A DNA stretch of 64,000 nucleotides, from positions 480,001 through 544,000 of the forward strand of contig CBDBKE010000004.1 of the NCBI GenBank assembly GCA_965206645.1, in the 5' to 3' direction. This DNA is from Terriglobia bacterium. GTDB taxonomy: Bacteria > Acidobacteriota > Terriglobia > JAJPHL01 > JAPKYU01. Within the stretch, counting starts at the first letter, position 1. Each line of letters begins with the position of its first letter. Under the pieces are notes generated by a model. The model was not told the DNA's origin. It saw only the letters and a list, made by a program, of their open reading frames with translations, and searched no databases. Of the stretch, positions 1 to 64,000 are shown piece by piece. The position numbers and the translations under genes were made by a program.

Positions 1-117
1 ACGAGGACGCTCTTTTCTCATTTGGGATGCAGTCACGATCGCCGCCTGACTCGAACTGAGATCACGATCCCGAGTACCGGCTCGCTCGACGAACGCTAAC
101 TTGACAGTACCAACCCA

Positions 118-379
118 ATGGGTGAGAGCGGAAAACAGGGATTTCAGCTGTCGTTCAACCGATTTCTGCGAGTCGGGTTTCAGGGATCACGGGTGACTTC
201 CAATGGTGGACTGATTCTGGTCCGGGAGTTGGATGAGCGTCTGGGATGCAGCGAACTCATTGACGAGCACCTGACCGATTCGCGGGCAAACAATGCTCGG
301 TTTTCTTTCGCGGACTTGCTGCGGCAGTCGGTATACAGTCGCCTAGCTGGATACGAGGATGTCAATGATGCCGAGCGGC
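118..379 (+). pseudogene. IS1380-family transposase N-terminal fragment, interrupted by an IS5-family end
   Basis: MGESGKQGFQLSFNRFLRV..TSNGGLILVRELDERLG..QSVYSRLAGYEDVNDAE is paralogous to the IS1380 transposase at 2489. Similarity stops at GGCGTTGTTGC (380). Confidence 0.8.
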
Positions 380-825
380 GGCGTTGTTGCGTAATTCGCG
401 CTCGCGGCGAACCGGGCCGAGAAGCTCATCCGTCTCAGTACACGCGCTCCGATCGTGGCATTCCAAGCTCCGCCATCCGGTTCAGCACAGCGCACTTGAT
501 CGCGGCTTCGACTTTTTGGTTCTTGACCGTGCGGGCCGAGAGGCTTACCCCGAGTATCGCCTTGTACCGTGAGACCGCATTCTCCGCCACGCTCTGGCGA
601 GTGCAGCCACTCGACTTCCGCCACACATAACGGCCCTGCGTCCTAATACGCCGGAGATGGGTATCACGCATCGCACGCCACGGAGGCGGATGAGAGTCTC
701 GGCTGCATCGTGCATTGCGTCGCGGCAAGATCGTCACGATAGCGTCGTGCTGGAGCACGGCCTCGTAGCAGGAACCCGTGTCGTAGGCCCGGTCTGCGGA
801 GACTTGCCCGATCGAACCAGGAGTC
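380..825 (-). mobile_element. IS5-family (IS903-group) right end and transposase C-terminal fragment
   Basis: VSADRAYD..AIVTILPRRNA..WRKSSG.TRQSVAENAVSRYKAILG.SLSARTVKNQKVEAAIKCAVLNRMAELGMP (stop at 435). Terminal GGCGTTGTTGCGTAATT resembles the IS903 IR. Confidence 0.75.
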
Positions 826-1196
826 TTAGAGCGGATGTCCGCCTTGCCGTCTACGAACCTGAACCTGACGCTGCCGCTGAGCCGGTCAGGAAACCAGATT
901 CCGGTGGGCAAGGTGGTGATCACGTCACCCACGTTGTACCGTGTTTCGGCTGTATCGTCTCCGCCGGTGGGAATATCAATCAACCGCCAGTCGTATTCTA
1001 CGCTCGATCCGTCGTCGCACGTGGAGGTTGCGGTGCCCGAGTTCGTCGAATCAAACGTAAGGCTGGCCGTACAGCGATCGCCGTCATCGTAGTTAAACGA
1101 GAAGCGCATTGTCTTCGGAACCCTCGACAACGATCCGATCGCCGTCTTCCGGGACAAGCTGTGGCCCGGAAAAGAAGTCGCGGTCAGCTTCATCAT
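826..1196 (-). pseudogene. Fragment of a probable secreted/surface protein, fused in frame to the IS5 remnant
   Basis: T/S/D/G-rich beta-type sequence (DDGDRCTASLTFDSTNSGTATSTCDDG) unrelated to transposase; no convincing start. Confidence 0.35.
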
Positions 1197-1216
1197 GGAC
1201 CATGTGAAAGACTAGG

Positions 1217-1624
1217 TCACGCAGACCTCACGATTCTTTCCACCTTCGATATCACTCGGTCGAGATCCTTCTTTATTTCGTGCTCCCAAAGTCGAATGAC
1301 TGTCCAATCGGCACCACGTAAGCGCCGAAAGTTCCGTTGATCTCGTCTCCTGTTTGCGCGCAACTTCGATCTCCAAAACTCGGACAATTTATGTTCCCAC
1401 GCTGGCAATCGCCATCCGTGCCAAAAATCACCGTCAATGAAGATCGCAACCATATTCTTCCGAAACACTATATCGGGAGTCCCTTCTACTTTTTTATAAT
1501 TTGTCTGAAAACGCAGACCGATCTTCCGAAGCTCCTGCTGAATCAATAGCTCCAAGGGGCCATCTCTAAGCTTCACGCATTTCATTGCGTGTGAGCGCTG
1601 AGCAGGTGTCATATGATCAGGCAT
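1217..1624 (-). CDS. vsr: Very short patch repair endonuclease
   Basis: MPDHMTPAQRSHAM..GTPDIVF..AIFIDGDFWHG..FWRSKLRANRRRD..WTVIRLWEHE. CAGGAG RBS precedes the ATG at 1624. Confidence 0.9.
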   Translation of the reverse strand: MPDHMTPAQRSHAMKCVKLRDGPLELLIQQELRKIGLRFQTNYKKVEGTPDIVFRKNMVAIFIDGDFWHGWRLPAWEHKLSEFWRSKLRANRRRDQRNFRRLRGADWTVIRLWEHEIKKDLDRVISKVERIVRSA

Positions 1625-1655
1625 GATGGACGACTCCTGAAATGCCACTCTGTAA

Positions 1656-2382
1656 TCATTTTGACTTCGACAAGATCGTCTTGACTCTTCCCTTGATGTT
1701 TTCCCGAACGGTCGAGAGCTTCTTTTTCGCCGCAATCGTCAAAAGAGCGGTGTGTGCCACTGCGTCTCTGATAGGCTTGTATTCTTTCGCGTCTCTTGCC
1801 AAACAAGCTTCTGTCGCAGCGTCTCTCTTATCGATCAGATTGGCGAGGCCGTCCATGGACAAATAACTTAGATTATTGGGTTCCCTACGAATGTCTATGC
1901 TGATGTTGCCTCTGTCCTTGCTGATGTTTTCCCTGTCTTTCCATTGTTTCGCGTCGGTTTTCGCCTTCTTGGACAATGGGAGTTTTCTGTCATTGATAAA
2001 TGTCCTTACCAAGTTCTCTGAGATGAAACAGTCGGCATAAGATTCGAAGTTGAACGTAGCATCGCTAGACAACCCAGCAACCCAACCACCAACCGTACCC
2101 CTATTCACCGAGCCTCTAGCAAGACCGTATTCCTTGGACACAGCCCCATACAAACCAAGCGACGCCCTTTGCTTTTTTGTCAGCCTTGGATTGTGAGGAT
2201 CACCCTCCTCCCGATGTTTTATTCGCCACTTGTCCCAATCCTCAACGACTTTCAGAATGGTCTTCCGAAATGCTACTAAGAACTTCGTATACTTAGGATC
2301 GGCGGCGACGATGCCCTCGCGACTACTCGTAAACCGATCGGTCGCATCATCCAGGGCATCGAAATGAACCTGGCCATATAGA
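1656..2382 (-). pseudogene. C-terminal part of a probable GHKL/MORC-like ATP-binding protein (RM-associated), 5' end removed by IS1380
   Basis: LYGQVHFDALDD..DRFTSSREGI motif, lower GC, directly upstream of vsr. The plausible protein sequence breaks at CCCGGATTTCC (2383). Confidence 0.5.
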
Positions 2383-3500
2383 CCCGGATTTCCTTTATGA
2401 ACTATCGGCGGCAACCTTCTGAATGACTCCAACGTCAGTATTGATGCGGGTTCCAGCATCAATACTGCCTTCCGGAGGTGTACACCGAATGGGTGAGAGC
2501 CAAAAACAGGCGTTTCAACTGTCATTCAACCGGTTTCTGCGGGTCACATTTCAGGGATCGCGAATCACTTCCGACGGCGGTCTGATTGTGGTGCGCGAGT
2601 TGGACGAACGTTTGAGGTTCGGCGAACTTATCGAACAGCACTTGATCGACTCTCGGGGGAAGAACACCCGGTTGCCCCTCGCTGACTTGCTGCGGCAGTC
2701 CATCTACAGCCGCTTGGCAGGATACGAAGACGTCAACGACGCCGAGCGGCTTTCCCAAGATCCGACGTTCCGGCTGATCGGTTCGGAGAAGATCTGGGAA
2801 CGTGGCGCAGCCCTGACTTCCCGGTTACAGTCGTTCGAGACAGAACTGCTGACGCAAGACGAGAACCTTGCTGGTTTGGCAGCGATCAACCGGGATTTGA
2901 TCGCCAGGGCGGAAGCTATGGATGCGCCGCGCCGGGTGGTGCTGGACATGGACAGCACCGAGATCCCGGTCTACGGCGAACAGGAGCAGAGCGCCTACAA
3001 CGGGCATTTCGAGTCGAGTTGCTATCACCCGTTGTTGCTGTTCAGTCGCGAGGGTGACTGTCTGGCGGCCAAGCTGCGACCCGGCAACGTGCACAGCGCC
3101 GAGGATTGGGAAGAACTTCTCCTGCCAGAGATCGAACGGCAGCAGAAGCTGGGCAAGGAAGTGGTGTTTCGCGCCGACGCCGCCTTCGCCAAGCCGGAGA
3201 TCTACGACGCACTGGAGGAGCGGGACGTGAAGTATGCGATTCGCATCCCGACCAACGACAGTCTGGAGAGGGACATCGCGGAGTTGTTGACGCGGTCAGT
3301 GGGGCGACCGAGCCACAAGCCGGTGGTCTGGTACAAGAGCTTTCTCTACCAGGCAGCCAGTTGGAAAAAGGCGCGGCGGGTGGTGGCGAAGGTGGAGTTC
3401 CACTTTGGCGAACTGTTCCCTCGCGTGGGGTTCATCGTCACCAATCTGGAGACCGACAGCCGGGCGGTGGTCCGGTTCTACAACAAGCGGGGCACCGCAG
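2383..3500 (+). mobile_element. IS1380-family element (transposase from 2489), 3'-truncated by IS3
   Basis: TSDGG, LDMDST, YNGH, LRPGNVHSA, FRADAAF and YNKRGTA motifs (DDE_Tnp_1_4-like). The ORF runs into the IS3 end at 3501. The left boundary is inferred. Confidence 0.85.
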
Positions 3501-4750
3501 TGACCAGACCGATTTTTTGTACCAACCGTAGTGAGAGTTTACATCGCAGCCTGGGGCTGTGAAACTGGTTTCAGTGGCAGGGGAGGGCTATAGGCCCCCG
3601 GCGCCGGGGGCCTATAGCCGAGCGCCGAGTGCGGCCGCACCGTGTTGTATTGCACCCTCCACTGTTCAATCACCACCTGTGCCTCCTTCAACGAGTAGAA
3701 GATCTCTCCATTCAGGCATTCGTCCCGCAGCTTCCCATTGAAACTCTCGCAGTACCCGTTCTCCCAGGGACTGCCCGGTTCGATGTACAGTGTCCCGGTC
3801 CCTAGATTTGCCAACCACTGGCGCAGTTGTTTGGCGATGAACTCGGGACCATTGTCGGATCGAATCTGTTCCGGTATCCCTCGCCACAACATCACGTCCG
3901 ACAACGCCTCAATGATTTGTTGGCTGCCCATCCTCCGCTCCACCCGGATCGCCAGGCATTCCCGCGTGTACTCATCCAGCAAGGTCAGCAGCCGCAGCGT
4001 TCTCCCCTCGTGCGTTCTGGCACTCATGAAGTCGTAGCTCCACACGTGGTTCGGTCGCTCCGGCCTCAGTCGTACACAGGAACCGTCGTTCAGCCACAGC
4101 CGTCCTCGCGGCCTTTGTTTTTGCGGCACTTTCAGCCCTTCCCGCCGCCAAATCCGCTGCACCCGGTCCTTGCCCACTTCCCAGCCCGCACTCCGCAGCA
4201 ACGCTGTGATCCTCCGGTAGCCATATCGCCCGTACTTCGCTCCCAGGGCAATGATCGCTCGGGTCAGAGCATCCTCGTCCACCCGATGAATCGGCTCGTA
4301 TCGTTGTGTCCCTCGCCATTGCCCCAGCAGCCGGCAGGCATGCCGTTCCGACAACCCGTGTTGCTCCCACGCACGCTCCACCGCACAACGCCGCCGCTCA
4401 GGGCTCAGAAGTTTCCCTGTGCCACATCCCGCAGCACCTGCTTCTCCAGAGAAAGCTCCGCTACCAACCGCTTCAGCCGCGTGTTTTCCTTCTCCAACTC
4501 CTTTAGCCGTTTTGCCTGCACCACCTTCAGCCCGCCGTATTCCTTCCGCCACCGGTAGTAGGTTTGGGTGTGGATTCCAGCTTCTTTGCAGGCTTGGGGC
4601 GCAGTCTTCCCGTTCCCCATCTGCACTTCTATCTGCCGTAGCACCGCTACAATCTGCTCCGGCTTGTAACTCCTTGTCGGCATGACCTCACTTCCTCCTC
4701 AAGTGGATTCTCTCTCTTTCCACTTGGTACAAAAAGTGCCGGTCAGGTCA
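3501..4750 (-). mobile_element. IS3-family element copy 1 (1250 bp); orfA 4405-4683, orfB ending 3539
   Basis: IRs TGACCTGACCGGCACTTTTTGTACCAA and TGACCAGACCGATTTTTTGTACCAA. HTH orfA; orfB with WSYDF, SDNGPEF and ENGYCESFNG; GGGAAAC -1 frameshift motif at the orfA end. Confidence 0.95.
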
Positions 4751-4942
4751 CAACAGATGACCAATTACCTCATGGACCGTGCGGTCGAGCACGAGCGCGA
4801 AGCGCCGGTCAAGGAGAAGACGGCGGCGGAGTTGAGCCACCAATATTCTCATGCTCGCGGGCCTCAGATCAGCCAGACGCCGAAGCAATCCACGGAACAA
4901 CACGCGCAGAAGCTCCAACGCGAGGCTGGGTTGAGCCGGTAA
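4751..4942 (+). pseudogene. ardC: C-terminal remnant of ArdC
   Basis: YLMDRAVEHEREAPVKEKTAAELSHQYSHARGPQ..REAGLSR is identical to the tail of the intact ArdC at 35335-36420. Confidence 0.85.
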
Positions 4943-4951
4943 GGAGCCGTC

Positions 4952-5848
4952 GTGTTCGATCCGCGAGACCTAGCTACCGATCCCCGCAGGACCGTAACGC
5001 GCCCCAGGCGCGACCACACCAAAGAACGAGAGCAAAGACAGCGCGACGGCCACCGGCGCGAATACGATCCCCGCACCGAGCGCCGGAACTTCCAGGAGCG
5101 GGCGGATCGGGCGGTGGCCGACCTGGGGATGTATCGGAGTGTCGCCTACCGCGATCTGGCCGATGCTCACTTCGATGGACACCCTTACGCGGCGCGTCGG
5201 GCCGTGGATCGCATGATTCGGGCCGGGCACGTCCGGGAGCACACTGCCGAGGGGCCGCAAGGCGGCGCCTACAAGGTGCTCACGCTCACCGAGCGCGGAG
5301 TAGAGCGGGCCGGGCGCGTAGCCCGCGAACAAGGGCTGGACCCGGCGCAGAAGGCATGGAGCGGCCTCGTGAAGCCCGGAGAGCTTCAACATGACGTGGC
5401 CGTGTTTCGAGCCGCAAGGATTGAGCAAGTGCGGTTGCTCGAACAAGGAGCCGTCCTCAAGCGGGTCCGCATTGACGCCGAACTCAAGCGCGAGGTCGCC
5501 CGCGCCACGGAAAGCGCGAGAGCGCGAGGCGGTAAGGAGGCGGCGGACGCCGCACGGTTCCAGGCGGCGGAAGAGTTGAGCCTCCCCGTCAAGGATGGAC
5601 GGGTGGAGTACCCGGACGCGCAGCTGGAGTACGACATCGAGGGCCGCAGCGGGCGCGTGAACGTCGAGATTGCGACCGAGCACTACAGCGCCAAGAGTAT
5701 CGGCGCAAAAGCCGCCGCTGGATTCGCCGTGCATGGAAGCAATGGGCGGGCGGCGGCACGAGTAGCGCGGGCGCTCGGCCAGGACCACAGCACCGGAGGC
5801 GGAGGAGGAAGCGGAGGCAGACGAGACAAGGGCTCCATCGAACTCTGA
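4952..5848 (+). CDS. wHTH + PD-(D/E)XK protein, Replic_Relax/MOBC-like relaxase candidate
   Basis: wHTH-like AVDRMIRAGHV..VLTLTERG, then LQHDVAV, YPDAQLEY and VNVEIATEHY; immediately upstream of the virB operon. Confidence 0.5.
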   Translation: MFDPRDLATDPRRTVTRPRRDHTKEREQRQRDGHRREYDPRTERRNFQERADRAVADLGMYRSVAYRDLADAHFDGHPYAARRAVDRMIRAGHVREHTAEGPQGGAYKVLTLTERGVERAGRVAREQGLDPAQKAWSGLVKPGELQHDVAVFRAARIEQVRLLEQGAVLKRVRIDAELKREVARATESARARGGKEAADAARFQAAEELSLPVKDGRVEYPDAQLEYDIEGRSGRVNVEIATEHYSAKSIGAKAAAGFAVHGSNGRAAARVARALGQDHSTGGGGGSGGRRDKGSIEL

Positions 5849-5858
5849 GGGAGAAGCG

Positions 5859-6182
5859 ATGCAACCGTGGAAAATCAGTGTCGGACTGACGGCCATCATC
5901 CTGGCCGTGGCCTTGATGGTGGCCGGCGAGAGCTTCGCTTATCTCAAGCCGTACTTAGGAATCATCGCAACCAACTACTGGCTACCCGTCGCGTGGTATG
6001 GCGGGCTGGCCGTGGTGACGCTGATGGTCACGCTCTACTCCGCCGCCCGCGCCTTGGGGCTGGCCGACATGGGCCGCAAGGTCGATCTGATGGAGCGGTC
6101 CATTCGGCGCGGGGAAGGCGGGCAAACCGAGCTTGCCGAGAAACTGGAACAAGAGGACCGGGGGCAGTTTCCCGGAGCCTGA
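5859..6182 (+). CDS. Small membrane protein of the T4SS operon
   Basis: Two hydrophobic segments; GGGAG RBS; conserved in ICE copy 2. Confidence 0.7.
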   Translation: MQPWKISVGLTAIILAVALMVAGESFAYLKPYLGIIATNYWLPVAWYGGLAVVTLMVTLYSAARALGLADMGRKVDLMERSIRRGEGGQTELAEKLEQEDRGQFPGA

Positions 6183-6214
6183 TGCACAGCGACCCAACAG
6201 ACACGGAGGGAAGC

Positions 6215-6508
6215 ATGAAGGACAACAACTCAATCACCTGGAAGCGAGGAGCGCTGCTGGCGAGCATCCTTGCACTATCGGCGGGAGAACTCATGGCGCA
6301 GGGAACGAGCCCCTGGCTGCAAGCCATAGACGTGCTGCAGGCGGCGTTCACCGGACCCATTGCGCGAGGACTGAGCTTGATTGCCATCGTGGTGGGCGGG
6401 CTCATGTTCGCCTTTGGTGAAGGCGGCAGCAAAAAGGCCCTGGCCGGGATCGTCTTCGGTCTTGGCATGGCCATGGGCGCGGCCAACTTTCTGGCGTGGC
6501 TCTTCTGA
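6215..6508 (+). CDS. virB2: VirB2/TrbC pilin
   Basis: Signal peptide, then SPWLQAIDVLQAAFTGPIARGLSLIAIVVGGLMFAFGEGG; GGAGG RBS. Confidence 0.88.
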   Translation: MKDNNSITWKRGALLASILALSAGELMAQGTSPWLQAIDVLQAAFTGPIARGLSLIAIVVGGLMFAFGEGGSKKALAGIVFGLGMAMGAANFLAWLF

Positions 6509-6804
6509 TGGAGCGCGGCAAGACATGGCGCGGCTACCCGGCGCTTTCCAAACCCCTAACGATCATGGGCGTGGAACGGCGCTGGTTCCTTCTGAGCGCC
6601 ACGTTGGGCCTTGCCATGTGGAACGCCATCAACTCCATTGTGACCGGGGGAGTCATTTTCGCGGTGCTCTACGGCGTGGGATTTTGGGCCTGGAAACAAG
6701 ACCCCAACATGCTTGAAATCCTGCGAGCGTCGGCCAAGTTCCGCGTCCGCTACGATCCCGGCAAGTGGGCGGCTTCTCCCTGGACGATCCTGATTCGGAG
6801 ATAG
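6508..6804 (+). CDS. virB3: VirB3/TrbD
   Basis: ALSKPLTIMGVER, two TM segments, KQDP; TGATG overlap with virB2. Confidence 0.85.
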   Translation: MERGKTWRGYPALSKPLTIMGVERRWFLLSATLGLAMWNAINSIVTGGVIFAVLYGVGFWAWKQDPNMLEILRASAKFRVRYDPGKWAASPWTILIRR

Positions 6805-6807
6805 CGC

Positions 6808-9231
6808 GTGAATGTGGACAACGAACTCCTGGACTACGAAGCGGCGGGATCGCTGGCCGAGGAACTGCCCTGGTGGGGCTGGCTGGGAGATGGGCAAACG
6901 TGTCTGACGCGGGCGGGAGAACTTCTGAGCATCGGGCGGGTGACACCCAGCGTCCTGGACGGCCAGACGCCCGAACAACTGGATCGAGTGATCGACCGCT
7001 GGCAGCGGATGTTGTCGGGGCTCGATTCCAGGACGCGGCTTTACTTCTATCTATTGCGCCGCCCGATCCGCTTTGCGGACGATACCGATGGCGCGACATC
7101 GAGCGTGGCCGCGCTCGGACGGCGCAAGCGGCGGGCGTTCCTCGCGGATCGAGTGCAGGACGTGAGCGCCTACGTTGCATGGGTTCACGATCCGCACCTG
7201 TCCGCCGTCACCACCGGGAGGACGGGCGGGCCGTGGTGGATGGCCTATGCCAAGAACTGGATGGCCCGGAGGCGGAACCGGCATGAATCCGTTTACCTCC
7301 ATTCCTCTATCGAATCCGCAGCAGCCAGCTTCCGGCAGCTGGTCGAGGCAAGCCGGGCGCTGGTCGATGACCTTACGCCGGTGCGGATGCTCGAAGCGCG
7401 GGAAGCGTCTCTCGTCTTGAATGAACTCACGAACCGGCCCGGAACCTTTTGGGACGGCGCGAGGGGCAGCGGCATGAACTGGCGGCTGGCCGTCTCAGAG
7501 CTCGAAGCGGAGCGGCGCAATCTGCGCCTGGACGGTGAACCCGTCATTCTCTACTCGCTGCTTTCGCCACCGGGAGCGGCCCGCGCCAATCTTCTGCAGG
7601 GTCTTTACCGGCTCGATGCAACGATGACGGTGACGCTCGAATGGCGGCCGCAGCGCCTCGATGCCGCCCGGCGCAAAATCCGTGGAGCGCAGCGGCATTA
7701 CTTCTCGAAGCGCTACTCGATGTCCGCGCACGTTCAGGAAACCGAGGGAACGGCGTCGGCGATGGTGGACACGGCGGCGGCGGCGGAATCCGACCGGCTG
7801 GGCGATGCCCTGGTCGAGTTGGAGACGGACGGGATCGCCTACGGCGACCTGGCCTTGACCGTGGCGATCCACGGCCCGCTATCCGAGACCGAGAGCCTGG
7901 ACGGGGATATTCGACGCATCTTTAACAGCCACGACGCCAAGGTGATCCGGGAAGGTTACGGGCAGCTTCCGGCCTGGTTCTCGCGGATGCCCGCGCAACC
8001 GCGACGGCGGCAGGTTCGATCCGTGTTTGTATCGGCGGGCGCGGTTGCTTCGATGGCCCCGATCTTCGGGCCGCCGGTGGGGACACCCCGGAGCGGCCAC
8101 TTGCGGAAGCCGGCGCTGGCGATCCTTGAGACCCAATGGCGGACTCCCTACCACTACGATCTGTTTCAGGGCGACGTGGGACACACGCTGGTTCTCGGCG
8201 CGACCGGCGCGGGTAAAAGTTTCTTGCTCAATTTCCTGCTGGTTCAGGCGCTCCAATACGATCCGCGTGTTCTCATTCTCGATCTCGGCGGCTCCTATCG
8301 CTGGCTGACGCAGTTTCTAGGGGGCGGCTATATGGAGCTATCCCCCGACGGGAGCGGGAGCGCCGGTTTTCGGTTGCGCCCCTTCTCGCTCCCGGTCGGG
8401 GAGCGGAGCTTCCAATTCCTCACCGGCTGGATATCGCGCTTGTTGAGGATCGGCGGGTGGAAACTCAGTGGCGAAGACCCCAGCGAGATTCGCGCCCGCG
8501 TCGAAGACCTCTACGCCTTTGCACCCCAGCGGCGGACCCTTGGGGTGCTGGTCCGTTCTCTTCCCGCAAAGATGTGGCCCGCTTTGGGCCGCTGGCACGG
8601 AGCCGGCGCGTGGGCCAGGTACTTTGACAACCCGGCGGACGGAGACGATCTCAACTTTCAAGACTGGCAGGTGATCGACATGGCGGGCGCGGCGGAGCAC
8701 GAAGACTTGTGCGAAGCGGCGCTGTTCTACCTTCTCGAACGGTTGCGGCTGGCTTTGGAGAACCCGGATGAGACCGCAAGGGTAAAACTCATGGTGGTCG
8801 ATGAAGCCTGGCGCTACCTGAAAGACCCGGCGGTGCTTTCCTATCTGGCCGAGGCCGCGAAGACCTGGCGCAAGAAGAACGCGGCGCTCGTCGTCGCCAC
8901 GCAGAGCGCCGTGGACGTAACCGGAACCGCAGGGGCGGAAGCGTTGCTCGAATCCATGCCGACCAAGCTATTCCTTGCCAATCCCGACTTGCCGGAGAAA
9001 GCCGCAGACACCTTCCGGCTCAACCCTTCGGAAATGAACACCATTCGCGGCTTGATCCCCAAACGGGAGCTTTATCTACGGCGCACCGACGCGGCGGGCA
9101 TCTTGCGGCTCGAAGTCGATCCAGCCAGCTATTGGCTCTATACCTCGTCGCCGGTCGATGCTCAGAAGCGGGCGGAAGCAGTCAAACAGTATGGCCTCAC
9201 CGAGGCCATTGAACATCTGTCCAGGAGGTAG
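6808..9231 (+). CDS. virB4: VirB4 ATPase
   Basis: GHTLVLGATGAGKS, ILDLGGSY, VVDEAWRYL, RKKNAALVVATQS. Confidence 0.92.
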   Translation: MNVDNELLDYEAAGSLAEELPWWGWLGDGQTCLTRAGELLSIGRVTPSVLDGQTPEQLDRVIDRWQRMLSGLDSRTRLYFYLLRRPIRFADDTDGATSSVAALGRRKRRAFLADRVQDVSAYVAWVHDPHLSAVTTGRTGGPWWMAYAKNWMARRRNRHESVYLHSSIESAAASFRQLVEASRALVDDLTPVRMLEAREASLVLNELTNRPGTFWDGARGSGMNWRLAVSELEAERRNLRLDGEPVILYSLLSPPGAARANLLQGLYRLDATMTVTLEWRPQRLDAARRKIRGAQRHYFSKRYSMSAHVQETEGTASAMVDTAAAAESDRLGDALVELETDGIAYGDLALTVAIHGPLSETESLDGDIRRIFNSHDAKVIREGYGQLPAWFSRMPAQPRRRQVRSVFVSAGAVASMAPIFGPPVGTPRSGHLRKPALAILETQWRTPYHYDLFQGDVGHTLVLGATGAGKSFLLNFLLVQALQYDPRVLILDLGGSYRWLTQFLGGGYMELSPDGSGSAGFRLRPFSLPVGERSFQFLTGWISRLLRIGGWKLSGEDPSEIRARVEDLYAFAPQRRTLGVLVRSLPAKMWPALGRWHGAGAWARYFDNPADGDDLNFQDWQVIDMAGAAEHEDLCEAALFYLLERLRLALENPDETARVKLMVVDEAWRYLKDPAVLSYLAEAAKTWRKKNAALVVATQSAVDVTGTAGAEALLESMPTKLFLANPDLPEKAADTFRLNPSEMNTIRGLIPKRELYLRRTDAAGILRLEVDPASYWLYTSSPVDAQKRAEAVKQYGLTEAIEHLSRR

Positions 9232-9237
9232 CTGATT

Positions 9238-10080
9238 ATGTTGAAGATCATTCCACTCGTGATGGCGGCGCTGCTTGCCCTGTCGTTGCCGCTGATCGCT
9301 CAGGACGGCGGGCAGGTCCTGCGCGTCATCGAGGCCCAGGATCAAATCATCCAGATTCGGGCCAAGACCCGGCACACCACCGTCATCGTGCTTCCCGCGA
9401 CGGAAAACGTGCTGGATTTTGTCGTGGGGGATTCCGAGTACTGGCACCTGACCGGGGCCGCTAATCTGGCCTTCCTCAAACCCATCGCCGAGGGCGTGAC
9501 TACCAACGTCGCGCTGGTTTGCGCCTCCGGTCGCATCTACTCGTTCCTCGTCACCGAGCGGAGCGCGGGAGATCCGCACCTGGTGGTTCGCATCGAGGCG
9601 CAGGGAGAAGCCGACCCGCGCATTTCACCGACCGGGCACGAACCGGCCTTTGTCGCTCGCTCCCAGGTCGCGGCCTATCAGCAGATGGCGGAAACGGCCA
9701 TCGAGACGGCCAAGGCCGCGCAGGTAGACGCGGATAACCGGATCGCGGAGGCGGCGGCGGAGGAGGCACAGAAAACCGAGGCGTTCCGGGCGGAGTATCC
9801 CACGCGCCTCAAGTTCCCTTACCGATTGGAGGACAAGGCGAAGAAATGGCCGTTTCTGGTCGAAGGGATGTGGCATGACGGGCGGTTTACCTACCTTCGC
9901 GCCAACCCCCAGGAGTCGCCCGCGCTGTACGAAGAGAAGGACGGGAAACCGGCGCTGGTGGCCTACGATCTGGGCGAGGACGGGCTGTATATCGCCCGTC
10001 ACGTTTTAGGTGACGGCTGGTTGCAGATCGGCAAACAAAAAGTCCGATGGCGCTTCACGGCGCCGGAGATCGGACCGTGA
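9238..10080 (+). CDS. virB9: VirB9/TrbG
   Basis: Signal peptide; TTVIVLP..VVGDSEYW..FLKP..TNV; WHDGRFTYL. Confidence 0.85.
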   Translation: MLKIIPLVMAALLALSLPLIAQDGGQVLRVIEAQDQIIQIRAKTRHTTVIVLPATENVLDFVVGDSEYWHLTGAANLAFLKPIAEGVTTNVALVCASGRIYSFLVTERSAGDPHLVVRIEAQGEADPRISPTGHEPAFVARSQVAAYQQMAETAIETAKAAQVDADNRIAEAAAEEAQKTEAFRAEYPTRLKFPYRLEDKAKKWPFLVEGMWHDGRFTYLRANPQESPALYEEKDGKPALVAYDLGEDGLYIARHVLGDGWLQIGKQKVRWRFTAPEIGP

Positions 10081-11429
10081 TCGGCTGGCGGCGGCTGTAC
10101 CCCAAACCGGCGGGATCGCTGCCCGGCGGCATCGTCACTCAATGGGGCGTCGGGATCATCACCATTCTGGTCCTCGTATTTCTGACGTACTGGATTTATT
10201 TCGGCGGCGGCGAGGAAGCGGAGCTTTCGCCGGGCACGGAGACGGAACAGGGGGCGGCGCGGAGCTTCGCCGATCAAATGGCCGCGCAGGTCGAAGCAGA
10301 GTCGCTTCGAGCCGCGACGCGCCGACAAGCGGCGGAGCGGGCGTTGCAGCAGCAACAACGACAACAGGGGGCCAGCGGAGGCGGGATCGGCGCGGGGCGC
10401 GTAACCGCCGATCAAGCGAAGGCGCTGGCCGGGACAAGTCCCGACACCGGGCAGCCCTACACCGAGGAAGAATGGGAACTCCGGAAACGCTTGCGGCTGG
10501 AAGCGGTCGAGCGGCGCAGCCGGTCGCTTCGCAGTTCGCCGGTCGCACAGACCTACCGGCAAGTGGATCGAGCGGCGGCGGAAACCGAGGCGCGGCGGAG
10601 CGAAACCGCAAGCCCGGTCGATGCCATGAGAGCGGAAGGGGCGGCGGCGCTCGAACAGGCGCTCGACACGATTGGGACGGTCACGACCGGCCTCGAAGAT
10701 GAAGTAGCGGCGGAGACCCAAGCGGACCGAGCGTTTATCGAAGCACTCAGAGGGACACCAACCGCTGCGGCCACGCCCGCCGTTCCCACGGCGTCAGCGG
10801 GCCCCCCACCGGCGCGGGATTACTCTTCTCCGGCTCGTGTTGGTGCACCGGATGATCCCCCCGGTTGGGAGCGCATCCATGAAGGCTCGTTTTTGGAAGC
10901 GGCCCTGGTCACGCAGCTTTCCGGTGACTTTCCCGGCCCGGTCCTGGCCGTGGTTTCGGTGCCTGTTTATTCGGCAGACCGACAGCGCATCTTGGTGCCG
11001 CGTGGTACGCGGGTCATTGGTACGGCTCAGGCCGTATCCAATCAGGACCAAGCCCGACTCGCCGTGAGTTTCCACCGCTTGATCTACCCCGACGGGCGTT
11101 GGGTGGCGCTGCAATTTCATGGGTTGAATCAAGTCGGCGAGGGAGCCCTGAAAGATCAAGTCAACCGACACTACTTTTCCATGTTCGCCGCTGTCGGGGC
11201 GGTCGGCATCCTGGCCGGACTCACGGCGCAAGGCGGCAACCCTTACGAGGGCGGCGTGGCGGGCTTCCGGGCCGGTGCGGGGCAGGGACTCGGACAGGCC
11301 GCTACTCGCATCCTGGATCGTTTCTTGAATCGTTTATCCACCCTCACAATACGCGCCGGGCATCGGCTTCGCGTCTGGTTCACTTCCGACGTGCTGGTGC
11401 CCCGGTCCGCAAAAAGGAGATTGAAATGA
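10077..11429 (+). CDS. virB10: VirB10/TrbI
   Basis: N-terminal TM; EGSFLEAALVTQLSGDFPGPV..LVPRGTRVIG..GALKDQVNRH..TIRAGHRLRV. Confidence 0.88.
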   Translation: MIGWRRLYPKPAGSLPGGIVTQWGVGIITILVLVFLTYWIYFGGGEEAELSPGTETEQGAARSFADQMAAQVEAESLRAATRRQAAERALQQQQRQQGASGGGIGAGRVTADQAKALAGTSPDTGQPYTEEEWELRKRLRLEAVERRSRSLRSSPVAQTYRQVDRAAAETEARRSETASPVDAMRAEGAAALEQALDTIGTVTTGLEDEVAAETQADRAFIEALRGTPTAAATPAVPTASAGPPPARDYSSPARVGAPDDPPGWERIHEGSFLEAALVTQLSGDFPGPVLAVVSVPVYSADRQRILVPRGTRVIGTAQAVSNQDQARLAVSFHRLIYPDGRWVALQFHGLNQVGEGALKDQVNRHYFSMFAAVGAVGILAGLTAQGGNPYEGGVAGFRAGAGQGLGQAATRILDRFLNRLSTLTIRAGHRLRVWFTSDVLVPRSAKRRLK

Positions 11430-12340
11430 AACACCGAATTTTTACCGGAGCGGTGGTCATCCCGCTTCTGATCGTGCTGACCACCACGCCCGCCTACGCC
11501 ATCTTCGGCTCGATCCTGGCGGGCATTCAACGGGCGCAGATGATCATCAATCAGGGCGTCCAGATTTACGAGGCGCAGATCGCCAAGCTGACGATGGACA
11601 CCCAATTGACCGAACTGACGGACCAGTTCTCACACTTGAAAGATCAGGCGCTCGGAAGCGTCGGCGCGCTCACCGATCCGTTCACCGACCTGGCATCGGT
11701 CCCGACGCGGTTCATCGGCGTGGGCCTATCGTGGAAAAGCGATTTTACCGGCGTGGCGGCGGAGCTTGCGTCGTCAGTCGAACAGATGGGCGAAACCGGC
11801 AAGAGCTTTGCCCAATCCTGGCGCGGGCGGCTCACCGCCGCCGACACGGTGACCGAGAGCGACATCCTCACTCTGTACGGGGACTATCGCCCGGAGATCG
11901 CGGCGCAGGCGGCCAGCGGCTACCTCGCGGCGCGGGAGGAAGGCGACAAGCGCCTGGTGCTCGATCACGCAATGAGCGACGCGGCGGCGAATCTCATGAT
12001 TGCGGCGCGAGACGCCGTGGAGTCCTACGAAGGACTACGAAACAACACCAATACTTCCAACACCGCCCTTGCTCAATCACAAGTGGCCGGGACGGTGACG
12101 CAAGGAAACCTCACCGCTGCTATGGCGCAGTTGATGGCATTCCAGGCGGCGAAGGAGGCGGCAGAGGATTACGAACGCGAGATTGCTCGGCGGGAGGCGC
12201 TGGCTCGATGGATCGAGACGCAGCGCCGCGCCGAGATCACCTTCGCGGCGCAACAGGCCGGGCTCGATGCCCGCCGCGATTCCATGCGCGAAGGGTTGCT
12301 CTTTCGGATTCACCCGGCCTACGGCGGGAACGGCCAGTAA
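11426..12340 (+). CDS. VirB5/TrbJ-like secreted helical protein
   Basis: Signal peptide ending PAYA, Q/A-rich helices, position directly before virB6. Confidence 0.6.
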   Translation: MKHRIFTGAVVIPLLIVLTTTPAYAIFGSILAGIQRAQMIINQGVQIYEAQIAKLTMDTQLTELTDQFSHLKDQALGSVGALTDPFTDLASVPTRFIGVGLSWKSDFTGVAAELASSVEQMGETGKSFAQSWRGRLTAADTVTESDILTLYGDYRPEIAAQAASGYLAAREEGDKRLVLDHAMSDAAANLMIAARDAVESYEGLRNNTNTSNTALAQSQVAGTVTQGNLTAAMAQLMAFQAAKEAAEDYEREIARREALARWIETQRRAEITFAAQQAGLDARRDSMREGLLFRIHPAYGGNGQ

Positions 12341-12352
12341 TCCATTTCGCCG

Positions 12353-13351
12353 ATGCAGATTCAACTCGATCCCAACATCCCGGCCAACCTTTCCCCGGAA
12401 CAACTGAGGGACTTCAAGTCGTTCCTCGATGTCGCTCTGGATGGCCTGACCGCGGCGGCGGCCGGGGAGGTTTTCGCCACCGGAAACGCGCTCTTCGGGG
12501 GGCTGGCTCTCATCGTTGTGGTGTTGAAGGGGCTGAAGATCGCCTTTAGCGGAAACATTCAGCCGTGGGAGCTGGTGCGGGTCGTCATCGGGCTATGGAT
12601 ACCGTGGGTGATGTTGCAGTTCTACACCACCACCATTCCGGGAATGGCTTTCACCTTCCCAGGGATGATTGCGGCGGGCGGAAATTGGCTTCACGAACTG
12701 CTGATCGGCGATGCCGTCTATTCGATGCAGACCGAGCTTGGCAACCTCATTCGCTCCCTTGCGGCGAACCAGGCAGCCCAGGCGCAAGCGGGGAACACGC
12801 TCGGCCTACTCACCGGCGGGATTCATGCCGCGATAACGGCGGTTGCGGGGTTTGCAATGTTTGTGTTCGTAGTCCTTATGCTCCTTCTGTTGGCCGCCGT
12901 CACCTACGCTCAAGTGATCTGGGCTCAAATCGCGCTTGCCATCCTCATCATCTTGGGGCCGATCTTCATTCCGTTTCTGGTGTTCGAGCCGCTGTCGTTT
13001 CTGTTCTGGGGATGGTTCCGGGCGATGATTACCTACTCGCTTTATGCCGTGATCGCCGGAGCGGTGCTGCGCGTGTTCTCCGCTGTCGGAATCTCCTACA
13101 TCACGAGCTTGGGGAATGCCAACCTGGACATGCAGAGCTTCATAGACGTGGGCTTGTGGATGATCGCCGTCGTGCCCTTGTTTGTCGCCGGGATGCTGGC
13201 AAGCCTCAAGTGCGGGGAGCTCGCCTCGATGCTCGTTACCAGCACAGGAGCAGCCGGCAGCGGCCTCATGGGGATGGCAACCACGGCGGGAACGGTTGCG
13301 GCCACCGGAGGCGCGGCGGCGGCGAAGATCGGAGCAGGGGGGATTAAATGA
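12353..13351 (+). CDS. virB6: VirB6/TrbL
   Basis: Polytopic; LGPIFIPFLVFEPLSFLFWGW; G/A-rich tail. Confidence 0.85.
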   Translation: MQIQLDPNIPANLSPEQLRDFKSFLDVALDGLTAAAAGEVFATGNALFGGLALIVVVLKGLKIAFSGNIQPWELVRVVIGLWIPWVMLQFYTTTIPGMAFTFPGMIAAGGNWLHELLIGDAVYSMQTELGNLIRSLAANQAAQAQAGNTLGLLTGGIHAAITAVAGFAMFVFVVLMLLLLAAVTYAQVIWAQIALAILIILGPIFIPFLVFEPLSFLFWGWFRAMITYSLYAVIAGAVLRVFSAVGISYITSLGNANLDMQSFIDVGLWMIAVVPLFVAGMLASLKCGELASMLVTSTGAAGSGLMGMATTAGTVAATGGAAAAKIGAGGIK

Positions 13352-14025
13352 GCGAACCCGAAACCGCCGGCAAAGATGCCGGAGCCGAGTACGCCGAAAT
13401 ATGGGGCGAAGCCATCCACTCCAACCGTCATCTACGGGTGCTCTCCGTCGGGTTGGGAATCGGGTTGCTCTTGCTCATCATCGTCGTCATTCGTATTGTG
13501 TCGGTTGATCCGCCCCGCCCCATCGTCGTGAGGGTCGATGAAGTAGGCCGGGCCGAGGCCATCGCCTACGAGGCGATGGAGGCCCAGGCCGACCCGCTGG
13601 ACTCCACCACCAAATACTTTCTCAATCGCTTCATTTACGACTTCTACTCGCGGCGGCGGGCCACGGTCCAAGAGAACTGGTCCCGCAGTCTGCGCTTCCT
13701 GACCACGGAGCTTGCCAACGCAAGTTTCCGGGCCGAGAGTCAGAATATCGCTCTTCTCGCGGCGGGAGCGGCGCGGGATGAACTGCAAGTGGATCGCGTC
13801 GTTTTGAGGATTCAGGCCAATCCCCAGGAGCCGCACAGCGCGACGGCAGATTTTGACCTGGTGCGGATGGTGATGGCAAACGAAGTAAGCCGGGAGCGCT
13901 GGACCCTCTCGCTGCAATTCCAGTTCCTCGATGAGATCCCGCCGGACCTGATCGTCCACAACCCTATGGGGATCGTTATCAGCTATCTGCAAGGGGATCG
14001 GGCGATAGTCACCGGCGACCAATGA
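13348..14025 (+). CDS. virB8: VirB8/TrbF
   Basis: Single TM; PIVVRVDEVG; C-terminal HNPMGIVI. Confidence 0.82.
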   Translation: MSEPETAGKDAGAEYAEIWGEAIHSNRHLRVLSVGLGIGLLLLIIVVIRIVSVDPPRPIVVRVDEVGRAEAIAYEAMEAQADPLDSTTKYFLNRFIYDFYSRRRATVQENWSRSLRFLTTELANASFRAESQNIALLAAGAARDELQVDRVVLRIQANPQEPHSATADFDLVRMVMANEVSRERWTLSLQFQFLDEIPPDLIVHNPMGIVISYLQGDRAIVTGDQ

Positions 14026-14966
14026 TGATCGAGCACTTGCGCGGACGCGAAACAGCACTGGAAGCGCTCGGCTGGACCGGGCCGGAGGCGGAGTGGATCG
14101 CGCTGGTGTGTCTGCATAGCGGCGTCTTCACCCGCGCTCAATTCTGTCACTACTTCAATACAGATCGGAAGCAGGCGCTTCGCTTTGTAAAGGCATTGAT
14201 TGACCGCCGGGCGGCGGTCGAAAGCGATCATGTAACGTTCAACGGCGGCGGGCGGACGTGCCGGATATCGAACAAGCCGATCTATCGGGCGCTGGGAGTC
14301 GAGAACATCCGCCACCGGCGCAAGGCCCATCCGCCGGTTGTGATGCGGCGGCTGCTCTCGTTGGATTTCGTTCTGGAACATCCGGGCATGAACTGGCTCC
14401 CCGCCGAGCCGGAGAAGGTCGCGTTTTTTGACGGGCTCGGCCTATCGCGGCGGCTGATCCCGCGACGGATTTACTACGGCGCTGTGGGAGCGCAGAAGCG
14501 CTACTTTGCGCTCAAACTTCCCCTGGCCAGTGACGCTGAAACCGTCATCTTCGCCTACGTCGATCCGGGCCACCAAACGGATCGGGAGTTGCACTCCTGG
14601 GGAGCCGCGCATGGGCCGCTTTGGGATGCGCTTCGCAAAAAGGGGCGGCAGGTCCGGGTGATCGGGATTGCGGCGGAAAACGAAACCGTGGATCGGACGG
14701 CGCGGGTGCTCCGCGTGTGGGCCGCAGCCCCCGCGAAGGAGACCGGAGAGGGGCGGACGTTGGCGGAGGAAATCAAGAGGATCGACACCGCACTGAGAAC
14801 CAATGATCCGATAGTCCTGGCCGAGTACGGGGGATTCAACGCGGCAATGAAAAAAGGAGCGGAACTCGAAAGTCTCCCGGAGGCAAAAGTGACGGAAGGG
14901 GTCTCGATTGACGACTATTCGACGTGGCGGGCCACCCGGTTTGCGGCGCGAGACGAAGGCGGATGA
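14022..14966 (+). CDS. Gene X: wHTH-containing hypothetical protein, candidate origin-binding protein
   Basis: WIALVCLHSGVFTRAQF..wHTH..RRLLSLDFVL..FAYVD. Coupled to virB8, conserved in copy 2, followed by a repeat array. Confidence 0.6.
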   Translation: MMIEHLRGRETALEALGWTGPEAEWIALVCLHSGVFTRAQFCHYFNTDRKQALRFVKALIDRRAAVESDHVTFNGGGRTCRISNKPIYRALGVENIRHRRKAHPPVVMRRLLSLDFVLEHPGMNWLPAEPEKVAFFDGLGLSRRLIPRRIYYGAVGAQKRYFALKLPLASDAETVIFAYVDPGHQTDRELHSWGAAHGPLWDALRKKGRQVRVIGIAAENETVDRTARVLRVWAAAPAKETGEGRTLAEEIKRIDTALRTNDPIVLAEYGGFNAAMKKGAELESLPEAKVTEGVSIDDYSTWRATRFAARDEGG

Positions 14967-14993
14967 AAAGAGCGCACAAACCCGGGAGTTTTT

Positions 14994-15072
14994 GTGCCAC
15001 TGAGGACCGCATGTTAAGTGCCACGCGCTCGGAGTGGGGGGTGTGGCACGATTCTAGCTAAAGGTGCGGCAA
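14994..15072. repeat. Four iteron-like TGCC(A/G)C sites, two direct then two inverted, ~23-24 bp apart
   Basis: GTGCCAC at 14994 and 15018, GTGGCAC at 15043, TGCGGCA at 15065; equivalent array at 25170-25243. Confidence 0.6.
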
Positions 15073-15155
15073 AACCACATTCCTTTATGTCTCTCATTCC
15101 GCTGTGTTTCTCCCCTGCTAATCGGACTCACCCGCGCCGATCCAGGAAAATCGGG

Positions 15156-15259
15156 GAGGACGATAGCGACCCCCCGAAAACCGGGGGGGCATGTGGCCCC
15201 GATAGCGGCGCGCTGTTCCACGCCTCTATCCGGCCCCATGCGGGGTCGCTATCGTCCTC
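15156..15259. other. Branched inverted-repeat structure upstream of virD4 (oriT/ssDNA-origin or RNA leader candidate)
   Basis: 18-bp IR GAGGACGATAGCGACCCC / GGGGTCGCTATCGTCCTC enclosing nested stems; conserved with compensatory changes at 24981-25085. Confidence 0.65.
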
Positions 15260-15325
15260 ATTGATCCCTGCGGGAAGGCTCGGAGCAGCCCCCAACGGGG
15301 GCGCTGACGGAAGGGAGACGGAGCT

Positions 15326-17437
15326 ATGAAATGGCGGCGCTTCATTCCTCACATCCTTCTGTTTTTCGGCGGCCTGGGGTACGCCCTGTGGAGCTTTGTC
15401 CGCCGTCCCTTCCCCATGCTTGGGGATAGTCCCTTGCTCGATCTCATGGACTATCACACCCCCAACTTCTACGGCTGGGTGATGCTCTGGTACTACGCTT
15501 CGCCTTTCGTCGCCGTCATGCTCGCGGGGCTCATTCTCATGTCCGTCTGGAAGGTCTGGCTGGAATCGCGGCGGCGGGATTTCGCGCCCTTTGGGGCGCT
15601 CCCGACCTGGCCGCTTTCACCCCGGCAAACGGCCCCGGCCATCGTAATCGGTGAGGTTCATCATCCGGTGGAGGCGCGCGAGATTTTCAATCCCTCCTGG
15701 CTCACGATCCCGGAGCGTGGGCTGTATACCGGCGTGGCGATTTTCGGAGCCGTCGGGTCCGGGAAGACCTCGGCTTGTATGCACCCCTTCGCCCGCCAGC
15801 TTCTCGGCTGGCAAGCCGAGAATCCACAGATGCGGGCGGCGGCGCTCATGCTTGAAGTCAAGGGAGATTTCTGTCACGACATCCGCCAAATCCTGATCGA
15901 GGCGGGCCGGGGAAAAGACTACATCGAGCTTGGCATGAATGGGCGCTGGCAATGGAACCCGCTCTCGGCCTGGTGGCTCGATTCCTACTCGCTGGCCTAC
16001 ACCGTTTCGAGCCTTCTCAACCAGCTGTTCGGGAAGGGCAAGGAACCCTTCTGGCAGCAAGCCTATACCAACCTGGTCCGCTGGATCATTGAGCTTCACC
16101 GGATATTCCCGGAACGGTGGGTGACGTTGCAGCAGGTCTACCGCTGCGCCATCGACCCGGACCTTTTCGCAGCCAAGATCGAGCAAGCCGAAGCGTGGAG
16201 CGACGAGTTGAACAAGGGAACCGTTTTCGTTCGGGCCGATCTAGTAGGCGAGAACAAAATGAAGCTGGCTGAATGGGTATGGGAAGGGACGCTGGGCCGG
16301 GAGGAACAGCAAGCCGTCTACAGCCGCGCCTTGCTCAACAAACTGGACGAGCTCAAGCTGACCTACCGGGTGGTTTGGGACCCCGGACCCGGAGACGAAG
16401 TGAGAGAACGGGTGGAGGCGGTGAAGCGCTGGTTTGTCAACGACTGGCAAACGCTGGATAACAAAATCAAGTCCTCGATTGTGGAGGGGGTTTCGGTATT
16501 CCTTGCCATGTTCGACATGCCGGATGTGGCGAAGGTGTTTTGCCCGCCCGCGCCGGAAGTCCCCGACGATCCACAAGCCATTGCAATTCAGGCCAGGGCC
16601 GCGAAGCGGGCCGGGGAAGAAGCCCGGGAGCCGAACAAGGAGCCGGAGGCCGCGCCCACGTCGATTCCTTCCGTCGAAGAGGAACGAATCGCCGGGCCGC
16701 GACACCTGCCCTCGCTCTATGAATTGATCGAAAGGGGCAAGGTGCTGGCCTTGAATATGCCCGCCGGATCGAACCCGGCGCTGGCCCGCGCCGTGGGCGT
16801 GATGCTCAAGAACGCCTGGCTACAGGCGCTTCTCATGCGCCCGACCAAGATGAAGGAGTCGCCGGGCGTCTACTTCCGCCCGGCGGTTTTCATCTGCGAC
16901 GAGTATCAGGCGTTTGCTTCGGTGGGCGAGGACGATCCATCGGGCGATGAAAAATCCTTTGCGCTAACCCGGCAATGCCGCTGCATCCCGATTGTCGCCA
17001 CTCAATCCATTTCCTCGCTCCGATCTGTGTTGGGAAGCTCGGAAGCATGGCGGTCGCTGTTGCAGACGCTCCGCACACGGATTTTCCTGTCTCTCAGCGA
17101 CGACGCCAGCGCCAAGATTGCAAGCGAAATGTGCGGGCAGGTGGCGAAGATCAAGGGATCCTACACGATCAGCGAGACCTCCAAGCGGGCGGAAGTCTCC
17201 CCGCTGTCAGGCCGCGCCGGTGGAGGCGGCGGCAGCATCGGCGCGACCAAGTCTTTCCGGGAGCAACGCGAGGCCGTGTTTCACCCGCGAGACTTCACGC
17301 TGCTCTCGAACTGTCAAGCGATCTGTCTGCCCTATGACGGGGCGCAGTCGCTTGAACCGCGCCGGGTCTATCTCAAGCCTCACTATCTGCCCCTCGATTA
17401 TTCCTATTGGAGAGCGAAGGAGGCGGGCAGATTATGA
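15326..17437 (+). CDS. virD4: VirD4/TraD-type coupling protein
   Basis: Two N-terminal TMs; GAVGSGKT; LEVKGD; WNPL; FICDEYQ; IVATQS. Confidence 0.88.
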   Translation: MKWRRFIPHILLFFGGLGYALWSFVRRPFPMLGDSPLLDLMDYHTPNFYGWVMLWYYASPFVAVMLAGLILMSVWKVWLESRRRDFAPFGALPTWPLSPRQTAPAIVIGEVHHPVEAREIFNPSWLTIPERGLYTGVAIFGAVGSGKTSACMHPFARQLLGWQAENPQMRAAALMLEVKGDFCHDIRQILIEAGRGKDYIELGMNGRWQWNPLSAWWLDSYSLAYTVSSLLNQLFGKGKEPFWQQAYTNLVRWIIELHRIFPERWVTLQQVYRCAIDPDLFAAKIEQAEAWSDELNKGTVFVRADLVGENKMKLAEWVWEGTLGREEQQAVYSRALLNKLDELKLTYRVVWDPGPGDEVRERVEAVKRWFVNDWQTLDNKIKSSIVEGVSVFLAMFDMPDVAKVFCPPAPEVPDDPQAIAIQARAAKRAGEEAREPNKEPEAAPTSIPSVEEERIAGPRHLPSLYELIERGKVLALNMPAGSNPALARAVGVMLKNAWLQALLMRPTKMKESPGVYFRPAVFICDEYQAFASVGEDDPSGDEKSFALTRQCRCIPIVATQSISSLRSVLGSSEAWRSLLQTLRTRIFLSLSDDASAKIASEMCGQVAKIKGSYTISETSKRAEVSPLSGRAGGGGGSIGATKSFREQREAVFHPRDFTLLSNCQAICLPYDGAQSLEPRRVYLKPHYLPLDYSYWRAKEAGRL

Positions 17438-18399
17438 GCGCCGCGAGTGGACTGGAACACCTGAAACCGTTTCTACCGGGATTGGAAAGCGCCCTGGAAG
17501 ATTCCGAAGTCAGCGAGATCATGATTAACGGGCCGTTCAATGTCTGGGTCGAGCGGGCCGGGCGGTTGACGGCACATGACGCGCCGGACCTGGACGAATC
17601 GGCCCTGTTGCGGGCGGCCATCCACATCGCCCGTCCTTTGGGCTTGGATCCGGCGAGCTCGCCGATTGTCGATGCGCGCCTGGACGACGGCTCGCGGGTT
17701 GCCATCTGTGTCCCGCCCGCGAGCCCCACGGTGGCGATCACCATGCGGCGCTTTGGCAAGCGGGCGTTCTCGGCGGATGATCTCGTGAAGCAAGGCGCAC
17801 TTCCTAAAAACGTGCGTGCGGAAGCGGAGCGGGTGTTGCGCTCGCGCCGCAACATCCTGGTTTCAGGCGGCACCGGATCGGGCAAGACCACCCTGCTTAA
17901 CGCACTTATTGAATTGCTTCCCGACGACGAGCGTATTGTCGCCATCGAGGACACCCTGGAGCTTCGCATCGAGCGCTCCAATTGCGTCCGCTTCGAGGCT
18001 CGCGGATTACAGGAAGGAGCGGTGACGATCCGGGACTTGGTACGCCACGCGCTGCGTCACCGCCCGGATCACATCGTCGTGGGCGAGGTGCGCGGCGGGG
18101 AGGCGGCGGACCTGCTGCAAGCCTTGAATACCGGACACGGCGGCTCGCTCACCACCGTACACGCCAACAACGCCGAGTCGGCCTTGTCGCGCATCGCCAG
18201 TTGCGCCATGCAGGGCGGCGGTGAGCTTCCCTGGGAGGTCACATGCCGAGGCGTGGTGGACGGCATCGCTATGGTGATTCACATGACGCGCCGCGAGGGA
18301 CGCCGCTTCGTGGAGGAGGCCTTGCTCGTGGAAGGTTATGACGCACCACAGAACCGCTGGCTCATCGAGCCAATCCGGAGGGAACACGATAACGGATGA
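17434..18399 (+). CDS. virB11: VirB11/TrbB/CpaF-type ATPase
   Basis: VSEIMING, VSGGTGSGKTT, IEDTLEL, LRHRPDHIVVGEVRG, NTGHGG. Confidence 0.9.
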   Translation: MSAASGLEHLKPFLPGLESALEDSEVSEIMINGPFNVWVERAGRLTAHDAPDLDESALLRAAIHIARPLGLDPASSPIVDARLDDGSRVAICVPPASPTVAITMRRFGKRAFSADDLVKQGALPKNVRAEAERVLRSRRNILVSGGTGSGKTTLLNALIELLPDDERIVAIEDTLELRIERSNCVRFEARGLQEGAVTIRDLVRHALRHRPDHIVVGEVRGGEAADLLQALNTGHGGSLTTVHANNAESALSRIASCAMQGGGELPWEVTCRGVVDGIAMVIHMTRREGRRFVEEALLVEGYDAPQNRWLIEPIRREHDNG

Positions 18400-18542
18400 A
18401 GACCCTCAAGGACTCCACCCCTGATCTCGCCGAAGCCCTGCATCGTGATGCCACCGGCGAGTGGGACTAACGACAAAATCGCAACAGCCTCTCCGCGCGG
18501 AGTTCCCCCTTGTGGTCTTGTATGGAGAGTAGGGAGGGAAAG

Positions 18543-18758
18543 ATGAGCCTTGACGGAGAAGCGCCAGATGCCCCGATCACGGTGAAGGCCGCCGCCCGCT
18601 TCTTGGGGGTTAGCCCCTCGCTGGTGTATGCTTACGTCGAGCGAAAGCAGATTCCCCATCTCCGCGTGATGGGGCGAAGCATCCGGTTTCTCAAATCGGA
18701 TTTGGAGCCCTTCCGCGCAAGCTTCAGGCAGGAGGTGGAGAATGGCAAGACCGAGTAA
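18543..18758 (+). CDS. Excisionase-family HTH protein
   Basis: TVKAAARFLGVSPSLVY..IPHLRV.GRSIRF; overlaps the int start. Confidence 0.85.
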   Translation: MSLDGEAPDAPITVKAAARFLGVSPSLVYAYVERKQIPHLRVMGRSIRFLKSDLEPFRASFRQEVENGKTE

Positions 18759-19869
18759 GCATGATGGTGTCATCTATCGCCGGAACGACAGCAACATTTG
18801 GTGGATGCGCTATCGGGATAAGGCCGGGCGGCGTCGCCTGGAATCAACACGAACGGAGGACTGGCAAGAAGCCCAACGGTGCCTACGCGAGCGGCTTCAG
18901 GCCAGAGACAATAATACCCTGGCCGCCCTTCGCCGGGGTCAACGGGTTACTTTCGGGGAATGGGCCGACTTTTTCCTGGTCAACTACTCTCAGCCCCCGA
19001 TTCGGGCCGAGAAGACTCACGAGGCAAACGAATGCGCGCTCAAGAGTCTGCGGCCAGTGTTCGGACCGATGAAGATAACCGAGATCGGAGCTGAGCAAAT
19101 CGAGCTTCATCTCCGCCAACGGCTGCAACAGCACAAGCGAGTCCGTCGTCGGAGTGGTGTCGTCGAACTCGGGCTTCTGAAACCCACCACCGTGCATCAA
19201 GAGCTTCGAGTTCTCCGGCGTATCTTTAGTGTTGCAGTGAAGAAGAAGCTCTGCCCGGCCAACCCCTGCGCCGGCGTGGAGTTTCCGGTGATCCTGAAAG
19301 GTTTCTTCCGACCCCACTACATGACCTGGTCCGAGCAGCAGAAAATCGAGCGGCATGCTCCCGCCTATCTCAGGAACATAATTCGGATCATCACGGAAAC
19401 GGGGCTCCGGGTCTATAAAGAGCTTGCCGCTATGCGCAAGGATCGAGTAGACCTCGCCAACAAGGTAGTCTTCGTGGAAGATTCGAAGACACCGACCGGG
19501 GTAGCCGAGGTTCCTTTGACCGGCATGGCTACTGAAGCCTTCCGTAACCAGATCGAATTAGCGGGACCCGGCCCATGGCTCTTTCCCAGCCCGCAGAACC
19601 CAATTGGGCATCAGACTAACTTCAGAAAGACCTGGGAAAGAGCACTCCGCAGAGCCGGAGTTCCCTACTTCCGCTTATACGACCTGCGCTCCACCCACGC
19701 TACGCGCCTTAGCGCCGGCGGCGTTGCGGACGAGTGGGTGACCCAGCTTCTTCGTCAGACGGACGCCAAAGTCTTCAAGAAGTATTCTCAGATGAAGCTC
19801 CAGATGAAGCGGGATGCGTTGACAAAACTCAATCACCGTGCAAATGAAACTGCAGCCGTTGGGTTTTGA
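18742..19869 (+). CDS. Tyrosine integrase of ICE copy 1
   Basis: Arm-binding N-terminus (WWMRYRD); ETGLR, SKT, YDLRST, KKY; adjacent to the tRNA. Confidence 0.9.
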   Translation: MARPSKHDGVIYRRNDSNIWWMRYRDKAGRRRLESTRTEDWQEAQRCLRERLQARDNNTLAALRRGQRVTFGEWADFFLVNYSQPPIRAEKTHEANECALKSLRPVFGPMKITEIGAEQIELHLRQRLQQHKRVRRRSGVVELGLLKPTTVHQELRVLRRIFSVAVKKKLCPANPCAGVEFPVILKGFFRPHYMTWSEQQKIERHAPAYLRNIIRIITETGLRVYKELAAMRKDRVDLANKVVFVEDSKTPTGVAEVPLTGMATEAFRNQIELAGPGPWLFPSPQNPIGHQTNFRKTWERALRRAGVPYFRLYDLRSTHATRLSAGGVADEWVTQLLRQTDAKVFKKYSQMKLQMKRDALTKLNHRANETAAVGF

Positions 19870-19921
19870 TACGGCACATCAACAGTTGTAGGGTTTTGAT
19901 ACGGTTTTGATACGGTTTTGA
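19863..19921 (+). repeat. Integrase arm-type repeats GTTTTGATAC x3 plus one partial
   Basis: Copies at 19863, 19893 and 19904; partial at 19915. Confidence 0.8.
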
Positions 19922-19956
19922 GGTTCAGGGATGGGCAAATGCAATCGAGACCGATT

Positions 19957-19969
19957 TAACTCATTGATT
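19957..19969 (-). promoter_or_regulatory. IHF-type binding site in the att arm
   Basis: Reverse complement AATCAATGAGTTA matches WATCAANNNNTTR exactly. Confidence 0.65.
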
Positions 19970-19983
19970 TCGAAGGACTGGAC

Positions 19984-20060
19984 TGGTGGGCGACAGAGGA
20001 CTCGAACCTCTGACCTCCTGCGTGTGAAGCAGGCGCTCTAACCAACTGAGCTAGTCGCCC
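19984..20060 (-). tRNA. tRNA-Val(CAC)
   Basis: GGGCGAC acceptor stem, TAGCTCAGTTGGTTAGAGC D-arm, CCTGC-TTCACAC-GCAGG anticodon arm, GGTTCGAGTCC T-arm, encoded CCA; 77 nt. Confidence 0.97.
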
Positions 20061-20137
20061 CTTGGAGTTACTTCCTTTCTTCCAAACCACTTGCAGATTC
20101 TGTTCCATCGGCGAAATCGCTTAAACCGGCCCCAATT

Positions 20138-20190
20138 GTATCAAAACTGTATCAAAACCCCAGTTTTTTGGGCCCGGAGTGTATCAGAAC
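20138..20190 (-). repeat. Integrase arm-type repeats, mirror of 19863-19913
   Basis: GTATCAAAAC at 20138 and 20149; GTATCAGAAC at 20181. Confidence 0.8.
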
Positions 20191-21298
20191 CCTGCTCCTC
20201 ACCCGCCTGACGGTTTAGACGCCGTAGCGCTTCCCGTTTCATCCCCAGTTTCATCTGTGAGTACTTCTTGAACACCTTCGCATCACTTTGCCGCAGGAGC
20301 TGGGTCACCCACTCGTCTGCCACGCCTCCCGCGCTTAAACGGGTTGCATATGTCGAGCGCAGATCGTAGATCCGGAAGTACGGAACGCCCGCGCGTTCCA
20401 ACGTTGTGCGCCAGATCTTCTTGAAGCTCGCCTGGTAGCCGCGCTGATTCCGACCGCTCGGAAACAACCACGGCCCTGGTCCAGCAAGCCAGAGCTGGTC
20501 GCGGAAGGCCTCTACCGCCAAGTCCGTCAGTGGCACCTCCCCCACGCCGGTGGGGGTTTTCGAGTCAGGTATCCAGACCACTGCGTTTGCCAGGTCGACC
20601 TGGTCTTTCCGCATCGGTGCAAGCTCCTTGTAGACCCGTAATCCGGTTTCGGTGATGATCCGGATCAGGTTCCGCAAGTACGGAGGTGCGTGCAACTCAA
20701 TCCGCTGCTGTTCCGACCACGGCATGTAGTGCGGCCGAAACAACCCCTTGACCGTGACCGGGAACTCCGCTGAGTTGCAAGGGTTGGCCGCGATGAACTT
20801 CTTCTTCACCGCGACATTCAACACCCGGCGCAACACGCGAAACTCCTGGTGCACGGTCGCCGGCTTCAGCAGCCCGAGCTCCCGATACCCCAGCCGTGTC
20901 CTGACTCGCTTCTGTTGCCGAAGCCGCCAGCGCAAGTACCCCTCAACATCCTCGGCGCCGATGGCGGACAACATTTGCGGTCCGAACACGGGCTTGAGTT
21001 GCTTCACCGCGTTTTGGTTGGCTGCGTGCGTCTTCCTACTCCGCAAGGGCGGCTGGGAATAGTGCTCCAGGAAAAAGTCCGCCCACTCGTGAAACCTGAG
21101 TTGTTGGCCGCGCCGAACGAGCGCGAGCACGTTCTCATCGCGTGCCTGCAATCGTTCACGTAGCCGTGTTTGGGCTTCCTGCCAGTCACTTGTCTCTGTG
21201 GATTCGAGGCGCCGGGTGCCGTCTCGATCCCAGTACCGCATCCACCAGAAACGGCCGCGCCGGTACAGGACGCCGTCATGCTTTTTCGGTCGTGCCAT
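20141..21298 (-). CDS. Tyrosine integrase of ICE copy 2
   Basis: Paralogue of 18742-19869 with the same motifs; clearly more diverged than the T4SS genes. Confidence 0.9.
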   Translation of the reverse strand: MARPKKHDGVLYRRGRFWWMRYWDRDGTRRLESTETSDWQEAQTRLRERLQARDENVLALVRRGQQLRFHEWADFFLEHYSQPPLRSRKTHAANQNAVKQLKPVFGPQMLSAIGAEDVEGYLRWRLRQQKRVRTRLGYRELGLLKPATVHQEFRVLRRVLNVAVKKKFIAANPCNSAEFPVTVKGLFRPHYMPWSEQQRIELHAPPYLRNLIRIITETGLRVYKELAPMRKDQVDLANAVVWIPDSKTPTGVGEVPLTDLAVEAFRDQLWLAGPGPWLFPSGRNQRGYQASFKKIWRTTLERAGVPYFRIYDLRSTYATRLSAGGVADEWVTQLLRQSDAKVFKKYSQMKLGMKREALRRLNRQAGEEQGSDTLRAQKTGVLIQF

Positions 21299-21491
21299 TC
21301 ACCACCTCCTGTTGAAACGTGGCGCGAAAGGCCGAAAGCTCCGATCGTAAAAACCGGATGTTCCGGCCCATCACGCGGAGATGGGGAATCTGCCGCCGCT
21401 CGACCCAAGCATACACGGTCTGCGGACTCACGCCAAGAAACCGGGCAGCCTCCTTCACCGTCAACGGTACCTCGTGGGCCAAAGCCTGCAT
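21276..21491 (-). CDS. Excisionase-family HTH protein
   Basis: LTVKEAARFLGVSPQTVYAWVERRQIPHLRV. Confidence 0.85.
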   Translation of the reverse strand: MQALAHEVPLTVKEAARFLGVSPQTVYAWVERRQIPHLRVMGRNIRFLRSELSAFRATFQQEVVNGTTEKA

Positions 21492-21837
21492 CACAACCGC
21501 CTCAACCAACACACCTATCGCAACGAGGACTCAGAGCACACCTGTTCCAATGTCCAACAGTGACCATCGCCACCCAACCCCGCCGTCGGCGAGCGCTTTG
21601 AGCACGCGCGTCTTGGCTTCTCCCGTGGCGCGCAGGGCAACCCCGGCGCTCATCGCCGGCGTCAACTCTCTTTTTCTACCAGTCATTGGTGCAGGGGTCC
21701 CGCACGGCTTCCCGGATCTTCTTCCTCGCCGCCCACGTCCTCGGGAAAGACGCCGTCTTGTTCGGCGATCCAGGCCGGGACTTCCAGCGTCTCCTCACCG
21801 CCCCGGCCGAGCTCCCGGTCGAAGTCCTCGATAGTCT

Positions 21838-22803
21838 TTATCCGTCATCGTGTTCCCTCCAGATCGGCTTGATGAGCCAGCGGTTCTGTGGCGCGTCGTA
21901 GCCCTGGACGAGCAGCGCTTCCTCCACGAAGCGACGTCCCTCTCGCCGTGTCATGTGAATCACCATAGCGATGCCGTCCACCACGCCCCGGCAGGTGACT
22001 TCCCAGGGAAGCTCCCCGCCGCCCTGCATGGCGCAACTGGCGATGCGCGACAAGGCCGATTCGGCGTTGTTGGCGTGTACGGTGGTGAGCGAGCCGCCGT
22101 GTCCGGTGTTCAAGGCTTGCAGCAGGTCGGCGGCCTCGCCGCCCCGGACCTCGCCCACCACGATGTGATCCGGGCGGTGCCGCAAGGCGTGGCGCACCAG
22201 GTCGCGGATCGTCACCGCGCCGGTTTCCAGGCCCCGAGCCTCGAAACGGACGCAATTAGAGCGCTCGATGCGAAGCTCCAGGGTGTCCTCGATGGCGACG
22301 ATGCGCTCGTCATCGGGTAGTAGTTCGATCAGCGCATTGAGCAGGGTGGTCTTGCCCGATCCGGTGCCGCCTGAAACCAGGATGTTGCGGCGCGAGTGCA
22401 ACACCCGCTCCGCTTCCGCTCGCACGTCTTCGGGGAGTGCGCCTTGCGTCACGAGATCATCCGCCGAGAACGCCCGCTTGCCAAAGCGCCGCATGGTGAT
22501 CGCCACCGTGGGGCTCGCGGGCGGAACACAGATGGCAACCCGCGATCCGTCGTCCAGGCGCGCATCGACAATCGGCGAGCTCGCCGGGTCCAAGCCCAAA
22601 GGACGGGCGATGTGGATGGCCGCCCGCAATAGGGCCGATTCGTCCAGGTCCGGCGCGTCATGTGCCGTCAACCGCCCGGCCCGCTCGACCCAGACATTGA
22701 ACGGCCCGTTAATCATGATCTCGCTGACTTCGGAATCTTCCAGGGCGCTTTCCAATCCCGGTAGAAACGGTTTCAGGTGTTCCAGTCCACTCGCGGCGCT
22801 CAT
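21838..22803 (-). CDS. virB11: VirB11-type ATPase (copy 2)
   Basis: Near-identical to 17434-18399. Confidence 0.9.
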   Translation of the reverse strand: MSAASGLEHLKPFLPGLESALEDSEVSEIMINGPFNVWVERAGRLTAHDAPDLDESALLRAAIHIARPLGLDPASSPIVDARLDDGSRVAICVPPASPTVAITMRRFGKRAFSADDLVTQGALPEDVRAEAERVLHSRRNILVSGGTGSGKTTLLNALIELLPDDERIVAIEDTLELRIERSNCVRFEARGLETGAVTIRDLVRHALRHRPDHIVVGEVRGGEAADLLQALNTGHGGSLTTVHANNAESALSRIASCAMQGGGELPWEVTCRGVVDGIAMVIHMTRREGRRFVEEALLVQGYDAPQNRWLIKPIWREHDDG

Positions 22804-24911
22804 AATCTGCCCGCCTCCTTCGCTCTCCAATAGGAATAATCGAGGGGCAGATAGTGAGGCTTGAGGTAGACACGTCGCGGTTCAAGCGACTGCGACCCGT
22901 CATAGGGCAAACAGATCGCTTGACAGTTCGAGAGCAGCGCGAAATCTCGCGGGTGAAACACGGCCTCGCGTTGCTCCCGGAAAGACTTGGTAGCGCCGAT
23001 GCTGCCCCCGCCTCCACCGGCGCGGCCCGAGAGCGGGGAGACTTCCGCCCGCTTGGAGGTCTCGCTGATCGTGTAGGATTCCTTGATCTTCGCCACCTGC
23101 CCGCACATTTCGCTTGCAATCTTGGCGCTGGCGTCGTCGCTGAGAGACAGGAAAATCCGTGTGCGGAGCGTCTGCAACAGCGACCGCCAAGCTTCCGAGC
23201 TTCCCAACACGGAGCGCAGCGAGGAAATGGATTGAGTGGCGACAATCGGGATGCAGCGGCATTGCCGGGTCAGCGCAAAGGATTTTTCATCGCCCGATGG
23301 ATCGTCCTCACCCACCGAAGCGAAGGCTTGATATTCGTCACAGATAAAGACGGCGGGCCGGAAATAGACCCCCGGCGACTCCTTCATCTTGGTCGGGCGC
23401 ATGAGAAGCGCCTGTAGCCAGGCGTTTTTGAGCATCACGCCCACGGCGCGGGCCAGCGCCGGGTTCGATCCGGCGGGCATGTTCAAGGCCAGCACCTTGC
23501 CCCTTTCGATCAATTCATAGAGCGGGGGAAGGTGTCGCGGCCCGGCGATTCGTTCCTCTTCGACGGAAGGAATCGACGTGGGCGCGGCCTCCGGCTCCTT
23601 ATTCGGCTCCCGGGCTTCTTCCCCGGCCCGCTTCGCGGCCCTGGCCTGAATTGCAATGGCTTGTGGATCGTCGGGGATTTCCGGCGCATCCGGACAAAAC
23701 ACCTTCGCCACATCCGGCATATCGAACATGGCAAGGAATACCGAAACCCCCTCCACAATCGAGGACTTCACTTTGTTGTCCAGCGTTTGCCAGTCGTTGA
23801 CAAACCAGCGCTTCACCGCCTCCACCCGTTCTCTCACTTCGTCTCCGGGTCCAGGGTCCCAAACCACCCGGTAGGTCAGCTTGAGCTCGTCCAGTTTGTT
23901 GAGCATGGGGCGGGAGTAGGCGGCCCGCACTTCTTCCGTTCCCGGTATGTCTTTCCATAGCCATTCAGCCAAGGTCATGATGTGGGCTTGGTATACGACC
24001 TCCGGAATGAAAACCGTGCCTTTGTTCAACTCGTTGCTCCACGCTTCGGCTTGCTCGATCTTGGCTGCGAAAAGGTCCGGGTCGATGGCGCAGCGGTAGA
24101 CCTGCTGCAACGTCACCCACCGCTCCGGGAAGATCCGGTGAAGCTCGATGATCCAGCGGACCAGATTGGTATAGGCTTGCTGCCAGAAGGGTTCCTTGCC
24201 CTTGCCGAATAGCTGGTTGAGAAGGCTGGAAACGGTGTAGGCCAGCGAGTAGGAATCGAGCCACCAGGCCGAGAGCGGGTTCCATTGCCAGCGCCCATTC
24301 ATCCCCAGCTCGATGTAGTCTTTTCCCCGGCCCGTCTCGATCAGGATTCGCCGGATATCGTGACAGAAATCTCCCTTGACTTCGAGCATGAGCGCTGCCG
24401 CCCGCATCTGTGGATTCCCTGCTTGCCAGCCGAGAAGCTGCTTGGCGAAAGGGTGCATACAAGCCGAAGTCTTGCCGGACCCGACGGCCCCGAAGATCGC
24501 CACGCCGGTATACAGGCCACGCTCCGGGATGGTGAGCCAGGAGGGATTGAAAATCTCCCGCGCCTCGACCGGGTGATGAACCTCCCCGATCACGATGGCC
24601 GGGGACTTTTGTTGGGGTGAAAGCGGCCAGGTTGGAAGGGCGCCGAAGGGTGCAAAATCCCGCCGCCGCGCTTCCAGCCAGACCTTCCAAACGGACATGA
24701 GAATGAGCCCCGCGAGCATGACGGCGAAGAAAGGCGAAGCGTAGTACCAGAGCATCACCCAGCCGTAGAAGTTCGGGGTGTGGTAGTCCATGAGATCGAG
24801 CAAGGGACTATCCCCAAGCATGGGGAAGGGACGGCGGACAAAGCTCCACAGGGCGTACCCCAGACCGCCGAAAAACAGAAGGATGTGAGGAATGAAGCGC
24901 CGCCATTTCAT
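22800..24911 (-). CDS. virD4: VirD4 coupling protein (copy 2)
   Basis: Same length and motifs as 15326-17437. Confidence 0.88.
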   Translation of the reverse strand: MKWRRFIPHILLFFGGLGYALWSFVRRPFPMLGDSPLLDLMDYHTPNFYGWVMLWYYASPFFAVMLAGLILMSVWKVWLEARRRDFAPFGALPTWPLSPQQKSPAIVIGEVHHPVEAREIFNPSWLTIPERGLYTGVAIFGAVGSGKTSACMHPFAKQLLGWQAGNPQMRAAALMLEVKGDFCHDIRRILIETGRGKDYIELGMNGRWQWNPLSAWWLDSYSLAYTVSSLLNQLFGKGKEPFWQQAYTNLVRWIIELHRIFPERWVTLQQVYRCAIDPDLFAAKIEQAEAWSNELNKGTVFIPEVVYQAHIMTLAEWLWKDIPGTEEVRAAYSRPMLNKLDELKLTYRVVWDPGPGDEVRERVEAVKRWFVNDWQTLDNKVKSSIVEGVSVFLAMFDMPDVAKVFCPDAPEIPDDPQAIAIQARAAKRAGEEAREPNKEPEAAPTSIPSVEEERIAGPRHLPPLYELIERGKVLALNMPAGSNPALARAVGVMLKNAWLQALLMRPTKMKESPGVYFRPAVFICDEYQAFASVGEDDPSGDEKSFALTRQCRCIPIVATQSISSLRSVLGSSEAWRSLLQTLRTRIFLSLSDDASAKIASEMCGQVAKIKESYTISETSKRAEVSPLSGRAGGGGGSIGATKSFREQREAVFHPRDFALLSNCQAICLPYDGSQSLEPRRVYLKPHYLPLDYSYWRAKEAGRL

Positions 24912-24980
24912 AGAGTCCGTTTCCCTTCTTTCATCGCCCCGGCTGGGGGCGCTCTTCCGAGCCTTCCCGCAGGGATAAAT

Positions 24981-25243
24981 GAGGACGATAGCGACCCTCA
25001 TGGGGGGGCAGGAACGGTGTGCCGCAACGCACCGCTGCTGGGGCCACATGATCCCCCACTTTTCGGGGGGGTCGCTATCGTCCTCCCCGATTTTCCTGGA
25101 TCGGCGCGGGTGAGGCCGCTCGACAGGTGATAACCACAGCGGAATGAGGGAGATGGGAGAATGTAGTTTTGCCGCATCTCTTGGCTGAATTTTGCCGTAC
25201 CCTCCCTCTGTGACTGCGGCACCCTGGATAGGGCGTTGCGGCA
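24981..25243. other. Copy-2 branched IR structure plus four TGCCG(C/T)A sites
   Basis: IR at 24981 / 25069-25085; repeats at 25170, 25193, 25215 and 25237. Confidence 0.6.
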
Positions 25244-25292
25244 TGAAAAAAACCTTCAATTTCCTCTCTCCGTTCCGGCCTTCGTGCTGCTT

Positions 25293-26234
25293 TCATCCGG
25301 TTTCCTCCAGGACCGCAAACCGGGCGGCCCGCCACGTCGAGTAGTCGTCAATCGAGACCCCTTCCGTCAGCTTCGCTTCGGGGAGACGTTGAAGCTCCAC
25401 CGACCGTCTTCCGGCTGCCGCGAATCCCCCATACTGCGCCAGAAATTCCCGGTCCTTGTGAGTCATCGCGTCGTCAATCGCCTTGATTTCCTGCCGCACC
25501 GTCCACCCTTCCCCGGTCTCCTTCGGGGCGGTCGCGGCCCACACCCGGAGCACCCGCGCCGTCCGATCCACGGTTTCATTCTCCGCTGCGATCCCGATCA
25601 CCCGGACCTGTCGGCCTTTCTTACGCAGCGCATCCCAAAGCCGCCCATGCGCGGCTCCCCAGGAGTGCAACTCCCGATCCGTTTGGTGGCCCGGATCGAC
25701 GTAGGCGAAGGTGACGGTTTCGGGGTCCGCCGCAATAGGAAGTTTGAGCGCAAAGTAGCGTTTCTGCGCTCCCACAGCACCGTAGTAAATCCGTCGCGGG
25801 ATCAGTCGCCGCGAGAGGCCGAGCTTTTCAAAGAACGCAACCTTCTCCGACTCGGCGGGGAGCCAGTTCATGCCCGGATGTTCCAATACGAAATCGAGCG
25901 AGAGAAGGCGGCGCATCACCACCGGCGGGCGGGCTTTGCGACGGTGGCGGATGTTCTCGACCCCCAGCGCCCGGTAGATCGGCTTGCTCGATATCCGGCA
26001 CGGCCTCGCCCCCCCGGAGAACATCAAGTTTTCATTCTCTACCGCTGCCCGCCGTACAACCAACGCTTGGACGAAGCGGTGCGCCCGCTTGCTCTCCGCA
26101 TCAAAGTAGAAACAGAACTGCGGGCGAGTGAAGACGCCGCTGTGAAGGCACACCAGCGCGATCCACTCCGCTTCCCGGCCCGTCCAACCGAATTGTTCCA
26201 GTGCTGTTTCCCTTCCCCGCAAGTGCTCGATCAT
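25293..26234 (-). CDS. Gene X wHTH protein (copy 2)
   Basis: Paralogue of 14022-14966. Confidence 0.6.
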   Translation of the reverse strand: MIEHLRGRETALEQFGWTGREAEWIALVCLHSGVFTRPQFCFYFDAESKRAHRFVQALVVRRAAVENENLMFSGGARPCRISSKPIYRALGVENIRHRRKARPPVVMRRLLSLDFVLEHPGMNWLPAESEKVAFFEKLGLSRRLIPRRIYYGAVGAQKRYFALKLPIAADPETVTFAYVDPGHQTDRELHSWGAAHGRLWDALRKKGRQVRVIGIAAENETVDRTARVLRVWAATAPKETGEGWTVRQEIKAIDDAMTHKDREFLAQYGGFAAAGRRSVELQRLPEAKLTEGVSIDDYSTWRAARFAVLEETG

Positions 26235-26908
26235 TGGTCGCCTGTGACTATCGCCCGATCCCCTTGCAGATAGCTGATAACGATCCCCATAGGGTTGTGG
26301 ACGATCAGGTCCGGGGGGATCTCATCGAGGAACAGGAATTGCAGCGAGAGGGTCCAGCGTTCCCGGCTTACTTCGTTTGCCATCGCCATCCGCACCAGGT
26401 CAAAATCGGCCGTCGCGCTGTACGGCTCCTGGGGATTGGCCTGAATCCGCAAAACGACGCGATCCACTTGCAGTTCATCCTTTGCCGCTCCTGCCGCGAG
26501 AAGAGCGATATTTTGACTCTCGGCGCGAAACGAGGCGTTGGCGAGCTCCGTGGTCAGGAAGCGCAGACTGCGGGACCAGTTCTCTTCGACCGTGGCCCGC
26601 CGCCGCGAGTAGAAGTCGTAAATGAAGCGATTGAGAAAGTATTTGGTGGTGGGGTCCAGCGGATCGGCCTGGGCCTCCATCGCTTCATAGGCGATGGCCT
26701 CGGCCCGGCCTACTTCATCGACCCTCACGACGATGGGGCGGGGCGGATCGACCGACACAATGCGAATGACGACGATGATGAGCAAGAGCAAGCCGATTCC
26801 CAACCCGACGGAGATCACCCGTAGATGACGGTTGGAGTGGATGGCCTCGCCCCATATTTCGGCGTACTCGGCTCCGGCGTCTTTGGCCTTGGTTCCGGGT
26901 TCGCTCAT
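26231..26908 (-). CDS. virB8: VirB8 (copy 2)
   Basis: Paralogue of 13348-14025. Confidence 0.82.
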   Translation of the reverse strand: MSEPGTKAKDAGAEYAEIWGEAIHSNRHLRVISVGLGIGLLLLIIVVIRIVSVDPPRPIVVRVDEVGRAEAIAYEAMEAQADPLDPTTKYFLNRFIYDFYSRRRATVEENWSRSLRFLTTELANASFRAESQNIALLAAGAAKDELQVDRVVLRIQANPQEPYSATADFDLVRMAMANEVSRERWTLSLQFLFLDEIPPDLIVHNPMGIVISYLQGDRAIVTGDQ

Positions 26909-27903
26909 TTAATTCCTCCCGCGCCCGCCTTTGCCGCCGCCGCGCCCCCGGTGGCCGCAACCGTTCCCGCCGTGGTCGCCATTCCCATGAGGCCGCTCCC
27001 CGCCGCTCCTGTGCTGGTAACGAGCATCGAGGCAAGCTCTCCGCACTTGAGGCTTGCCAGCATCCCGGCGACAAACAAGGGCACGACGGCGATCATCCAC
27101 AAGCCCACGTCTATGAAGCTCTGCATGTCCAGGTTGGCATTCCCCAAGCTCGTGATGTAGGAGATTCCGACAGCGGAGAAGACCCGGAGCACCGCTCCGG
27201 CGATCACGGCATAAAGCGAGTAGGTAATCATCGCCCGGAACCATCCCCAGAACAGAAACGACAGCGGCTCGAACACCAGAAACGGAATGAAGATCGGCCC
27301 CAAGATGATGAGAATGGCAAGCGCGATTTGAGCCCAGATGACTTGAGCGTAGGTGACGGCGGCCAACAGAAGGAGCATAAGGACTACGAACACAAACATT
27401 GCAAACCCCGCAACCGCCGTTATCGCGGCATGAATCCCGCCGGTGAGTAGGCCGAGCGTGTTCCCCGCTTGCGCCTGGGCCGCCTGGTTCGCCGCGAGGG
27501 AGCGAATGAGGTTGCCAAGCTCGGTCTGCATCGAATAGACGGCATCGCCGATCAGCAGTTCGTGAAGCCAATTTCCACCCGCCGCAATCATCCCTGGGAA
27601 GGTGAAAGCCATGCCCGGAATGGTGGTGGTGTAGAACTGCAACATCACCCACGGTATCCACAACCCAATGACGACCCGAATCAGTTCCCACGGCTGAATG
27701 TTCCCGCTAAAGGCGATCTTCAGCCCGTTCAACACCACAACGATGAGCGCCAGACCCCCGAAGAGCGCGTTTCCGGTGGTGAAAACCTCCCCGCCCGCCG
27801 CCGTCGTCAGTCCATCCAGAGCGACATCGAGGAACGATTTGAAGTCCCTCAGTTGTTCCGGGGAAAGGTTGGCCGGGATGTTGGGATCGAGTTGAATCTG
27901 CAT
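26905..27903 (-). CDS. virB6: VirB6 (copy 2)
   Basis: Paralogue of 12353-13351. Confidence 0.85.
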   Translation of the reverse strand: MQIQLDPNIPANLSPEQLRDFKSFLDVALDGLTTAAGGEVFTTGNALFGGLALIVVVLNGLKIAFSGNIQPWELIRVVIGLWIPWVMLQFYTTTIPGMAFTFPGMIAAGGNWLHELLIGDAVYSMQTELGNLIRSLAANQAAQAQAGNTLGLLTGGIHAAITAVAGFAMFVFVVLMLLLLAAVTYAQVIWAQIALAILIILGPIFIPFLVFEPLSFLFWGWFRAMITYSLYAVIAGAVLRVFSAVGISYITSLGNANLDMQSFIDVGLWMIAVVPLFVAGMLASLKCGELASMLVTSTGAAGSGLMGMATTAGTVAATGGAAAAKAGAGGIK

Positions 27904-27915
27904 CGGCGAAATGGA

Positions 27916-28830
27916 TTACTGGCCGTTCCCGCCGTAGGCCGGGTGAATCCGAAAGAGCAACCCTTCGCGCATGGAATCGCGGCGGGCATCGAGCCCGGCC
28001 TGTTGCGCCGCGAAGGTGATCTCGGCGCGGCGCTGCGTCTCGATCCATCGAGTCAGCGCCTCCCGCCGAGCAATCTCGCGTTCGTAATCCTCTGCCGCCT
28101 CCTTCGCCGCCTGGAATGCCATCAACTGCGCCATAGCAGCGGTGAGGTTTCCTTGCGTCACCGTCCCGGCCACTTGTGATTGAGCAAGGGCGGTGTTGGA
28201 AGTATTGGTGTTGTTTCGTAGTCCTTCGTAGGACTCCACGGCGTCTCGCGCCGCAATCATGAGATTCGCCGCCGCGTCGCTCATTGCGTGATCGAGCACC
28301 AGGCGCTTGTCGCCTTCCTCCCGCGCCGCGAGGTAGCCGCTGGCCGCCTGCGCCGCGATCTCCGGGCGATAGTCCCCGTACAGAGTGAGGATGTCGCTCT
28401 CGGTCACCGTGTCGGCGGCGGTGAGCCGCCCGCGCCAGGATTGGGCAAAGCTCTTGCCGGTTTCGCCCATCTGTTCGACTGACGACGCAAGCTCCGCCGC
28501 CACGCCGGTAAAGTCGCTTTTCCACGATAGGCCCACGCCGATAAACTGCGCCGGTGCGGATGCCAATTCAGTGAACGGATCGGTCAGCGCTCCCACGGCT
28601 CCAAGCGCTTGCTCTTTCAGGTGCGACGCCTGATCTATCATCTGGGTGAGTTGGCCGTCAAACGTGATCTTCGCCATGGTGTCTTTGTAGATTTGGATGC
28701 CCTGATTGATGATCATCTGCGCCCGTTGAATGCCCGCCAGGATTGAGCCGAAGATGGCGTAGGCGGGCGTGGTGCTCAGGACGATAAAGAGTGGGATAAC
28801 AACTACTGCGGTCAAGATTCGGTGTTTCAT
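27916..28830 (-). CDS. VirB5/TrbJ-like (copy 2)
   Basis: Paralogue of 11426-12340. Confidence 0.6.
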   Translation of the reverse strand: MKHRILTAVVVIPLFIVLSTTPAYAIFGSILAGIQRAQMIINQGIQIYKDTMAKITFDGQLTQMIDQASHLKEQALGAVGALTDPFTELASAPAQFIGVGLSWKSDFTGVAAELASSVEQMGETGKSFAQSWRGRLTAADTVTESDILTLYGDYRPEIAAQAASGYLAAREEGDKRLVLDHAMSDAAANLMIAARDAVESYEGLRNNTNTSNTALAQSQVAGTVTQGNLTAAMAQLMAFQAAKEAAEDYEREIARREALTRWIETQRRAEITFAAQQAGLDARRDSMREGLLFRIHPAYGGNGQ

Positions 28831-28833
28831 TTT

Positions 28834-30192
28834 TCAGTCTCCTTTTGTGGGCCGGGGCACCAGCACGTCGGAAGTGAACCAGACGCGAAGCCGATGCCCG
28901 GCGCGAATGGTGATGGTGGGTAAACGATTCAAGAACCGCTGCAAGATTTGGGTGGCGCTTTGTCCGAGTCCCTGCCCGGCACCGGCCCGGAAGCCCGCCA
29001 CGCCGCCCTCGTAAGGGTTGCCGCCTTGCGCCGTGAGTCCGGCCAGGATGCCGACCGCCCCGACAGCGGCGAACATGGAAAAGTAGTGTCGGTTGACTTG
29101 ATCTTTCAGGGCTCCCTCGCCGACTTGATTGAGCCCATGAAATTCGAGCGACACCCAACGCCCGTCGGGGTAGATCAAGCGGTGGAAACTCACGGCGAGT
29201 CGGGCTTGGTCCTGATTGGATACGGCCTGAGCCGTGCCAATGACCCGCGTACCTCGCGGCACCAAGATGCGCTGCCGGTCTGCCGAATAAAAAGGCACCG
29301 AAACCACGGCCAGGACCGGGCCGGGAAAGTCACCGGAAAGCTGAGTGACCAGCGCCGCTTCTAAAAACGAGCCTTCATGGATGCGCTCCCAACCGGGGGG
29401 ATCATCCGGCCCGTCAAGCCGGGCCGGAGAAGAGTAATCCCGCGCCGGTGGGGGGCCCGCTGACGCCGTGGGAACGGCGGGCGTGGCCGCAGCGGTTGGT
29501 GTCCCTCTGAGTGCTTCGATAAACGCTCGGTCCGCCTGGGCCTCCGCCGCTACTTCATCTTGGAGGCCGGTCGTGACCGTCCCAATCGTGTCGAGGGCCT
29601 GTTCGAGCGCCGCCGCCCCTTCCGCTCTCATGGCATCGACCGGGCTTGCGGTTTCGGCCCCCTGCCCCTCGGACGACGCCCCCTCCCTGCCGTCCAGTTG
29701 CCGGTAGGTCTGTGCGACCGGCGAACTGCGAAGCGACCGGCTGCGCCGCTCGAGGGCTTCCAGCCGCAAGCGTTCCCGGAGTTCCCATTCTTCCTCGGTA
29801 TAGGGTTGCCCGGTGTCGGGACTCGGCCCGGCCAGGAGCATCGCTTCATCGACACTCACCCGCCCCGCGCCGATCCCGCCTCCGCTGGCCCCCTGTTGTC
29901 GTTGCTGCCGTCCCTGCTGCTGCAAAGCCCGCTCCGCCGCTTGTCGGCGCGTCTCCGCTCGAAGCGACTCCGCTTCGACCTGCGCGGCCATCTGATCGGC
30001 GAAGCTCCGGGGCGCGGTCTGCTCTGTGGCCGTCTCGGTCGCAAGCCCTGCTTCCTCACCGCCTCCGAAATAAATCCAGTACGTCAGAAACACGAGGACC
30101 AGAATGGTGATGATCCCGACGCCCCATTGAGTGACGATGCCGCCCGGCAGCGATCCCGCCGGTTTGGGGTACAGCCGCCGCCAGCCGATCAC
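28834..30192 (-). CDS. virB10: VirB10 (copy 2)
   Basis: Paralogue of 10077-11429. Confidence 0.88.
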   Translation of the reverse strand: MIGWRRLYPKPAGSLPGGIVTQWGVGIITILVLVFLTYWIYFGGGEEAGLATETATEQTAPRSFADQMAAQVEAESLRAETRRQAAERALQQQGRQQRQQGASGGGIGAGRVSVDEAMLLAGPSPDTGQPYTEEEWELRERLRLEALERRSRSLRSSPVAQTYRQLDGREGASSEGQGAETASPVDAMRAEGAAALEQALDTIGTVTTGLQDEVAAEAQADRAFIEALRGTPTAAATPAVPTASAGPPPARDYSSPARLDGPDDPPGWERIHEGSFLEAALVTQLSGDFPGPVLAVVSVPFYSADRQRILVPRGTRVIGTAQAVSNQDQARLAVSFHRLIYPDGRWVSLEFHGLNQVGEGALKDQVNRHYFSMFAAVGAVGILAGLTAQGGNPYEGGVAGFRAGAGQGLGQSATQILQRFLNRLPTITIRAGHRLRVWFTSDVLVPRPTKGD

Positions 30193-31031
30193 GGCCCGAT
30201 CTCCGGCGCGGTGAAGCGCCACCGGACTTTTTGTTTGCCGATCTGCAACCAGCCGTCACCCAAAACGTGACGGGCGATATACAGCCCGTCCTCGCCCAGA
30301 TCGTAGGCCACCAGCGCCGGTTTCCCGTCCTTCTCTTCGTACAGTGCGGGCGACTCCTGGGCGTTGGCGCGAAGGTAGGTAAACCGCCCGTCGTGCCACA
30401 TCCCTTCGACTAGAAACGGCCATTTCTTCGCCTTGTCCTCCAATCGGTAAGGGAACTTGAGGCGCGTGGGATACTCCGCCCGGAACGCCTCGGTTTCCCG
30501 CGCCGCAAGCGCCGTAACGTCGGCGATGCGGGAATCCGCGTCAACTTGCGCATCCTTGGCCGTCTCAATGGCTGTTTTCGCCATTTGCTGATAGGCCGCG
30601 ACCTGGGAGCGAGCGACAAAGGCCGGTTCGTGCCCGGTCGGTGAAATGCGCGGGTCGGCGTCCGCCTGGGCCTCGACGCGAACCACCAGATGCGGCTGGC
30701 CCGCACTTCGCTCGGTGACGAGGAACGAGTAGATGCGCCCGGAGGCGCAAACCAGCGCGACGTTGGTAGTCACGCCCTCGGCGATGGGTTTGAGGAAGGC
30801 CAGATTAGCGGCCCCGGTCAGGTGCCAGTACTCGGAATCTCCCACGACAAAATCCAGCACGTTTTCCGTCGCGGGAAGCACGATGACGGTGGTGTGCCGG
30901 GTCTTGGCCCGAACCTGAATGATTTGATCCTGGGCCTCGATGACGCGCAGGACCTGCCCACCGTCCTGAGCGATCAGCGGCAACGACAGGGCAAGTAGCG
31001 CCGCTATCACGAGTGGAATGATCTTCAACAT
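30189..31031 (-). CDS. virB9: VirB9 (copy 2)
   Basis: Paralogue of 9238-10080. Confidence 0.85.
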   Translation of the reverse strand: MLKIIPLVIAALLALSLPLIAQDGGQVLRVIEAQDQIIQVRAKTRHTTVIVLPATENVLDFVVGDSEYWHLTGAANLAFLKPIAEGVTTNVALVCASGRIYSFLVTERSAGQPHLVVRVEAQADADPRISPTGHEPAFVARSQVAAYQQMAKTAIETAKDAQVDADSRIADVTALAARETEAFRAEYPTRLKFPYRLEDKAKKWPFLVEGMWHDGRFTYLRANAQESPALYEEKDGKPALVAYDLGEDGLYIARHVLGDGWLQIGKQKVRWRFTAPEIGP

Positions 31032-31037
31032 AATCAG

Positions 31038-33459
31038 CTACCTCCTGGACAGGTGTTCAATGGCCTCGGTGAGGCCATACTGTTTGACTGCTTCCGCCCG
31101 CTTCTGAGCATCGACCGGCGACGAGGTATAGAGCCAGTAGCTCGCCGGATCGACTTCGAGCCGCAAGATGCCCGCCGCGTCGGTGCGCCGTAGATAAAGC
31201 TCCCGTTTGGGGATCAAGCCGCGAATGGTGTTCACTTCCGAAGGGTTGAGCCGGAACGTCTCGGCGGCTTTCTCCGGCAAGTCGGGATTGGCAAGGAATA
31301 GCTTGGTCGGCATGGATTCGAGCAACGCTTCCGCCCCTGCGGTCCCGGTTACGTCCACGGCGCTCTGCGTGGCGACGACGAGCGCCGCATTCTTCTTGCG
31401 CCAGGTCTTCGCGGCCTCGGCCAGATAGGAAAGCACCGCCGGGTCTTGGAGGTAGCGCCAGGCTTCATCGACCACCATGAGTTTTACCCTTGCGGTCTCA
31501 TCCGGGTTCTCCAAAGCCAGCCGCAACCGTTCGAGAAGGTAGAACAGCGCCGCTTCGCACAAGTCTTCGTGCTCCGCCGCGCCCGCCATGTCGATCACCT
31601 GCCAGTCCTGAAAGTTGAGATCGTCTCCGTCTGCCGGGTTGTCAAAGTACCTGGCCCACGCTCCGGCTCCGTGCCAGCGGCCCAAAGCGGGCCACATCTT
31701 TGCGGGAAGGGAGCGGACCAGCACCCCAAGGGTCCGCCGCTGGGGTGCAAAGGCATAGAGGTCTTCGACGCGGGCGCGAATCTCGCTGGGGTCTTCGCCG
31801 CTGAGTTTCCACCCGCCGATCCTCAACAGACGCGATATCCAGCCGGTGAGGAACTGGAAGCTCCGCTCCCCGACCGGGAGCGAGAAGGGGCGCAACCGGA
31901 AACCGGCGCTCCCGCTCCCGTCGGGGGATAGCTCCATATAGCCGCCGCCTAGAAACTGCGTGAGCCAGCGATAGGAGCCGCCTAGATCGAGAATGAGAAC
32001 ACGCGGATCGTATTGGAGCGCCTGAACCAGCAGGAAATTGAGCAAGAAGCTTTTACCCGCGCCGGTCGCGCCGAGAACCAGCGTGTGCCCCACGTCGCCT
32101 TGAAACAGATCGTAGTGGTAGGGAGTCCGCCATTGGGTCTCAAGGATCGCCAGCGCCGGCTTCCGCAAGTGGCCGCTCCGGGGTGTCCCCACCGGCGGCC
32201 CGAAGATCGGGGCCATCGAAGCGACCGCGCCCGCCGATACAAACACGGATCGGACCTGCCGCCGTCGCGGTTGCGCGGGCATCCGCGAGAACCAGGCCGG
32301 AAGCTGCCCGTAACCTTCCCGGATCACCTTGGCGTCGTGGCTGTTAAAGATGCGCCGAATATCTCCGTCCAGGCTTTCGGTCTCCGATAGCGGGCCGTGG
32401 ATCGCCACGGTCAGGGCCAGGTCGCCATAGGCGATACCGTCCGTCTCCAACTCGACCAGGGCATCGCCCAGCCGGTCGGATTCCGCCGCCGCTGCCGTGT
32501 CCACCATCGCCGACGTCGTTCCTTCGGTTTCCTGAACGTGCGCGGACATCGAGTAGCGCTTCGAGAAGTAATGCCGCTGCGCCCCACGGATTTTGCGCCG
32601 GGCGGCATCGAGGCGCTGCGGCCGCCATTCGAGCGTCACCGTCATGGTTGCATCGAGCCGGTAAAGACCCTGCAGAAGATTGGCGCGGGCCGCTCCCGGT
32701 GGCGAAAGCAGCGAGTAGAGAATGACGGGTTCCCCGTCCAGGCGCAGATTGCGCCGCTCCGCTTCGAGCTCTGAGATGGCCAGCCGCCAATTCATGCCGC
32801 TGCCGGTCGCGCCGTCCCAAAAGGTTCCGGGCCGGTTCGTGAGTTCATTCAAGACGAGAGACGCTTCCCGCGCTTCAAGCATCCGCACCGGCGTAAGGTC
32901 ATCCACCAGCGCCCGGCTCGCCTCAACCAGCTGCCGGAAGCTGGCTGCCGCCGATTCGATAGAGGAATGGAGGTAAACGGATTCATGCCGGTTCCGCCTC
33001 CGGGCCATCCAGTTCTTGGCATAGGCCATCCACCACGGCCCGCCCGTCCTCTCGGTGGTGACGGCGGACAGGTGCGGATCGTGAACCCATGCGACGTAGG
33101 CGCTCACGTCCTGCACTCGATCCGCGAGGAACGCCCGGCGCTTGCGCCGTCCGAGCGCGGCCACGCTCGACGCCGCGCCATCGGATCGTCTGCAAAGTGG
33201 ATCGGGCGGCGCAACAGATAGAAGTAAAGCCGCGTCCGGGAATCGAGCCCCGACAACATCCGCTGCCAGCGGTCGATCACCCGATCCAGTTGTTCGGGAG
33301 TCTGGCCGTCCAGGACGCTGGGCGTCACCCGCCCGATGCTCATAAGTTCCCCGCCCGCGTCAGGCACGTTCGCCCATCTTCGAGCCAGCCCCACCAGGGC
33401 AGTTCCTCGGCCAGCGATCCCGCCGCTTCGTAGTCCATGAGTTCGTTGTTTACGTTCAC
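31038..33459 (-). pseudogene. virB4: VirB4 (copy 2) with two 1-bp deletions near 33185 and 33350
   Basis: 2422 nt versus 2424 in copy 1; GACGATCCGATG vs GACGATACCGATG, and GCGGGGAACTT vs GCGGGAGAACTT. Confidence 0.8.
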
Positions 33460-33464
33460 CCGCG

Positions 33465-33761
33465 CTATCTCCGAATCAGGATCGTCCAGGGAGAAGCGGC
33501 CCACTTGCCCGGATCGTAGCGGACGCGAAACTTGGCCGAGGCCCGTAGGATTTCAAGCATGTTGGGGTCTTGTTTCCAGGCCCAAAATCCCACGCCGTAG
33601 AGCACCCCGAAAATGACTCCCCCGGTCACAATGGAGTTGATGGCGTTCCACATGGCAAGGCCCAACGTGGCGCTCAACAGAAACCAGCGCCGTTCCACGC
33701 CCATGATCGTGAGGGGTTTGGAAAGCGCCGGGTATCCGCGCCATGTCTTGCCGCGCTCCAT
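33465..33761 (-). CDS. virB3: VirB3 (copy 2)
   Basis: Near-identical to 6508-6804. Confidence 0.85.
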   Translation of the reverse strand: MERGKTWRGYPALSKPLTIMGVERRWFLLSATLGLAMWNAINSIVTGGVIFGVLYGVGFWAWKQDPNMLEILRASAKFRVRYDPGKWAASPWTILIRR

Positions 33762-34055
33762 CAGAAGAGCCACGCCAGAAAGTTGGCCGCGCCCATGGCC
33801 ATGCCAAGACCGAAGACGATCCCGGCCAGGGCCTTTTTGCTGCCGCCTTCACCAAAGGCGAACATGAGCCCGCCCACCACGATGGCAATCAAGCTCAGTC
33901 CTCGCGCAATGGGTCCGGTGAAGGCTTGCCTGCAGCACGTCTATGGCTTGCAGCCAGGGGCTCGTTCCCTGCGCCATGAGTTCTCCCGCCGATAGTGCAA
34001 GGACGCTCGCCAGGAGAGCGCCCCGCTTCCAGATGATTAAGTTGTTGGTGTTCAT
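33761..34055 (-). pseudogene. virB2: VirB2 pilin (copy 2), +1 frameshift near 33927
   Basis: 295 nt versus 294; CAGGCAAGCCTTC vs CAGGCGGCGTTC. Confidence 0.78.
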
Positions 34056-34087
34056 GCTTCCCTCCGTGTCTGTTGGGTTGTTGTGCG

Positions 34088-34412
34088 TCAGGCTCCGGGA
34101 AACTGCCCCCGGTCCTCTTGTTCCAGTTTCTCGGCAAGCTCGGTTTGCCCGCCCTCGCCGCGCCGAATGGACCGCTCCATCAGATCGACCTTGCGGCCCA
34201 TGTCGGCCAGCCCCAAGGCACGAGCGGCGGAGTAGAGCGTGACCAGAAGCGTCACCACGGCCAGACCGCCATACCACGCGACGGGCATCCAGTAGTCGGT
34301 TGCGATGATTCCAAAAGTACGGCTTGAGATAAGCGAAGCTCTCGCCGGCGAGCATCAAGGCCACGGCCAGGATGATGGCCGTCAGTCCAATGCTGATCTT
34401 CCACGGTTGCAT
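34088..34412 (-). pseudogene. Small membrane protein (copy 2), +1 frameshift near 34315
   Basis: 325 nt versus 324; TACTTTTGGA vs TACTTAGGA. Confidence 0.7.
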
Positions 34413-34422
34413 CGCTTCTCCC

Positions 34423-35325
34423 TCAGAGTTCGATGGAGCCCTTGTCTCGTCTGCCGCCGCTTCCCCCTCCGCCTCCGGTGCTGTGGTCCTGGCCGAGCGA
34501 CCGCGCTACTCGCGCCGCCGCCCGCCCATTGCTTCCGTGCACGGCGAATCCAGCGGCGGCTTTCGCGCCGATACTCTTGGCGCTGTAGTGCTCGGTCGCA
34601 ATCTCGACGTTCACGCGCCCGCTGCGGCCCTCGATGTCGCTGTACTCCAGCTGCGCGTCCGGGTACTCCACCCGTCCATCCTTGACGGGGAGCCCCAACT
34701 CTTCCGCCGCCTCAAACCGTGCGGCGTCCGCCGCCTCCTTTCCGCCTCGCGCTCTCGCGCTTTCCGTGGCGCGGGCGACCTCGCGCTTGAGTTCGGCGTC
34801 AATACGGACCCGCTTGAGGACGGCTCCTTGTTCGAGCAACCGCACTTGCTCAATCCTTGCGGCTCGAAACACGGCCACGTCATGTTGAAGCTCTCCGGGC
34901 TTCACGAGGCCGCTCCATGCTTTCTGCTCTTTGTCGAGTCCTTGTTCGCGGGCTACCCGCTCGGCCCGCTCTACTCCGCGCTCGGTGAGCGTGAGCACCT
35001 TGTAGGTGCCGCCTTGCGGCCCCTCGGCGGTGTGCTCCCGGACGTGGCCGGCGCGAATCATGCGATCCACGGCCCGCCGCGCCGCGTAAGGGTGTCCATC
35101 GAAGTGAGCTTCGGCCAGATCACGGTAGGCGATGCTGCGATACATCCCCAGGTCGGCCACCGCCCGATCCGCCCGCTCCTGGAAGTTCTGGCGTTCCGTG
35201 CGGGGATCGTATTCGCGCCGGTGGCCGTCGCGCTCCCGCTGTTCCCGTTCTTTGGTGTGGTCGCGCCTGGGGCGCGTTGTGGGACGGGTCCGGGGATCGC
35301 TGGCTAGGTCTCGCGGATCGAACAC
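34423..35325 (-). CDS. wHTH + PD-(D/E)XK relaxase candidate (copy 2)
   Basis: Near-identical to 4952-5848. Confidence 0.5.
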   Translation of the reverse strand: MFDPRDLASDPRTRPTTRPRRDHTKEREQRERDGHRREYDPRTERQNFQERADRAVADLGMYRSIAYRDLAEAHFDGHPYAARRAVDRMIRAGHVREHTAEGPQGGTYKVLTLTERGVERAERVAREQGLDKEQKAWSGLVKPGELQHDVAVFRAARIEQVRLLEQGAVLKRVRIDAELKREVARATESARARGGKEAADAARFEAAEELGLPVKDGRVEYPDAQLEYSDIEGRSGRVNVEIATEHYSAKSIGAKAAAGFAVHGSNGRAAARVARSLGQDHSTGGGGGSGGRRDKGSIEL

Positions 35326-35334
35326 GACGGCTCC

Positions 35335-36420
35335 TTACCGGCTCAACCCAGCCTCGCGTTGGAGCTTCTGCGCGTGTTGTTCCGTGGATTGCTTCGGCGT
35401 CTGGCTGATCTGAGGCCCGCGAGCATGAGAATATTGGTGGCTCAACTCCGCCGCCGTCTTCTCCTTGACCGGCGCTTCGCGCTCGTGCTCGACCGCACGA
35501 TCCATGAGGTAATCGGTCATCTTCTGCGCGTCCCGCGCCGCTCTATGAATCTCGTGCGGGTCTTTTTCGAGCACCGCAACCCAATTCTCGACATAGGCCG
35601 CGCCGCGCTGCGGGTCATGCCCCACGCCCACGCGCTCCCCCGTCATCATGGCGCTGATCTCGGCCCTCAATTCCTCGCGGGCGTACTCCGGCGATCCAAA
35701 GCCCTTGTCCAGTCCTTCTTTGAGCGTGTCGCGGTTCATGCGGTCCGGGTGGCCGGTCGAGTGACCGCATTCGTGAAGCGCCGTTTGGTAGTAGCCGTTG
35801 CGCGTGGGGAATTGGGACGGCTCCGGGAGCACCACCTTGTCCTCGGCGATCCGGTAATAGGCCCGATCTCCGGCGACGTGCTGCACTCTCGGCCCGCTGG
35901 CCTCGATCACCTTCTCGGCATCGCGGTGGGCGTCCCATTCAGGCCGCGCTTGCGCCGGTCGCGGTTTCAACTCCAATCCGTCGACTTGCTCGACGTTGAA
36001 CACCGTGTACTGTTTACAGATGGGATGGGAACGCTGCTCTTCTTCGTAGATCGTCTTGCCGTCCTTGTCTTTCAGAGTCTTGCCCTGCTCGTCCTTTGCG
36101 GTTCGTGCCGTCCGATCCGTGAAAAACAAGACCTGCGTCCCTTTCTCGCCTTTGCGGACATGGCCTCCCTGGGCCTCGATCTGTTTGTAGGTTCCCCAGC
36201 GGTTATCGCCGTGGCCCTGGCGGATACCCCTGCTCATCAGGTAGAGACTGTTGCCGCCGCTGTAGGATTTGCCGGTCGAGAGGTTTTCCGGGCTGATCTG
36301 CTCCCCCGGCTTCCACGGCTTCTGCCATGGCGCCACGCCCGCCTTGATTTGTTCGACGAGTTCGCTAGAGACTTTCTCGGCGTAGTCTTCCCCGCGCTGC
36401 CAAAAGGATTTCTTAGCCAT
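35335..36420 (-). CDS. ardC: ArdC antirestriction/ssDNA-binding protein
   Basis: APWQKPW, YSGGN, WGTYKQ, VRKGEKG, YTVFNVEQ (DUF1738), plus zincin HECGHSTGH and YAREELRAE. Confidence 0.9.
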   Translation of the reverse strand: MAKKSFWQRGEDYAEKVSSELVEQIKAGVAPWQKPWKPGEQISPENLSTGKSYSGGNSLYLMSRGIRQGHGDNRWGTYKQIEAQGGHVRKGEKGTQVLFFTDRTARTAKDEQGKTLKDKDGKTIYEEEQRSHPICKQYTVFNVEQVDGLELKPRPAQARPEWDAHRDAEKVIEASGPRVQHVAGDRAYYRIAEDKVVLPEPSQFPTRNGYYQTALHECGHSTGHPDRMNRDTLKEGLDKGFGSPEYAREELRAEISAMMTGERVGVGHDPQRGAAYVENWVAVLEKDPHEIHRAARDAQKMTDYLMDRAVEHEREAPVKEKTAAELSHQYSHARGPQISQTPKQSTEQHAQKLQREAGLSR

Positions 36421-36601
36421 CGGGTGCCCCCGTTTCAATTCGCTCTTCAAACTCCGCCCGATGCTCGATCATCCGCCCAAAACCTCCGTCCCTCGGTTTC
36501 CACGGCTTCTGCCAGGGCGCATCGCCACGCTTGATCTGCTCCATGGCTTCCGCCGCAACTTTCTTCGCAGGGCCTCTCCCAGGCTGACCGGCGCTAGTCA
36601 T
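36413..36601 (-). CDS. 62-aa protein repeating the ArdC N-terminal motif
   Basis: KKVAAEAMEQIKRGDAPWQKPWKP; overlaps both neighbouring genes. Confidence 0.5.
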   Translation of the reverse strand: MTSAGQPGRGPAKKVAAEAMEQIKRGDAPWQKPWKPRDGGFGRMIEHRAEFEERIETGAPDG

Positions 36602-36785
36602 GGGGATCACTCCGCGCCGCGTTGATCTCTTCCACGGTGCCCACGTCCTCAACCATCAAACCGATCCGCTCCGCCAGTTCCCACGTCAGTTCAACCGCGA
36701 GCCCTCGGTTCAGCGCCTCGTGAAATTCAGCCTCCGTCGTGGCCGTGGCGTACTGCTCGCCGTTCTCGTCTTTTTTTGGAATCAT
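36594..36785 (-). CDS. 63-aa acidic hypothetical protein
   Basis: GAGGGAG RBS; 15 D/E versus 5 K/R. Confidence 0.55.
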   Translation of the reverse strand: MIPKKDENGEQYATATTEAEFHEALNRGLAVELTWELAERIGLMVEDVGTVEEINAARSDPHD

Positions 36786-36806
36786 GGTTTCTCCCTCTCT
36801 TGGTTG

Positions 36807-37247
36807 CTAGCGCCCATCAAGAAGTGAAGGCCGCTTGAGGGGCGCAGACCCCCAGGTGCGGCCGCAGATGATGCAGGCGGGTTCAAATTCGGCGCTCTCG
36901 GCATATCGAGCCTCCCCGGAGACGCTTCCCGATCCGTTTTCGGACCGGGAAGGCTCCGCTGCCACGATACTGTCCGAATCGAAGTTGGCGGGGGAAGTAT
37001 GATCCGTCACGCGGCGGCGCCAGCGTTCCCGGTAGGCCCGTTGCCGGTCGCGGTGATCGAGCCGTCCCTCCCGGCTTTGCTGGTGCCGCCGCTTGGCGGC
37101 TCTCAGTTGTTGCCGCCGTGCTTTCCGCCGGCACCGGTCGCTGCAGTATCGGTGGCCCCGGTCACAATGACGGCAGATCCAGAACACCGCGCCACAGCCG
37201 ACACCCCGGCAAAACCGTTGGCGCAGGGGCTCTTCGCGGGTCCCCAT
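36807..37247 (-). CDS. Cys-rich, Arg-rich zinc-finger protein of mobile elements
   Basis: FCRGVGCGAVFWICRHCDRGHRYCSDRC followed by a basic helix; C-terminal CIIC. Confidence 0.6.
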   Translation of the reverse strand: MGTREEPLRQRFCRGVGCGAVFWICRHCDRGHRYCSDRCRRKARRQQLRAAKRRHQQSREGRLDHRDRQRAYRERWRRRVTDHTSPANFDSDSIVAAEPSRSENGSGSVSGEARYAESAEFEPACIICGRTWGSAPLKRPSLLDGR

Positions 37248-37769
37248 CGCCGCCCTTCCGGCGGGACTGGCCAACCGCGACTCGGCTTGGCAGGCGTGAT
37301 CTTATCTACGGAGGATGTTCGGTCGTTTTTCTGGTCGGCACAAAAACCCCGATCGCTGCTAAGGGTCGAGGTTTTCCCTTTCCGCCTTCGGCCAAATCAC
37401 GCGCCAGACCGCGTATCCCTCGCCTGGCAGCGGCTGTCACTCGCTTTGCCTTAGCTGGTCCTTGCCAGGCATCGTTTCGCGGAACCATCCGCGGAACGAC
37501 GATCGCGAACGGGACGCACGACGCGATCTTAGGCGTGGCTATCTCAGCGACCCCGATCCTCCTGGTGCTCTGGATCATCAATCGGATGCGTCACCGGGAG
37601 CGGAGCTTCCAGAGCGCGGTCGGGGTCTCCCTGTTGGGATTCGTCCTTGTGCCTTCCGTATCGGCGGGCGCTGCTTTTCTTGGGGTTCGCTCCGGCGGGG
37701 AATTCAATCAGGCGCTCGGTGTGGGTGTCGTTCTCTACATCCTCGGTTCTTGGATGTTTCGCCGGTGGA

Positions 37770-38034
37770 TCATGTAGAGCGTATAGGGGCCGTTGACGCG
37801 CTTGTACTCTTTCCGGTGGCCGGGGTTGGTGCGGGGCAGGCTGCACAGCACCATCAGCCGCGCCATGAAGCCTGGATCGGGGTCCGCTTCGCCGGCGCTG
37901 ACAAGCTGGTTTACTTGATCGGCCACGGTGAAAGAGTGCCGCTCCTTGGGCGTGGCTTCGCGGATCGCCTTCACCGGCCCGTCCAGGCCGGAGAGAACTT
38001 CGGCGGCGAGGAGCAATCCTTGTTTGCTCTGCAT
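37770..38034 (-). pseudogene. N-terminal fragment of a plasmid RepA (RepA_C/IncW-like)
   Basis: GFMARLMVLCSLPRTNPG..YKRVNGPYTLYM; GGGAG RBS; similarity ends abruptly. Confidence 0.55.
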
Positions 38035-38083
38035 GGCTTTATTCTCCCATGCCCCTCAGACAAGACAGGGACACTACCGGCGT

Positions 38084-40900
38084 CTATTCCCGATCCGTCC
38101 TCTCTGGAACCGGCACCACCGGAAGCGTCGTGAAGATGCGCGTGCCGGGGTCCATTTCCAGGGCCACGGCGGTAAACAGATCCCCCCCTGGCGCACTGCA
38201 GCGCACCGACCCTGCGAAGTCGGACGTATCGGTGCCGGGGAACGCCTGGTCGATGAGCCAGGCCGTCTGCCCGTTGGCCTCCAGAGGGATGCTCGCGCCG
38301 TCGAGCAGCACACCCTCTCGCATCAAGTCGCAGTGCACCAACCCCGCACTCGATTCCAGGTTGTGGAGCGCGACCCCCGTCGTGATTCCTCCCTCCTGGC
38401 GGCGCACCGGGAAGAGGGCGTCGCTGACGGGCGGGCTGGCTCCCACCCCGGCCACTCCGAGGTCGGGGTGCTCAAACCGGAGCATCCCGCCGATGGGACC
38501 CTCCGAGACCACCCGCACCGATCCCGACACCAGCGCCCCTCGCCCGTGGGTCGAGATCGTGAGTACTCCCAGCGGCTCCATCTCGGTGCGGACCGTCAGA
38601 GCGCCGTCCTCGGTGATCTCCAGATCGCCCGTGATGTCCACCACCGATGCGGCGGCAATCGGGTTGCCCTCGGTGTCGTAGAAATAAATCTCGGGACGGC
38701 TCGGAAGGATGTCCGTATGAAAGGGGGTGGGGGCGGGACGGCTCGGCTGGATGGACAGATTCAAGAACACCAGATCGGTGATCCAAGTCCCGTTGGCGAA
38801 ATGCGCAAAATCCAGGACCGTCTCCCCGGCCCCGCCTCCCGTTCGGTCCACCGGCACCACCGAAAGCGTGCTGAAGATGCGCTGGGCGGCATCCATTTCC
38901 ACGGCGATGGCGGTGAACCGTCTGCTACCGAGCACGGTGCAGCGCACCGACCCCAGGAAATCGGACGTATCGGTCGTGGAGAACGCCTCTTCGATGAACC
39001 AGGAAGCCTGCCCGTTGGCCTCCAGAGGAATCTCCACCTCTTCGAGCGAGACGCCCTCGCTCATCAATCGGCAGCGCACCCCCATCGCTTCCTCTCCCAG
39101 GTTGTGCAGCGCCGTCGCCGTGCGGATTCCCCCCGCCTGGCGGCGGGCCGGGAACAGGGCATCCCGGACGGGCGGGCTGGCTCCCACCCCGGCCACCCCG
39201 ATCTCTGGGACGCCATAGCGCACCAACCCGCCGAGGGGACCGTCCGAGAGGACCTTCACCGATCCCGACACCAGCTCGCCTTGCCCGTGGGTTGAAATCG
39301 TGAGTTCCCCCAGCGGCTCCATCTCCGTCCGGACGGTCAGGCCTCCGTCCTCGGTGACCTCCAGATCGACCGTCACGTCCACCACCGATTCGGGGTCAAT
39401 GAGACGGCCCCCTCGATCGTAAAAGTAGATTGCGGGCCGGATCGGATGGGAGGACACATTCACGAGCACCATCTCGGAGGTGATGCCGGTCCCATTGGCG
39501 AAATGCGCGAAGTCCAGAACCACCGGCAGCGTGGCCTCGGCACGGTTGGAAGCCCGGCCCCTGCCGATCCGGTTCACCGCCCGCACCTCGAAGACGTAGG
39601 CCGTGCCGTTGACGAGACCGGTGACCGTATGGGTGGTGTCGGTGGAGCCGATGGATATCCAGCGTCCCTTCCCGTCGATGCGGTACTCGTAATCCCTGAT
39701 CTCAGAGCCGCCGTCGTCCCTCGGCGCCTCCCACGTCAGCTTCACCTGCCCGTCTCCACCCTTCGCCAGCAGATTCCTGGGCGCGGACGGCGCGGACGTT
39801 CTCGGTCCGCCCCCGCCTGGAGGCCCACCGCCGCCTGGTGGTCTGGGCGGGGTCCTGTCATTGTCCCGAACGGTCATCGAGGCGGACGCGTTTGCCGACA
39901 CTGGCTCATAGCCCGTGCCCTGCCCCACCGTCACGGTCACCACGCTGTCCCTCTCGTCCCCGCTGTCGTTGACGGTCTGGACCGTCAGCGTCACCCGCGC
40001 CGCGCCCGCCGGGAAGGTGACCCGCTTCGGCACGGGGCGGCGCAGCATGTCGCCGCTCTCGCTCACGATTAGCTCAACCTGAAGCGCCCCCGCCGCACTA
40101 CCGCTCCGCAACAGCGTGAACTCGGCGTTCCGGCCTTCGTCCACCATAATCTCCGCCGCCGTGATCGTCACCGAAACCGTCGGGGGGACGACCGCCGTCG
40201 GCATGGCGGTCGCCTCGACGGAGGCGTCGCTCTCGCCCTCATCGTTCACCGCCCGCACCTGGAACGCATAGTCCGTACCGTTGGTCAAGCCGGTGACGGT
40301 GTGGCTCGCCTGGTTCTCCTGCCCGGCGGCGCTGTCGGGGATGTCCATCCAAGCGCCGTACTCCGCGTTCCCCTCCTTCTGCTGGAGCTGGTGCTTGGTG
40401 ATGGTGCTCCCGCCGTCGTCTCCCTTCGTCCACGCTAGCGTCACCCGGGCGTTCCCAGCCATCGTCGTCAGGTTCCTCGGCGCGGCGGGCGGATCGCATA
40501 CGGTTCCCCCCTGGAAAGTGATCGTCGCCAACCAAGCCTGAAAGGCGGCATCCGTTGGCGCACACACATTGGTGCCCGATACGTTTAAAATTCCTAGATT
40601 TGACAGATGCCTCAGTTCCTCCGGGAGCTGCCCGGTCAACTCGTCGTTTCCAGAGAGAATCAACTGCTCAAGGTTCTCCAACTGCTCCAACGCCACTGTG
40701 ATCGTCCCCGTCAACTGATTGTTGGTGAGAACCACGCGCGTGACGCGACCGTTACTGTCGGTAGTAACCCTGTGCCACGCCGAGAGCGGCTCCTCGGTCG
40801 TAAGCCAGTTCGTGCCGACCGTCCAGTTTGGACCGTCGGTCGCGTTGTAGAACCCCTCCAGTGCCCCCCGATCCGCCGCCACGCCCACTGCCGCCGGGAT
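38084..40900 (-). pseudogene. Large surface protein (LRR, FN3, Calx-beta-like, FN3, two tandem C-terminal repeat domains), 5'-truncated by IS3
   Basis: ALEGFYNATDGPNW..LTNNQLTG LRR; PAAPRNL..VTGLTNGTDYAFQVRAVN FN3 twice; duplicated VLDFAHFANG domain. Confidence 0.8.
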
Positions 40901-42150
40901 TGACCTGACCGGCACTTTTTGTACCAAGTGGAAAGAGAGAGAATCCACTTGAGGAGGAAGTGAGGTCATGCCGACAAGGAGTTACAAGCCGGAGCAGATT
41001 GTAGCGGTGCTACGGCAGATAGAAGTGCAGATGGGGAACGGGAAGACTGCGCCCCAAGCCTGCAAAGAAGCTGGAATCCACACCCAAACCTACTACCGGT
41101 GGCGGAAGGAATACGGCGGGCTGAAGGTGGTGCAGGCAAAACGGCTGAAGGAGTTGGAGAAGGAAAACACGCGGCTGAAGCGGTTGGTAGCGGAGCTTTC
41201 TCTGGAGAAGCAGGTACTGCGGGATGTGGCACAGGGAAACTTCTGAGCCCTGAGCGGCGGCGTTGTGCGGTGGAGCGTGCGTGGGAGCAACACGGGTTGT
41301 CGGAACGGCATGCCTGCCGGCTGCTGGGGCAATGGCGAGGGACACAACGATACGAGCCGATTCATCGGGTGGACGAGGATGCTCTGACCCGAGCGATCAT
41401 TGCCCTGGGAGCGAAGTACGGGCGATATGGCTACCGGAGGATCACAGCGTTGCTGCGGAGTGCGGGCTGGGAAGTGGGCAAGGACCGGGTGCAGCGGATT
41501 TGGCGGCGGGAAGGGCTGAAAGTGCCGCAAAAACAAAGGCCGCGAGGACGGCTGTGGCTGAACGACGGTTCCTGTGTACGACTGAGGCCGGAGCGACCGA
41601 ACCACGTGTGGAGCTACGACTTCATGAGTGCCAGAACGCACGAGGGGAAAACGCTGCGGCTGCTGACCTTGCTGGATGAGTACACGCGGGAATGCCTGGC
41701 GATCCGGGTGGAGCGGAGGATGGGCAGCCAACAAATCATTGAGGCGTTGTCGGACGTGATGTTGTGGCGAGGGATACCGGAACAGATTCGATCCGACAAT
41801 GGTCCCGAGTTCATCGCCAAACAACTGCGCCAGTGGTTGGCAAATCTAGGGACCGGGACACTGTACATCGAACCGGGCAGTCCCTGGGAGAACGGGTACT
41901 GCGAGAGTTTCAATGGGAAGCTGCGGGACGAATGCCTGAATGGAGAGATCTTCTACTCGTTGAAGGAGGCACAGGTGGTGATTGAACAGTGGAGGGTGCA
42001 ATACAACACGGTGCGGCCGCACTCGGCGCTCGGCTATAGGCCCCCGGCGCCGGGGGCCTATAGCCCTCCCCTGCCACTGAAACCAGTTTCACAGCCCCAG
42101 GCTGCGATGTAAACTCTCACTACGGTTGGTACAAAAAATCGGTCTGGTCA
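40901..42150 (+). mobile_element. IS3-family element copy 2; orfA 40968-41246, orfB to 42112
   Basis: Same IRs as copy 1, near-identical sequence. Confidence 0.95.
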
Positions 42151-42550
42151 GGCCCTACACTTCGGACGTCGACGGCGCTTTGCCTTCGGCTCACCGTGCT
42201 GTAGTTGGGCACTGGGAGGTCGAGCGCCATGAGCGCCACGATGGATTGAAGGAACCCTTGAGTGGTCCGTAGGTTGAGGTGAAACACCGAATTCAGGACC
42301 AGCGCACATTGGATCGCCGCATCTGCGTAGACCTTGGGCCGGCCTCGCCCTTCGAAGGGTCCTGGATGACGCCAGGCAGCGACTGCCTCCGTGTCGAACC
42401 ACAGTGTCAGCTGCCCACGTTTCACCAGAGCCCGGTTGTACTCCGGCCAGTTGCGAACCTTATATCGGAAGGTGTAGTCGCTTTTGCCCATCCCCTAGCC
42501 TATCAGGGGGGAGAGCGTTGGGGATGGAGTCAGATTTCTGCAACAACGCC
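42151..42550 (-). mobile_element. IS5-family (IS903-group) left end and transposase N-terminus (start 42491), truncated by IS3
   Basis: YKVRNWPEYNRALVKRGQLTLW..GRPKVYAD.AI..VPNYSTVSRR; IR GGCGTTGTTGCAGAAATC. Confidence 0.85.
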
Positions 42551-42787
42551 CACCCGCGGCGCCAAGCGGATGCAGCAGGACTACCAGCAGCCACTGCCAG
42601 ATGTCCCCACCGTTCGCGAATGCGCCCACCAGGGCCGTGAAGCCGGCGAAGAGCGCGTGCATCACCGCGAGCATCGTCACCGACATCCGGAAGCTGGTCA
42701 TGGAGACATGATACATCCCGCCGGGGCTCTCGTCCTCTGAACCGCGCCGTCGACGCCCACCGGCACGCATCGTTGACGCTGCACACG

Positions 42788-43168
42788 CTAGAACGCGACC
42801 GCGCCGACCCGCAGCAGATTGGTCAGGTAGGCGACCGCGGTCGACGTGCGTCTCTTGAAGTAGAAGACCCGTCCCTGCTCATGCTCACTGACGTGATAGC
42901 ACTCCCACCGCTCCCGTCCCATCGCATTGAGCCGTTCGTCCACGTCTCCCAGATCAGCGTGGGCCACCTCGAGTGACGTGTATTCGATGGCCCAGAGAGC
43001 CTGGAGCTCTGCTGCCGACAACTCGCGCACGTCGTTGGCCCTCGTTCGCGCGTCGTCCAGGATTCCCTGAGCCCCCTCTCGCAACTCAGCCAACGGGTCC
43101 TGTCGGCATCCAACCGAGAGCACCGCGAGTGACACGCCGATTAGTATGATTCGCATCATCGCTTTCAT
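42788..43168 (-). CDS. Putative lipoprotein
   Basis: MRIILIGVSLAVLSVGC lipobox; LNAMGRERWECYHV..FYFKR resembles DUF4177-like proteins. Start uncertain. Confidence 0.5.
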   Translation of the reverse strand: MKAMMRIILIGVSLAVLSVGCRQDPLAELREGAQGILDDARTRANDVRELSAAELQALWAIEYTSLEVAHADLGDVDERLNAMGRERWECYHVSEHEQGRVFYFKRRTSTAVAYLTNLLRVGAVAF

Positions 43169-43339
43169 CCCTTTGTAATCGGTGACAGCGCGGGACATCC
43201 GCCGCGCGGTTTCTCCGTCGTCTGAACGAGATGCATCCGCGCGAACCGAACATTCAGCAGTGGGCTGGTGTCCCACTGGCCCACCCTCCAGGGTCTACAC
43301 CCGTTGACGGGACGTTCCCCGCACGACCGCGCCGAGCAC

Positions 43340-43987
43340 TCAATGAATCGTCGGCTTGGTCACCGCGCTCGTCGCCAGCCGGTGTTGGCGAGCTCGCGTG
43401 CAGACCAGGACAACCGCATGCAACTCCTGCTCCGCAATGCGTGAGAGTTCCCGCACGTTCCTGAGGGTCCCCGCCACGTCGTCTGCCGACGCCGGCGGTG
43501 CTGGCTGGCGGCCCAGGAGCTCGACGATGCCGTGCAGCATGGCGTTGATCTCCCTCAGATGCTCCAGTGCCTCGTGGGCTCGTTCGGGGAGCTCGATGGC
43601 CTCCTCGTCACCGAACAGGCCGTCGATGAAGCCTTCCAGCTCGTCGATACGGATCTGGCACAGACGTCGCAAGTCCTCTGGCTCCGCCTGGGTGGCTATT
43701 CGCGTCAACCGAAACGGCGTGCTTTCCGATTGATGGGTTGCCAGAGCGTTCCAGAGGCCCATGAGCGCGTCGAACAGTTCGTTGGCCGCCGCAGCCGTGT
43801 CGAACGTCGGCAGCTGACCTCCCCACAAGTTGGTGACCGTCTGGACGGGCGATGCGTCAAGCCGGGGCGTCGCGATGTTGCCGAGGAAACGCGTGCGTAC
43901 GACGGGGAATGCCGTGGGACAGACAGCGTGGTCTAAGAGCGCGCGGACGCGTGCGGTGCCGTGAGAGCTGAGGGACGGTTTCTTCAT
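43340..43987 (-). CDS. Hypothetical all-helical protein (UPF0149-like, mobile-element associated)
   Basis: VRTRFLGNIA..LWGGQLP.F..LMGLWN.L; long ORF with plausible composition. Confidence 0.5.
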   Translation of the reverse strand: MKKPSLSSHGTARVRALLDHAVCPTAFPVVRTRFLGNIATPRLDASPVQTVTNLWGGQLPTFDTAAAANELFDALMGLWNALATHQSESTPFRLTRIATQAEPEDLRRLCQIRIDELEGFIDGLFGDEEAIELPERAHEALEHLREINAMLHGIVELLGRQPAPPASADDVAGTLRNVRELSRIAEQELHAVVLVCTRARQHRLATSAVTKPTIH

Positions 43988-44122
43988 GCCCGATTTGACA
44001 CCCCGCACCTGTCTCTGGACGTCGCCAGCCTACTCCGAACCACTGTGGCGATGTCGGGAGAATTGAGGGAGTTTACATCACAACCTGCCCATTAGAATCA
44101 ACTACTTGATATCTCTTTGGTG

Positions 44123-44272
44123 ATGCAGCGCGACCATCGCGTGCCGTTGTGTGGGCGCGCGCTGGAGGTCCTCAAGGCGGCCTGCCCGCTCGGCGCCGGC
44201 GGCAATCCACCCGTGTTCCCCGGTAAGAGGGGGCAAGCTGCTCGCCGACAAGACGCTCGTCTGCGGCTCTGA
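44123..44272 (+). pseudogene. P4-type integrase fragment
   Basis: My translation gives MQRDHRVPLCGRALEVLKAA..PVFPGKRG, then KLLADKTL in a shifted frame. Confidence 0.55.
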
Positions 44273-44656
44273 CACCGCAAGGGGTTAACCCGCGATCTCG
44301 GTGGCGTCGGCCACCTTGTCGAGTGCTCACGCACTCCGACGGTACGATAGCGAGCGGTCACTCCATATGGTCTTGTACGTCGGATGGACCTTTGACTTCA
44401 TCCCCATAGTGTGATTCCTGCGGCGAGTCCCGAGAAGTGCCGGCCAAGCCGGCCCACCCGCGCAGGGTCTTCATGCAACAACGCCCAGCAGTGCCCCGAC
44501 GGTCGGGGCCACTTGTGCGAACGTTGGAGTACCTGCCACCATCGCATCGGAGATCCAGTGGATGACCGTCGCGTCCGGCGGGATTCCCCGAAGCCGGACA
44601 AACACGTTCGGCTGAGCCTGGAACCTAGCTCTGCGCACCGACGAGATTATTAGGCG

Positions 44657-47533
44657 TCACAGTCCCAGCTTGAAGCTCAATTCATCCGCAATCGAAGTGG
44701 GCAGCGGAACAGCCGTGTCTGTATCCGGCGTGATCAGTTTCGCGACTTCATCCTGCCCCATCACTACGCGAAACCATTGTTCTCGGTGGGACATGACCTG
44801 GTACTGCCGCTCGTCGGCAGTACCGGCGAGATACGGAAGGTAAACGACGATCGGTTGGCAGCCTTCGGCCTTGCAGCCAAGCCGATCGATTCGTCCTGTT
44901 CGCTGCTCGATTGTGCTCGGGTTCCAGGCAAGGTCGTATTGAATGACGTGGCGACAGAACCGCTGCAGGTCGACACCCTCGCCCATAACCCCGCTGCACA
45001 CGAGGATGTCCGGGAAGAACGGCGTATTGAAAGCTCGCATGAGACGAGCTCTGGTGTCACGCCTCGTAATGCCTGTGGCTACTTGGACATTTGCGACGGC
45101 AACCTTCGCCTCCTTAGCCTCGCCTGTCCCCTCGTCCTCATCTTCCACTCGGATTCCCCCGGTCTGGGTTCGACTGGCCGCTTCGAGATAGAGCCTCCGC
45201 TCCTCCGTCGAGCACCCGTTCGCGAGGAAATTGATGAACCCGTGAAACTTCTCCCGCCAAGAGGTCCCTGACCTATCTACATGGCCCAGCAGCTTCGCCA
45301 CAGCGTCCGCTGGATCGCTCGAATTCACGTCGTCCAGGGGAAAGCAGCGAGCCAGCGTCGTCGGTGCACGCAGAAAGCGGCGCATGATGTCGATCAGCTC
45401 TTCACGCTCGGCGCCCGGCAGCCTGGCGGAGTCGAGCGCAGCGGTGTGTTCTCGGGCAATCTCGATGAGTGCCTCGTCGATCGCCCGGCGCCCCCGAGTC
45501 CTCGTATCGTCAAAGAAGCGCTTCTGGACACTCTCCAGCAAAGCGTCGACCGATTCGCGACCATCGCGCCCGCCACCGGCTTGTAGTCGACGCTGGACAC
45601 CTGCTTCCAACCTTCGCTTGATTTCCTCGCTGATGTGAACGCGCAAGGCGCGACAGGTCCTCCGGTAAAAGGCGAAAACGAGCACCTTTTCACCAGATGC
45701 CCAAAGGTCCACAACCCTCGTCACGGTGGCGGCCATCTTCGGGTGCGTGTCGCCCCGAGCATGCTCAAGAGCCCGGTCGAACTCCGTCAGGTACCAGCGG
45801 GCCTGCGCGAGATCCGGAAGGGCTTCGGGTTGCCCGTCCTCGTGGTCCCGATCCAGTTGGTCCCGATCAAGCTGACGATGCTCACGCGTGTAGCGAAAGG
45901 CCTCGTAAGACGAGGACAACGCCTCACCCAGTACGTCTGAGCCTGCGCTGATAGCGCTTCTGGCAGCAAGAAAGAACGGCAGTAGTTGAGACGGTTGAAT
46001 CGCGAGTCCCATCATTCCTGGGTGCCCAGCGATGGCACCGCCTTCGATCCGTGTCCGGCGAGCCACCTCGGTCTGTTCCCAATACTTGCCCTTGTTGTGT
46101 CGCACAATCCAGGGCCGGAGGGCTTCTTCCGCGCCCTGTCGCGTACGCTTCGCCGTGCGATAACCTTCGGCGATGGCCCGTTGGCGGGCTGTGAGGGATT
46201 CCGCCGGCCGCGCGAGCAGATCGTCCCACCACGACTCAACCTCCGATTGGCTGTCTTCCGGTGTCAGGCGGCTCCACGCACGTTGAAGCGCAATCGCACC
46301 CCGCTGGTTATCGTCGAGCTGGCTTCGAAGCTCGGACAACTGCTGCGCGAAGCGTTCTCGGCCGCCCAGTTCGGTCTCGTTCCAGCGGACATCACCAAAG
46401 CGCTCGAGCACACGGAGCAGCTCGTGATGGCCAAGCTGAAACGGAGTCGCCGTGAGAAAGAGCATCCGATCGAAGGACCGCGCCATTGCGCCGTCTCCTG
46501 TGCGCATCGACTCCTCGGAGTCGGAAGACTGGAGTTGACGCGCGAGCGACGTGCCTGGATTCTTGAGATGATGGGCTTCGTCCATCACCAGCAGCGGCGA
46601 ACGCCATCGGGCCTGTGCCAACAACGTTTTCCACAGCTCGCGCTCGACCTCCTTGAGGGCTCGGCGAGCGTCGGTAACCCGCTCCGACACGCGCGACCCA
46701 CCGCCGCGGGCCCGAACCGGCATATGTTCCAGCGCCTCTGCCAGGGGCTTTAGGTTCATGAGGCGGAGCGCACGCGCGACGCTCTTTGGAACGGGATCGT
46801 CGTTCAGACGTCGGTCCTCTTGGGTGCCGTCGTTATAGAGCTTTTTCCAGCGCTTGGAGTCTGAGCGGAGAAGCCGCTGCCAGAGAACGTCGCCCCAGTC
46901 GTGGCGACGTTCTTCCCCAATGGCCCAGAGAAGCTCTCCGAGAAACCGGTGGATCTGACCCTTGACCTTAATGAGCCGTTTTGCCTTGCCACGGCCATGA
47001 ACGCGAAGCGCTTCGGCTATGAGTGCCAGCCGCACCCATCGGTCGCTTTGCCGGCGGGACATGGCGCTCTGGGCCAAAAAGATGAAGTGCGGCCGCACGC
47101 GGGGCGGATCATCGAGAAGCTTCATCAGCGCCACGCTGTCCCGCGCGATTCCAAATCGCAGGGCGCCAGGTTTCTTCAGATCCTTCGGGCCGCTCGCATC
47201 CACTGACAGGGGCAGACGGTCAGGCACATACAGCTCGCAGAACGTCTTGAGGTCTTGCACCCACTTGTCGATTAGGTTTGCGGGCACCATGACGATGACG
47301 GGACCGAGGGGGCTGTGAACCGCGACACTATAGGCGACACCAAGCGCAACGAATGTCTTGCCCATCCCAACTTCGTCGGCGAGGATGACTCCAGGCTGCC
47401 TGCGCAGTCGATCGAGAATGGCCTCGACCTCCGTCCGCTGCCGCTTCTGGTCGCCTTCTGGAACCCTATTGTTCAAGCGTGTGCCGATGACGAGTTCCGC
47501 CGGCATGGAATAGGCACCGCCTACGCGAGACAT
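44657..47533 (-). CDS. SNF2-type SF2 helicase (Azaca ZacC-like)
   Basis: LADEVGMGKT, MDEAHH, LTATP, GEGVDLQ, EQRTGRIDRLG. Confidence 0.85.
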   Translation of the reverse strand: MSRVGGAYSMPAELVIGTRLNNRVPEGDQKRQRTEVEAILDRLRRQPGVILADEVGMGKTFVALGVAYSVAVHSPLGPVIVMVPANLIDKWVQDLKTFCELYVPDRLPLSVDASGPKDLKKPGALRFGIARDSVALMKLLDDPPRVRPHFIFLAQSAMSRRQSDRWVRLALIAEALRVHGRGKAKRLIKVKGQIHRFLGELLWAIGEERRHDWGDVLWQRLLRSDSKRWKKLYNDGTQEDRRLNDDPVPKSVARALRLMNLKPLAEALEHMPVRARGGGSRVSERVTDARRALKEVERELWKTLLAQARWRSPLLVMDEAHHLKNPGTSLARQLQSSDSEESMRTGDGAMARSFDRMLFLTATPFQLGHHELLRVLERFGDVRWNETELGGRERFAQQLSELRSQLDDNQRGAIALQRAWSRLTPEDSQSEVESWWDDLLARPAESLTARQRAIAEGYRTAKRTRQGAEEALRPWIVRHNKGKYWEQTEVARRTRIEGGAIAGHPGMMGLAIQPSQLLPFFLAARSAISAGSDVLGEALSSSYEAFRYTREHRQLDRDQLDRDHEDGQPEALPDLAQARWYLTEFDRALEHARGDTHPKMAATVTRVVDLWASGEKVLVFAFYRRTCRALRVHISEEIKRRLEAGVQRRLQAGGGRDGRESVDALLESVQKRFFDDTRTRGRRAIDEALIEIAREHTAALDSARLPGAEREELIDIMRRFLRAPTTLARCFPLDDVNSSDPADAVAKLLGHVDRSGTSWREKFHGFINFLANGCSTEERRLYLEAASRTQTGGIRVEDEDEGTGEAKEAKVAVANVQVATGITRRDTRARLMRAFNTPFFPDILVCSGVMGEGVDLQRFCRHVIQYDLAWNPSTIEQRTGRIDRLGCKAEGCQPIVVYLPYLAGTADERQYQVMSHREQWFRVVMGQDEVAKLITPDTDTAVPLPTSIADELSFKLGL

Positions 47534-49626
47534 CGCTTCACCACCCGTTTCCAAAACTCGGCGGGCTCCTCCGAGAGCAGTCGGCGATGGGCCTCGACCT
47601 CACGCCCAAGCTTCCGGGCCAGTTCTCTCAGGAATGTGTCGTAGACTTCGTGGAATTCGGTGCGAGATAGCGCGCCCTCGGCTGGCTCGTAGTCCACCTC
47701 GCGAAGCACAATCAGAAAATCGGCTAGGGTCAGCAGCGCCTCGTCGGCCTCCTCGTTGGCCGTGGCGATGTCGCGCACCAGTCGTTCGGCGACCGCCTGA
47801 ACGCCGACGAAACCCCGCAACCGCCATTCGAGTGCCTGGCGTCCCCACGCCGACCGCTGCAGGTTGGCACGCAGCTGCGCAAGAACGCGCGCCCGGCGGC
47901 GGACGCGGTGCAGGAACGTCGCCTGCAGGTCAAAGCGCCGCAAGGGGTCCAGATCGATCGGTGTCGCTGAATCAAGGTCATCGTCAAACCCCGTCGAGTG
48001 CTCACGACTCTTCGCCCACGCTCGAAAGGCAGCACTGGGATCGGTCGCGGCCAGGATGCCCAGCATGTCATCCGCAGACATCTGGTCCAACTGAGACGGC
48101 GGCGGCAGCTCGTGGCGATCTTCGACATTCAGTGGCAGAAATGCCTCGAGATCTTCCCATCGAACGAGAAGCTTCTCCGGTGGCTGCGGTGCCGACCATG
48201 GAAGTGCGACGATCGAACGACGACCGCTTTGTTCCCAGGTCGACGAAGACAGGATCTCGTGGCCATCTCGACCACTCGCCAGAATGCTCCAGCTGTAGGG
48301 CAGCCCGACGGGATCCAGGTACAGGACAAGCTGCTGCGCGCGTCCCGCCCGAAAGACAGCGGACAGGAATCCCGGCGGCGCCGGCTGGCCGGACGCCCGT
48401 TCCTCCTCGTCTCGCTCCGGCCGGCCACCTTCCCACTCTGCAGCTTCAGCGTCATCGACCTGCTCCATCTCAGGCCACAGCGCATCGAGCTCGCCAGAGT
48501 CGCGACTGAATTCGACGTAGTCCACAAGCGTCAACAGGTTCGCCTCCGTGTTTCGCCGGACACCGACGCCCAAGCCGGCCCTCGTGAAGTTCGAGGAACC
48601 GACCATGAGCGCTGAGTAGCGGTCACCCTTCAGCGCTAGCATCTTCGCGTGCCACGGTCGCAGATTGCGGTCCCCGTCGTGGTCGGGCAGCAGTTCAACC
48701 GAGACGGAGGCGCTGTACCGAGGCGGCGTGTCCACGAGCGCCCTGGGGGCAGCCAGCCGCGGTACTGCTGCCGTTTCATCCCGAATCGCCGGTACACAGA
48801 AGCACAGATGACGGTCGGTGCCACGGGCCAGGAGTTTGCACAGGGCGGCTGTCGCCGCGCTCGTCTCGCTGTCGCTATCGAAAAAGGGCGACGCGATCCA
48901 GGCCTCGTCGGGCGAGCCCCCGCGCTTACGGCAGAGCCGGACCGCTTCATTGAGGCTACTGCGTGCCGGCACACGCCTCCCGTTCTCGGGCATCGTGAAT
49001 ACCAAGTGCTGACGCACCGCGCTCCTGCGCCGTCCTGATGTCCATAGTCTTGTCTGCTTCCGGACACGTTCGAGAAACTCGTCTGAACGCTGAACGGCCG
49101 GAAGGCTGGCCGAGGCACCCGGCACAAAGGCCAGTAGCGACCCAAGGAAATCAAGCGACTCCTCCAGCGCCTGAAGGTCGGCCTCCTGCGGCGTTAAGTC
49201 GATCGTTGAGGCAACCTCGTAGTTGCTCCGGTATCCGGGGTCGGTAAGGTTCGCTGAGGTTACGATGATCCGAACATGGGTGGTCCACGCGAGCAGGCTG
49301 AGCTTCGCGTGCTGCCTGCCTCCGACGATTCTGACGGGCACCACGTCCCAGCGGAGGGAGTGCTCGACTCCGGCCTGTGTGTGATCCACCAGCACCCCCG
49401 CATACACACCGCTCAGGCGACTCTCGCGCTCGAGCAAGAAAGCCAGATCCTCTCGATGCGGTTCGGATTCAATCTCCAGAAAGCGAGCAAGACACTGCTC
49501 CTCAAACAAACCCGGAGCAAACGTAAATGTCGTCGCCACACAGCCGATCGGGTCGCCGGCCTGCTGTGGAGGCCGCCACAGGTCGAGCATCGCGCCCGTG
49601 GCGCCGCTCTTTCGCCGTTTACTCAT
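47521..49626 (-). CDS. Phospholipase D-superfamily nuclease with two HxK motifs (ZacB-like)
   Basis: QHAKLSLL..VTSANLT and WHAKMLAL..VGSSNFT. Confidence 0.8.
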   Translation of the reverse strand: MSKRRKSGATGAMLDLWRPPQQAGDPIGCVATTFTFAPGLFEEQCLARFLEIESEPHREDLAFLLERESRLSGVYAGVLVDHTQAGVEHSLRWDVVPVRIVGGRQHAKLSLLAWTTHVRIIVTSANLTDPGYRSNYEVASTIDLTPQEADLQALEESLDFLGSLLAFVPGASASLPAVQRSDEFLERVRKQTRLWTSGRRRSAVRQHLVFTMPENGRRVPARSSLNEAVRLCRKRGGSPDEAWIASPFFDSDSETSAATAALCKLLARGTDRHLCFCVPAIRDETAAVPRLAAPRALVDTPPRYSASVSVELLPDHDGDRNLRPWHAKMLALKGDRYSALMVGSSNFTRAGLGVGVRRNTEANLLTLVDYVEFSRDSGELDALWPEMEQVDDAEAAEWEGGRPERDEEERASGQPAPPGFLSAVFRAGRAQQLVLYLDPVGLPYSWSILASGRDGHEILSSSTWEQSGRRSIVALPWSAPQPPEKLLVRWEDLEAFLPLNVEDRHELPPPSQLDQMSADDMLGILAATDPSAAFRAWAKSREHSTGFDDDLDSATPIDLDPLRRFDLQATFLHRVRRRARVLAQLRANLQRSAWGRQALEWRLRGFVGVQAVAERLVRDIATANEEADEALLTLADFLIVLREVDYEPAEGALSRTEFHEVYDTFLRELARKLGREVEAHRRLLSEEPAEFWKRVVKRCLA

Positions 49627-50921
49627 GACAAGTCGGCACGGAACCGGCGAATCGGCCGCCCGCGGTAGTCGTGGACATAGCGTCCAGGCAGGATATCGTG
49701 TCGCTCATCGCGATACGCATGGCGAACATAGATGCGTTCCCGCCCAAGCAGATCGAACCAAGTACGCTTGCCCTCTGCCGACTTGTCGCGCTGAACCTTC
49801 GTGTGATGCTCGCACAGGCTGAGAGCACAAGCTCCGGCATCCATCGGATCCGCAAATAACCGGAAGCGTTCGCTGAACAGGTTCTGTAGGGACAGGCCAC
49901 CGGCGATCGTGTCACCCAGGGCGCGATGAGCTTGGGCGAACCGTTTGTGGAGATCAGTCACGCTGCGCTTGAAACCCCTGTCGCTGGCAATCGCCGGCAC
50001 CTCGAACCCCCTGGAGTCCACATGAGCCGCCTCGGCCTTCAAGACGTCGAAGGCATCCTTGAGGCTGCGCGCGAACGCTTCGTAACTGCGGATCGCCGTT
50101 AGTAACGACGAGAACTCGGGCCGCGATTTCTCGAGACGGTCATGCAACGGCTCCTCCCGGAAGTCGTCGTTCGTGAAAGCCTCCTGAAGCTGCCAGATGG
50201 CGGGCAGAGCACCGAGCGCACGCTCGTCCGAGGCGTGAAGCATCTCGTCGATGCATCGCCGCTCTCTGCCTTTGCAGCCTGACGGCGCGAACGCGTTCGC
50301 GAGTTCCTCCCACTTATCCTTCGTCCAGCCCGGCTTCGTGCGGGGTGGTCTCTCTGTCACACTCCGATGGACGGCAGCCCTCCACCGTGACAAGAGAGGC
50401 TTCGCCTCCCGATAGCCGACCAGGCCCTGTCCGCGGGCCCACGCGTCGGCCAGCCTCTCTGCGTTCGGTCCGGCCTCCAGATGAACCGTGACCAGACCAA
50501 GATGGACCGCGAGCCTCTTGTAGACCCCGTGAATGCCGAAGATCCGAGGCGTCTTCAAGTAACTGCGCGCGTCCAGGTAACCATGTTGATTCAGCGCTCG
50601 CTTCGTGACGAGCGAGCCCGCAACGCCCCAGATCGAGGGATCGTCGGGCATCGTGCGTATCAGAGATTCGACAACCAGCCACTCCCACACCAGGTAGGGC
50701 GACGCGTCGCGGAGCCGGGGATCGTCCTCCATGCCTTCGGTAACGAGTGCGCCCACGGCCATCACAGTGAGAAAACGAACACGCTGCATCCGCTCCCGAA
50801 CAGCGGGCACGAGCTGCACGGCTAGTTGATCGGCGATCTGATAGAGCCCCAGAGGGTCAAGGGTGCCTTCACTCGTCCCCAGCGGGTCGTAGGCAGTCAA
50901 GAACGGGAACGTCGCCTTCAT
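49623..50921 (-). CDS. Hypothetical first gene of the helicase/PLD operon (ZacA-like)
   Basis: GTLDPLGL..LADQL.P N-terminus; ATGA overlap with the PLD gene. Confidence 0.65.
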   Translation of the reverse strand: MKATFPFLTAYDPLGTSEGTLDPLGLYQIADQLAVQLVPAVRERMQRVRFLTVMAVGALVTEGMEDDPRLRDASPYLVWEWLVVESLIRTMPDDPSIWGVAGSLVTKRALNQHGYLDARSYLKTPRIFGIHGVYKRLAVHLGLVTVHLEAGPNAERLADAWARGQGLVGYREAKPLLSRWRAAVHRSVTERPPRTKPGWTKDKWEELANAFAPSGCKGRERRCIDEMLHASDERALGALPAIWQLQEAFTNDDFREEPLHDRLEKSRPEFSSLLTAIRSYEAFARSLKDAFDVLKAEAAHVDSRGFEVPAIASDRGFKRSVTDLHKRFAQAHRALGDTIAGGLSLQNLFSERFRLFADPMDAGACALSLCEHHTKVQRDKSAEGKRTWFDLLGRERIYVRHAYRDERHDILPGRYVHDYRGRPIRRFRADLS

Positions 50922-50937
50922 GCTTGTAGACTTGGTG

Positions 50938-51500
50938 TGACCTGCCCCCGGTTGTTGGTCCATTTTTTATGTTAGTCCATAAGCCGTTGCAGCCGGGTGG
51001 AGCGGAGCGGAACCCGGCGGTAACGGCAAGATCGCTTCCGGGGCTGGCGGCCGGTAGCCCAACGCGCTGTGCGGGCGAACTTTGTTATATTCCCGTCGCC
51101 ATCCCTCAATCAACACCTTCGCTTCCCGCAAGGTGTAGAAGATCTCTCCATTGAGAAACTCGTCTCGAAACTTCCCGTTCAACGATTCTACATACCCGTT
51201 TTCCCATGGGCTCCCCGGCTCGATGAACAAGGTCTTTACCCCTACCCGCTCCAGCCAGTTCCGAACCAACCGTGCTGTGAACTCGGACCCATTGTCCGAG
51301 CGAAGGTAATCGGGAACTCCTCGCTCCACAAACAAGGCTGCCAGCCGTTCCAAGACACTCATCGAATCAGCTCGCCGTCCTACGTCGATCGCCAAACATT
51401 CTCGCGTGTACTCATCCACCACCGTCAACATCTTCAGGGGACGACCGTCCCGGGTTCGATCTGCCACAAAATCGTACGCCCAGACATGATCCCGCCAGCA
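50938..51500 (-). mobile_element. Remnant of a second IS3-family element (integrase core plus right IR)
   Basis: VWAYDF, SDNGSEF, ENGYVES; terminal TGACCTGCCCCCGG at 50938. Confidence 0.8.
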
Positions 51501-51835
51501 CGGTCTTAACGCAGATTGCCAACATGCAAAAAGTTGCATGTCCGTATTTGGATGCCAGCGAGAAAGGGGTGGCGAATGCCAGTCAGGACCAAGCCGCCGA
51601 GTGTGCATGAGAAGCCCAGGACTTGGGAGGCAACCTAACGCAGATGGGCAGAAGCCAGACTACCGAACGACGGTCCTTCAGCAGAAAGTTCTCCACCAGC
51701 ATGATACCGTTGGCGCTCTGGGTTCCCTAGCCGTCCGGCAGCGGCAGCGCCGCGGTCATTTCTTAGGCGGCATTTCCGCTTGGGGAAGGTACGTAGGTGT
51801 CCCCAGGGGGAACAGTCACTCCCGGCGCGACGTTG

Positions 51836-52138
51836 CTACTTCCTGGGCGGTGCGACTGCGTCTCGGGCGGCCTTGGCCAGGTAGAACTTCACCGCTGTCT
51901 TGGCCGAAATCTTGATGGGCTCGCCGGTGGCAGGGTTGCGGCCCATGCGCGCCTTACGTCGCACCTTCTTCATCCGGCCCAGCCCGGGCAGGACGAAGAT
52001 GCCGACCCGCTTGGTCTGTTGGACCGACAGGTCCACGACCGAATCGAGGAACTCGCGCGCTGCCTTATTCGTGAGTCCATTCTTCTGCGCCAGATGCCGG
52101 ACCACCTGGCTCTGCGTCATTCGAGCTGCCTGTGCCAT
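51836..52138 (-). CDS. hup: HU-family DNA-binding protein
   Basis: LPGLG..RKARMGRNPATGEPIKISAKTAVKF; AGGAGG RBS. Confidence 0.9.
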   Translation of the reverse strand: MAQAARMTQSQVVRHLAQKNGLTNKAAREFLDSVVDLSVQQTKRVGIFVLPGLGRMKKVRRKARMGRNPATGEPIKISAKTAVKFYLAKAARDAVAPPRK

Positions 52139-52152
52139 ACTCCTCCTTTTGT

Positions 52153-52362
52153 CTATTCTGCCCGGCGCCGATCCAGGCCGCTCCTGCGAGCTGGCCCGCT
52201 ACGCTGTTCCGGGAAGACAAAGCTCCAGTCCGTCAACTTCCGACAGGTAGAGCAGTATTTCTCAACAGGATTTTCTTTCTTACCTTCTGGCGATTGGTCA
52301 TCATGAACCAGGAGAGACCTGCAGGTGCCACAGCTTTCGCACTTGAATACGTGGGATGGCAT
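52153..52362 (-). CDS. Small zinc-ribbon protein
   Basis: CESC..CSTC; Arg-rich tail. Confidence 0.45.
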   Translation of the reverse strand: MPSHVFKCESCGTCRSLLVHDDQSPEGKKENPVEKYCSTCRKLTDWSFVFPEQRSGPARRSGLDRRRAE

Positions 52363-52396
52363 TTGTCTTGAGGGAACGGATTCTATATACCTGGAC

Positions 52397-53646
52397 TGAC
52401 CAGACCGATTTTTTGTACCAACCGTAGTGAGAGTTTACATCGCAGCCTGGGGCTGTGAAACTGGTTTCAGTGGCAGGGGAGGGCTATAGGCCCCCGGCGC
52501 CGGGGGCCTATAGCCGAGCGCCGAGTGCGGCCGCACCGTGTTGTATTGCACCCTCCACTGTTCAATCACCACCTGTGCCTCCTTCAACGAGTAGAAGATC
52601 TCTCCATTCAGGCATTCGTCCCGCAGCTTCCCATTGAAACTCTCGCAGTACCCGTTCTCCCAGGGACTGCCCGGTTCGATGTACAGTGTCCCGGTCCCTA
52701 GATTTGCCAACCACTGGCGCAGTTGTTTGGCGATGAACTCGGGACCATTGTCGGATCGAATCTGTTCCGGTATCCCTCGCCACAACATCACGTCCGACAA
52801 CGCCTCAATGATTTGTTGGCTGCCCATCCTCCGCTCCACCCGGATCGCCAGGCATTCCCGCGTGTACTCATCCAGCAAGGTCAGCAGCCGCAGCGTTCTC
52901 CCCTCGTGCGTTCTGGCACTCATGAAGTCGTAGCTCCACACGTGGTTCGGTCGCTCCGGCCTCAGTCGTACACAGGAACCGTCGTTCAGCCACAGCCGTC
53001 CTCGCGGCCTTTGTTTTTGCGGCACTTTCAGCCCTTCCCGCCGCCAAATCCGCTGCACCCGGTCCTTGCCCACTTCCCAGCCCGCACTCCGCAGCAACGC
53101 TGTGATCCTCCGGTAGCCATATCGCCCGTACTTCGCTCCCAGGGCAATGATCGCTCGGGTCAGAGCATCCTCGTCCACCCGATGAATCGGCTCGTATCGT
53201 TGTGTCCCTCGCCATTGCCCCAGCAGCCGGCAGCCATGCCGTTCCGACAACCCGTGTTGCTCCCACGCACGCTCCACCGCACAACGCCGCCGCTCAGGGC
53301 TCAGAAGTTTCCCTGTGCCACATCCCGCAGCACCTGCTTCTCCAGAGAAAGCTCCGCTACCAACCGCTTCAGCCGCGTGTTTTCCTTCTCCAACTCCTTT
53401 AGCCGTTTTGCCTGCACCACCTTCAGCCCGCCGTATTCCTTCCGCCACCGGTAGTAGGTTTGGGTGTGGATTCCAGCTTCTTTGCAGGCTTGGGGCGCAG
53501 TCTTCCCGTTCCCCATCTGCACTTCTATCTGCCGTAGCACCGCTACAATCTGCTCCGGCTTGTAACTCCTTGTCGGCATGACCTCACTTCCTCCTCAAGT
53601 GGATTCTCTCTCTTTCCACTTGGTACAAAAAGTGCCGGTCAGGTCA
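52397..53646 (-). mobile_element. IS3-family element copy 3
   Basis: Same IRs as copy 1, near-identical sequence. Confidence 0.95.
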
Positions 53647-53856
53647 GCACCTACATCAAGGACATGCCGAAGTCTGTGCTTGCCATTCTTCGGGCCGCTG
53701 TGGAAGAGCACGCAAAGCCAAGCGGTAGGTCCACTGAGGGGAGCTTGGTTTCCGGCTCCAAATGAGTGGGCGGCACCCTATCTTCTGCGATGCTGGTGCG
53801 TCATGCTTTCTGCAGGCAAGCGTCCACGTTCATGACAGGCCTTCCTGAAGGCGGGT

Positions 53857-54762
53857 CTAATCCGATTGTCCATGTTTTTCCGGGAACAAGGCCATCTGTT
53901 CAGCGGGCTCTATCGGCGTTACAGCTTTATGATAGGCCCTGTTCATAAGAGCAGGAGCTTCGGGATGATCCGTCGCGTGAATCATGTAATACATCACGCT
54001 CCTACTCTGTCGTTCATAAATCGGCCAGGCCTTGACTGATCTGTAGCCGAGTTCTTCTCTGAAACGATCTACGAACGCCTCTGAACGGAGCAGACCTTGC
54101 TTATTCAAGATCTGCTCTTTCCAGTCCTCTCGTCCCCACCATTTCAGCAGTACGGAATCGGGTTTATTCAGGCCAGATATCGCTCTGTTTAGCCAGGAAT
54201 GTGGCAGAAAATAGAAAAGTTCTATCTTGTGTCCGGAAGATTTGAAGCTTGCAATTGAAGCCACGGTCGACCAGTGACATTCGAAGGTCCGTTGATCCAA
54301 CAGACAAAAGGCCGCTTCTTTCGCTGGGATTTGGTCGGGATTGAGAATCTCGGCGATAAGGTTGTTGAAGTCGCCCAAGTAAATCTTTACGTCCCTCTTG
54401 GGCTCAAGTCGGATCTTGTCCCTTCCCGGCTGGCTGTCTCTTAGATCAAGGAGCGCTTTGTAGCTGGTGGGATCGATTTCGAAGAGGTGAAAATGGCGTA
54501 ACCAACGCGGCCTACTTTCCAACACCAATTTCGCGGCCCACATAGAAGGGGCATCTTTCTTCTGTGGGTCAGCAAAGCCGTCGATGTAAGTTCCGTGCTT
54601 TGTAATGAGAACGAAGTAATACAGGTAGCGTTCGATCATCTTCGCCTTATTTTCGGTCCAGATGGGGTACTTAAGACGACGGGTTGGCTGTTCCCTAGGC
54701 TGCTCCTTCCAGTCAGACGTTAGTTCGAAAAGGTATCGATCATCAGTTTCATCGCTCCCCAC
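53857..54762 (-). CDS. Three-Cys-motif partner protein (TcmP-like, methyltransferase fold)
   Basis: WTENKAKMIERYL..YIDGFA..FEID..GDFN..FCLLD; adjacent to DUF5131. Confidence 0.7.
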   Translation of the reverse strand: MGSDETDDRYLFELTSDWKEQPREQPTRRLKYPIWTENKAKMIERYLYYFVLITKHGTYIDGFADPQKKDAPSMWAAKLVLESRPRWLRHFHLFEIDPTSYKALLDLRDSQPGRDKIRLEPKRDVKIYLGDFNNLIAEILNPDQIPAKEAAFCLLDQRTFECHWSTVASIASFKSSGHKIELFYFLPHSWLNRAISGLNKPDSVLLKWWGREDWKEQILNKQGLLRSEAFVDRFREELGYRSVKAWPIYERQSRSVMYYMIHATDHPEAPALMNRAYHKAVTPIEPAEQMALFPEKHGQSD

Positions 54763-54792
54763 GGTCTTCCAGCTCCAATCACCACACGTTCG

Positions 54793-55611
54793 TTAAGCGG
54801 GCTCTTCTTGCCAGTCGAGACTAAGCGCTGAACTCCAACTATCGAGGAGTCTCCTGCGTTCGGTCCGGTCGGGAATCGGAACGATAAGCCTATCCGGCAG
54901 TTGGTTGTAGGTCCGGCCGTTAAGGGAACGACCTCTCTTCGACTTCTGAAATCCCCCCCACTGTTTGAAAAAGAAGGGAACAACAGCATCCTCACATTGA
55001 CATCTGATTGATTCAACCCATTCCTTGCTCATCCGGCGCGCACCAGGACCGCTCTCACCTCCAACAATGACCCATCCAATACCATCCAGATCCAGTCGCC
55101 CGACATCCGTCAGAAGCGGTTCGATCGAAAGGAAACGGATTCGGGCGCCTGTGGCCCGGAGATGTTCAATGCGCGGTACACCATGATCTCGATCTTCAAC
55201 ACTGACTCCCCACCAGATATGATCTGCTCCCGTCCGATCAAATCGTGGACCGTTCAAGAAATCACGCATACGTACTGATCTTTTCGTTAGAACTTGGTAG
55301 GTATGCCATTTCGCCAGTTTCATAACAGCAATGACTGATTCGATGTATTCATCTGGCACACCATCCTGGAAGAGATCGCTCATCGAATTCACGAATACGG
55401 TTTTCGGAGAAGTCCACTTGAGGGGTTCCAAGAGCTTTTCGGGGATCAGCCTGAGATCAAAGCCCTGTTCGTACGGGTGATCAGGAACGCCGCGGAAGCG
55501 TTCAGCAAACGTCTCAGCGTAACAGTGCTTGCAACCGGGACTTATCTTTGTGCATCCCCTCACGGGGTTCCAGGTCGCGTCAGTCCATTCGATCTTCGAT
55601 GTGCCAGACAT
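54793..55611 (-). CDS. DUF5131 / phage Gp37-Gp68 family three-Cys protein
   Basis: IEWTDATWNPVRGCTKISPGCKHCYA, FVNSMSDLF, LTKR, RFLSIEPLL, WVIVGGESG, FFFKQWG. Confidence 0.9.
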   Translation of the reverse strand: MSGTSKIEWTDATWNPVRGCTKISPGCKHCYAETFAERFRGVPDHPYEQGFDLRLIPEKLLEPLKWTSPKTVFVNSMSDLFQDGVPDEYIESVIAVMKLAKWHTYQVLTKRSVRMRDFLNGPRFDRTGADHIWWGVSVEDRDHGVPRIEHLRATGARIRFLSIEPLLTDVGRLDLDGIGWVIVGGESGPGARRMSKEWVESIRCQCEDAVVPFFFKQWGGFQKSKRGRSLNGRTYNQLPDRLIVPIPDRTERRRLLDSWSSALSLDWQEEPA

Positions 55612-55721
55612 CTTCAATCGCTCCTATATCTCAAGGATTCTGAACAACACTCCCAACTCATAGCAAGACAGTGGTGTAGTGCTTTGATTGCTGCGGTCAG
55701 GCTGCTTTATACATTGTCTCA

Positions 55722-57769
55722 CTACTCGACCCCCAGACTCTTGAACGCCGCATCCCGGGGATCGGAGTAGAAGCTGGTCTGAAACGTCGCGAACAACTCT
55801 CCGGGAATGGTCGGGATGTCCCCTACACTGGCCATGGGAAGCAGGATCTTCTTCGCGCCGGCGTCAAACGCTACTTGAAGTGACTCGGCCAAAGCTTCAA
55901 CTGGAATGATGCTGCCGCCGAGGCTCATGCTCCCCAGCACGACCATTTGTGATTGAATCGGCTTACCGAGGATGCCGGAACAAAGAGCCACAAATGCTGC
56001 AAGCGTCATTGCCGTAGTCGAGCCCGTGTTCTGAAGTTCAACCACATGCAAGTGCAAGTTGTGATCACCGGGTTTTGCCGAGGCACTGACCGAAGAGGCG
56101 TTGGCTTTGAAATAGTCGAAGCCGACCTTGATACTTTCCTTTGCTGTGGTACTAGACCCCACGCCCGACAGTGTGAACTTGCCGTTTCCAGCTGTGATCT
56201 GTGTCTCGATCCGGTAGACACCGAGGTGCCCACTGCTAGCGGTTGCGACGGTGTGAAGTACGCCCGGGTTGAGCGGGCCGTCGGGTATGAGGGCGCCTCC
56301 ACCCTGCTCAGGAACGCTGATAAACCGTTCCTCCAGCGTTTCCGGGTCGATGTAGGAAAAGTGGACATCGTAAAACTCCATCCCACCGATCTTTTTCAAC
56401 TGCTCTTTGACCCTTCGCCGCGTCTCAAGGGCGTATTCCAGGCAGCGCCGCACTGCTTCCCTGTCGTACTCTTCGTTGGGGTAGAGAAGCTTAAGCAGGC
56501 CAGAGACGGTGTGCTTGACCGCGATGGTATCCCGTTGATTCAGATCCCGGCCTGGCTTGAAGTATTTCTGGATCGCATCGCCGAAGTTCCTCTTGCGCAT
56601 CTCACGGAGGAACGCAGCCAGATAGTCGACGATCAGCCCATACTGGTTCGTGAAAAACTCCGGACGCATCTCGGGATCTCCCAGCCTGGAATATAGGCGT
56701 GGAAGCGATCGAAAAATGCGGCGTCGATCATGGCCTCAGGAAACGGCGCAAAGAGATGACTTGTCTTGACCAGCGTGTCTACAGGCTGATTGATGTTGCC
56801 GACGAAGACCATCGACGCATCGGCGTTCACCTGATCGCGACCCCGGGCAAATGATCCAGACGCCATATAGTCCTTCATGATCTGGACGCCCGCATTGTCC
56901 TTGAAGCTGATTCCGGCGACCTCGTCGAAGGCTACTACATCCCACAGCCCGACCAGCCCCACGGTTCGGCTGGCCAAGTTGTAAAACAGGTTCGCAACGG
57001 TGGTATGCCCCCCGGAGACAAGAATGCTGTTCGGACTGATTTCCTTGTAGATATGGCTCTTTCCGGTTCCCCTCGGACCCAACTCGCAGACGTTGTAGTT
57101 GTTCTCCACCAGCGGTACAAGACGGCACAGCAGGTGCCACTTCGTACGCTCATCGAACTGCGTCGGCTCATATCCGCAGGAACGCAACAACACATCAATC
57201 CATTGCGTCTCGGTAAACTGACGCCGCCCGGCGAACAGTTCGTCCATATCCATGTTCGGCATCTGGATTGGATTGAGCACATCGATAATGAAAGGCGATC
57301 CTTTTTGCCCCTCCTCAAACAAATAGTGCATTGTAATGATCGACCAGATCCCACCAGCCAGTAACTTCTCGTATTTTCGGACCGTCTCCGTACCGATTTC
57401 GACGCCCTTCGTTCCCAGGTTCGACAAAAGCGCTTCATAGATATCCCGTTTTTCATTCAGCTTGACCGTGACCTTATCGATGACCTTTAGGCTTCCCCGT
57501 TCGCGGATGGTGGATTTTACCTTTTCAGCCTCGTCTGCCCGCACGTAGTTTTCGGTGAGGATCCGCTTCACCGTAGCCAGGCCGTCCTCGATCACGACCG
57601 AGTCATTGGAGGCGCAGTAGTTACCCAGCAGATACTCGAGGACATAGACGGGAACATTCGCGCCTTCCTTGACCAGTTTGGTCAGGTCCTTACGCACGAC
57701 GCGGCCAGCGAAATGCGCATTGAGCAGATCGTCGAGATTGGGATCGGTTGCGGCAGTATTAAAATTCAT
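55722..57769 (-). pseudogene. brxL: BREX Lon-like protease BrxL, split by a 1-bp deletion near 56670
   Basis: VVRKDLT..ANVPVYVLEYLLG, ELGPRGTGKS, AFDEV, DRFH.YIPGWEIP|MRPEFFT, C-terminal Lon domain. Confidence 0.88.
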
Positions 57770-60368
57770 CAGTAATGGCTCTGTCGATAATTACGTCCAG
57801 GCTCTCCTGCTCGATGCCCGTATCGGCATCCCGGAGAACCAGCCGGTATGGCGTACGTTTGTCGTACGGTCTGTCTCGCAGGACCAGGATCACAGATTTC
57901 TGCCGCTCATCGAGGTTTGAGGACGTACTGTTAAATGTCACCGACTCGATGGTGGTGACGGGCTCATTGCCCTCGTACACGGCGATCTTGAGTGTCACGG
58001 CCTTGACCCGCTCACTCACCGGCTCCATCTGCAACACGTTGAAGCGGTGCTTGGGAGCTGTGATCTTGTGTGTCCTTCCGAGCACTTGCACCGCGACATG
58101 CTTTGACTGAGTTTTCTCGCGGTGGCCCTTGTCCTTGAGATGCTTCACCTTGATGACAGGCACTACAATTTCCTGAAGCATCGCGCCGCCATGAACGAAG
58201 CGCGCGCCGCCAGTGAAATGGAAGCGGTTATTGCCCTTGGGAACCCAGAATTGCATCCCGCCCTCAGCCTCAGCGGTCACGGTCGTATCACCCCGCCATG
58301 CCTGCTCGTGAGGCGACAGATCGTAGCCCAGGAGGTATCGTTTCTTCGCGATGACCGTGCCGTCTGGCTTGTCCTCCAGCCTGCTCTTGTCCGGGGTGCC
58401 CGGCGCCGTTTCGGTGAACAGAAAACCATGGTCCGCTGTGATCACTACATAATTGCAGTTGAGATTATTGACGACATAGCGGACGAGATCGGCCAGTTCC
58501 CGGATCGTCTTTCTGACGGCCTCAAACGTATCCCCTTCTGTGGCGGCTTTGTCGCCGCGTGCGTCAATCTCGTCATGGTAGATGTAGACGAGGCGCTTGC
58601 CGGCAATGAACTTCCTGCCTTCTTCCTTCTTCATCGCGAGTAGCTGATCGGCTTTCACAGCCATGCCGCCCCGAGTGCTCAGGATCCCGTTGCGCTGTTC
58701 AAGAGATGCCGTTGGTTTCCCGTCGGCCAGGACATCCCCCTTCTCCGTATATTCGAGTTTCGAGTGCGGCAGGAGGCTCGCCATGCCCAGGGCGGTATAG
58801 GAAGGCAAAACACCCAACTGGGACGACAACTTGGCCTGGACCCGGTAGGTGCCATTCAGATAACTCGTCAGCTCTTCCGCGACTTCATAGCGCATGGCAT
58901 CGCTGATAATAACGAAGGCCCGTCGGTTATCGGCTTCGTTCAGCCACGGGCCAACGTGTCGGTCAAAGAAGCGGTATTGATTCTGCACGTCATCGACCGC
59001 CCACCGCTCGGGTAGTTCCGCATCCACGAACTTGCCCCAGGCGAGCGCAATGGGGGTGAGGTACCCATTGCAGTAGCAGGCCTCGATCTCTTCTCGAAGC
59101 GGCTTCAGCATATCCCAGCCCTGTCCGGCGGCCACATCGGCGTTCTCGCAGAAATGCCGGTATAGCTGGTCAAAGCGAAACAGCTTGGATTCGTAATCCT
59201 TATACATCGCTGCCATATCAGGAGAGTCGAAGCCCGCCTCATGCGTGTTGCGCAGATGCAGGAGCTGCGCGGCGACCGCTAACGCTTTGTATACGGCGCG
59301 GCGGGCGTTCCGTTGGACCTCGGGCACCGAGCCCGAAGATAGCCAGTGTCCGGCCTGTCTGCGGTCGACGATGCTGCTGACAGCCTCGAGATCAATCGCA
59401 TCGGTAGTTGAGGTCACACGGTCCAGCAATCCCTGCACAATACTTTTCTCCACATCAAGAAAAGTCGGCACATCAAGAAGAGCCTCAACCTCACAACCGT
59501 GCAGATGATCCGGTATATGCAGGCGCGCCCCGACCTCATCCGCTAACACGTTGTAGCTGCTACTCTTGCTGCTGCTGTCTCTCCATTGGGCTAGGCAGAC
59601 CACGGCATTCGCAGTGCCGGAACGTGGCAATTGGAGGTGCTGCAGCGCACCGGGTAGTTCCTTCGGAAGATGGTGAGCGTAATCCGACACCAGCAGCCGG
59701 ATAAGTAAATTCTGCAGGGTTGGGCTGTCCTCGTCGTACCCGAAGGCGGACTTGACCATCGCCCAGAAAGGCTCGTCGAGTTCGAATCTTTCGATCTGGG
59801 CCCAGGCCAGGAGAGCGGCTTCGAGATCGGGTGCATCACCCTCGGTCATAGAGTGGAACAGTGTTCGAACGATGTTGAATAACTCGGGCTGGTCGGCTTT
59901 CGCGACGACCGCCAGCATCTTGCGGTCGAGATCGAGTTCCGAGTCTTCGGGAGAGACGAAGCTCGTCAGGTTATGCAGCCGCTCTTTGTTATCAAAAAAC
60001 TTCCGGCGCTTCGCAAGATGCTGGCGAAGATACTGGTGAACCAGGCCGAGTTCCTGCAGGATGATGGAGGAACGGTCTGCCCGGAAACTGCGACTGTACA
60101 ACCGCATGTCCAGCAGCCAGTCGTTTTCGTAGTCCGGCTCCTCAGCAGGTGAGTACAGCAGATATCGCCCAGCAGGATCGTCCTGTTCAATGCGAACCTT
60201 TGCTTCCAGTGCTCCAACGTCGTCGAGCTTGAGGACCTCTACGCCTTTGAGAGCGATGTCCGGTAGCGATCCGGCGAACTCGCCATCCGGATCGTTCCAG
60301 AAGACGATACGAACCTGTTCATCGTTAAATGCCTGGTCCAGGGAGGCGGTGATCTGTGCTACATCCAT
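57759..60368 (-). CDS. pglZ: BREX alkaline-phosphatase-fold protein PglZ
   Basis: RIVFWND, VIISDAMRYE, LPSYTALGMA, TADHGF, FVHGG. Confidence 0.92.
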   Translation of the reverse strand: MDVAQITASLDQAFNDEQVRIVFWNDPDGEFAGSLPDIALKGVEVLKLDDVGALEAKVRIEQDDPAGRYLLYSPAEEPDYENDWLLDMRLYSRSFRADRSSIILQELGLVHQYLRQHLAKRRKFFDNKERLHNLTSFVSPEDSELDLDRKMLAVVAKADQPELFNIVRTLFHSMTEGDAPDLEAALLAWAQIERFELDEPFWAMVKSAFGYDEDSPTLQNLLIRLLVSDYAHHLPKELPGALQHLQLPRSGTANAVVCLAQWRDSSSKSSSYNVLADEVGARLHIPDHLHGCEVEALLDVPTFLDVEKSIVQGLLDRVTSTTDAIDLEAVSSIVDRRQAGHWLSSGSVPEVQRNARRAVYKALAVAAQLLHLRNTHEAGFDSPDMAAMYKDYESKLFRFDQLYRHFCENADVAAGQGWDMLKPLREEIEACYCNGYLTPIALAWGKFVDAELPERWAVDDVQNQYRFFDRHVGPWLNEADNRRAFVIISDAMRYEVAEELTSYLNGTYRVQAKLSSQLGVLPSYTALGMASLLPHSKLEYTEKGDVLADGKPTASLEQRNGILSTRGGMAVKADQLLAMKKEEGRKFIAGKRLVYIYHDEIDARGDKAATEGDTFEAVRKTIRELADLVRYVVNNLNCNYVVITADHGFLFTETAPGTPDKSRLEDKPDGTVIAKKRYLLGYDLSPHEQAWRGDTTVTAEAEGGMQFWVPKGNNRFHFTGGARFVHGGAMLQEIVVPVIKVKHLKDKGHREKTQSKHVAVQVLGRTHKITAPKHRFNVLQMEPVSERVKAVTLKIAVYEGNEPVTTIESVTFNSTSSNLDERQKSVILVLRDRPYDKRTPYRLVLRDADTGIEQESLDVIIDRAITDEF

Positions 60369-63300
60369 CAGTCTGCCTTGGCTCCTGTAATCGCCTTCAC
60401 TTCGGCCAATAAATCGCCGAACTTGCCGTAATTGACCTTTACTCCATCGTCGAGATCGAGGCCGATGCGTTGGTCCGCATAATGGCGCAGCTTTTCGTCA
60501 AACTCCCGAAGCTCCGATTGTTGCTTGACCAGTGTCGCCCTCTCCTTCTCCAGCCGCTTGCGGTGAGCCGTCAAGGCTGTGGCGGCATCCTCCTCCAGCC
60601 GGCGAACACGGGAAGCCATCATGCCTTGCAGCGGGATCACGTACTCGGTACGCACTCGGGCCAGTGTGCCTTCGTTGTAGCGGTGCAGGTAGACGAGGCA
60701 CTGGAAAGCCTTCTGCTTGCCGCTCGAGAAGAGCCAGTAGATGGGTCGCTTCTTGTAGGTCTGCAGATGCTCCTTGAAGAAGCTGTCGCAGAGGTAGCGG
60801 CGAAGAGTCTCGCGGCTCGACTCGTTGTTCCTTGGTGAGAGGTTGTCGGCCAGGAAGGCAAGGTTCTCTTCGAAGCCGGACGCATCCCAGGCCGACGACA
60901 TGAACCCGATGAGGCGGTGGCAGGCATCGTCTTCGAACCACTCGGTGTCGGTGAGCGGGATAATCCCGTCTGAGTCGGCAGGGAACTTGGTGTAGCGAGT
61001 TGCATCGAAGTCCGCGTTGCCGCTGTGGGCGTAGATGAGGCCCGGCACGTCCAGGCTGTAGCGACCCATCATGCAGCCAATGGCATAGGAGACCAACTCT
61101 TTCATTGTGTCCTGGCGGAAAGCGAGTCCACCTCTTTTCTTCGGTGAGATTACCGCCGTAGCGGTAGGCCGGGTTCAGCGTCAGAGTAATCTGCTCGATG
61201 GGAACATCAGGGGTGAGTTCGTCTGCCAAACCGTAGGCGTCGATGAAGAGGCGATTGTTCTCCTCTTCGAGGCGCTTCATCTCGGCGATCGTGTTGCGGT
61301 TCCGCGTGACCCAGGCGGTGTAACTGGACTCAATGGTCGGTGTGGGTTCCGAGGATGCCGTCAGGATGGAGGGGGATTCGAAGTCCCACGAGGTTTCCCA
61401 AATATCCCAATCGGATTTGGCAAGTGCCACAAGCCGGTCGAAGACTGCATTCGGAACTGAAACATAAGGTAATTTCCGCAGGTGCTCGGCTTCATAGTTC
61501 AGGGTTGGCGATAGGGCTTTGAGGTAGTAGGCGGAGACTTTCGAGTTGAGTAATCCCGCAATCGCTGCCATATCTTCTCTGTTTTCTGGAAACAGGGCAG
61601 AACCAGCAACGTCGAAAATAAAACCAAATGGGTACAACCTGATCGAGAATGAGCCCGAGGAAATCTTTGACCAGCTTAATTGTTGTTTGAAGTAACAATT
61701 CTGATTCTTTAGCCGCCCCCCAGGACTTGTTTTGTTCAAGATGTCATGAAAGGCGCGTATTTCTTCGCCATCATTCTTGAAATTAACGACAACATCCTGA
61801 TTTCCGTACCAACGACGAAACTGTCCACCTTTGTTGTATGGGAACCACTTGCAGTCTGAGGCTGATGCTCGCTCTCGAGATTGGAATGTGAAGCCAATTT
61901 CAGTATTCGGAACTTCGGCCCAAAACCTCAAGAAGCGATCGTTGTCAGAAGTTGTAGCGCCCTGTTTGGGAACAGCGATTTGCTCGAGTAGGACTGATAG
62001 CGAGTAATTGTCCCTGGCTACTTGGCTCACCCAATAAGCCAGCGGACTGCCGAGGATTTTCTTGAACTCGTCCTGGGCGGCTTCAAAGAACCAACCGCAG
62101 TAGCGGTTTCGAATGGCCTCCAGTACCCTCGGTGCCTGGCTGTCCGAACCTCGGAAATCAGAGAGCCGGATGAAGCATCCTTTCTGCAAGGCCACATGGC
62201 CCCTCTGCAGCGTGAACGTACAGATGGGCACGGTCGCGCCCTCAAAACCAGAATATTCGAGTTGGACCAAAGAAGTGATCGTCTCCTCGTCGATAAGCCG
62301 TGTTCGCAGATGTTCATGACTTGAGATGAACATCCACACGAACGGCGACATGAAGCCCAAACGCCCATGCGGCTTGCTAAACGCGAGGTCACGGTCGATG
62401 AAGGCCGAGAACACGTCCTTTTCGTAACCCTTGTAATGGTCTTTCAGGAACTTCTTGAGGATCGGAATATGAAACTTACTTCCCATATACGGCGGATTCG
62501 CCACCACCGCGTCGTATTGTGCCGCCAGTATCTCGGCTTCCCGCACCAACAGCCCCAACCGCTTGAGTGCATCCGACACAAACAGATCCCGGCCAGTCAC
62601 TTCGCTCAGCTGCTTCAGCGACTGTAGCTTCGCCGCCAGTCCCTCCGGCACCTGGATTAGCGATCCGAAGGTAGTAGCATGCTCAAACAGCCGTTTCAGT
62701 TCCGTCAGGTCGCCTAGCTGAAGCCCGTAGTCGGCAAGCTTCACACGCTGAGCCAGCCGCTCTGCAACGAAGCCCGTGCTGTCCACGAGTGCCATCACGT
62801 TGAGTTTTATACCTCGCTCAAACAGCCGCCGGTCATCAGCCCGCCCCTTCATCATCAGAGCAAAGCCCGCGAGCTGCGCCGCCCGCCCGTCGATGTCGAG
62901 ACCGAAGAGGTTCTTCTCCAGGATCAGCTGAGCCACACCGCGCTTCTGGTAACCGCGCTCCAGGTAGATGGCCTTGAACAGATCATAAGCCTCCACCAGG
63001 ATGTGCCCGGAGCCACTGGCCGGGTCGATGAGGGTCAGTGCCTCGGGGTTGAGCGTGTCGGGCGTAATGGCAGCAAGTTGCGCGGTGACCTCGTCGCTCT
63101 GCTCGGCGGGCTCGATGTAGTAGTCCATCTGCCCTCTGATTGAGGAGTGCGGATAGGTCGCCAGCCACTGCGCCCCCAGCGAGTTCTGGACCATGTATTT
63201 CACAATCCAGTTGGGCGTGAAGAGTTGCGTCGCTGCCGGAATGTCTTCGGAGGCCACCACCTTGCCAATGACCTGGTCTTTCTTCTCCGAGATGTAGAAT

Positions 63301-63935
63301 TGGTAGAGCCAGCCGATGATCTCGATCTGCCCCCAGGCGCTCTCGTCAATGCCCTCAACCAGTTGACGGATCAACGAGTCGGTATGGAGCAGGTTGGCGG
63401 GCAGCAGCAACTCGGTCTCATCCCCGATGCGCTCAAAGAGAAAGGGCATTGCCTGGTGCAGGGCGTTGCACTGGGCCATGAGGAGCAGCCGGTAGAGCTC
63501 TTCGTCTTTGCTGCCGTCGAGCTTCAACTCCACAGCTTTCTCCCGGTCGAGGCCCGGCAGATCGACATCGGCAGCATGCTCAAGAATCTCTGGCTGGTCC
63601 TGTCCCTCGGGATGACTCAGAGCGCGGTAGCCGTGGTCCAGGTAACCGTGCAGCTCCATGTAACGTATGGCTGCGAAGCGGTTGAACCACGTATAGGCCA
63701 TTACCTCCATGACCTGCTCGAAGCCGTCGCGCCGGATCCGTTCTTCCAGGCGCTTGCGCGGTCCCGCCACATTGCGGGAAAAGGCATGTGCTCCGATCAG
63801 AGCCACATCGCCCTGCTCTACAATCGGCTCAATGCTTTTGGCGGTCAGGCCGTAAAACGCCGCTCGCCCGGTTACAGCCGCGATAAAATCGCGCCGGGCT
63901 TGTTGGGCATAGGCTTCGAGGTTGTTGCGATTCAT
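60368..63935 (-). pseudogene. pglX: BREX adenine methyltransferase PglX, +1 frameshift near 61120
   Basis: TQLFTP, DPASGSGH, ANPPY, YNKGG, then KRPIYW and DLDDGVKVNY in the shifted frame. Confidence 0.9.
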
Positions 63936-63952
63936 GCTGTATTGGCTTCGGT

Positions 63953-64000
63953 TTAACGGATTTCTATGCGCTCGTTTTTAGCCAGCGCATCGGCCAGTTC
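63953..64000 (-). CDS. Probable C-terminal tail of BrxC (runs off the window)
   Basis: ELADALAKNERIEIR* directly upstream of pglX, the canonical brxC position. Confidence 0.55.
   Translation of the reverse strand, partial: ELADALAKNERIEIR

Follow-up and report, generated by a model that had tools for sequence, protein, structure and literature searches.

Two related conjugative islands probably occupy a single tRNA-Val(CAC) gene in opposite polarity

How can two related conjugative elements come to face each other across one tRNA gene? This arrangement lies within the 64,000-nt stretch of DNA analysed here (hereafter, the window), and an initial annotation had regarded it as a variant of tandem accretion. 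We favour a different explanation, to which we assign a probability of roughly 0.85: two conjugative islands of one family, encoding sister tyrosine integrases, integrated into the anticodon stem-loop of the same tRNA-Val(CAC) gene in opposite polarity. The islands, termed L (left) and R (right), would lie head to head around the gene because one replaced its 3′ half and the other its 5′ half; accretion does not account for this, as the 3′ half is found in L and the 5′ half in R.

Results

Mirror-image repeat around tRNA-Val(CAC)

Self-comparison of the window yielded 19 collinear inverted-repeat blocks, from 4755–4986/35291–35522 through 19654–19818/20228–20392, an extent that far exceeds chance. 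BLAST aligned 4755–18414 with 35522–21823 at 92.9% identity across 13,716 nt, and the integrase genes (18573–19818 and 21467–20228) at 68.3% identity on the DNA level. The single tRNA gene that ARAGORN detected in the window was tRNA-Val(CAC) (19984–20060, minus strand), which is also the genome's sole gene for that anticodon, and the symmetry centre of the repeat falls on its anticodon stem-loop (20017–20033). Self-comparison, BLAST and ARAGORN thus confirmed the previously annotated imperfect inverted repeat of about 15 kb around one tRNA gene. Its two copies are indeed not a fold-back or an assembly palindrome: the arms are about 7% divergent, the integrases are 72% identical, and each island has a separate distal end.

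The size of 15 kb proposed for the elements did not hold. The islands measure approximately 67 kb (left) and 69 kb (right), and the arms make up no more than the integrase-proximal portions of these much larger units. Their description as sister elements applies to the integrases, each of which is nearer to the other than to the integrases encoded by the Pro and Ala copies (approximately 52% identical), but not to the conjugation backbones. The L–R backbone identity was 0.905, compared with 0.896–0.920 for the other pairs that include L or R and 0.896–0.927 for all ten pairs; by this measure, L and R stand no closer together than either does to three further copies in the genome.

Gene content and state of the islands

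The left conjugation module (4751–18399, plus strand), located by Pfam matches, consists of a 3′ remnant of ardC, a gene for a conserved 298-aa protein, virB2, virB3, virB4, virB9, virB10, an unnamed ORF, virB6, virB8, another unnamed ORF, virD4, and virB11. It is followed on the same strand by genes for an excisionase (18510–18758; HTH_17) and a tyrosine integrase (18742–19869; Phage_integrase), the latter 99% identical to the integrase of the congener G001. On the minus strand, the right tyrosine integrase (20141–21298; Phage_integrase) adjoins an ORF listed as excisionase-like (21276–21512) and the right module (21838–36450), which contains virB11, virD4, virB8/6, virB10/9, a split virB4, virB3/2, a gene for a 300-aa protein, and a full ardC (35335–36450). 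Pfam supported VirB2, VirB3, VirB4, VirB9 (CagX), VirB10 (TrbI), VirB6 (TrbL), VirB8, a VirD4-type coupling protein, and VirB11 on both arms, together with an HTH_17 excisionase and a Phage_integrase. For these genes, the annotated order from ardC through virB, virD4, virB11 and xis to int on both strands was upheld, but the labels "relaxase-like", "virB5", "X" and "origin" found no Pfam or NCBIfam support, and of the ardC annotated on the left arm only the last ~190 nt (4751–4942) remain. The left copy is cut because a 1250-bp IS3-family insertion sequence (copy A, 3501–4750, minus strand; HTH_Tnp_1 and rve ORFs) truncates the left element, and a complete ArdC is encoded on the right arm only.

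The same insertion sequence, present in 49 full-length copies in the genome, occurs twice more in the window as copy B (40901–42150, plus strand), which is inverted relative to copies A and C, and copy C (52397–53646, minus strand). Around them the right island continues on the minus strand with small ORFs and a gene for an FN3/LRR repeat protein whose beginning extends into copy B (36451–40900), cargo encoding a SNF2-family helicase, a PLD-domain protein, and a partial transposase (42151–52396), and further cargo comprising a DUF5131/PDC-M41-like pair and the BREX genes brxL (split), pglZ, and pglX (split) (53647–64000). It extends past the window end to C4:569031.

Both islands have several components of an ICE: a site-specific integrase, direct repeats of 50 nt and 42 nt at their ends, and, by Pfam, type IV secretion (mating-pair formation) genes with a coupling protein. 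They share VirB2, 3, 4, 6, 8, 9, 10, 11, VirD4, ArdC, integrase, and excisionase with VirB/VirD4 (MPF-T type) ICEs, and differ from them in that genome-wide searches with three relaxase families (PF03432, PF08751, and PF07514) gave no matches. The 298-aa protein adjoining ardC, which matched nothing in Pfam or NCBIfam, has an Atlas lead to Replic_Relax (0.90), and its structural model (pLDDT 56.7) gave a best Z of 5.4, to nuclease-like folds; it might perhaps be the relaxase. The virB4 gene of the right arm is broken into two ORFs (33104–33394 and 31038–33164, minus strand) by R-specific deletions that shift the frame. Because of this frameshift and the IS truncation of L, both islands are decayed, and neither looks transfer-competent today.

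Island ends and alleles in relatives

The 3′ part of the present tRNA-Val(CAC) gene comes from L and its 5′ part from R, and identity blocks of both islands lie within it, in agreement with the annotation that both elements use one tRNA. The L block, tRNA positions 28–77 (19984–20033, minus strand), has a second copy 67 kb leftward (C4:433305–433354; 98% over 50 nt), and the R block, positions 1–42 (20019–20060, minus strand), has one 69 kb rightward (C4:569032–569073; 100% over 42 nt). Both displaced copies keep the orientation of the tRNA, and each lies on the expected side. Next to the 5′ copy is the native promoter. A TGGTATAAT box stands before this copy, and the DNA upstream of it corresponds to that preceding the intact tRNA in G001, G004, and G006; a displaced 5′ fragment joined to host upstream DNA is what characterizes an element of reversed polarity.

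The empty-site and single-element alleles predicted for relatives were found. In two related genera, tRNA-Val(CAC) is uninterrupted and bordered by the DNA that here lies left of 433305 and right of 569073, with gaps of 375 bp (G004) and 283 bp (G006). The congener G001 has the native upstream DNA and only an L-type arm and integrase, and in G003 the native site is occupied by R, next to a 3′-side element other than L. From the displaced halves and the empty and L-only alleles, we therefore concluded that L took the 3′ half and R, with reversed polarity, the 5′ half. The working tRNA gene is consequently made of two pieces of mobile DNA.

Attachment cores and the inverted loop

The two identity blocks, positions 28–77 and 1–42, both contain the 7-nt anticodon loop, which places both islands in the anticodon-loop class. 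They overlap at the stem-loop CCTGC-TTCACAC-GCAGG (20017–20033, minus strand), the presumed crossover site. We infer strand exchange at the borders of the loop because the blocks overlap there, as we infer the role of the stems as binding sites and the order in which the islands arrived. Beside the L core, GTTTTGATAC occurs three times (19863–19913, plus strand), and these repeats, read directly from the DNA, are probably arm-type integrase or Xis sites; at the distal end of L (C4:433460–433487) they are present again, with an identical spacer base. The proximal arm of R (20061–20158, minus strand) carries GTTTTGATAC twice (20138–20158). The two distal arms can be aligned with each other once one of them is mirrored, and each contains a pair of decamer repeats some 105 nt away from the core; the proximal arms are likewise homologous. 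In the frame of the aligned arms, the core reads CCTGC-GTGTGAA-GCAGG in L and CCTGC-TTCACAC-GCA in R: relative to the homologous arms, the palindromic stem CCTGC/GCAGG is unchanged and the 7-nt loop is inverted. The two ends of each island share that island's own repeat spacer. Since both ends retain their cognate arm repeats, the integrase–tRNA–integrase centre has not been inverted by arm–arm recombination since integration, an event that is logically possible.

These features suggest the following mechanism. The left island (C4:433355 to the tRNA) would have integrated in the usual mode, its attP with tRNA positions 28–77 replacing the 3′ part of the gene so that the host's own 3′ part came to lie 67 kb downstream. 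For the right island, which extends from the tRNA to C4:569031, attP is organized alike, its arms being homologous to those of L and its arm-type decamers the same. Its tRNA piece, however, comprises positions 1–42 in the opposite orientation, and this island would thus have replaced the 5′ part and displaced the original 5′ part of the host gene, together with the native promoter, to a place 69 kb upstream. Core binding presumably takes place at the two strands of the perfectly palindromic anticodon stem, and the loop, inverted between the two attPs, would be the overlap region that alone sets direction. Integration in opposite polarity may be possible because these sites form a palindrome in which only the loop is directional. 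As the integrase genes adjoin the cores, the islands would come to lie integrase to integrase, giving rise to the 15-kb mirror repeat.

Integrase family and promoter of the rebuilt tRNA

Eighty related integrase loci from other Acidobacteriota were surveyed. At 49 of them, the integrase gene lies upstream of and co-directional with the tRNA (5′ side) at a distance of 71–165 nt; the remainder comprised 26 convergent loci, three without a tRNA, and two at a contig end. Integration on the 5′ side is therefore a family trait in Acidobacteriota. At least five polarity changes are needed on the integrase tree, two of which are forced by well-supported branches, and polarity has thus switched at least two to five times. 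The CCTGC/GCAGG stem was present in 63/77 tRNAs of the surveyed loci; among the tRNAs of the present genome, the shorter CTGC/GCAG stem was found in 4/50, three of these with the full stem.

A TAGAAT-like −10 hexamer was found in element DNA at 48 of the 49 5′-side loci, and 46 of these hexamers lie 11–20 nt before the tRNA; in host DNA upstream of the 26 convergent loci, 18 of the hexamers found lie at that distance. The R arm has a degenerate −10-like hexamer, TGGAAG (20079–20084), at the family position, 18 nt before the tRNA, and a consensus promoter scan for the rebuilt tRNA in the window returned no promoter. The rebuilt tRNA may be transcribed from element DNA.

Recurrence of paired integrases

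Seven head-to-head integrase pairs, 276–323 nt apart, were found in 5 of 19 carrier genomes (151 genomes searched), and a tRNA lay between the integrases in all four of the newly fetched pairs; L047 and L073 are further paired loci. The integrase–tRNA–integrase geometry was present in the independent assemblies G003, G023, G065, G132, G031, and L047, and G023 and G065 are single-contig genomes. At tRNA-Ala(TGC) of G031, a 47-nt 3′ copy lies 45 kb to one side and a 40-nt 5′ copy 33 kb to the other, both 100% identical and with mirrored arms, and the same half-copy pattern was found at tRNA-Lys of G065. For the paired tRNA-Pro of G023, half copies were absent, and the only further copy was a complete one at a distance of 232 kb. 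In G003, a near-identical integrase pair flanks tRNA-Arg(TCT) instead of Val; pairs can therefore arise or move by additional routes. Centres off the native sites in G003 and G023 hint at tRNA-carrying composites.

Alternative explanations

An assembly artefact is an unlikely source of the mirror geometry. The assembler might have joined, in inverted orientation at the tRNA, 3′-side elements of two strains: the genome is highly repeat-rich, with its many IS copies and at least five ICE copies, and in public Logan contigs of four runs both integrase genes were covered and the tRNA was spanned by none. However, such a chimera would not yield a 100% identical 5′ half-copy by the native promoter 69 kb off, with its cognate distal arm; the centre is non-repetitive, as the integrase genes are only 68% identical at the DNA level; and the independent assemblies named above have the same geometry. 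We consider the chimera very improbable, and give no more credence to a chromosomal inversion ending at the tRNA that moved one of two 3′-side islands to the 5′ side. Inverted IS and ICE copies are plentiful and the genome is rearranged, the half copies of tRNA-Val(TAC), for example, sitting on another contig; nevertheless, the host flanks keep the relative order and orientation of the G004 and G006 empty sites, the R distal arm adjoins the 5′ and not the 3′ fragment, and the 5′ arrangement recurs with tight integrase–tRNA spacing at the 49 loci of other species.

A different history of the same biology is easier to entertain, though still unlikely. L and R may have fused attP to attP into a circle with a complete tRNA, which then entered the tRNA via a second hybrid site. 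This predicts exactly the end structure seen, and the centres in G003 and G023 contain a full tRNA away from half copies. Separate arrivals fit G001, where L is alone at the same site with its 99% identical integrase, and G003, where R neighbours a different 3′-side element. We retain two separate integrations of opposite polarity as the preferred reading.

Discussion

In tandem accretion arrays, several related elements stand at one tRNA in direct orientation on one side, with repeated tRNA fragments. L and R likewise are related elements at one tRNA with repeated fragments, but they are inverted and on opposite sides, with a functional gene in between. Reversed-polarity integrative elements were reportedly treated by Zhao and Williams in 2002 (J Bacteriol 184:859), and the differences from such elements drawn below may be partly anticipated there. 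Crossover in the anticodon loop by tyrosine integrases of tRNA-targeting islands and ICEs corresponds to the symmetric sublocation (Williams 2002), as passages of PMC8371274 and PMC4383910 describe. Islands of this class share an identity block over the stem-loop, an integrase beside the core, a displaced fragment at the far end, and a regenerated gene; L fits fully, whereas R carries the 5′ part instead of the 3′ part. A passage of PMC8371274 places pTN3-like archaeal integrases among the reversed-polarity elements, and Table 1 of PMC4383910 lists 159 of 3919 Islander islands with a 5′ fragment. R shares with such elements the replacement of the tRNA 5′ half, which separates the gene from its own promoter. 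Here, in contrast, the reversed form predominates within a single integrase family (49/80 loci), alternates with the usual form on the integrase tree, and stands beside a sister of normal polarity with att arms that match its own as homologous mirror images. Reversed-polarity islands are thus already known, and rare; the novelty lies in the occupation of one gene by a pair with sister integrases and in the anatomy of the flipped core.

These findings matter in several respects. Most inferences about how tyrosine integrases gain new sites and orientations come from comparisons over large distances. In the present case the integrases are sisters, their att arms are homologous, and at one and the same gene the 7-nt overlap inside the palindromic core is turned around between them; with empty, single-, and double-occupancy alleles in relatives, the rule that the loop sets polarity becomes directly testable. 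Software for detecting islands will misplace loci of this kind if it presumes 3′ fragments or a single island per tRNA. The host's only tRNA-Val(CAC) gene can become a two-element assembly, severed from its own promoter. More tentatively, and with the odds somewhat against it, one Acidobacteriota integrase lineage may read the CCTGC-N7-GCAGG stem and switch polarity and target tRNA by exchanging or inverting the tRNA cassette of attP. If so, paired occupancy would be common, host tRNA genes would be wholly element-borne and driven by element promoters, and a pair could fuse into a composite with a complete tRNA gene, providing a way for tRNA genes to be duplicated or relocated.

Two conjugation modules around one tRNA gene

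The genome under study (G000; 4.41 Mb, four contigs, 61% G+C) showed 19 collinear inverted-repeat blocks in the window, from 4755/35522 through 19818/20228, and BLAST gave 92.9% identity over 13,716 nt (4755–18414 against 35522–21823). The centre of symmetry at 20017–20033 was the anticodon stem-loop of tRNA-Val(CAC), which lies on the minus strand at 19984–20060 and was the sole tRNA found within the window. On both arms, Pfam identified VirB2, B3, B4, B9, B10, B6, B8, a VirD4-type coupling protein and VirB11, together with an HTH_17 excisionase and a tyrosine integrase. The repeat blocks, BLAST, the tRNA position and Pfam confirmed the ~15-kb inverted repeat around one tRNA described in the initial annotation. 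Its two distinct integrases were also found: the genes gave a 68.3% match by BLAST, and the proteins were 72% identical over 369 residues. It had placed ardC on both arms; this held for the right arm, which alone encodes a full ArdC (35335–36450), and the left-arm gene is cut by a 1250-bp element of the IS3 family (3501–4750), which is why the left arm starts at 4751. The labels 'relaxase-like', 'virB5' and 'origin' obtained no support from any family.

Extent and polarity of the islands

Two displaced partial copies of tRNA-Val(CAC), the single gene for this anticodon in G000, were identified on the contig of the window (C4, of which the window is 480001–544000), both oriented as the gene itself. 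Positions 28–77 (the 3' 50 nt) recur at C4:433305–433354 with 98% identity, positions 1–42 (the 5' 42 nt) at C4:569032–569073 with 100% identity, and the two identity blocks overlap at the anticodon stem-loop. Read in the tRNA sense, element DNA leads into the 3' copy and host DNA comes after it; at the 5' copy the order is the reverse, host DNA with a TGGTATAAT box standing before it and element DNA after it. Therefore, we concluded that the left island (L, ~67 kb) took over the 3' part of the gene and the right island (R, ~69 kb) its 5' part. The working gene consists of the 5' part borne by R and the 3' part borne by L. The arms first annotated as ICEs do contain real conjugation modules, and they are parts of these larger islands.

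Alleles in relatives and origin of the geometry

Sequences of 2 kb to the left of 433305 and to the right of 569073 were used as queries in 30 relatives. Two further genera of the family had the flanks adjacent in unchanged relative orientation: contig C106 of G004 has a gap of 375 bp between them, and contig C647 of G006 one of 283 bp. Each gap holds an intact tRNA-Val(CAC), and these loci are empty sites. In the congener G001, the tRNA had its native upstream sequence, identical to that beside the displaced 5' copy of G000, and its 3' side carried only an L-type arm and an integrase 99% identical to that of L. In a second congener, G003, a 42-nt 5' copy (C1:41620–41661) adjoined the right flank, and a tRNA-Val(CAC) accompanied by an R-type integrase (98%) was 34 kb away. 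The 3' side of this tRNA held a different element without an integrase, of the second integrase clade, and beside the left flank of G003 a 3' copy was followed by the cognate arm of that integrase-less element. Thus, the single-element and empty-site alleles that the initial annotation had proposed to look for both exist, and four states of the locus are on record: empty, L only, L plus R, and other plus R.

The flanks keep their order and orientation in G004 and G006, which contradicts a chromosomal inversion as the source of the head-to-head geometry. The Logan contigs examined from four (X14, X15, X17 and X19) of the 24 sequencing runs found covered both integrase genes, and none spanned the tRNA. 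A chimeric assembly join at the tRNA is unlikely, because it leaves unexplained why R has a cognate distal end whose perfect 5' copy adjoins the native promoter, and why independent assemblies, including two single-contig genomes, show this geometry too. The end structure would fit arrival of L and R either separately or as one fused circle; the L-only allele of G001 favours separate arrival.

Mirrored att arms and a proposed mechanism

Once one of them was reverse-complemented, the L and R distal arms, i.e. the att-flanking DNA at the end far from the integrase, were homologous. They have in common the conserved block …TTATCAAYAACTTGGGGAACCTGCT…GCAACCCCA… as well as a pair of GTTTTGATAC repeats at a distance of ~105 nt from the core. 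Homology extended to the integrase-proximal arms, where the decamer repeats recur at the stop codon of the integrase. In the shared arm frame, L has the core CCTGC-GTGTGAA-GCAGG and R has CCTGC-TTCACAC-GCA; the palindromic stem is the same in both, and the 7-nt loop has the opposite orientation. Each island had one repeat spacer at both of its ends, C for L and A for R (GTATCAAAAC-N-GTATCAAAAC orientation). Hence, the two ends of each island are a cognate pair, and no inversion of the centre has taken place since integration.

We infer in part from these arms that the integrase would bind the two stem strands of the anticodon stem and that strand exchange would take place around the 7-nt loop. 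The loop orientation in attP would then set the side of the crossover on which the element lies, and with it the tRNA half that the element must carry.

Between the core and the arm repeats, a distal-arm block (CAAYAAYTTGGGGAAYCTGCT … AACCCCA) was conserved in two species and in both polarities, at 4356–4560 of locus L001, 330–532 of L002, about 1548–1690 of L112 and about 1360–1500 of L114. It is probably a site for an accessory protein.

Integrase family and its polarity

The conjugation backbone was present in G000 in at least five large copies plus fragments, which were mosaic and ~90–93% alike, and the identity between L and R was no higher than in other pairs of copies. The integrases of the elements in G000 formed two clades, one comprising L, R and the 5'-side type of tRNA-Val(TAC), and the other (~52% identical) those at tRNA-Pro(GGG), tRNA-Ala(GGC) and the 3' side of tRNA-Val(TAC). 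The view of L and R as sister elements accordingly stands for the integrases, which share a clade, and fails for the backbone. Gene conversion between the arms was considered and rejected, as the longest identical run was 459 bp and the L–R identity did not exceed that of other pairs; at the sequence level there was no sign of recent exchange.

The family scan covered one genome per species and found 479 relatives, of which the best 80 loci were analysed; every one of these came from Acidobacteriota MAGs. The integrase was upstream of and co-directional with the tRNA, 71–165 nt away, at 49 of the best 80 loci (5'-side loci), 42 of them targeting tRNA-Pro(TGG), and was convergent with the tRNA at 26; three loci had no tRNA and two were at a contig end. 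Within this set, both polarities were seen at Pro(TGG), Val(CAC), Val(TAC), Arg(TCT) and Arg(CCT), and the stem CCTGC/GCAGG was present in 63 of 77 tRNAs. The shorter CTGC/GCAG stem occurred in 4 of the 50 tRNAs of G000, three of them with the full CCTGC/GCAGG, and the occupied Val genes are two of these four. A quick maximum-likelihood tree of 87 rows required at least five changes of polarity, two of them forced by starred branches; shuffling gave a mean of 24.7, and none of 500 shuffles was as low as observed.

Five loci scored as 3'-side (L033, L102, L044, L082 and L107) had the promoter-like box of a 5'-type arm upstream of the tRNA, and L033 and L102 had the arm repeats there too. Double occupancy, or what remains of it, may be more frequent than the count shows.

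Candidate promoters at 5'-side loci

At 48 of the 49 5'-side loci among the best 80 of 479, a TAGAAT-like hexamer was located within element DNA, 46 of these hexamers being 11–20 nt before the tRNA. The host sequence upstream of the 26 convergent loci had 18 hexamers in the same 11–20 nt bin. These sequence patterns suggest that 5'-side elements normally supply a promoter. The homologous hexamer is TGGAAG in the window and GGGAAG in a sibling copy, and a consensus scan of 19850–20250 detected neither promoter-like nor terminator-like sites.

Recurrence of head-to-head pairs

Integrases of this type were present in 19 of 151 sampled genomes of the class, including G106 (flagged unpublished). 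Seven head-to-head pairs, 276–323 nt apart, were identified in five of the 151 genomes: two each in G000 and G003, and one each in G023, G065 and G132. All four newly fetched pairs enclosed a tRNA (Pro-TGG, Lys-TTT, Arg-TCT and Val-TAC), and the best 80 loci added the pairs L047 (Pro-TGG) and L073 (Ala-TGC). In G031, the genome of L073, there are two partial copies of tRNA-Ala-TGC, both with 100% identity: the 3' one (47 nt) is 45 kb away on the 3' side, the 5' one (40 nt) 33 kb away on the 5' side. The arms are mirrored, with the same conserved distal-arm block. In G065, too, each kind of partial copy was on its own side of the tRNA (5' copies on the 5' side, one 3' copy on the 3' side).

The other pair of G000 surrounds tRNA-Val(TAC) at C4:2048746–2048822. 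At this pair (3489–6067 of L003, G000:C4:2044000–2053000) there was one integrase from each clade, and both elements were interrupted by IS copies within a few kb. Attachment-site (attP)-like junctions, consisting of a proximal arm, tRNA-Val(TAC) positions 1–40 and a distal arm, were also observed inside the G000 chromosome (C4:1073427–1074624, C4:1973733–1975027, C3:8573–9856 and C3:425414–425886), one of them adjoining an integrase 99.7% identical to that of R. These could be junctions of arrays, or could have been left behind by rearrangement.

Two cases speak against the simple picture. For the tRNA-Pro(TGG) pair of G023 (C1:6070377–6072872), the expected half copies were not found in the genome, which has a second full tRNA-Pro(TGG) (97%) 232 kb off at 6303712–6303788. 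In G003, tRNA-Arg(TCT) lies between integrases and arms 97% identical to L and R of the window (about 2600–2960 of L021, G003:C2:1911913–1917478), and a remnant of the 5' part of tRNA-Val(TAC) is just upstream; judged from its sequence, this pair looks like target switching via exchange of a tRNA cassette. Together, the two cases point to target switching with near-identical integrases, and the pair may have moved as a composite.

State of the islands and their cargo

The IS3-family element that cuts the left ardC recurs in the window at 40901–42150 and 52397–53646 (1250 bp each). On its four contigs, G000 contains many fragments of this element besides 49 copies of full length (≥1200 bp, ≥98%), and looks heavily IS-expanded and rearranged. 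The rest of the ardC region of L does not adjoin the IS that cuts it. Within the window, R has two IS insertions, broken BREX genes in its cargo and a broken virB4 (31038–33394, minus strand), split by 1-nt deletions into ORFs of 96 and 708 aa; the deletion at L position 7083 occurs in R only and is absent from all four other copies checked. Self-transfer of either island seems unlikely. In both L and R the int and xis ORFs are intact and the att repeats near-perfect, and thus their excision may still be possible.

Three relaxase Pfam families had no match in G000, which makes a conserved protein of 298–300 aa without a Pfam family, encoded next to ardC at 4952–5848 (+) and 34423–35325 (−), a possible candidate for an unrecognised relaxase. 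This protein has 698 homologues. Neither its 298-aa form nor a 314-aa protein matched Pfam at E ≤ 10 or NCBIfam, and the Atlas matches of the 314-aa protein were unnamed Acidobacteriota clusters only. The 298-aa protein gave one Atlas lead to Replic_Relax (0.90); its AlphaFold model was poor (mean pLDDT 56.7), with weak structural matches (best Z 5.4). A relaxase function was not assigned on this single lead, poor model and weak matches. The weak model suggests a winged helix and a nuclease-like domain.

In the decayed BREX cargo, brxL (55722–57769) and pglX (60368–63935), both on the minus strand, are each split into two ORFs, and pglZ (57759–60368) is whole. The region 44657–50963 (minus strand) encodes an SNF2-family helicase (965 aa), a PLD-domain protein (701 aa) and a 446-aa protein; by PADLOC its genes matched PDC-M27C, DrmD, ZacC and ZacB, and the set is a possible defence module. 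A 961-aa FN3/LRR repeat protein (38084–40969, minus strand), with internal repeats 74% identical, has its first codons in the IS copy at 40901–42150, its true start being lost.

Relation to known tRNA integration

In the textbook case, integration occurs at the anticodon stem-loop, the gene's 3' part being regenerated (PMC8371274). Table 1 of Islander lists a 5' fragment in 159 islands versus a 3' fragment in 3760 (PMC4383910), and 5' recombination has been termed 'considerably less frequent', with Zhao & Williams 2002 cited for it (PMC6563490). Replacement of the 5' part is known and rare. Neither two opposite-polarity islands on one tRNA nor sister attPs with a flipped core were found in titles, abstracts and passages of the literature searched, which was that outside subscription papers; passages of PMC1635311, PMC9897764 and bioRxiv 10.1101/2020.12.28.424599 likewise contained no such island pair. 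The phenomenon underlying the locus is already known in outline. It provides a natural, testable example of integration polarity being set and reversed.

Follow-up and report, generated by a model that had tools for sequence, protein, structure and literature searches.

Two related ICEs probably inserted in opposite polarity at one tRNA-Val(CAC) gene of a Terriglobia bacterium

In a contig of a Terriglobia bacterium, two tyrosine integrase genes converge on a single tRNA-Val(CAC) gene that has element DNA on both flanks. This arrangement raises the question of which element supplies which part of the gene, and of how one tRNA gene can be entered from both sides. We conclude, with a probability of about 0.87, that two related ICEs (ICE1 and ICE2) have inserted in the anticodon stem-loop of this gene with opposite polarity. 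A sequence-only reading of the locus had proposed mirrored ICEs and a tRNA gene made of element-supplied parts; the displaced 5′ fragment that it predicted has been located, which supports its main inference. The target is one of 50 tRNA genes genome-wide and the sole gene with this anticodon (ARAGORN, whole genome). In what follows, the window is the whole stretch of 64,000 nucleotides that was analysed; its features are collected in Table 1.

Two elements around one tRNA gene

The integrases int1 and int2 share 72% identity across 369 aa, and both contain the tyrosine-recombinase catalytic domain PF00589 above the curated cut-off. Residues R221, K247, R314 and Y346, which may be catalytic residues, are invariant in 8 paralogs. 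Besides the integrase, each element carries a VirB4-type ATPase, a coupling protein and mating-pair genes. The ICE1 set comprises a VirB4/TraG-P-loop ATPase, CagX/VirB9, TrbI/VirB10, TrbL/VirB6, a coupling protein (TraG-D_C) and a VirB11-like ATPase (T2SSE). No relaxase match was found among the 23 proteins scanned, a minority of the ICE1 and ICE2 ORFs. ICE1 is ~67 kb in size and lies left of the tRNA; ICE2, ~69 kb, lies to its right.

Each element has three repeats beside its integrase and two inside its far end, running in one direction when read as an attP. The P arms of ICE1 and ICE2 align along their length, and the P′ ends have arm repeats in common. The distal P arms hold two GTTTTGATAC copies each, at G000:C4:433465-433485 (ICE1) and G000:C4:568901-568921 (ICE2). 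Within the 64-kb window, GTTTTGATAC occurs six times with at most one mismatch, always at the int1/tRNA/int2 junction, with starts at 19863, 19893 and 19904 on the + strand and at 20138, 20149 and 20181 on the - strand (the last with one mismatch). Shuffled sequence held a mean of 1.66 copies, and six were reached in 1 of 100 shuffles. Measured to the middle anticodon base at 20025, the inner repeats are 112 (from 19913) and 113 (from 20138) positions away, and the outer ones 153 and 156, which confirms the near-symmetry about the anticodon noted earlier from the letters alone. The exact IHF consensus reported for the left arm is also present, as a match to WATCAANNNNTTR that marks a putative IHF-type site; the window holds 3 exact WATCAANNNNTTR matches versus 0.53 expected.

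The junction had further been likened to an attP, and here the comparison fails. Each reconstructed attP has a P′ and a P arm in direct orientation, unlike the int1/int2 junction, which consists of two P′-type arms in mirror orientation.

Table 1. Positions of the tRNA gene, integrases, arms and conjugation genes in the window
Feature	Position	Strand	Basis or remark
ICE1 type IV secretion genes nearest int1	6808..18399	+	Pfam matches
ICE1 Pfam-matched ORFs	6808-9228, 9238-10077, 10047-11426, 12353-13348, 15326-17434, 17407-18396		Pfam matches
int1, tyrosine integrase of ICE1	18742..19869	+	3′ end toward tRNA 3′ end; Phage_integrase domain E 4e-16
ICE1 P′ (int-proximal) arm, three GTTTTGATAC copies	19863..19913	+	repeat search
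Putative IHF-type site in ICE1 P′ arm	19957..19969	-	consensus match WATCAANNNNTTR
tRNA-Val(CAC)	19984..20060	-	tRNA gene call
tRNA nt 28-77, int-proximal copy of ICE1 direct repeat, restored by ICE1	19984..20033	-	repeat match
Shared core, tRNA nt 28-42, anticodon stem-loop CCTGC-N7-GCAGG	20019..20033	.	overlap of the two repeats; inferred crossover site
tRNA nt 1-42, int-proximal copy of ICE2 direct repeat, restored by ICE2	20019..20060	-	repeat match
ICE2 degenerate copy of family upstream box	20079..20092	-	hexamer TGGAAG versus TAGAAT in relatives
ICE2 P′ (int-proximal) arm, three GTTTTGATAC copies (one with mismatch), overlapping int2 end	20138..20190	-	repeat search
int2, tyrosine integrase of ICE2	20141..21298	-	transcribed toward tRNA 5′ end; Phage_integrase domain E 2e-16
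ICE2 type IV secretion genes	21838..33164	-	equal-sized ORFs in mirror order to ICE1
ICE2 coupling protein	22803-25259	-	Pfam match
ICE2 VirB4/TraG-P-loop ATPase	31041-33164	-	match in the protein scan

Displaced tRNA fragments and the native site

Genome BLAST located a displaced copy of nt 28-77 at G000:C4:433305-433354 (50 nt, 98%, E 7e-20) and a displaced copy of nt 1-42 at G000:C4:569032-569073 (42 nt, 100%, E 2e-17). Both fragments share the strand of the gene and are found on the sides that insertion would predict; in both ICEs the block of identity begins at the anticodon stem and reaches one gene end.

For ICE1, the displaced 3′ fragment is found downstream of the gene, which is the classical polarity. 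The two copies of its repeat differ only at nt 63, with T in the rebuilt gene and C in the displaced copy; the displaced copy of another genome of the genus (G003) also has C. This difference between host and element identifies the 3′ part of the rebuilt gene as element-derived, so the proposal that ICE1 restores the 3′ half holds. The attP of ICE1 would bear nt 28-77 beside int1, and its insertion would place the element copy on the gene and push the host 3′ part 66.7 kb off.

ICE2 lacks the classical polarity. Its displaced 5′ fragment lies upstream of the gene, 69 kb to the right, directly behind a native upstream region with a TGGTATAAT promoter-like box; a whole-genome search thus recovered, at the distal end of ICE2, the fragment with native promoter that had been predicted there. 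Because the block extends toward the 5′ end, the insertion is opposite in direction and parts the gene from its promoter. The flanks of the two nt 1-42 copies differ at both borders, and the borders at nt 1 and nt 42 are sharp. The copies themselves are identical, with no base difference to mark the 5′ part as element-derived, and the element origin of this part is therefore argued from the flanks and from relatives. With this exact repeat and the native site in relatives, ICE2 is in all likelihood the reversed variant, restoring the 5′ half, that had been postulated. Its attP would have arms homologous to those of ICE1, with the same arm repeats and arm-to-core spacing, but with nt 1-42 beside int2; insertion would replace the 5′ part of the gene, and the host promoter would be stranded 69 kb upstream in front of a 42-nt stump. 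Either element may presently be active; no excision product of ICE2 was seen.

Relatives show empty and half-occupied forms of the site. In G001, of the same genus, the TGGTATAAT upstream region is followed by the whole tRNA gene and then by an ICE1-like arm and integrase, and ICE2 is absent, so the site is half-occupied. G003 has the same 42-nt stump and an ICE2-like P arm. In G004 and G006, of the same family, a single tRNA-Val(CAC) gene lies between flanks separated by 375 and 283 bp; in the present genome these flanks are 135.8 kb apart. The 80 bp upstream of the rebuilt tRNA, for which a match to the empty site would have refuted the sequence-only reading, match neither G001 nor G004 nor G006. 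Five genomes were checked for displaced nt 1-42/43 fragments: two have such a fragment upstream of the gene and on its strand, at distances of 180 and 188 kb, and a third has it on another contig.

Crossover site and polarity in the integrase family

The stretch nt 28-42 is the only one common to the ICE1 (nt 28-77) and ICE2 (nt 1-42) repeats. Its stem, CCTGC/GCAGG, is a perfect inverted repeat and would present the same core to the integrase either way. Since the stem is palindromic, the 7-nt loop alone changes orientation with respect to the homologous arms, and the way this loop (the overlap) faces the arms would set the direction of insertion. Strand exchange probably occurs within the loop, to judge from the sequence alone. 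Next to 6 further family integrases, partial tRNA copies that no locus or contig end truncates likewise stop at nt 28-41.

We surveyed 79 related integrase loci, all from Acidobacteriota MAGs. In 47 of these (5′-type), the tRNA gene is on the integrase strand, 60-131 bp past the stop codon; in 21 (3′-type), it is on the opposite strand, 67-214 bp past the stop codon. A survey of Int2 homologues had been suggested at the outset, and Int2-like integrases indeed sit at tRNA 5′ ends. The distance from arm to anticodon is 113-116 in 19 of 20 measured 3′-type loci, and in 45 measured 5′-type loci it is 111-113 (16 loci), 121-124 (26) or 100-102 (3). Polarity is clustered on the family tree, which needs at least 3-4 flips, with at least 3 changes forced by well-supported branches. 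The int1 clade has 23 rows, of which 20 are 3′-type and 3 are without a whole tRNA called. Of 60 loci with sufficient sequence beyond the tRNA, 5 have another integrase of the family converging on the gene from the opposite side, and the present genome itself has a second such mirror pair, at tRNA-Val(TAC).

The identity block alone leaves the exchange point unfixed, and with the polarity of ICE2 truly reversed its crossover might fall elsewhere in the 42-bp identity, for example in the D-loop (where upstream integration of Klebsiella arg2 islands has been reported, bioRxiv 10.1101/2020.11.02.365908) or in the first tRNA bases. We consider this unlikely, since in three tRNA species (Val-CAC nt 42, Val-TAC nt 40-42, Pro-TGG nt 42-43) the 3′ strand of the anticodon stem is where the block stops, the partial copies next to 4 further 5′-type integrases (uncut by a contig end) end at nt 35-41, and the arm-to-anticodon spacing is that of the 3′-type relatives. 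The CCTGC/GCAGG stem is moreover common to the 16 Val, Pro and Ala target tRNAs compared and to the tRNA-Ala(TGC) gene downstream of L030, a 98% relative of int2; the one Arg(CCT) target compared is without it. The targets of the family also include Asp and further Arg tRNAs.

Two loci nonetheless speak for such a displaced crossover. L030 and int3, the latter 99.7% identical to int2, carry the ICE2 spacer joined, precisely at nt 1, to the 5′ parts of other tRNAs; in int3 this part is of Val(TAC) type. The int3 junction counts against our main model, as a simple crossover in the anticodon loop alone would not yield it. A module exchange of this precision could be explained by off-target integration followed by gene conversion, with the element copy and the fragment displaced from the host as partners.

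It is very improbable that int2 is an ordinary 3′-restoring integrase whose mirror layout arose by later inversion or rearrangement, between IS copies or between the two elements. The genome does contain hundreds of IS copies, which makes rearrangement common in it, and several integrase loci are scrambled or duplicated; contigs C3 and C4 have an 11.8-kb block in common, and the Val(TAC) locus is scattered in pieces over two contigs. Inversion should leave inverted tRNA fragments, yet the nt 1-42 copies are direct with sharp borders, and on these direct repeats the inversion model was rejected. Further, the native promoter is joined to the tRNA in G001 and the same stump recurs in G003, while in other genomes the layout is found with fixed spacing at 47 of 79 loci, 45 of these 47 with the upstream box described below.

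An assembly chimera of two separate tRNA-adjacent integrase loci is scarcely credible. The two arms and the two integrases do resemble each other enough to mislead an assembler, and within the region the short-read contigs of four public runs are interrupted. The far ends of both elements, however, fit the junction, mirror pairs are present in 5 other assemblies, contigs of 0.4-2.2 Mb despite the hundreds of IS copies suggest a long-read assembly, and single contigs cover the passage from ICE1 arm to tRNA (run X1, 19941-20027) and from int2 to tRNA (run X15, an RNA run, 281-nt contig, 20012-20292).

Part of the stretch was present in 20 rows of public runs, 6 of them recorded as RNA. Contigs of runs X1, X2, X15 and X17 were compared with 18500-21500; the pieces are short, and no contig of those four runs spans int1-tRNA-int2 in one piece or reports a joint. 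With such short pieces, and with depth over the tRNA summed across many organisms, the public runs decide neither contiguity nor transcription. Three observations in these runs are weak hints at most: an X1 contig stops at 20033 and continues into ICE1 P-arm-like sequence, which could be attP1 or a tandem junction of a related element; in X17 one contig (96% alike) begins at 20024 and a further loose end is at 20022; and the X15 contig leads from int2 into the tRNA.

At somewhat less than even odds, we propose that this Acidobacteriota clade of ICE integrases has repeatedly flipped its anticodon-loop polarity with the geometry of the intasome kept, only the 7-nt overlap and the tRNA-derived arm-core module changing. 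The 5′-restoring members would carry a portable tRNA promoter and be retargeted by module swap at nt 1 (the int2-type spacer being found on Val-CAC, Val-TAC and Ala-TGC 5′ parts). A doubly occupied single-copy tRNA gene would then be wholly mobile DNA under element control, and the native promoter would read into the far end of the element, for ICE2 toward an IrrE-like gene. As a route for the flip, integration of a 3′-type attP in the wrong orientation was rejected: on inspection, the loop and its reverse complement have only 2 of the 7 bases in common, and such an event would leave the gene unrestored. Speculatively, an element may have borne a whole tRNA gene that afterwards lost its 3′ part.

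Known systems and transcription of the rebuilt gene

PMC8371274 and bioRxiv 10.1101/2020.11.02.365908 describe a symmetric sublocation (Williams 2002), in which lambda-type heterobivalent integrases cross over in the anticodon loop and the 3′ part is restored. ICE1 fits this description fully, with its catalytic domain, arms on both sides, palindromic stem and 7-nt loop, and an identity block that extends from the anticodon stem as far as the CCA end. ICE2 has the same core and arms but differs in that its block runs to the tRNA 5′ end.

Restoration of a tRNA 5′ half is already known from archaeal pTN3 and is rare in bacteria. In the pTN3/TKV4-type integrases of Thermococcales, attB is the tRNA 5′ half, 41 bp being shared, and integration separates the rebuilt tRNA from its promoter (PMC5495485; PMC8371274). 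ICE2 resembles these in its 5′-half target and in a rebuilt tRNA off its original promoter, a likeness of layout. The archaeal integrases are ‘suicidal’, having attP inside the gene, which is split on integration; int2 instead stays whole, as an intact 385-aa frame of which only the last codons overlap arm repeats, with the core ~116 bp past the stop codon.

Bacterial insertion on the tRNA 5′ side is also seen in Klebsiella pneumoniae islands upstream of tRNA-Arg (arg2), with integrases of clade I.d, which their authors call an exception (bioRxiv 10.1101/2020.11.02.365908). These islands differ from ICE2 in their D-loop sublocation, and the available part of the preprint describes no mirror partner, family polarity flips or upstream box. 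The Islander filter discards configurations in which the fragment found downstream of the tRNA gene is a 5′ one or the fragment found upstream is a 3′ one (PMC4383910), so islands marked by an upstream 5′ fragment were foreseen by it; this is a search rule rather than the description of a family, and the available part of that paper contains nothing on Acidobacteriota or on a doubly occupied tRNA. Our literature search found no printed account of the family-level polarity pattern, though additional 5′-side cases may be listed in the supplements to PMC5495485 and to the Klebsiella preprint.

For most close family members surveyed, the textbook rule that the 3′ part is restored and the promoter kept fails, and programs for island finding or tRNA annotation that are built on it will set the ends of such elements wrongly. 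Insertion direction appears to be set by the orientation of the 7-nt overlap against unchanged arms, which is relevant to engineering integrases that insert in a chosen orientation. Both the 5′ half and the transcription of a single-copy tRNA gene can come to rely on a mobile element, tying host translation to carriage of the element. With both sides occupied, a composite element of ~136 kb could in principle excise and restore the native gene.

Between the int2 stop codon and nt 1 of the tRNA there are 80 bases (20061-20140), in which the sequence-only reading saw no clear host promoter. That observation stands: a sigma-70 consensus scan of 19700-20400 returned no promoter-like and no terminator-like site. 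The rebuilt tRNA may be expressed from ICE2, by a weak element-borne promoter or by read-through from int2, although the degenerate ICE2 box and the empty promoter scan count against transcription supplied by the element. In the family, 45 of 47 5′-type loci have a TAnAAT box ahead of the tRNA, versus 0 of 21 3′-type loci; in 43 of these 45, the distance from the end of the box to tRNA nt 1 is 17-19 nt.

Two elements on one tRNA-Val gene

The only tRNA gene that ARAGORN calls in the window, tRNA-Val(CAC), lies between two related elements, ICE1 (~67 kb, left) and ICE2 (~69 kb, right), whose integrases Int1 and Int2 are 72% identical over 369 residues. The sequence-only reading had described arm repeats mirrored around this gene, and six copies of GTTTTGATAC (at most one mismatch) are indeed found in the 64 kb, all at the junction, three per side in mirror orientation; shuffled sequence yielded a mean of 1.66, with six reached in one of 100 shuffles. 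The distances given for them from base 20025 (112/113 and 153/156) follow from the repeat coordinates, and the IHF consensus placed on the left arm is an exact WATCAANNNNTTR match at 19957-19969. No clear promoter had been seen in the 80 bp that separate int2 from the tRNA, in agreement with a consensus scan that detected no sigma-70-like site there. None of the public-run contigs bridges the junction. A 281-nt contig (20012-20292) from RNA library X15, a metatranscriptome, comprises the int2 end, arm repeats, spacer and tRNA 5′ part, possibly through DNA carry-over; its left end runs on into the tRNA 3′ part of another organism.

Features at the tRNA-Val(CAC) junction and related sites (window coordinates unless a contig, C, or locus, L, is named)
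Feature	Coordinates	Strand	Remark
int1	18742-19869	+	integrase frame, convergent with int2 on the tRNA
tRNA-Val(CAC)	19984-20060	-	ARAGORN
int2	20141-21298	-	integrase frame, convergent with int1 on the tRNA
tRNA nt 28-77 fragment	C4:433305-433354	gene's strand	downstream; 50 nt, one mismatch (BLAST)
tRNA nt 1-42 fragment	C4:569032-569073	gene's strand	upstream; 42 nt, exact (BLAST)
nt 1 junction sites	C4:1073427-1074623; L030 3560-3830		
int3	C4:1073550-1074623		
Second mirror pair	C4:2047512-2050066		outside the window
tRNA-Val(TAC) of second pair	C4:2048746-2048822		
BrxL	56636-57769	-	ICE2 cargo, BREX-type
PglZ	57762-60368	-	ICE2 cargo, BREX-type
Eco57I/N6 methylase, 1145 aa	60501-63935	-	ICE2 cargo, BREX-type

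A BLAST search of the genome with the tRNA returned two fragments besides the gene, both outside the window, which is C4:480001-544000 of the source genome (G000). A 3′ fragment downstream and a 5′ fragment upstream are as expected if two circles had inserted, and the latter is the displaced piece that had been predicted for the distal end of ICE2. Two further GTTTTGATAC repeats lie just inside the far end of each element, and the ~130 bp between fragment and repeats can be aligned between ICE1 and ICE2, with a common block containing another WATCAANNNNTTR-type match. The reconstructed attP has an identical order in both: integrase, three arm repeats, spacer, tRNA-derived segment, ~100 bp and two arm repeats. 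The centre of the ICE1 attP is nt 28-77 in reverse complement, that of the ICE2 attP nt 1-42; these overlap only at nt 28-42, the anticodon stem-loop, and since the stems (CCTGC/GCAGG) read alike on both strands, only the 7-nt loop is inverted relative to the arms.

The single mismatch of the ICE1 repeat, at nt 63, is C in the displaced fragments of the source genome and of G003 (same genus), and T in the rebuilt gene and in the gene of G001 (same genus), so ICE1 supplied at least nt 63-77 of the gene as it now stands. C at this position makes an A51/C63 mismatch, as in the native gene of G006 (same family). The native tRNA-Val(CAC) of the lineage apparently has this T-stem mismatch (G000:C4:433305-433354; G003 L014 ~4372-4420; G006 L017 2516-2592), in place of which the ICE1-supplied copy has a standard pair. 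An IrrE/ImmA-type peptidase domain (PF06114) is encoded near the ICE2 far end, in a 503-aa frame (C4:566775-568283, L109 2776-4284, minus) that points the same way as the displaced native tRNA promoter; transcription from this promoter could run into the frame.

Forty relatives were searched with two 3-kb flanks, one adjoining the 5′ stump (the displaced 5′ fragment) on its right and the other adjoining the 3′ fragment on its left. These flanks, 135.8 kb apart in the source genome, enclose a single tRNA-Val(CAC) in G004 and G006 (same family), where they are 375 and 283 bp apart. In G001 the right flank, with a TGGTATAAT box ~30 nt upstream of the tRNA, directly joins a complete tRNA-Val(CAC) followed by an ICE1-like arm and integrase end; this is the state with ICE1 and without ICE2. 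G003 has the identical 42-nt stump with an ICE2-like P (distal) arm, and its left flank has a 3′ fragment and then an arm that belongs to another family member. The possibility that the 80 bp upstream of the tRNA are empty-site chromosome found no support, as they resemble none of the native upstream regions compared.

Polarity and spacing across the integrase family

With eight aligned paralogs from the source genome as query, a search covering a single genome for each species returned 79 integrase loci, all titled Acidobacteriota MAGs. At 47 the integrase lies upstream of the tRNA 5′ end (5′-type), with the tRNA on its strand 60-131 bp past the stop codon; targets are Pro-TGG, Val-CAC, Val-TAC, Arg-CCT, Arg-TCT and Ala-TGC. 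At 21 it lies at the 3′ end (3′-type), with the tRNA on the opposite strand 67-214 bp past the stop codon. A whole tRNA was uncalled at the other 11, eight of which have a partial tRNA of the polarity of their clade: nt 1-35 to 1-41 and one cut by a contig end (5′-type), or nt 28-77, nt 40-77 and one cut by the locus end (3′-type). Of the remaining three, two have no sequence past the stop codon, and the integrase frame of the third is broken. The reversed polarity that had been proposed for ICE2 is the commoner state in this family.

On a quick maximum-likelihood tree of 78 loci and seven source-genome paralogs (L067, a broken frame of 185 aa, was omitted), polarity is strongly clustered, and the int1 clade of 23 rows has no 5′-type member. 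Four changes of polarity are needed, at least three being forced by well-supported branches. Displaced stumps were sought in five genomes. In two, nt 1-42/43 recurs 180 and 188 kb upstream, on the same strand; a third has it on another contig, a fourth has only a 21-nt match and the fifth has none.

Spacing is given here as the distance between the last arm repeat and the anticodon. It is 113-116 bp in 19 of 20 3′-type loci measured; the 45 5′-type loci fall at 111-113 bp (16), 121-124 bp (26) and 100-102 bp (3), classes about one helical turn apart. The 112/113 symmetry in the window is therefore shared by the family and has the anticodon loop as its centre. Identity blocks all end at nt 28-43. 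Among the target tRNAs inspected, all 16 of the Val, Pro and Ala types have the CCTGC/GCAGG stem, and the stems of the single Arg-CCT differ. Taken together, these features make the anticodon loop most likely the overlap region.

A same-family integrase beyond the tRNA, forming a mirror pair, was found at five of 60 loci with at least 1.3 kb past the tRNA. The second pair in the source genome has int5 (65% identical) upstream of the tRNA-Val(TAC) 5′ end and int7 (52% identical) at its 3′ end; the likely native promoter and a 42-nt stump are on another contig (C3:689641-689682). Four integrases ~52% identical to Int1 (C4:1015015-1016169, 1637947-1639101 and 2047488-2048642; C1:275409-276563) have nearly identical arms up to the tRNA 3′ end at differing sites: Ala-GGC, Pro-GGG, Val-TAC and a fragment broken inside the anticodon loop.

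Possible exchange of tRNA modules, and the upstream box

The tRNA 5′ part that follows the int2-type integrase and its spacer, with the joint exactly at nt 1, differs among three loci: Val-CAC in ICE2, Val-TAC at int3 (99.7% identity to Int2 across residues 28-385) and Ala-TGC at locus L030 (98%). Crossover in the loop alone does not explain the int3 and L030 junctions, which suggest an exact swap of the tRNA module upon target change. At int3, int4, int9 and int10, possibly attP or tandem junctions, Val-TAC nt 1-40 is followed by common non-tRNA sequence; int4 and int9 have their copies inside an 11.8-kb block common to contigs C4 and C3.

A TAnAAT hexamer occurs within 45 nt upstream of the tRNA at 45 of the 47 5′-type loci, ending 17-19 nt before nt 1 in 43 of them, and a longer conserved motif surrounds it at 41 of the 47. 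Beside the tRNA of the 21 3′-type loci it is absent from both strands. Native genes in G000, G001, G004, G005 and G006 are preceded by similar TGnTAnAAT boxes, and the hexamer would be a portable promoter. ICE2 and L030 are among the exceptions (TGGAAG and TGGAAT); with so degenerate a box, tRNA-Val(CAC) in the source genome may be expressed from a weak box or by read-through from int2.

Precedents and gene content

Restoration from the 5′ side is already known in principle. According to the review PMC8371274, a recombinant tRNA gene in bacteria retains its promoter 'with very few exceptions', pTN3-like archaeal integrases use the 5′ half, and a comparable situation is, citing Williams 2002, 'seldomly encountered in bacteria'; PMC5495485 describes a 41-bp pTN3 site with loss of the original promoter. 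A Klebsiella preprint places islands upstream of arg2 (D-loop sublocation), and the Islander filter (PMC4383910) foresees upstream 5′ fragments. Against the literature searched, what appears new is a bacterial ICE family in which the 5′-restoring state is dominant, repeated flips among close relatives with common arms and spacing, the conserved box upstream of the tRNA, exchange of tRNA modules exactly at nt 1, and tRNA genes occupied on both sides.

Both elements look conjugative from their integrase-adjacent genes, which run in mirror order and have Pfam matches to VirB4/TraG-P-loop ATPase, CagX/VirB9, TrbI/VirB10, TrbL/VirB6, VirB11-like ATPase and coupling protein; a scan of 23 proteins gave no relaxase match. 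BREX-type defence genes (56636-63935, minus) form part of the ICE2 cargo, and ICE2 also encodes (35338-36450 and 44660-49626, minus) an ArdC-like anti-restriction/metallopeptidase protein, together with an SNF2-type helicase adjoining a PLD-domain protein. Two IHF-type consensus matches overlap on opposite strands inside ICE2 at 44096-44111, forming a palindromic site. The IS load of the source genome is very high: a 20-kb query returned hundreds of near-identical copies of ~1250, 1060, 700 and 450 bp on all four contigs, and the window ORF at 2423-3559 encodes a DDE transposase (PF13701).
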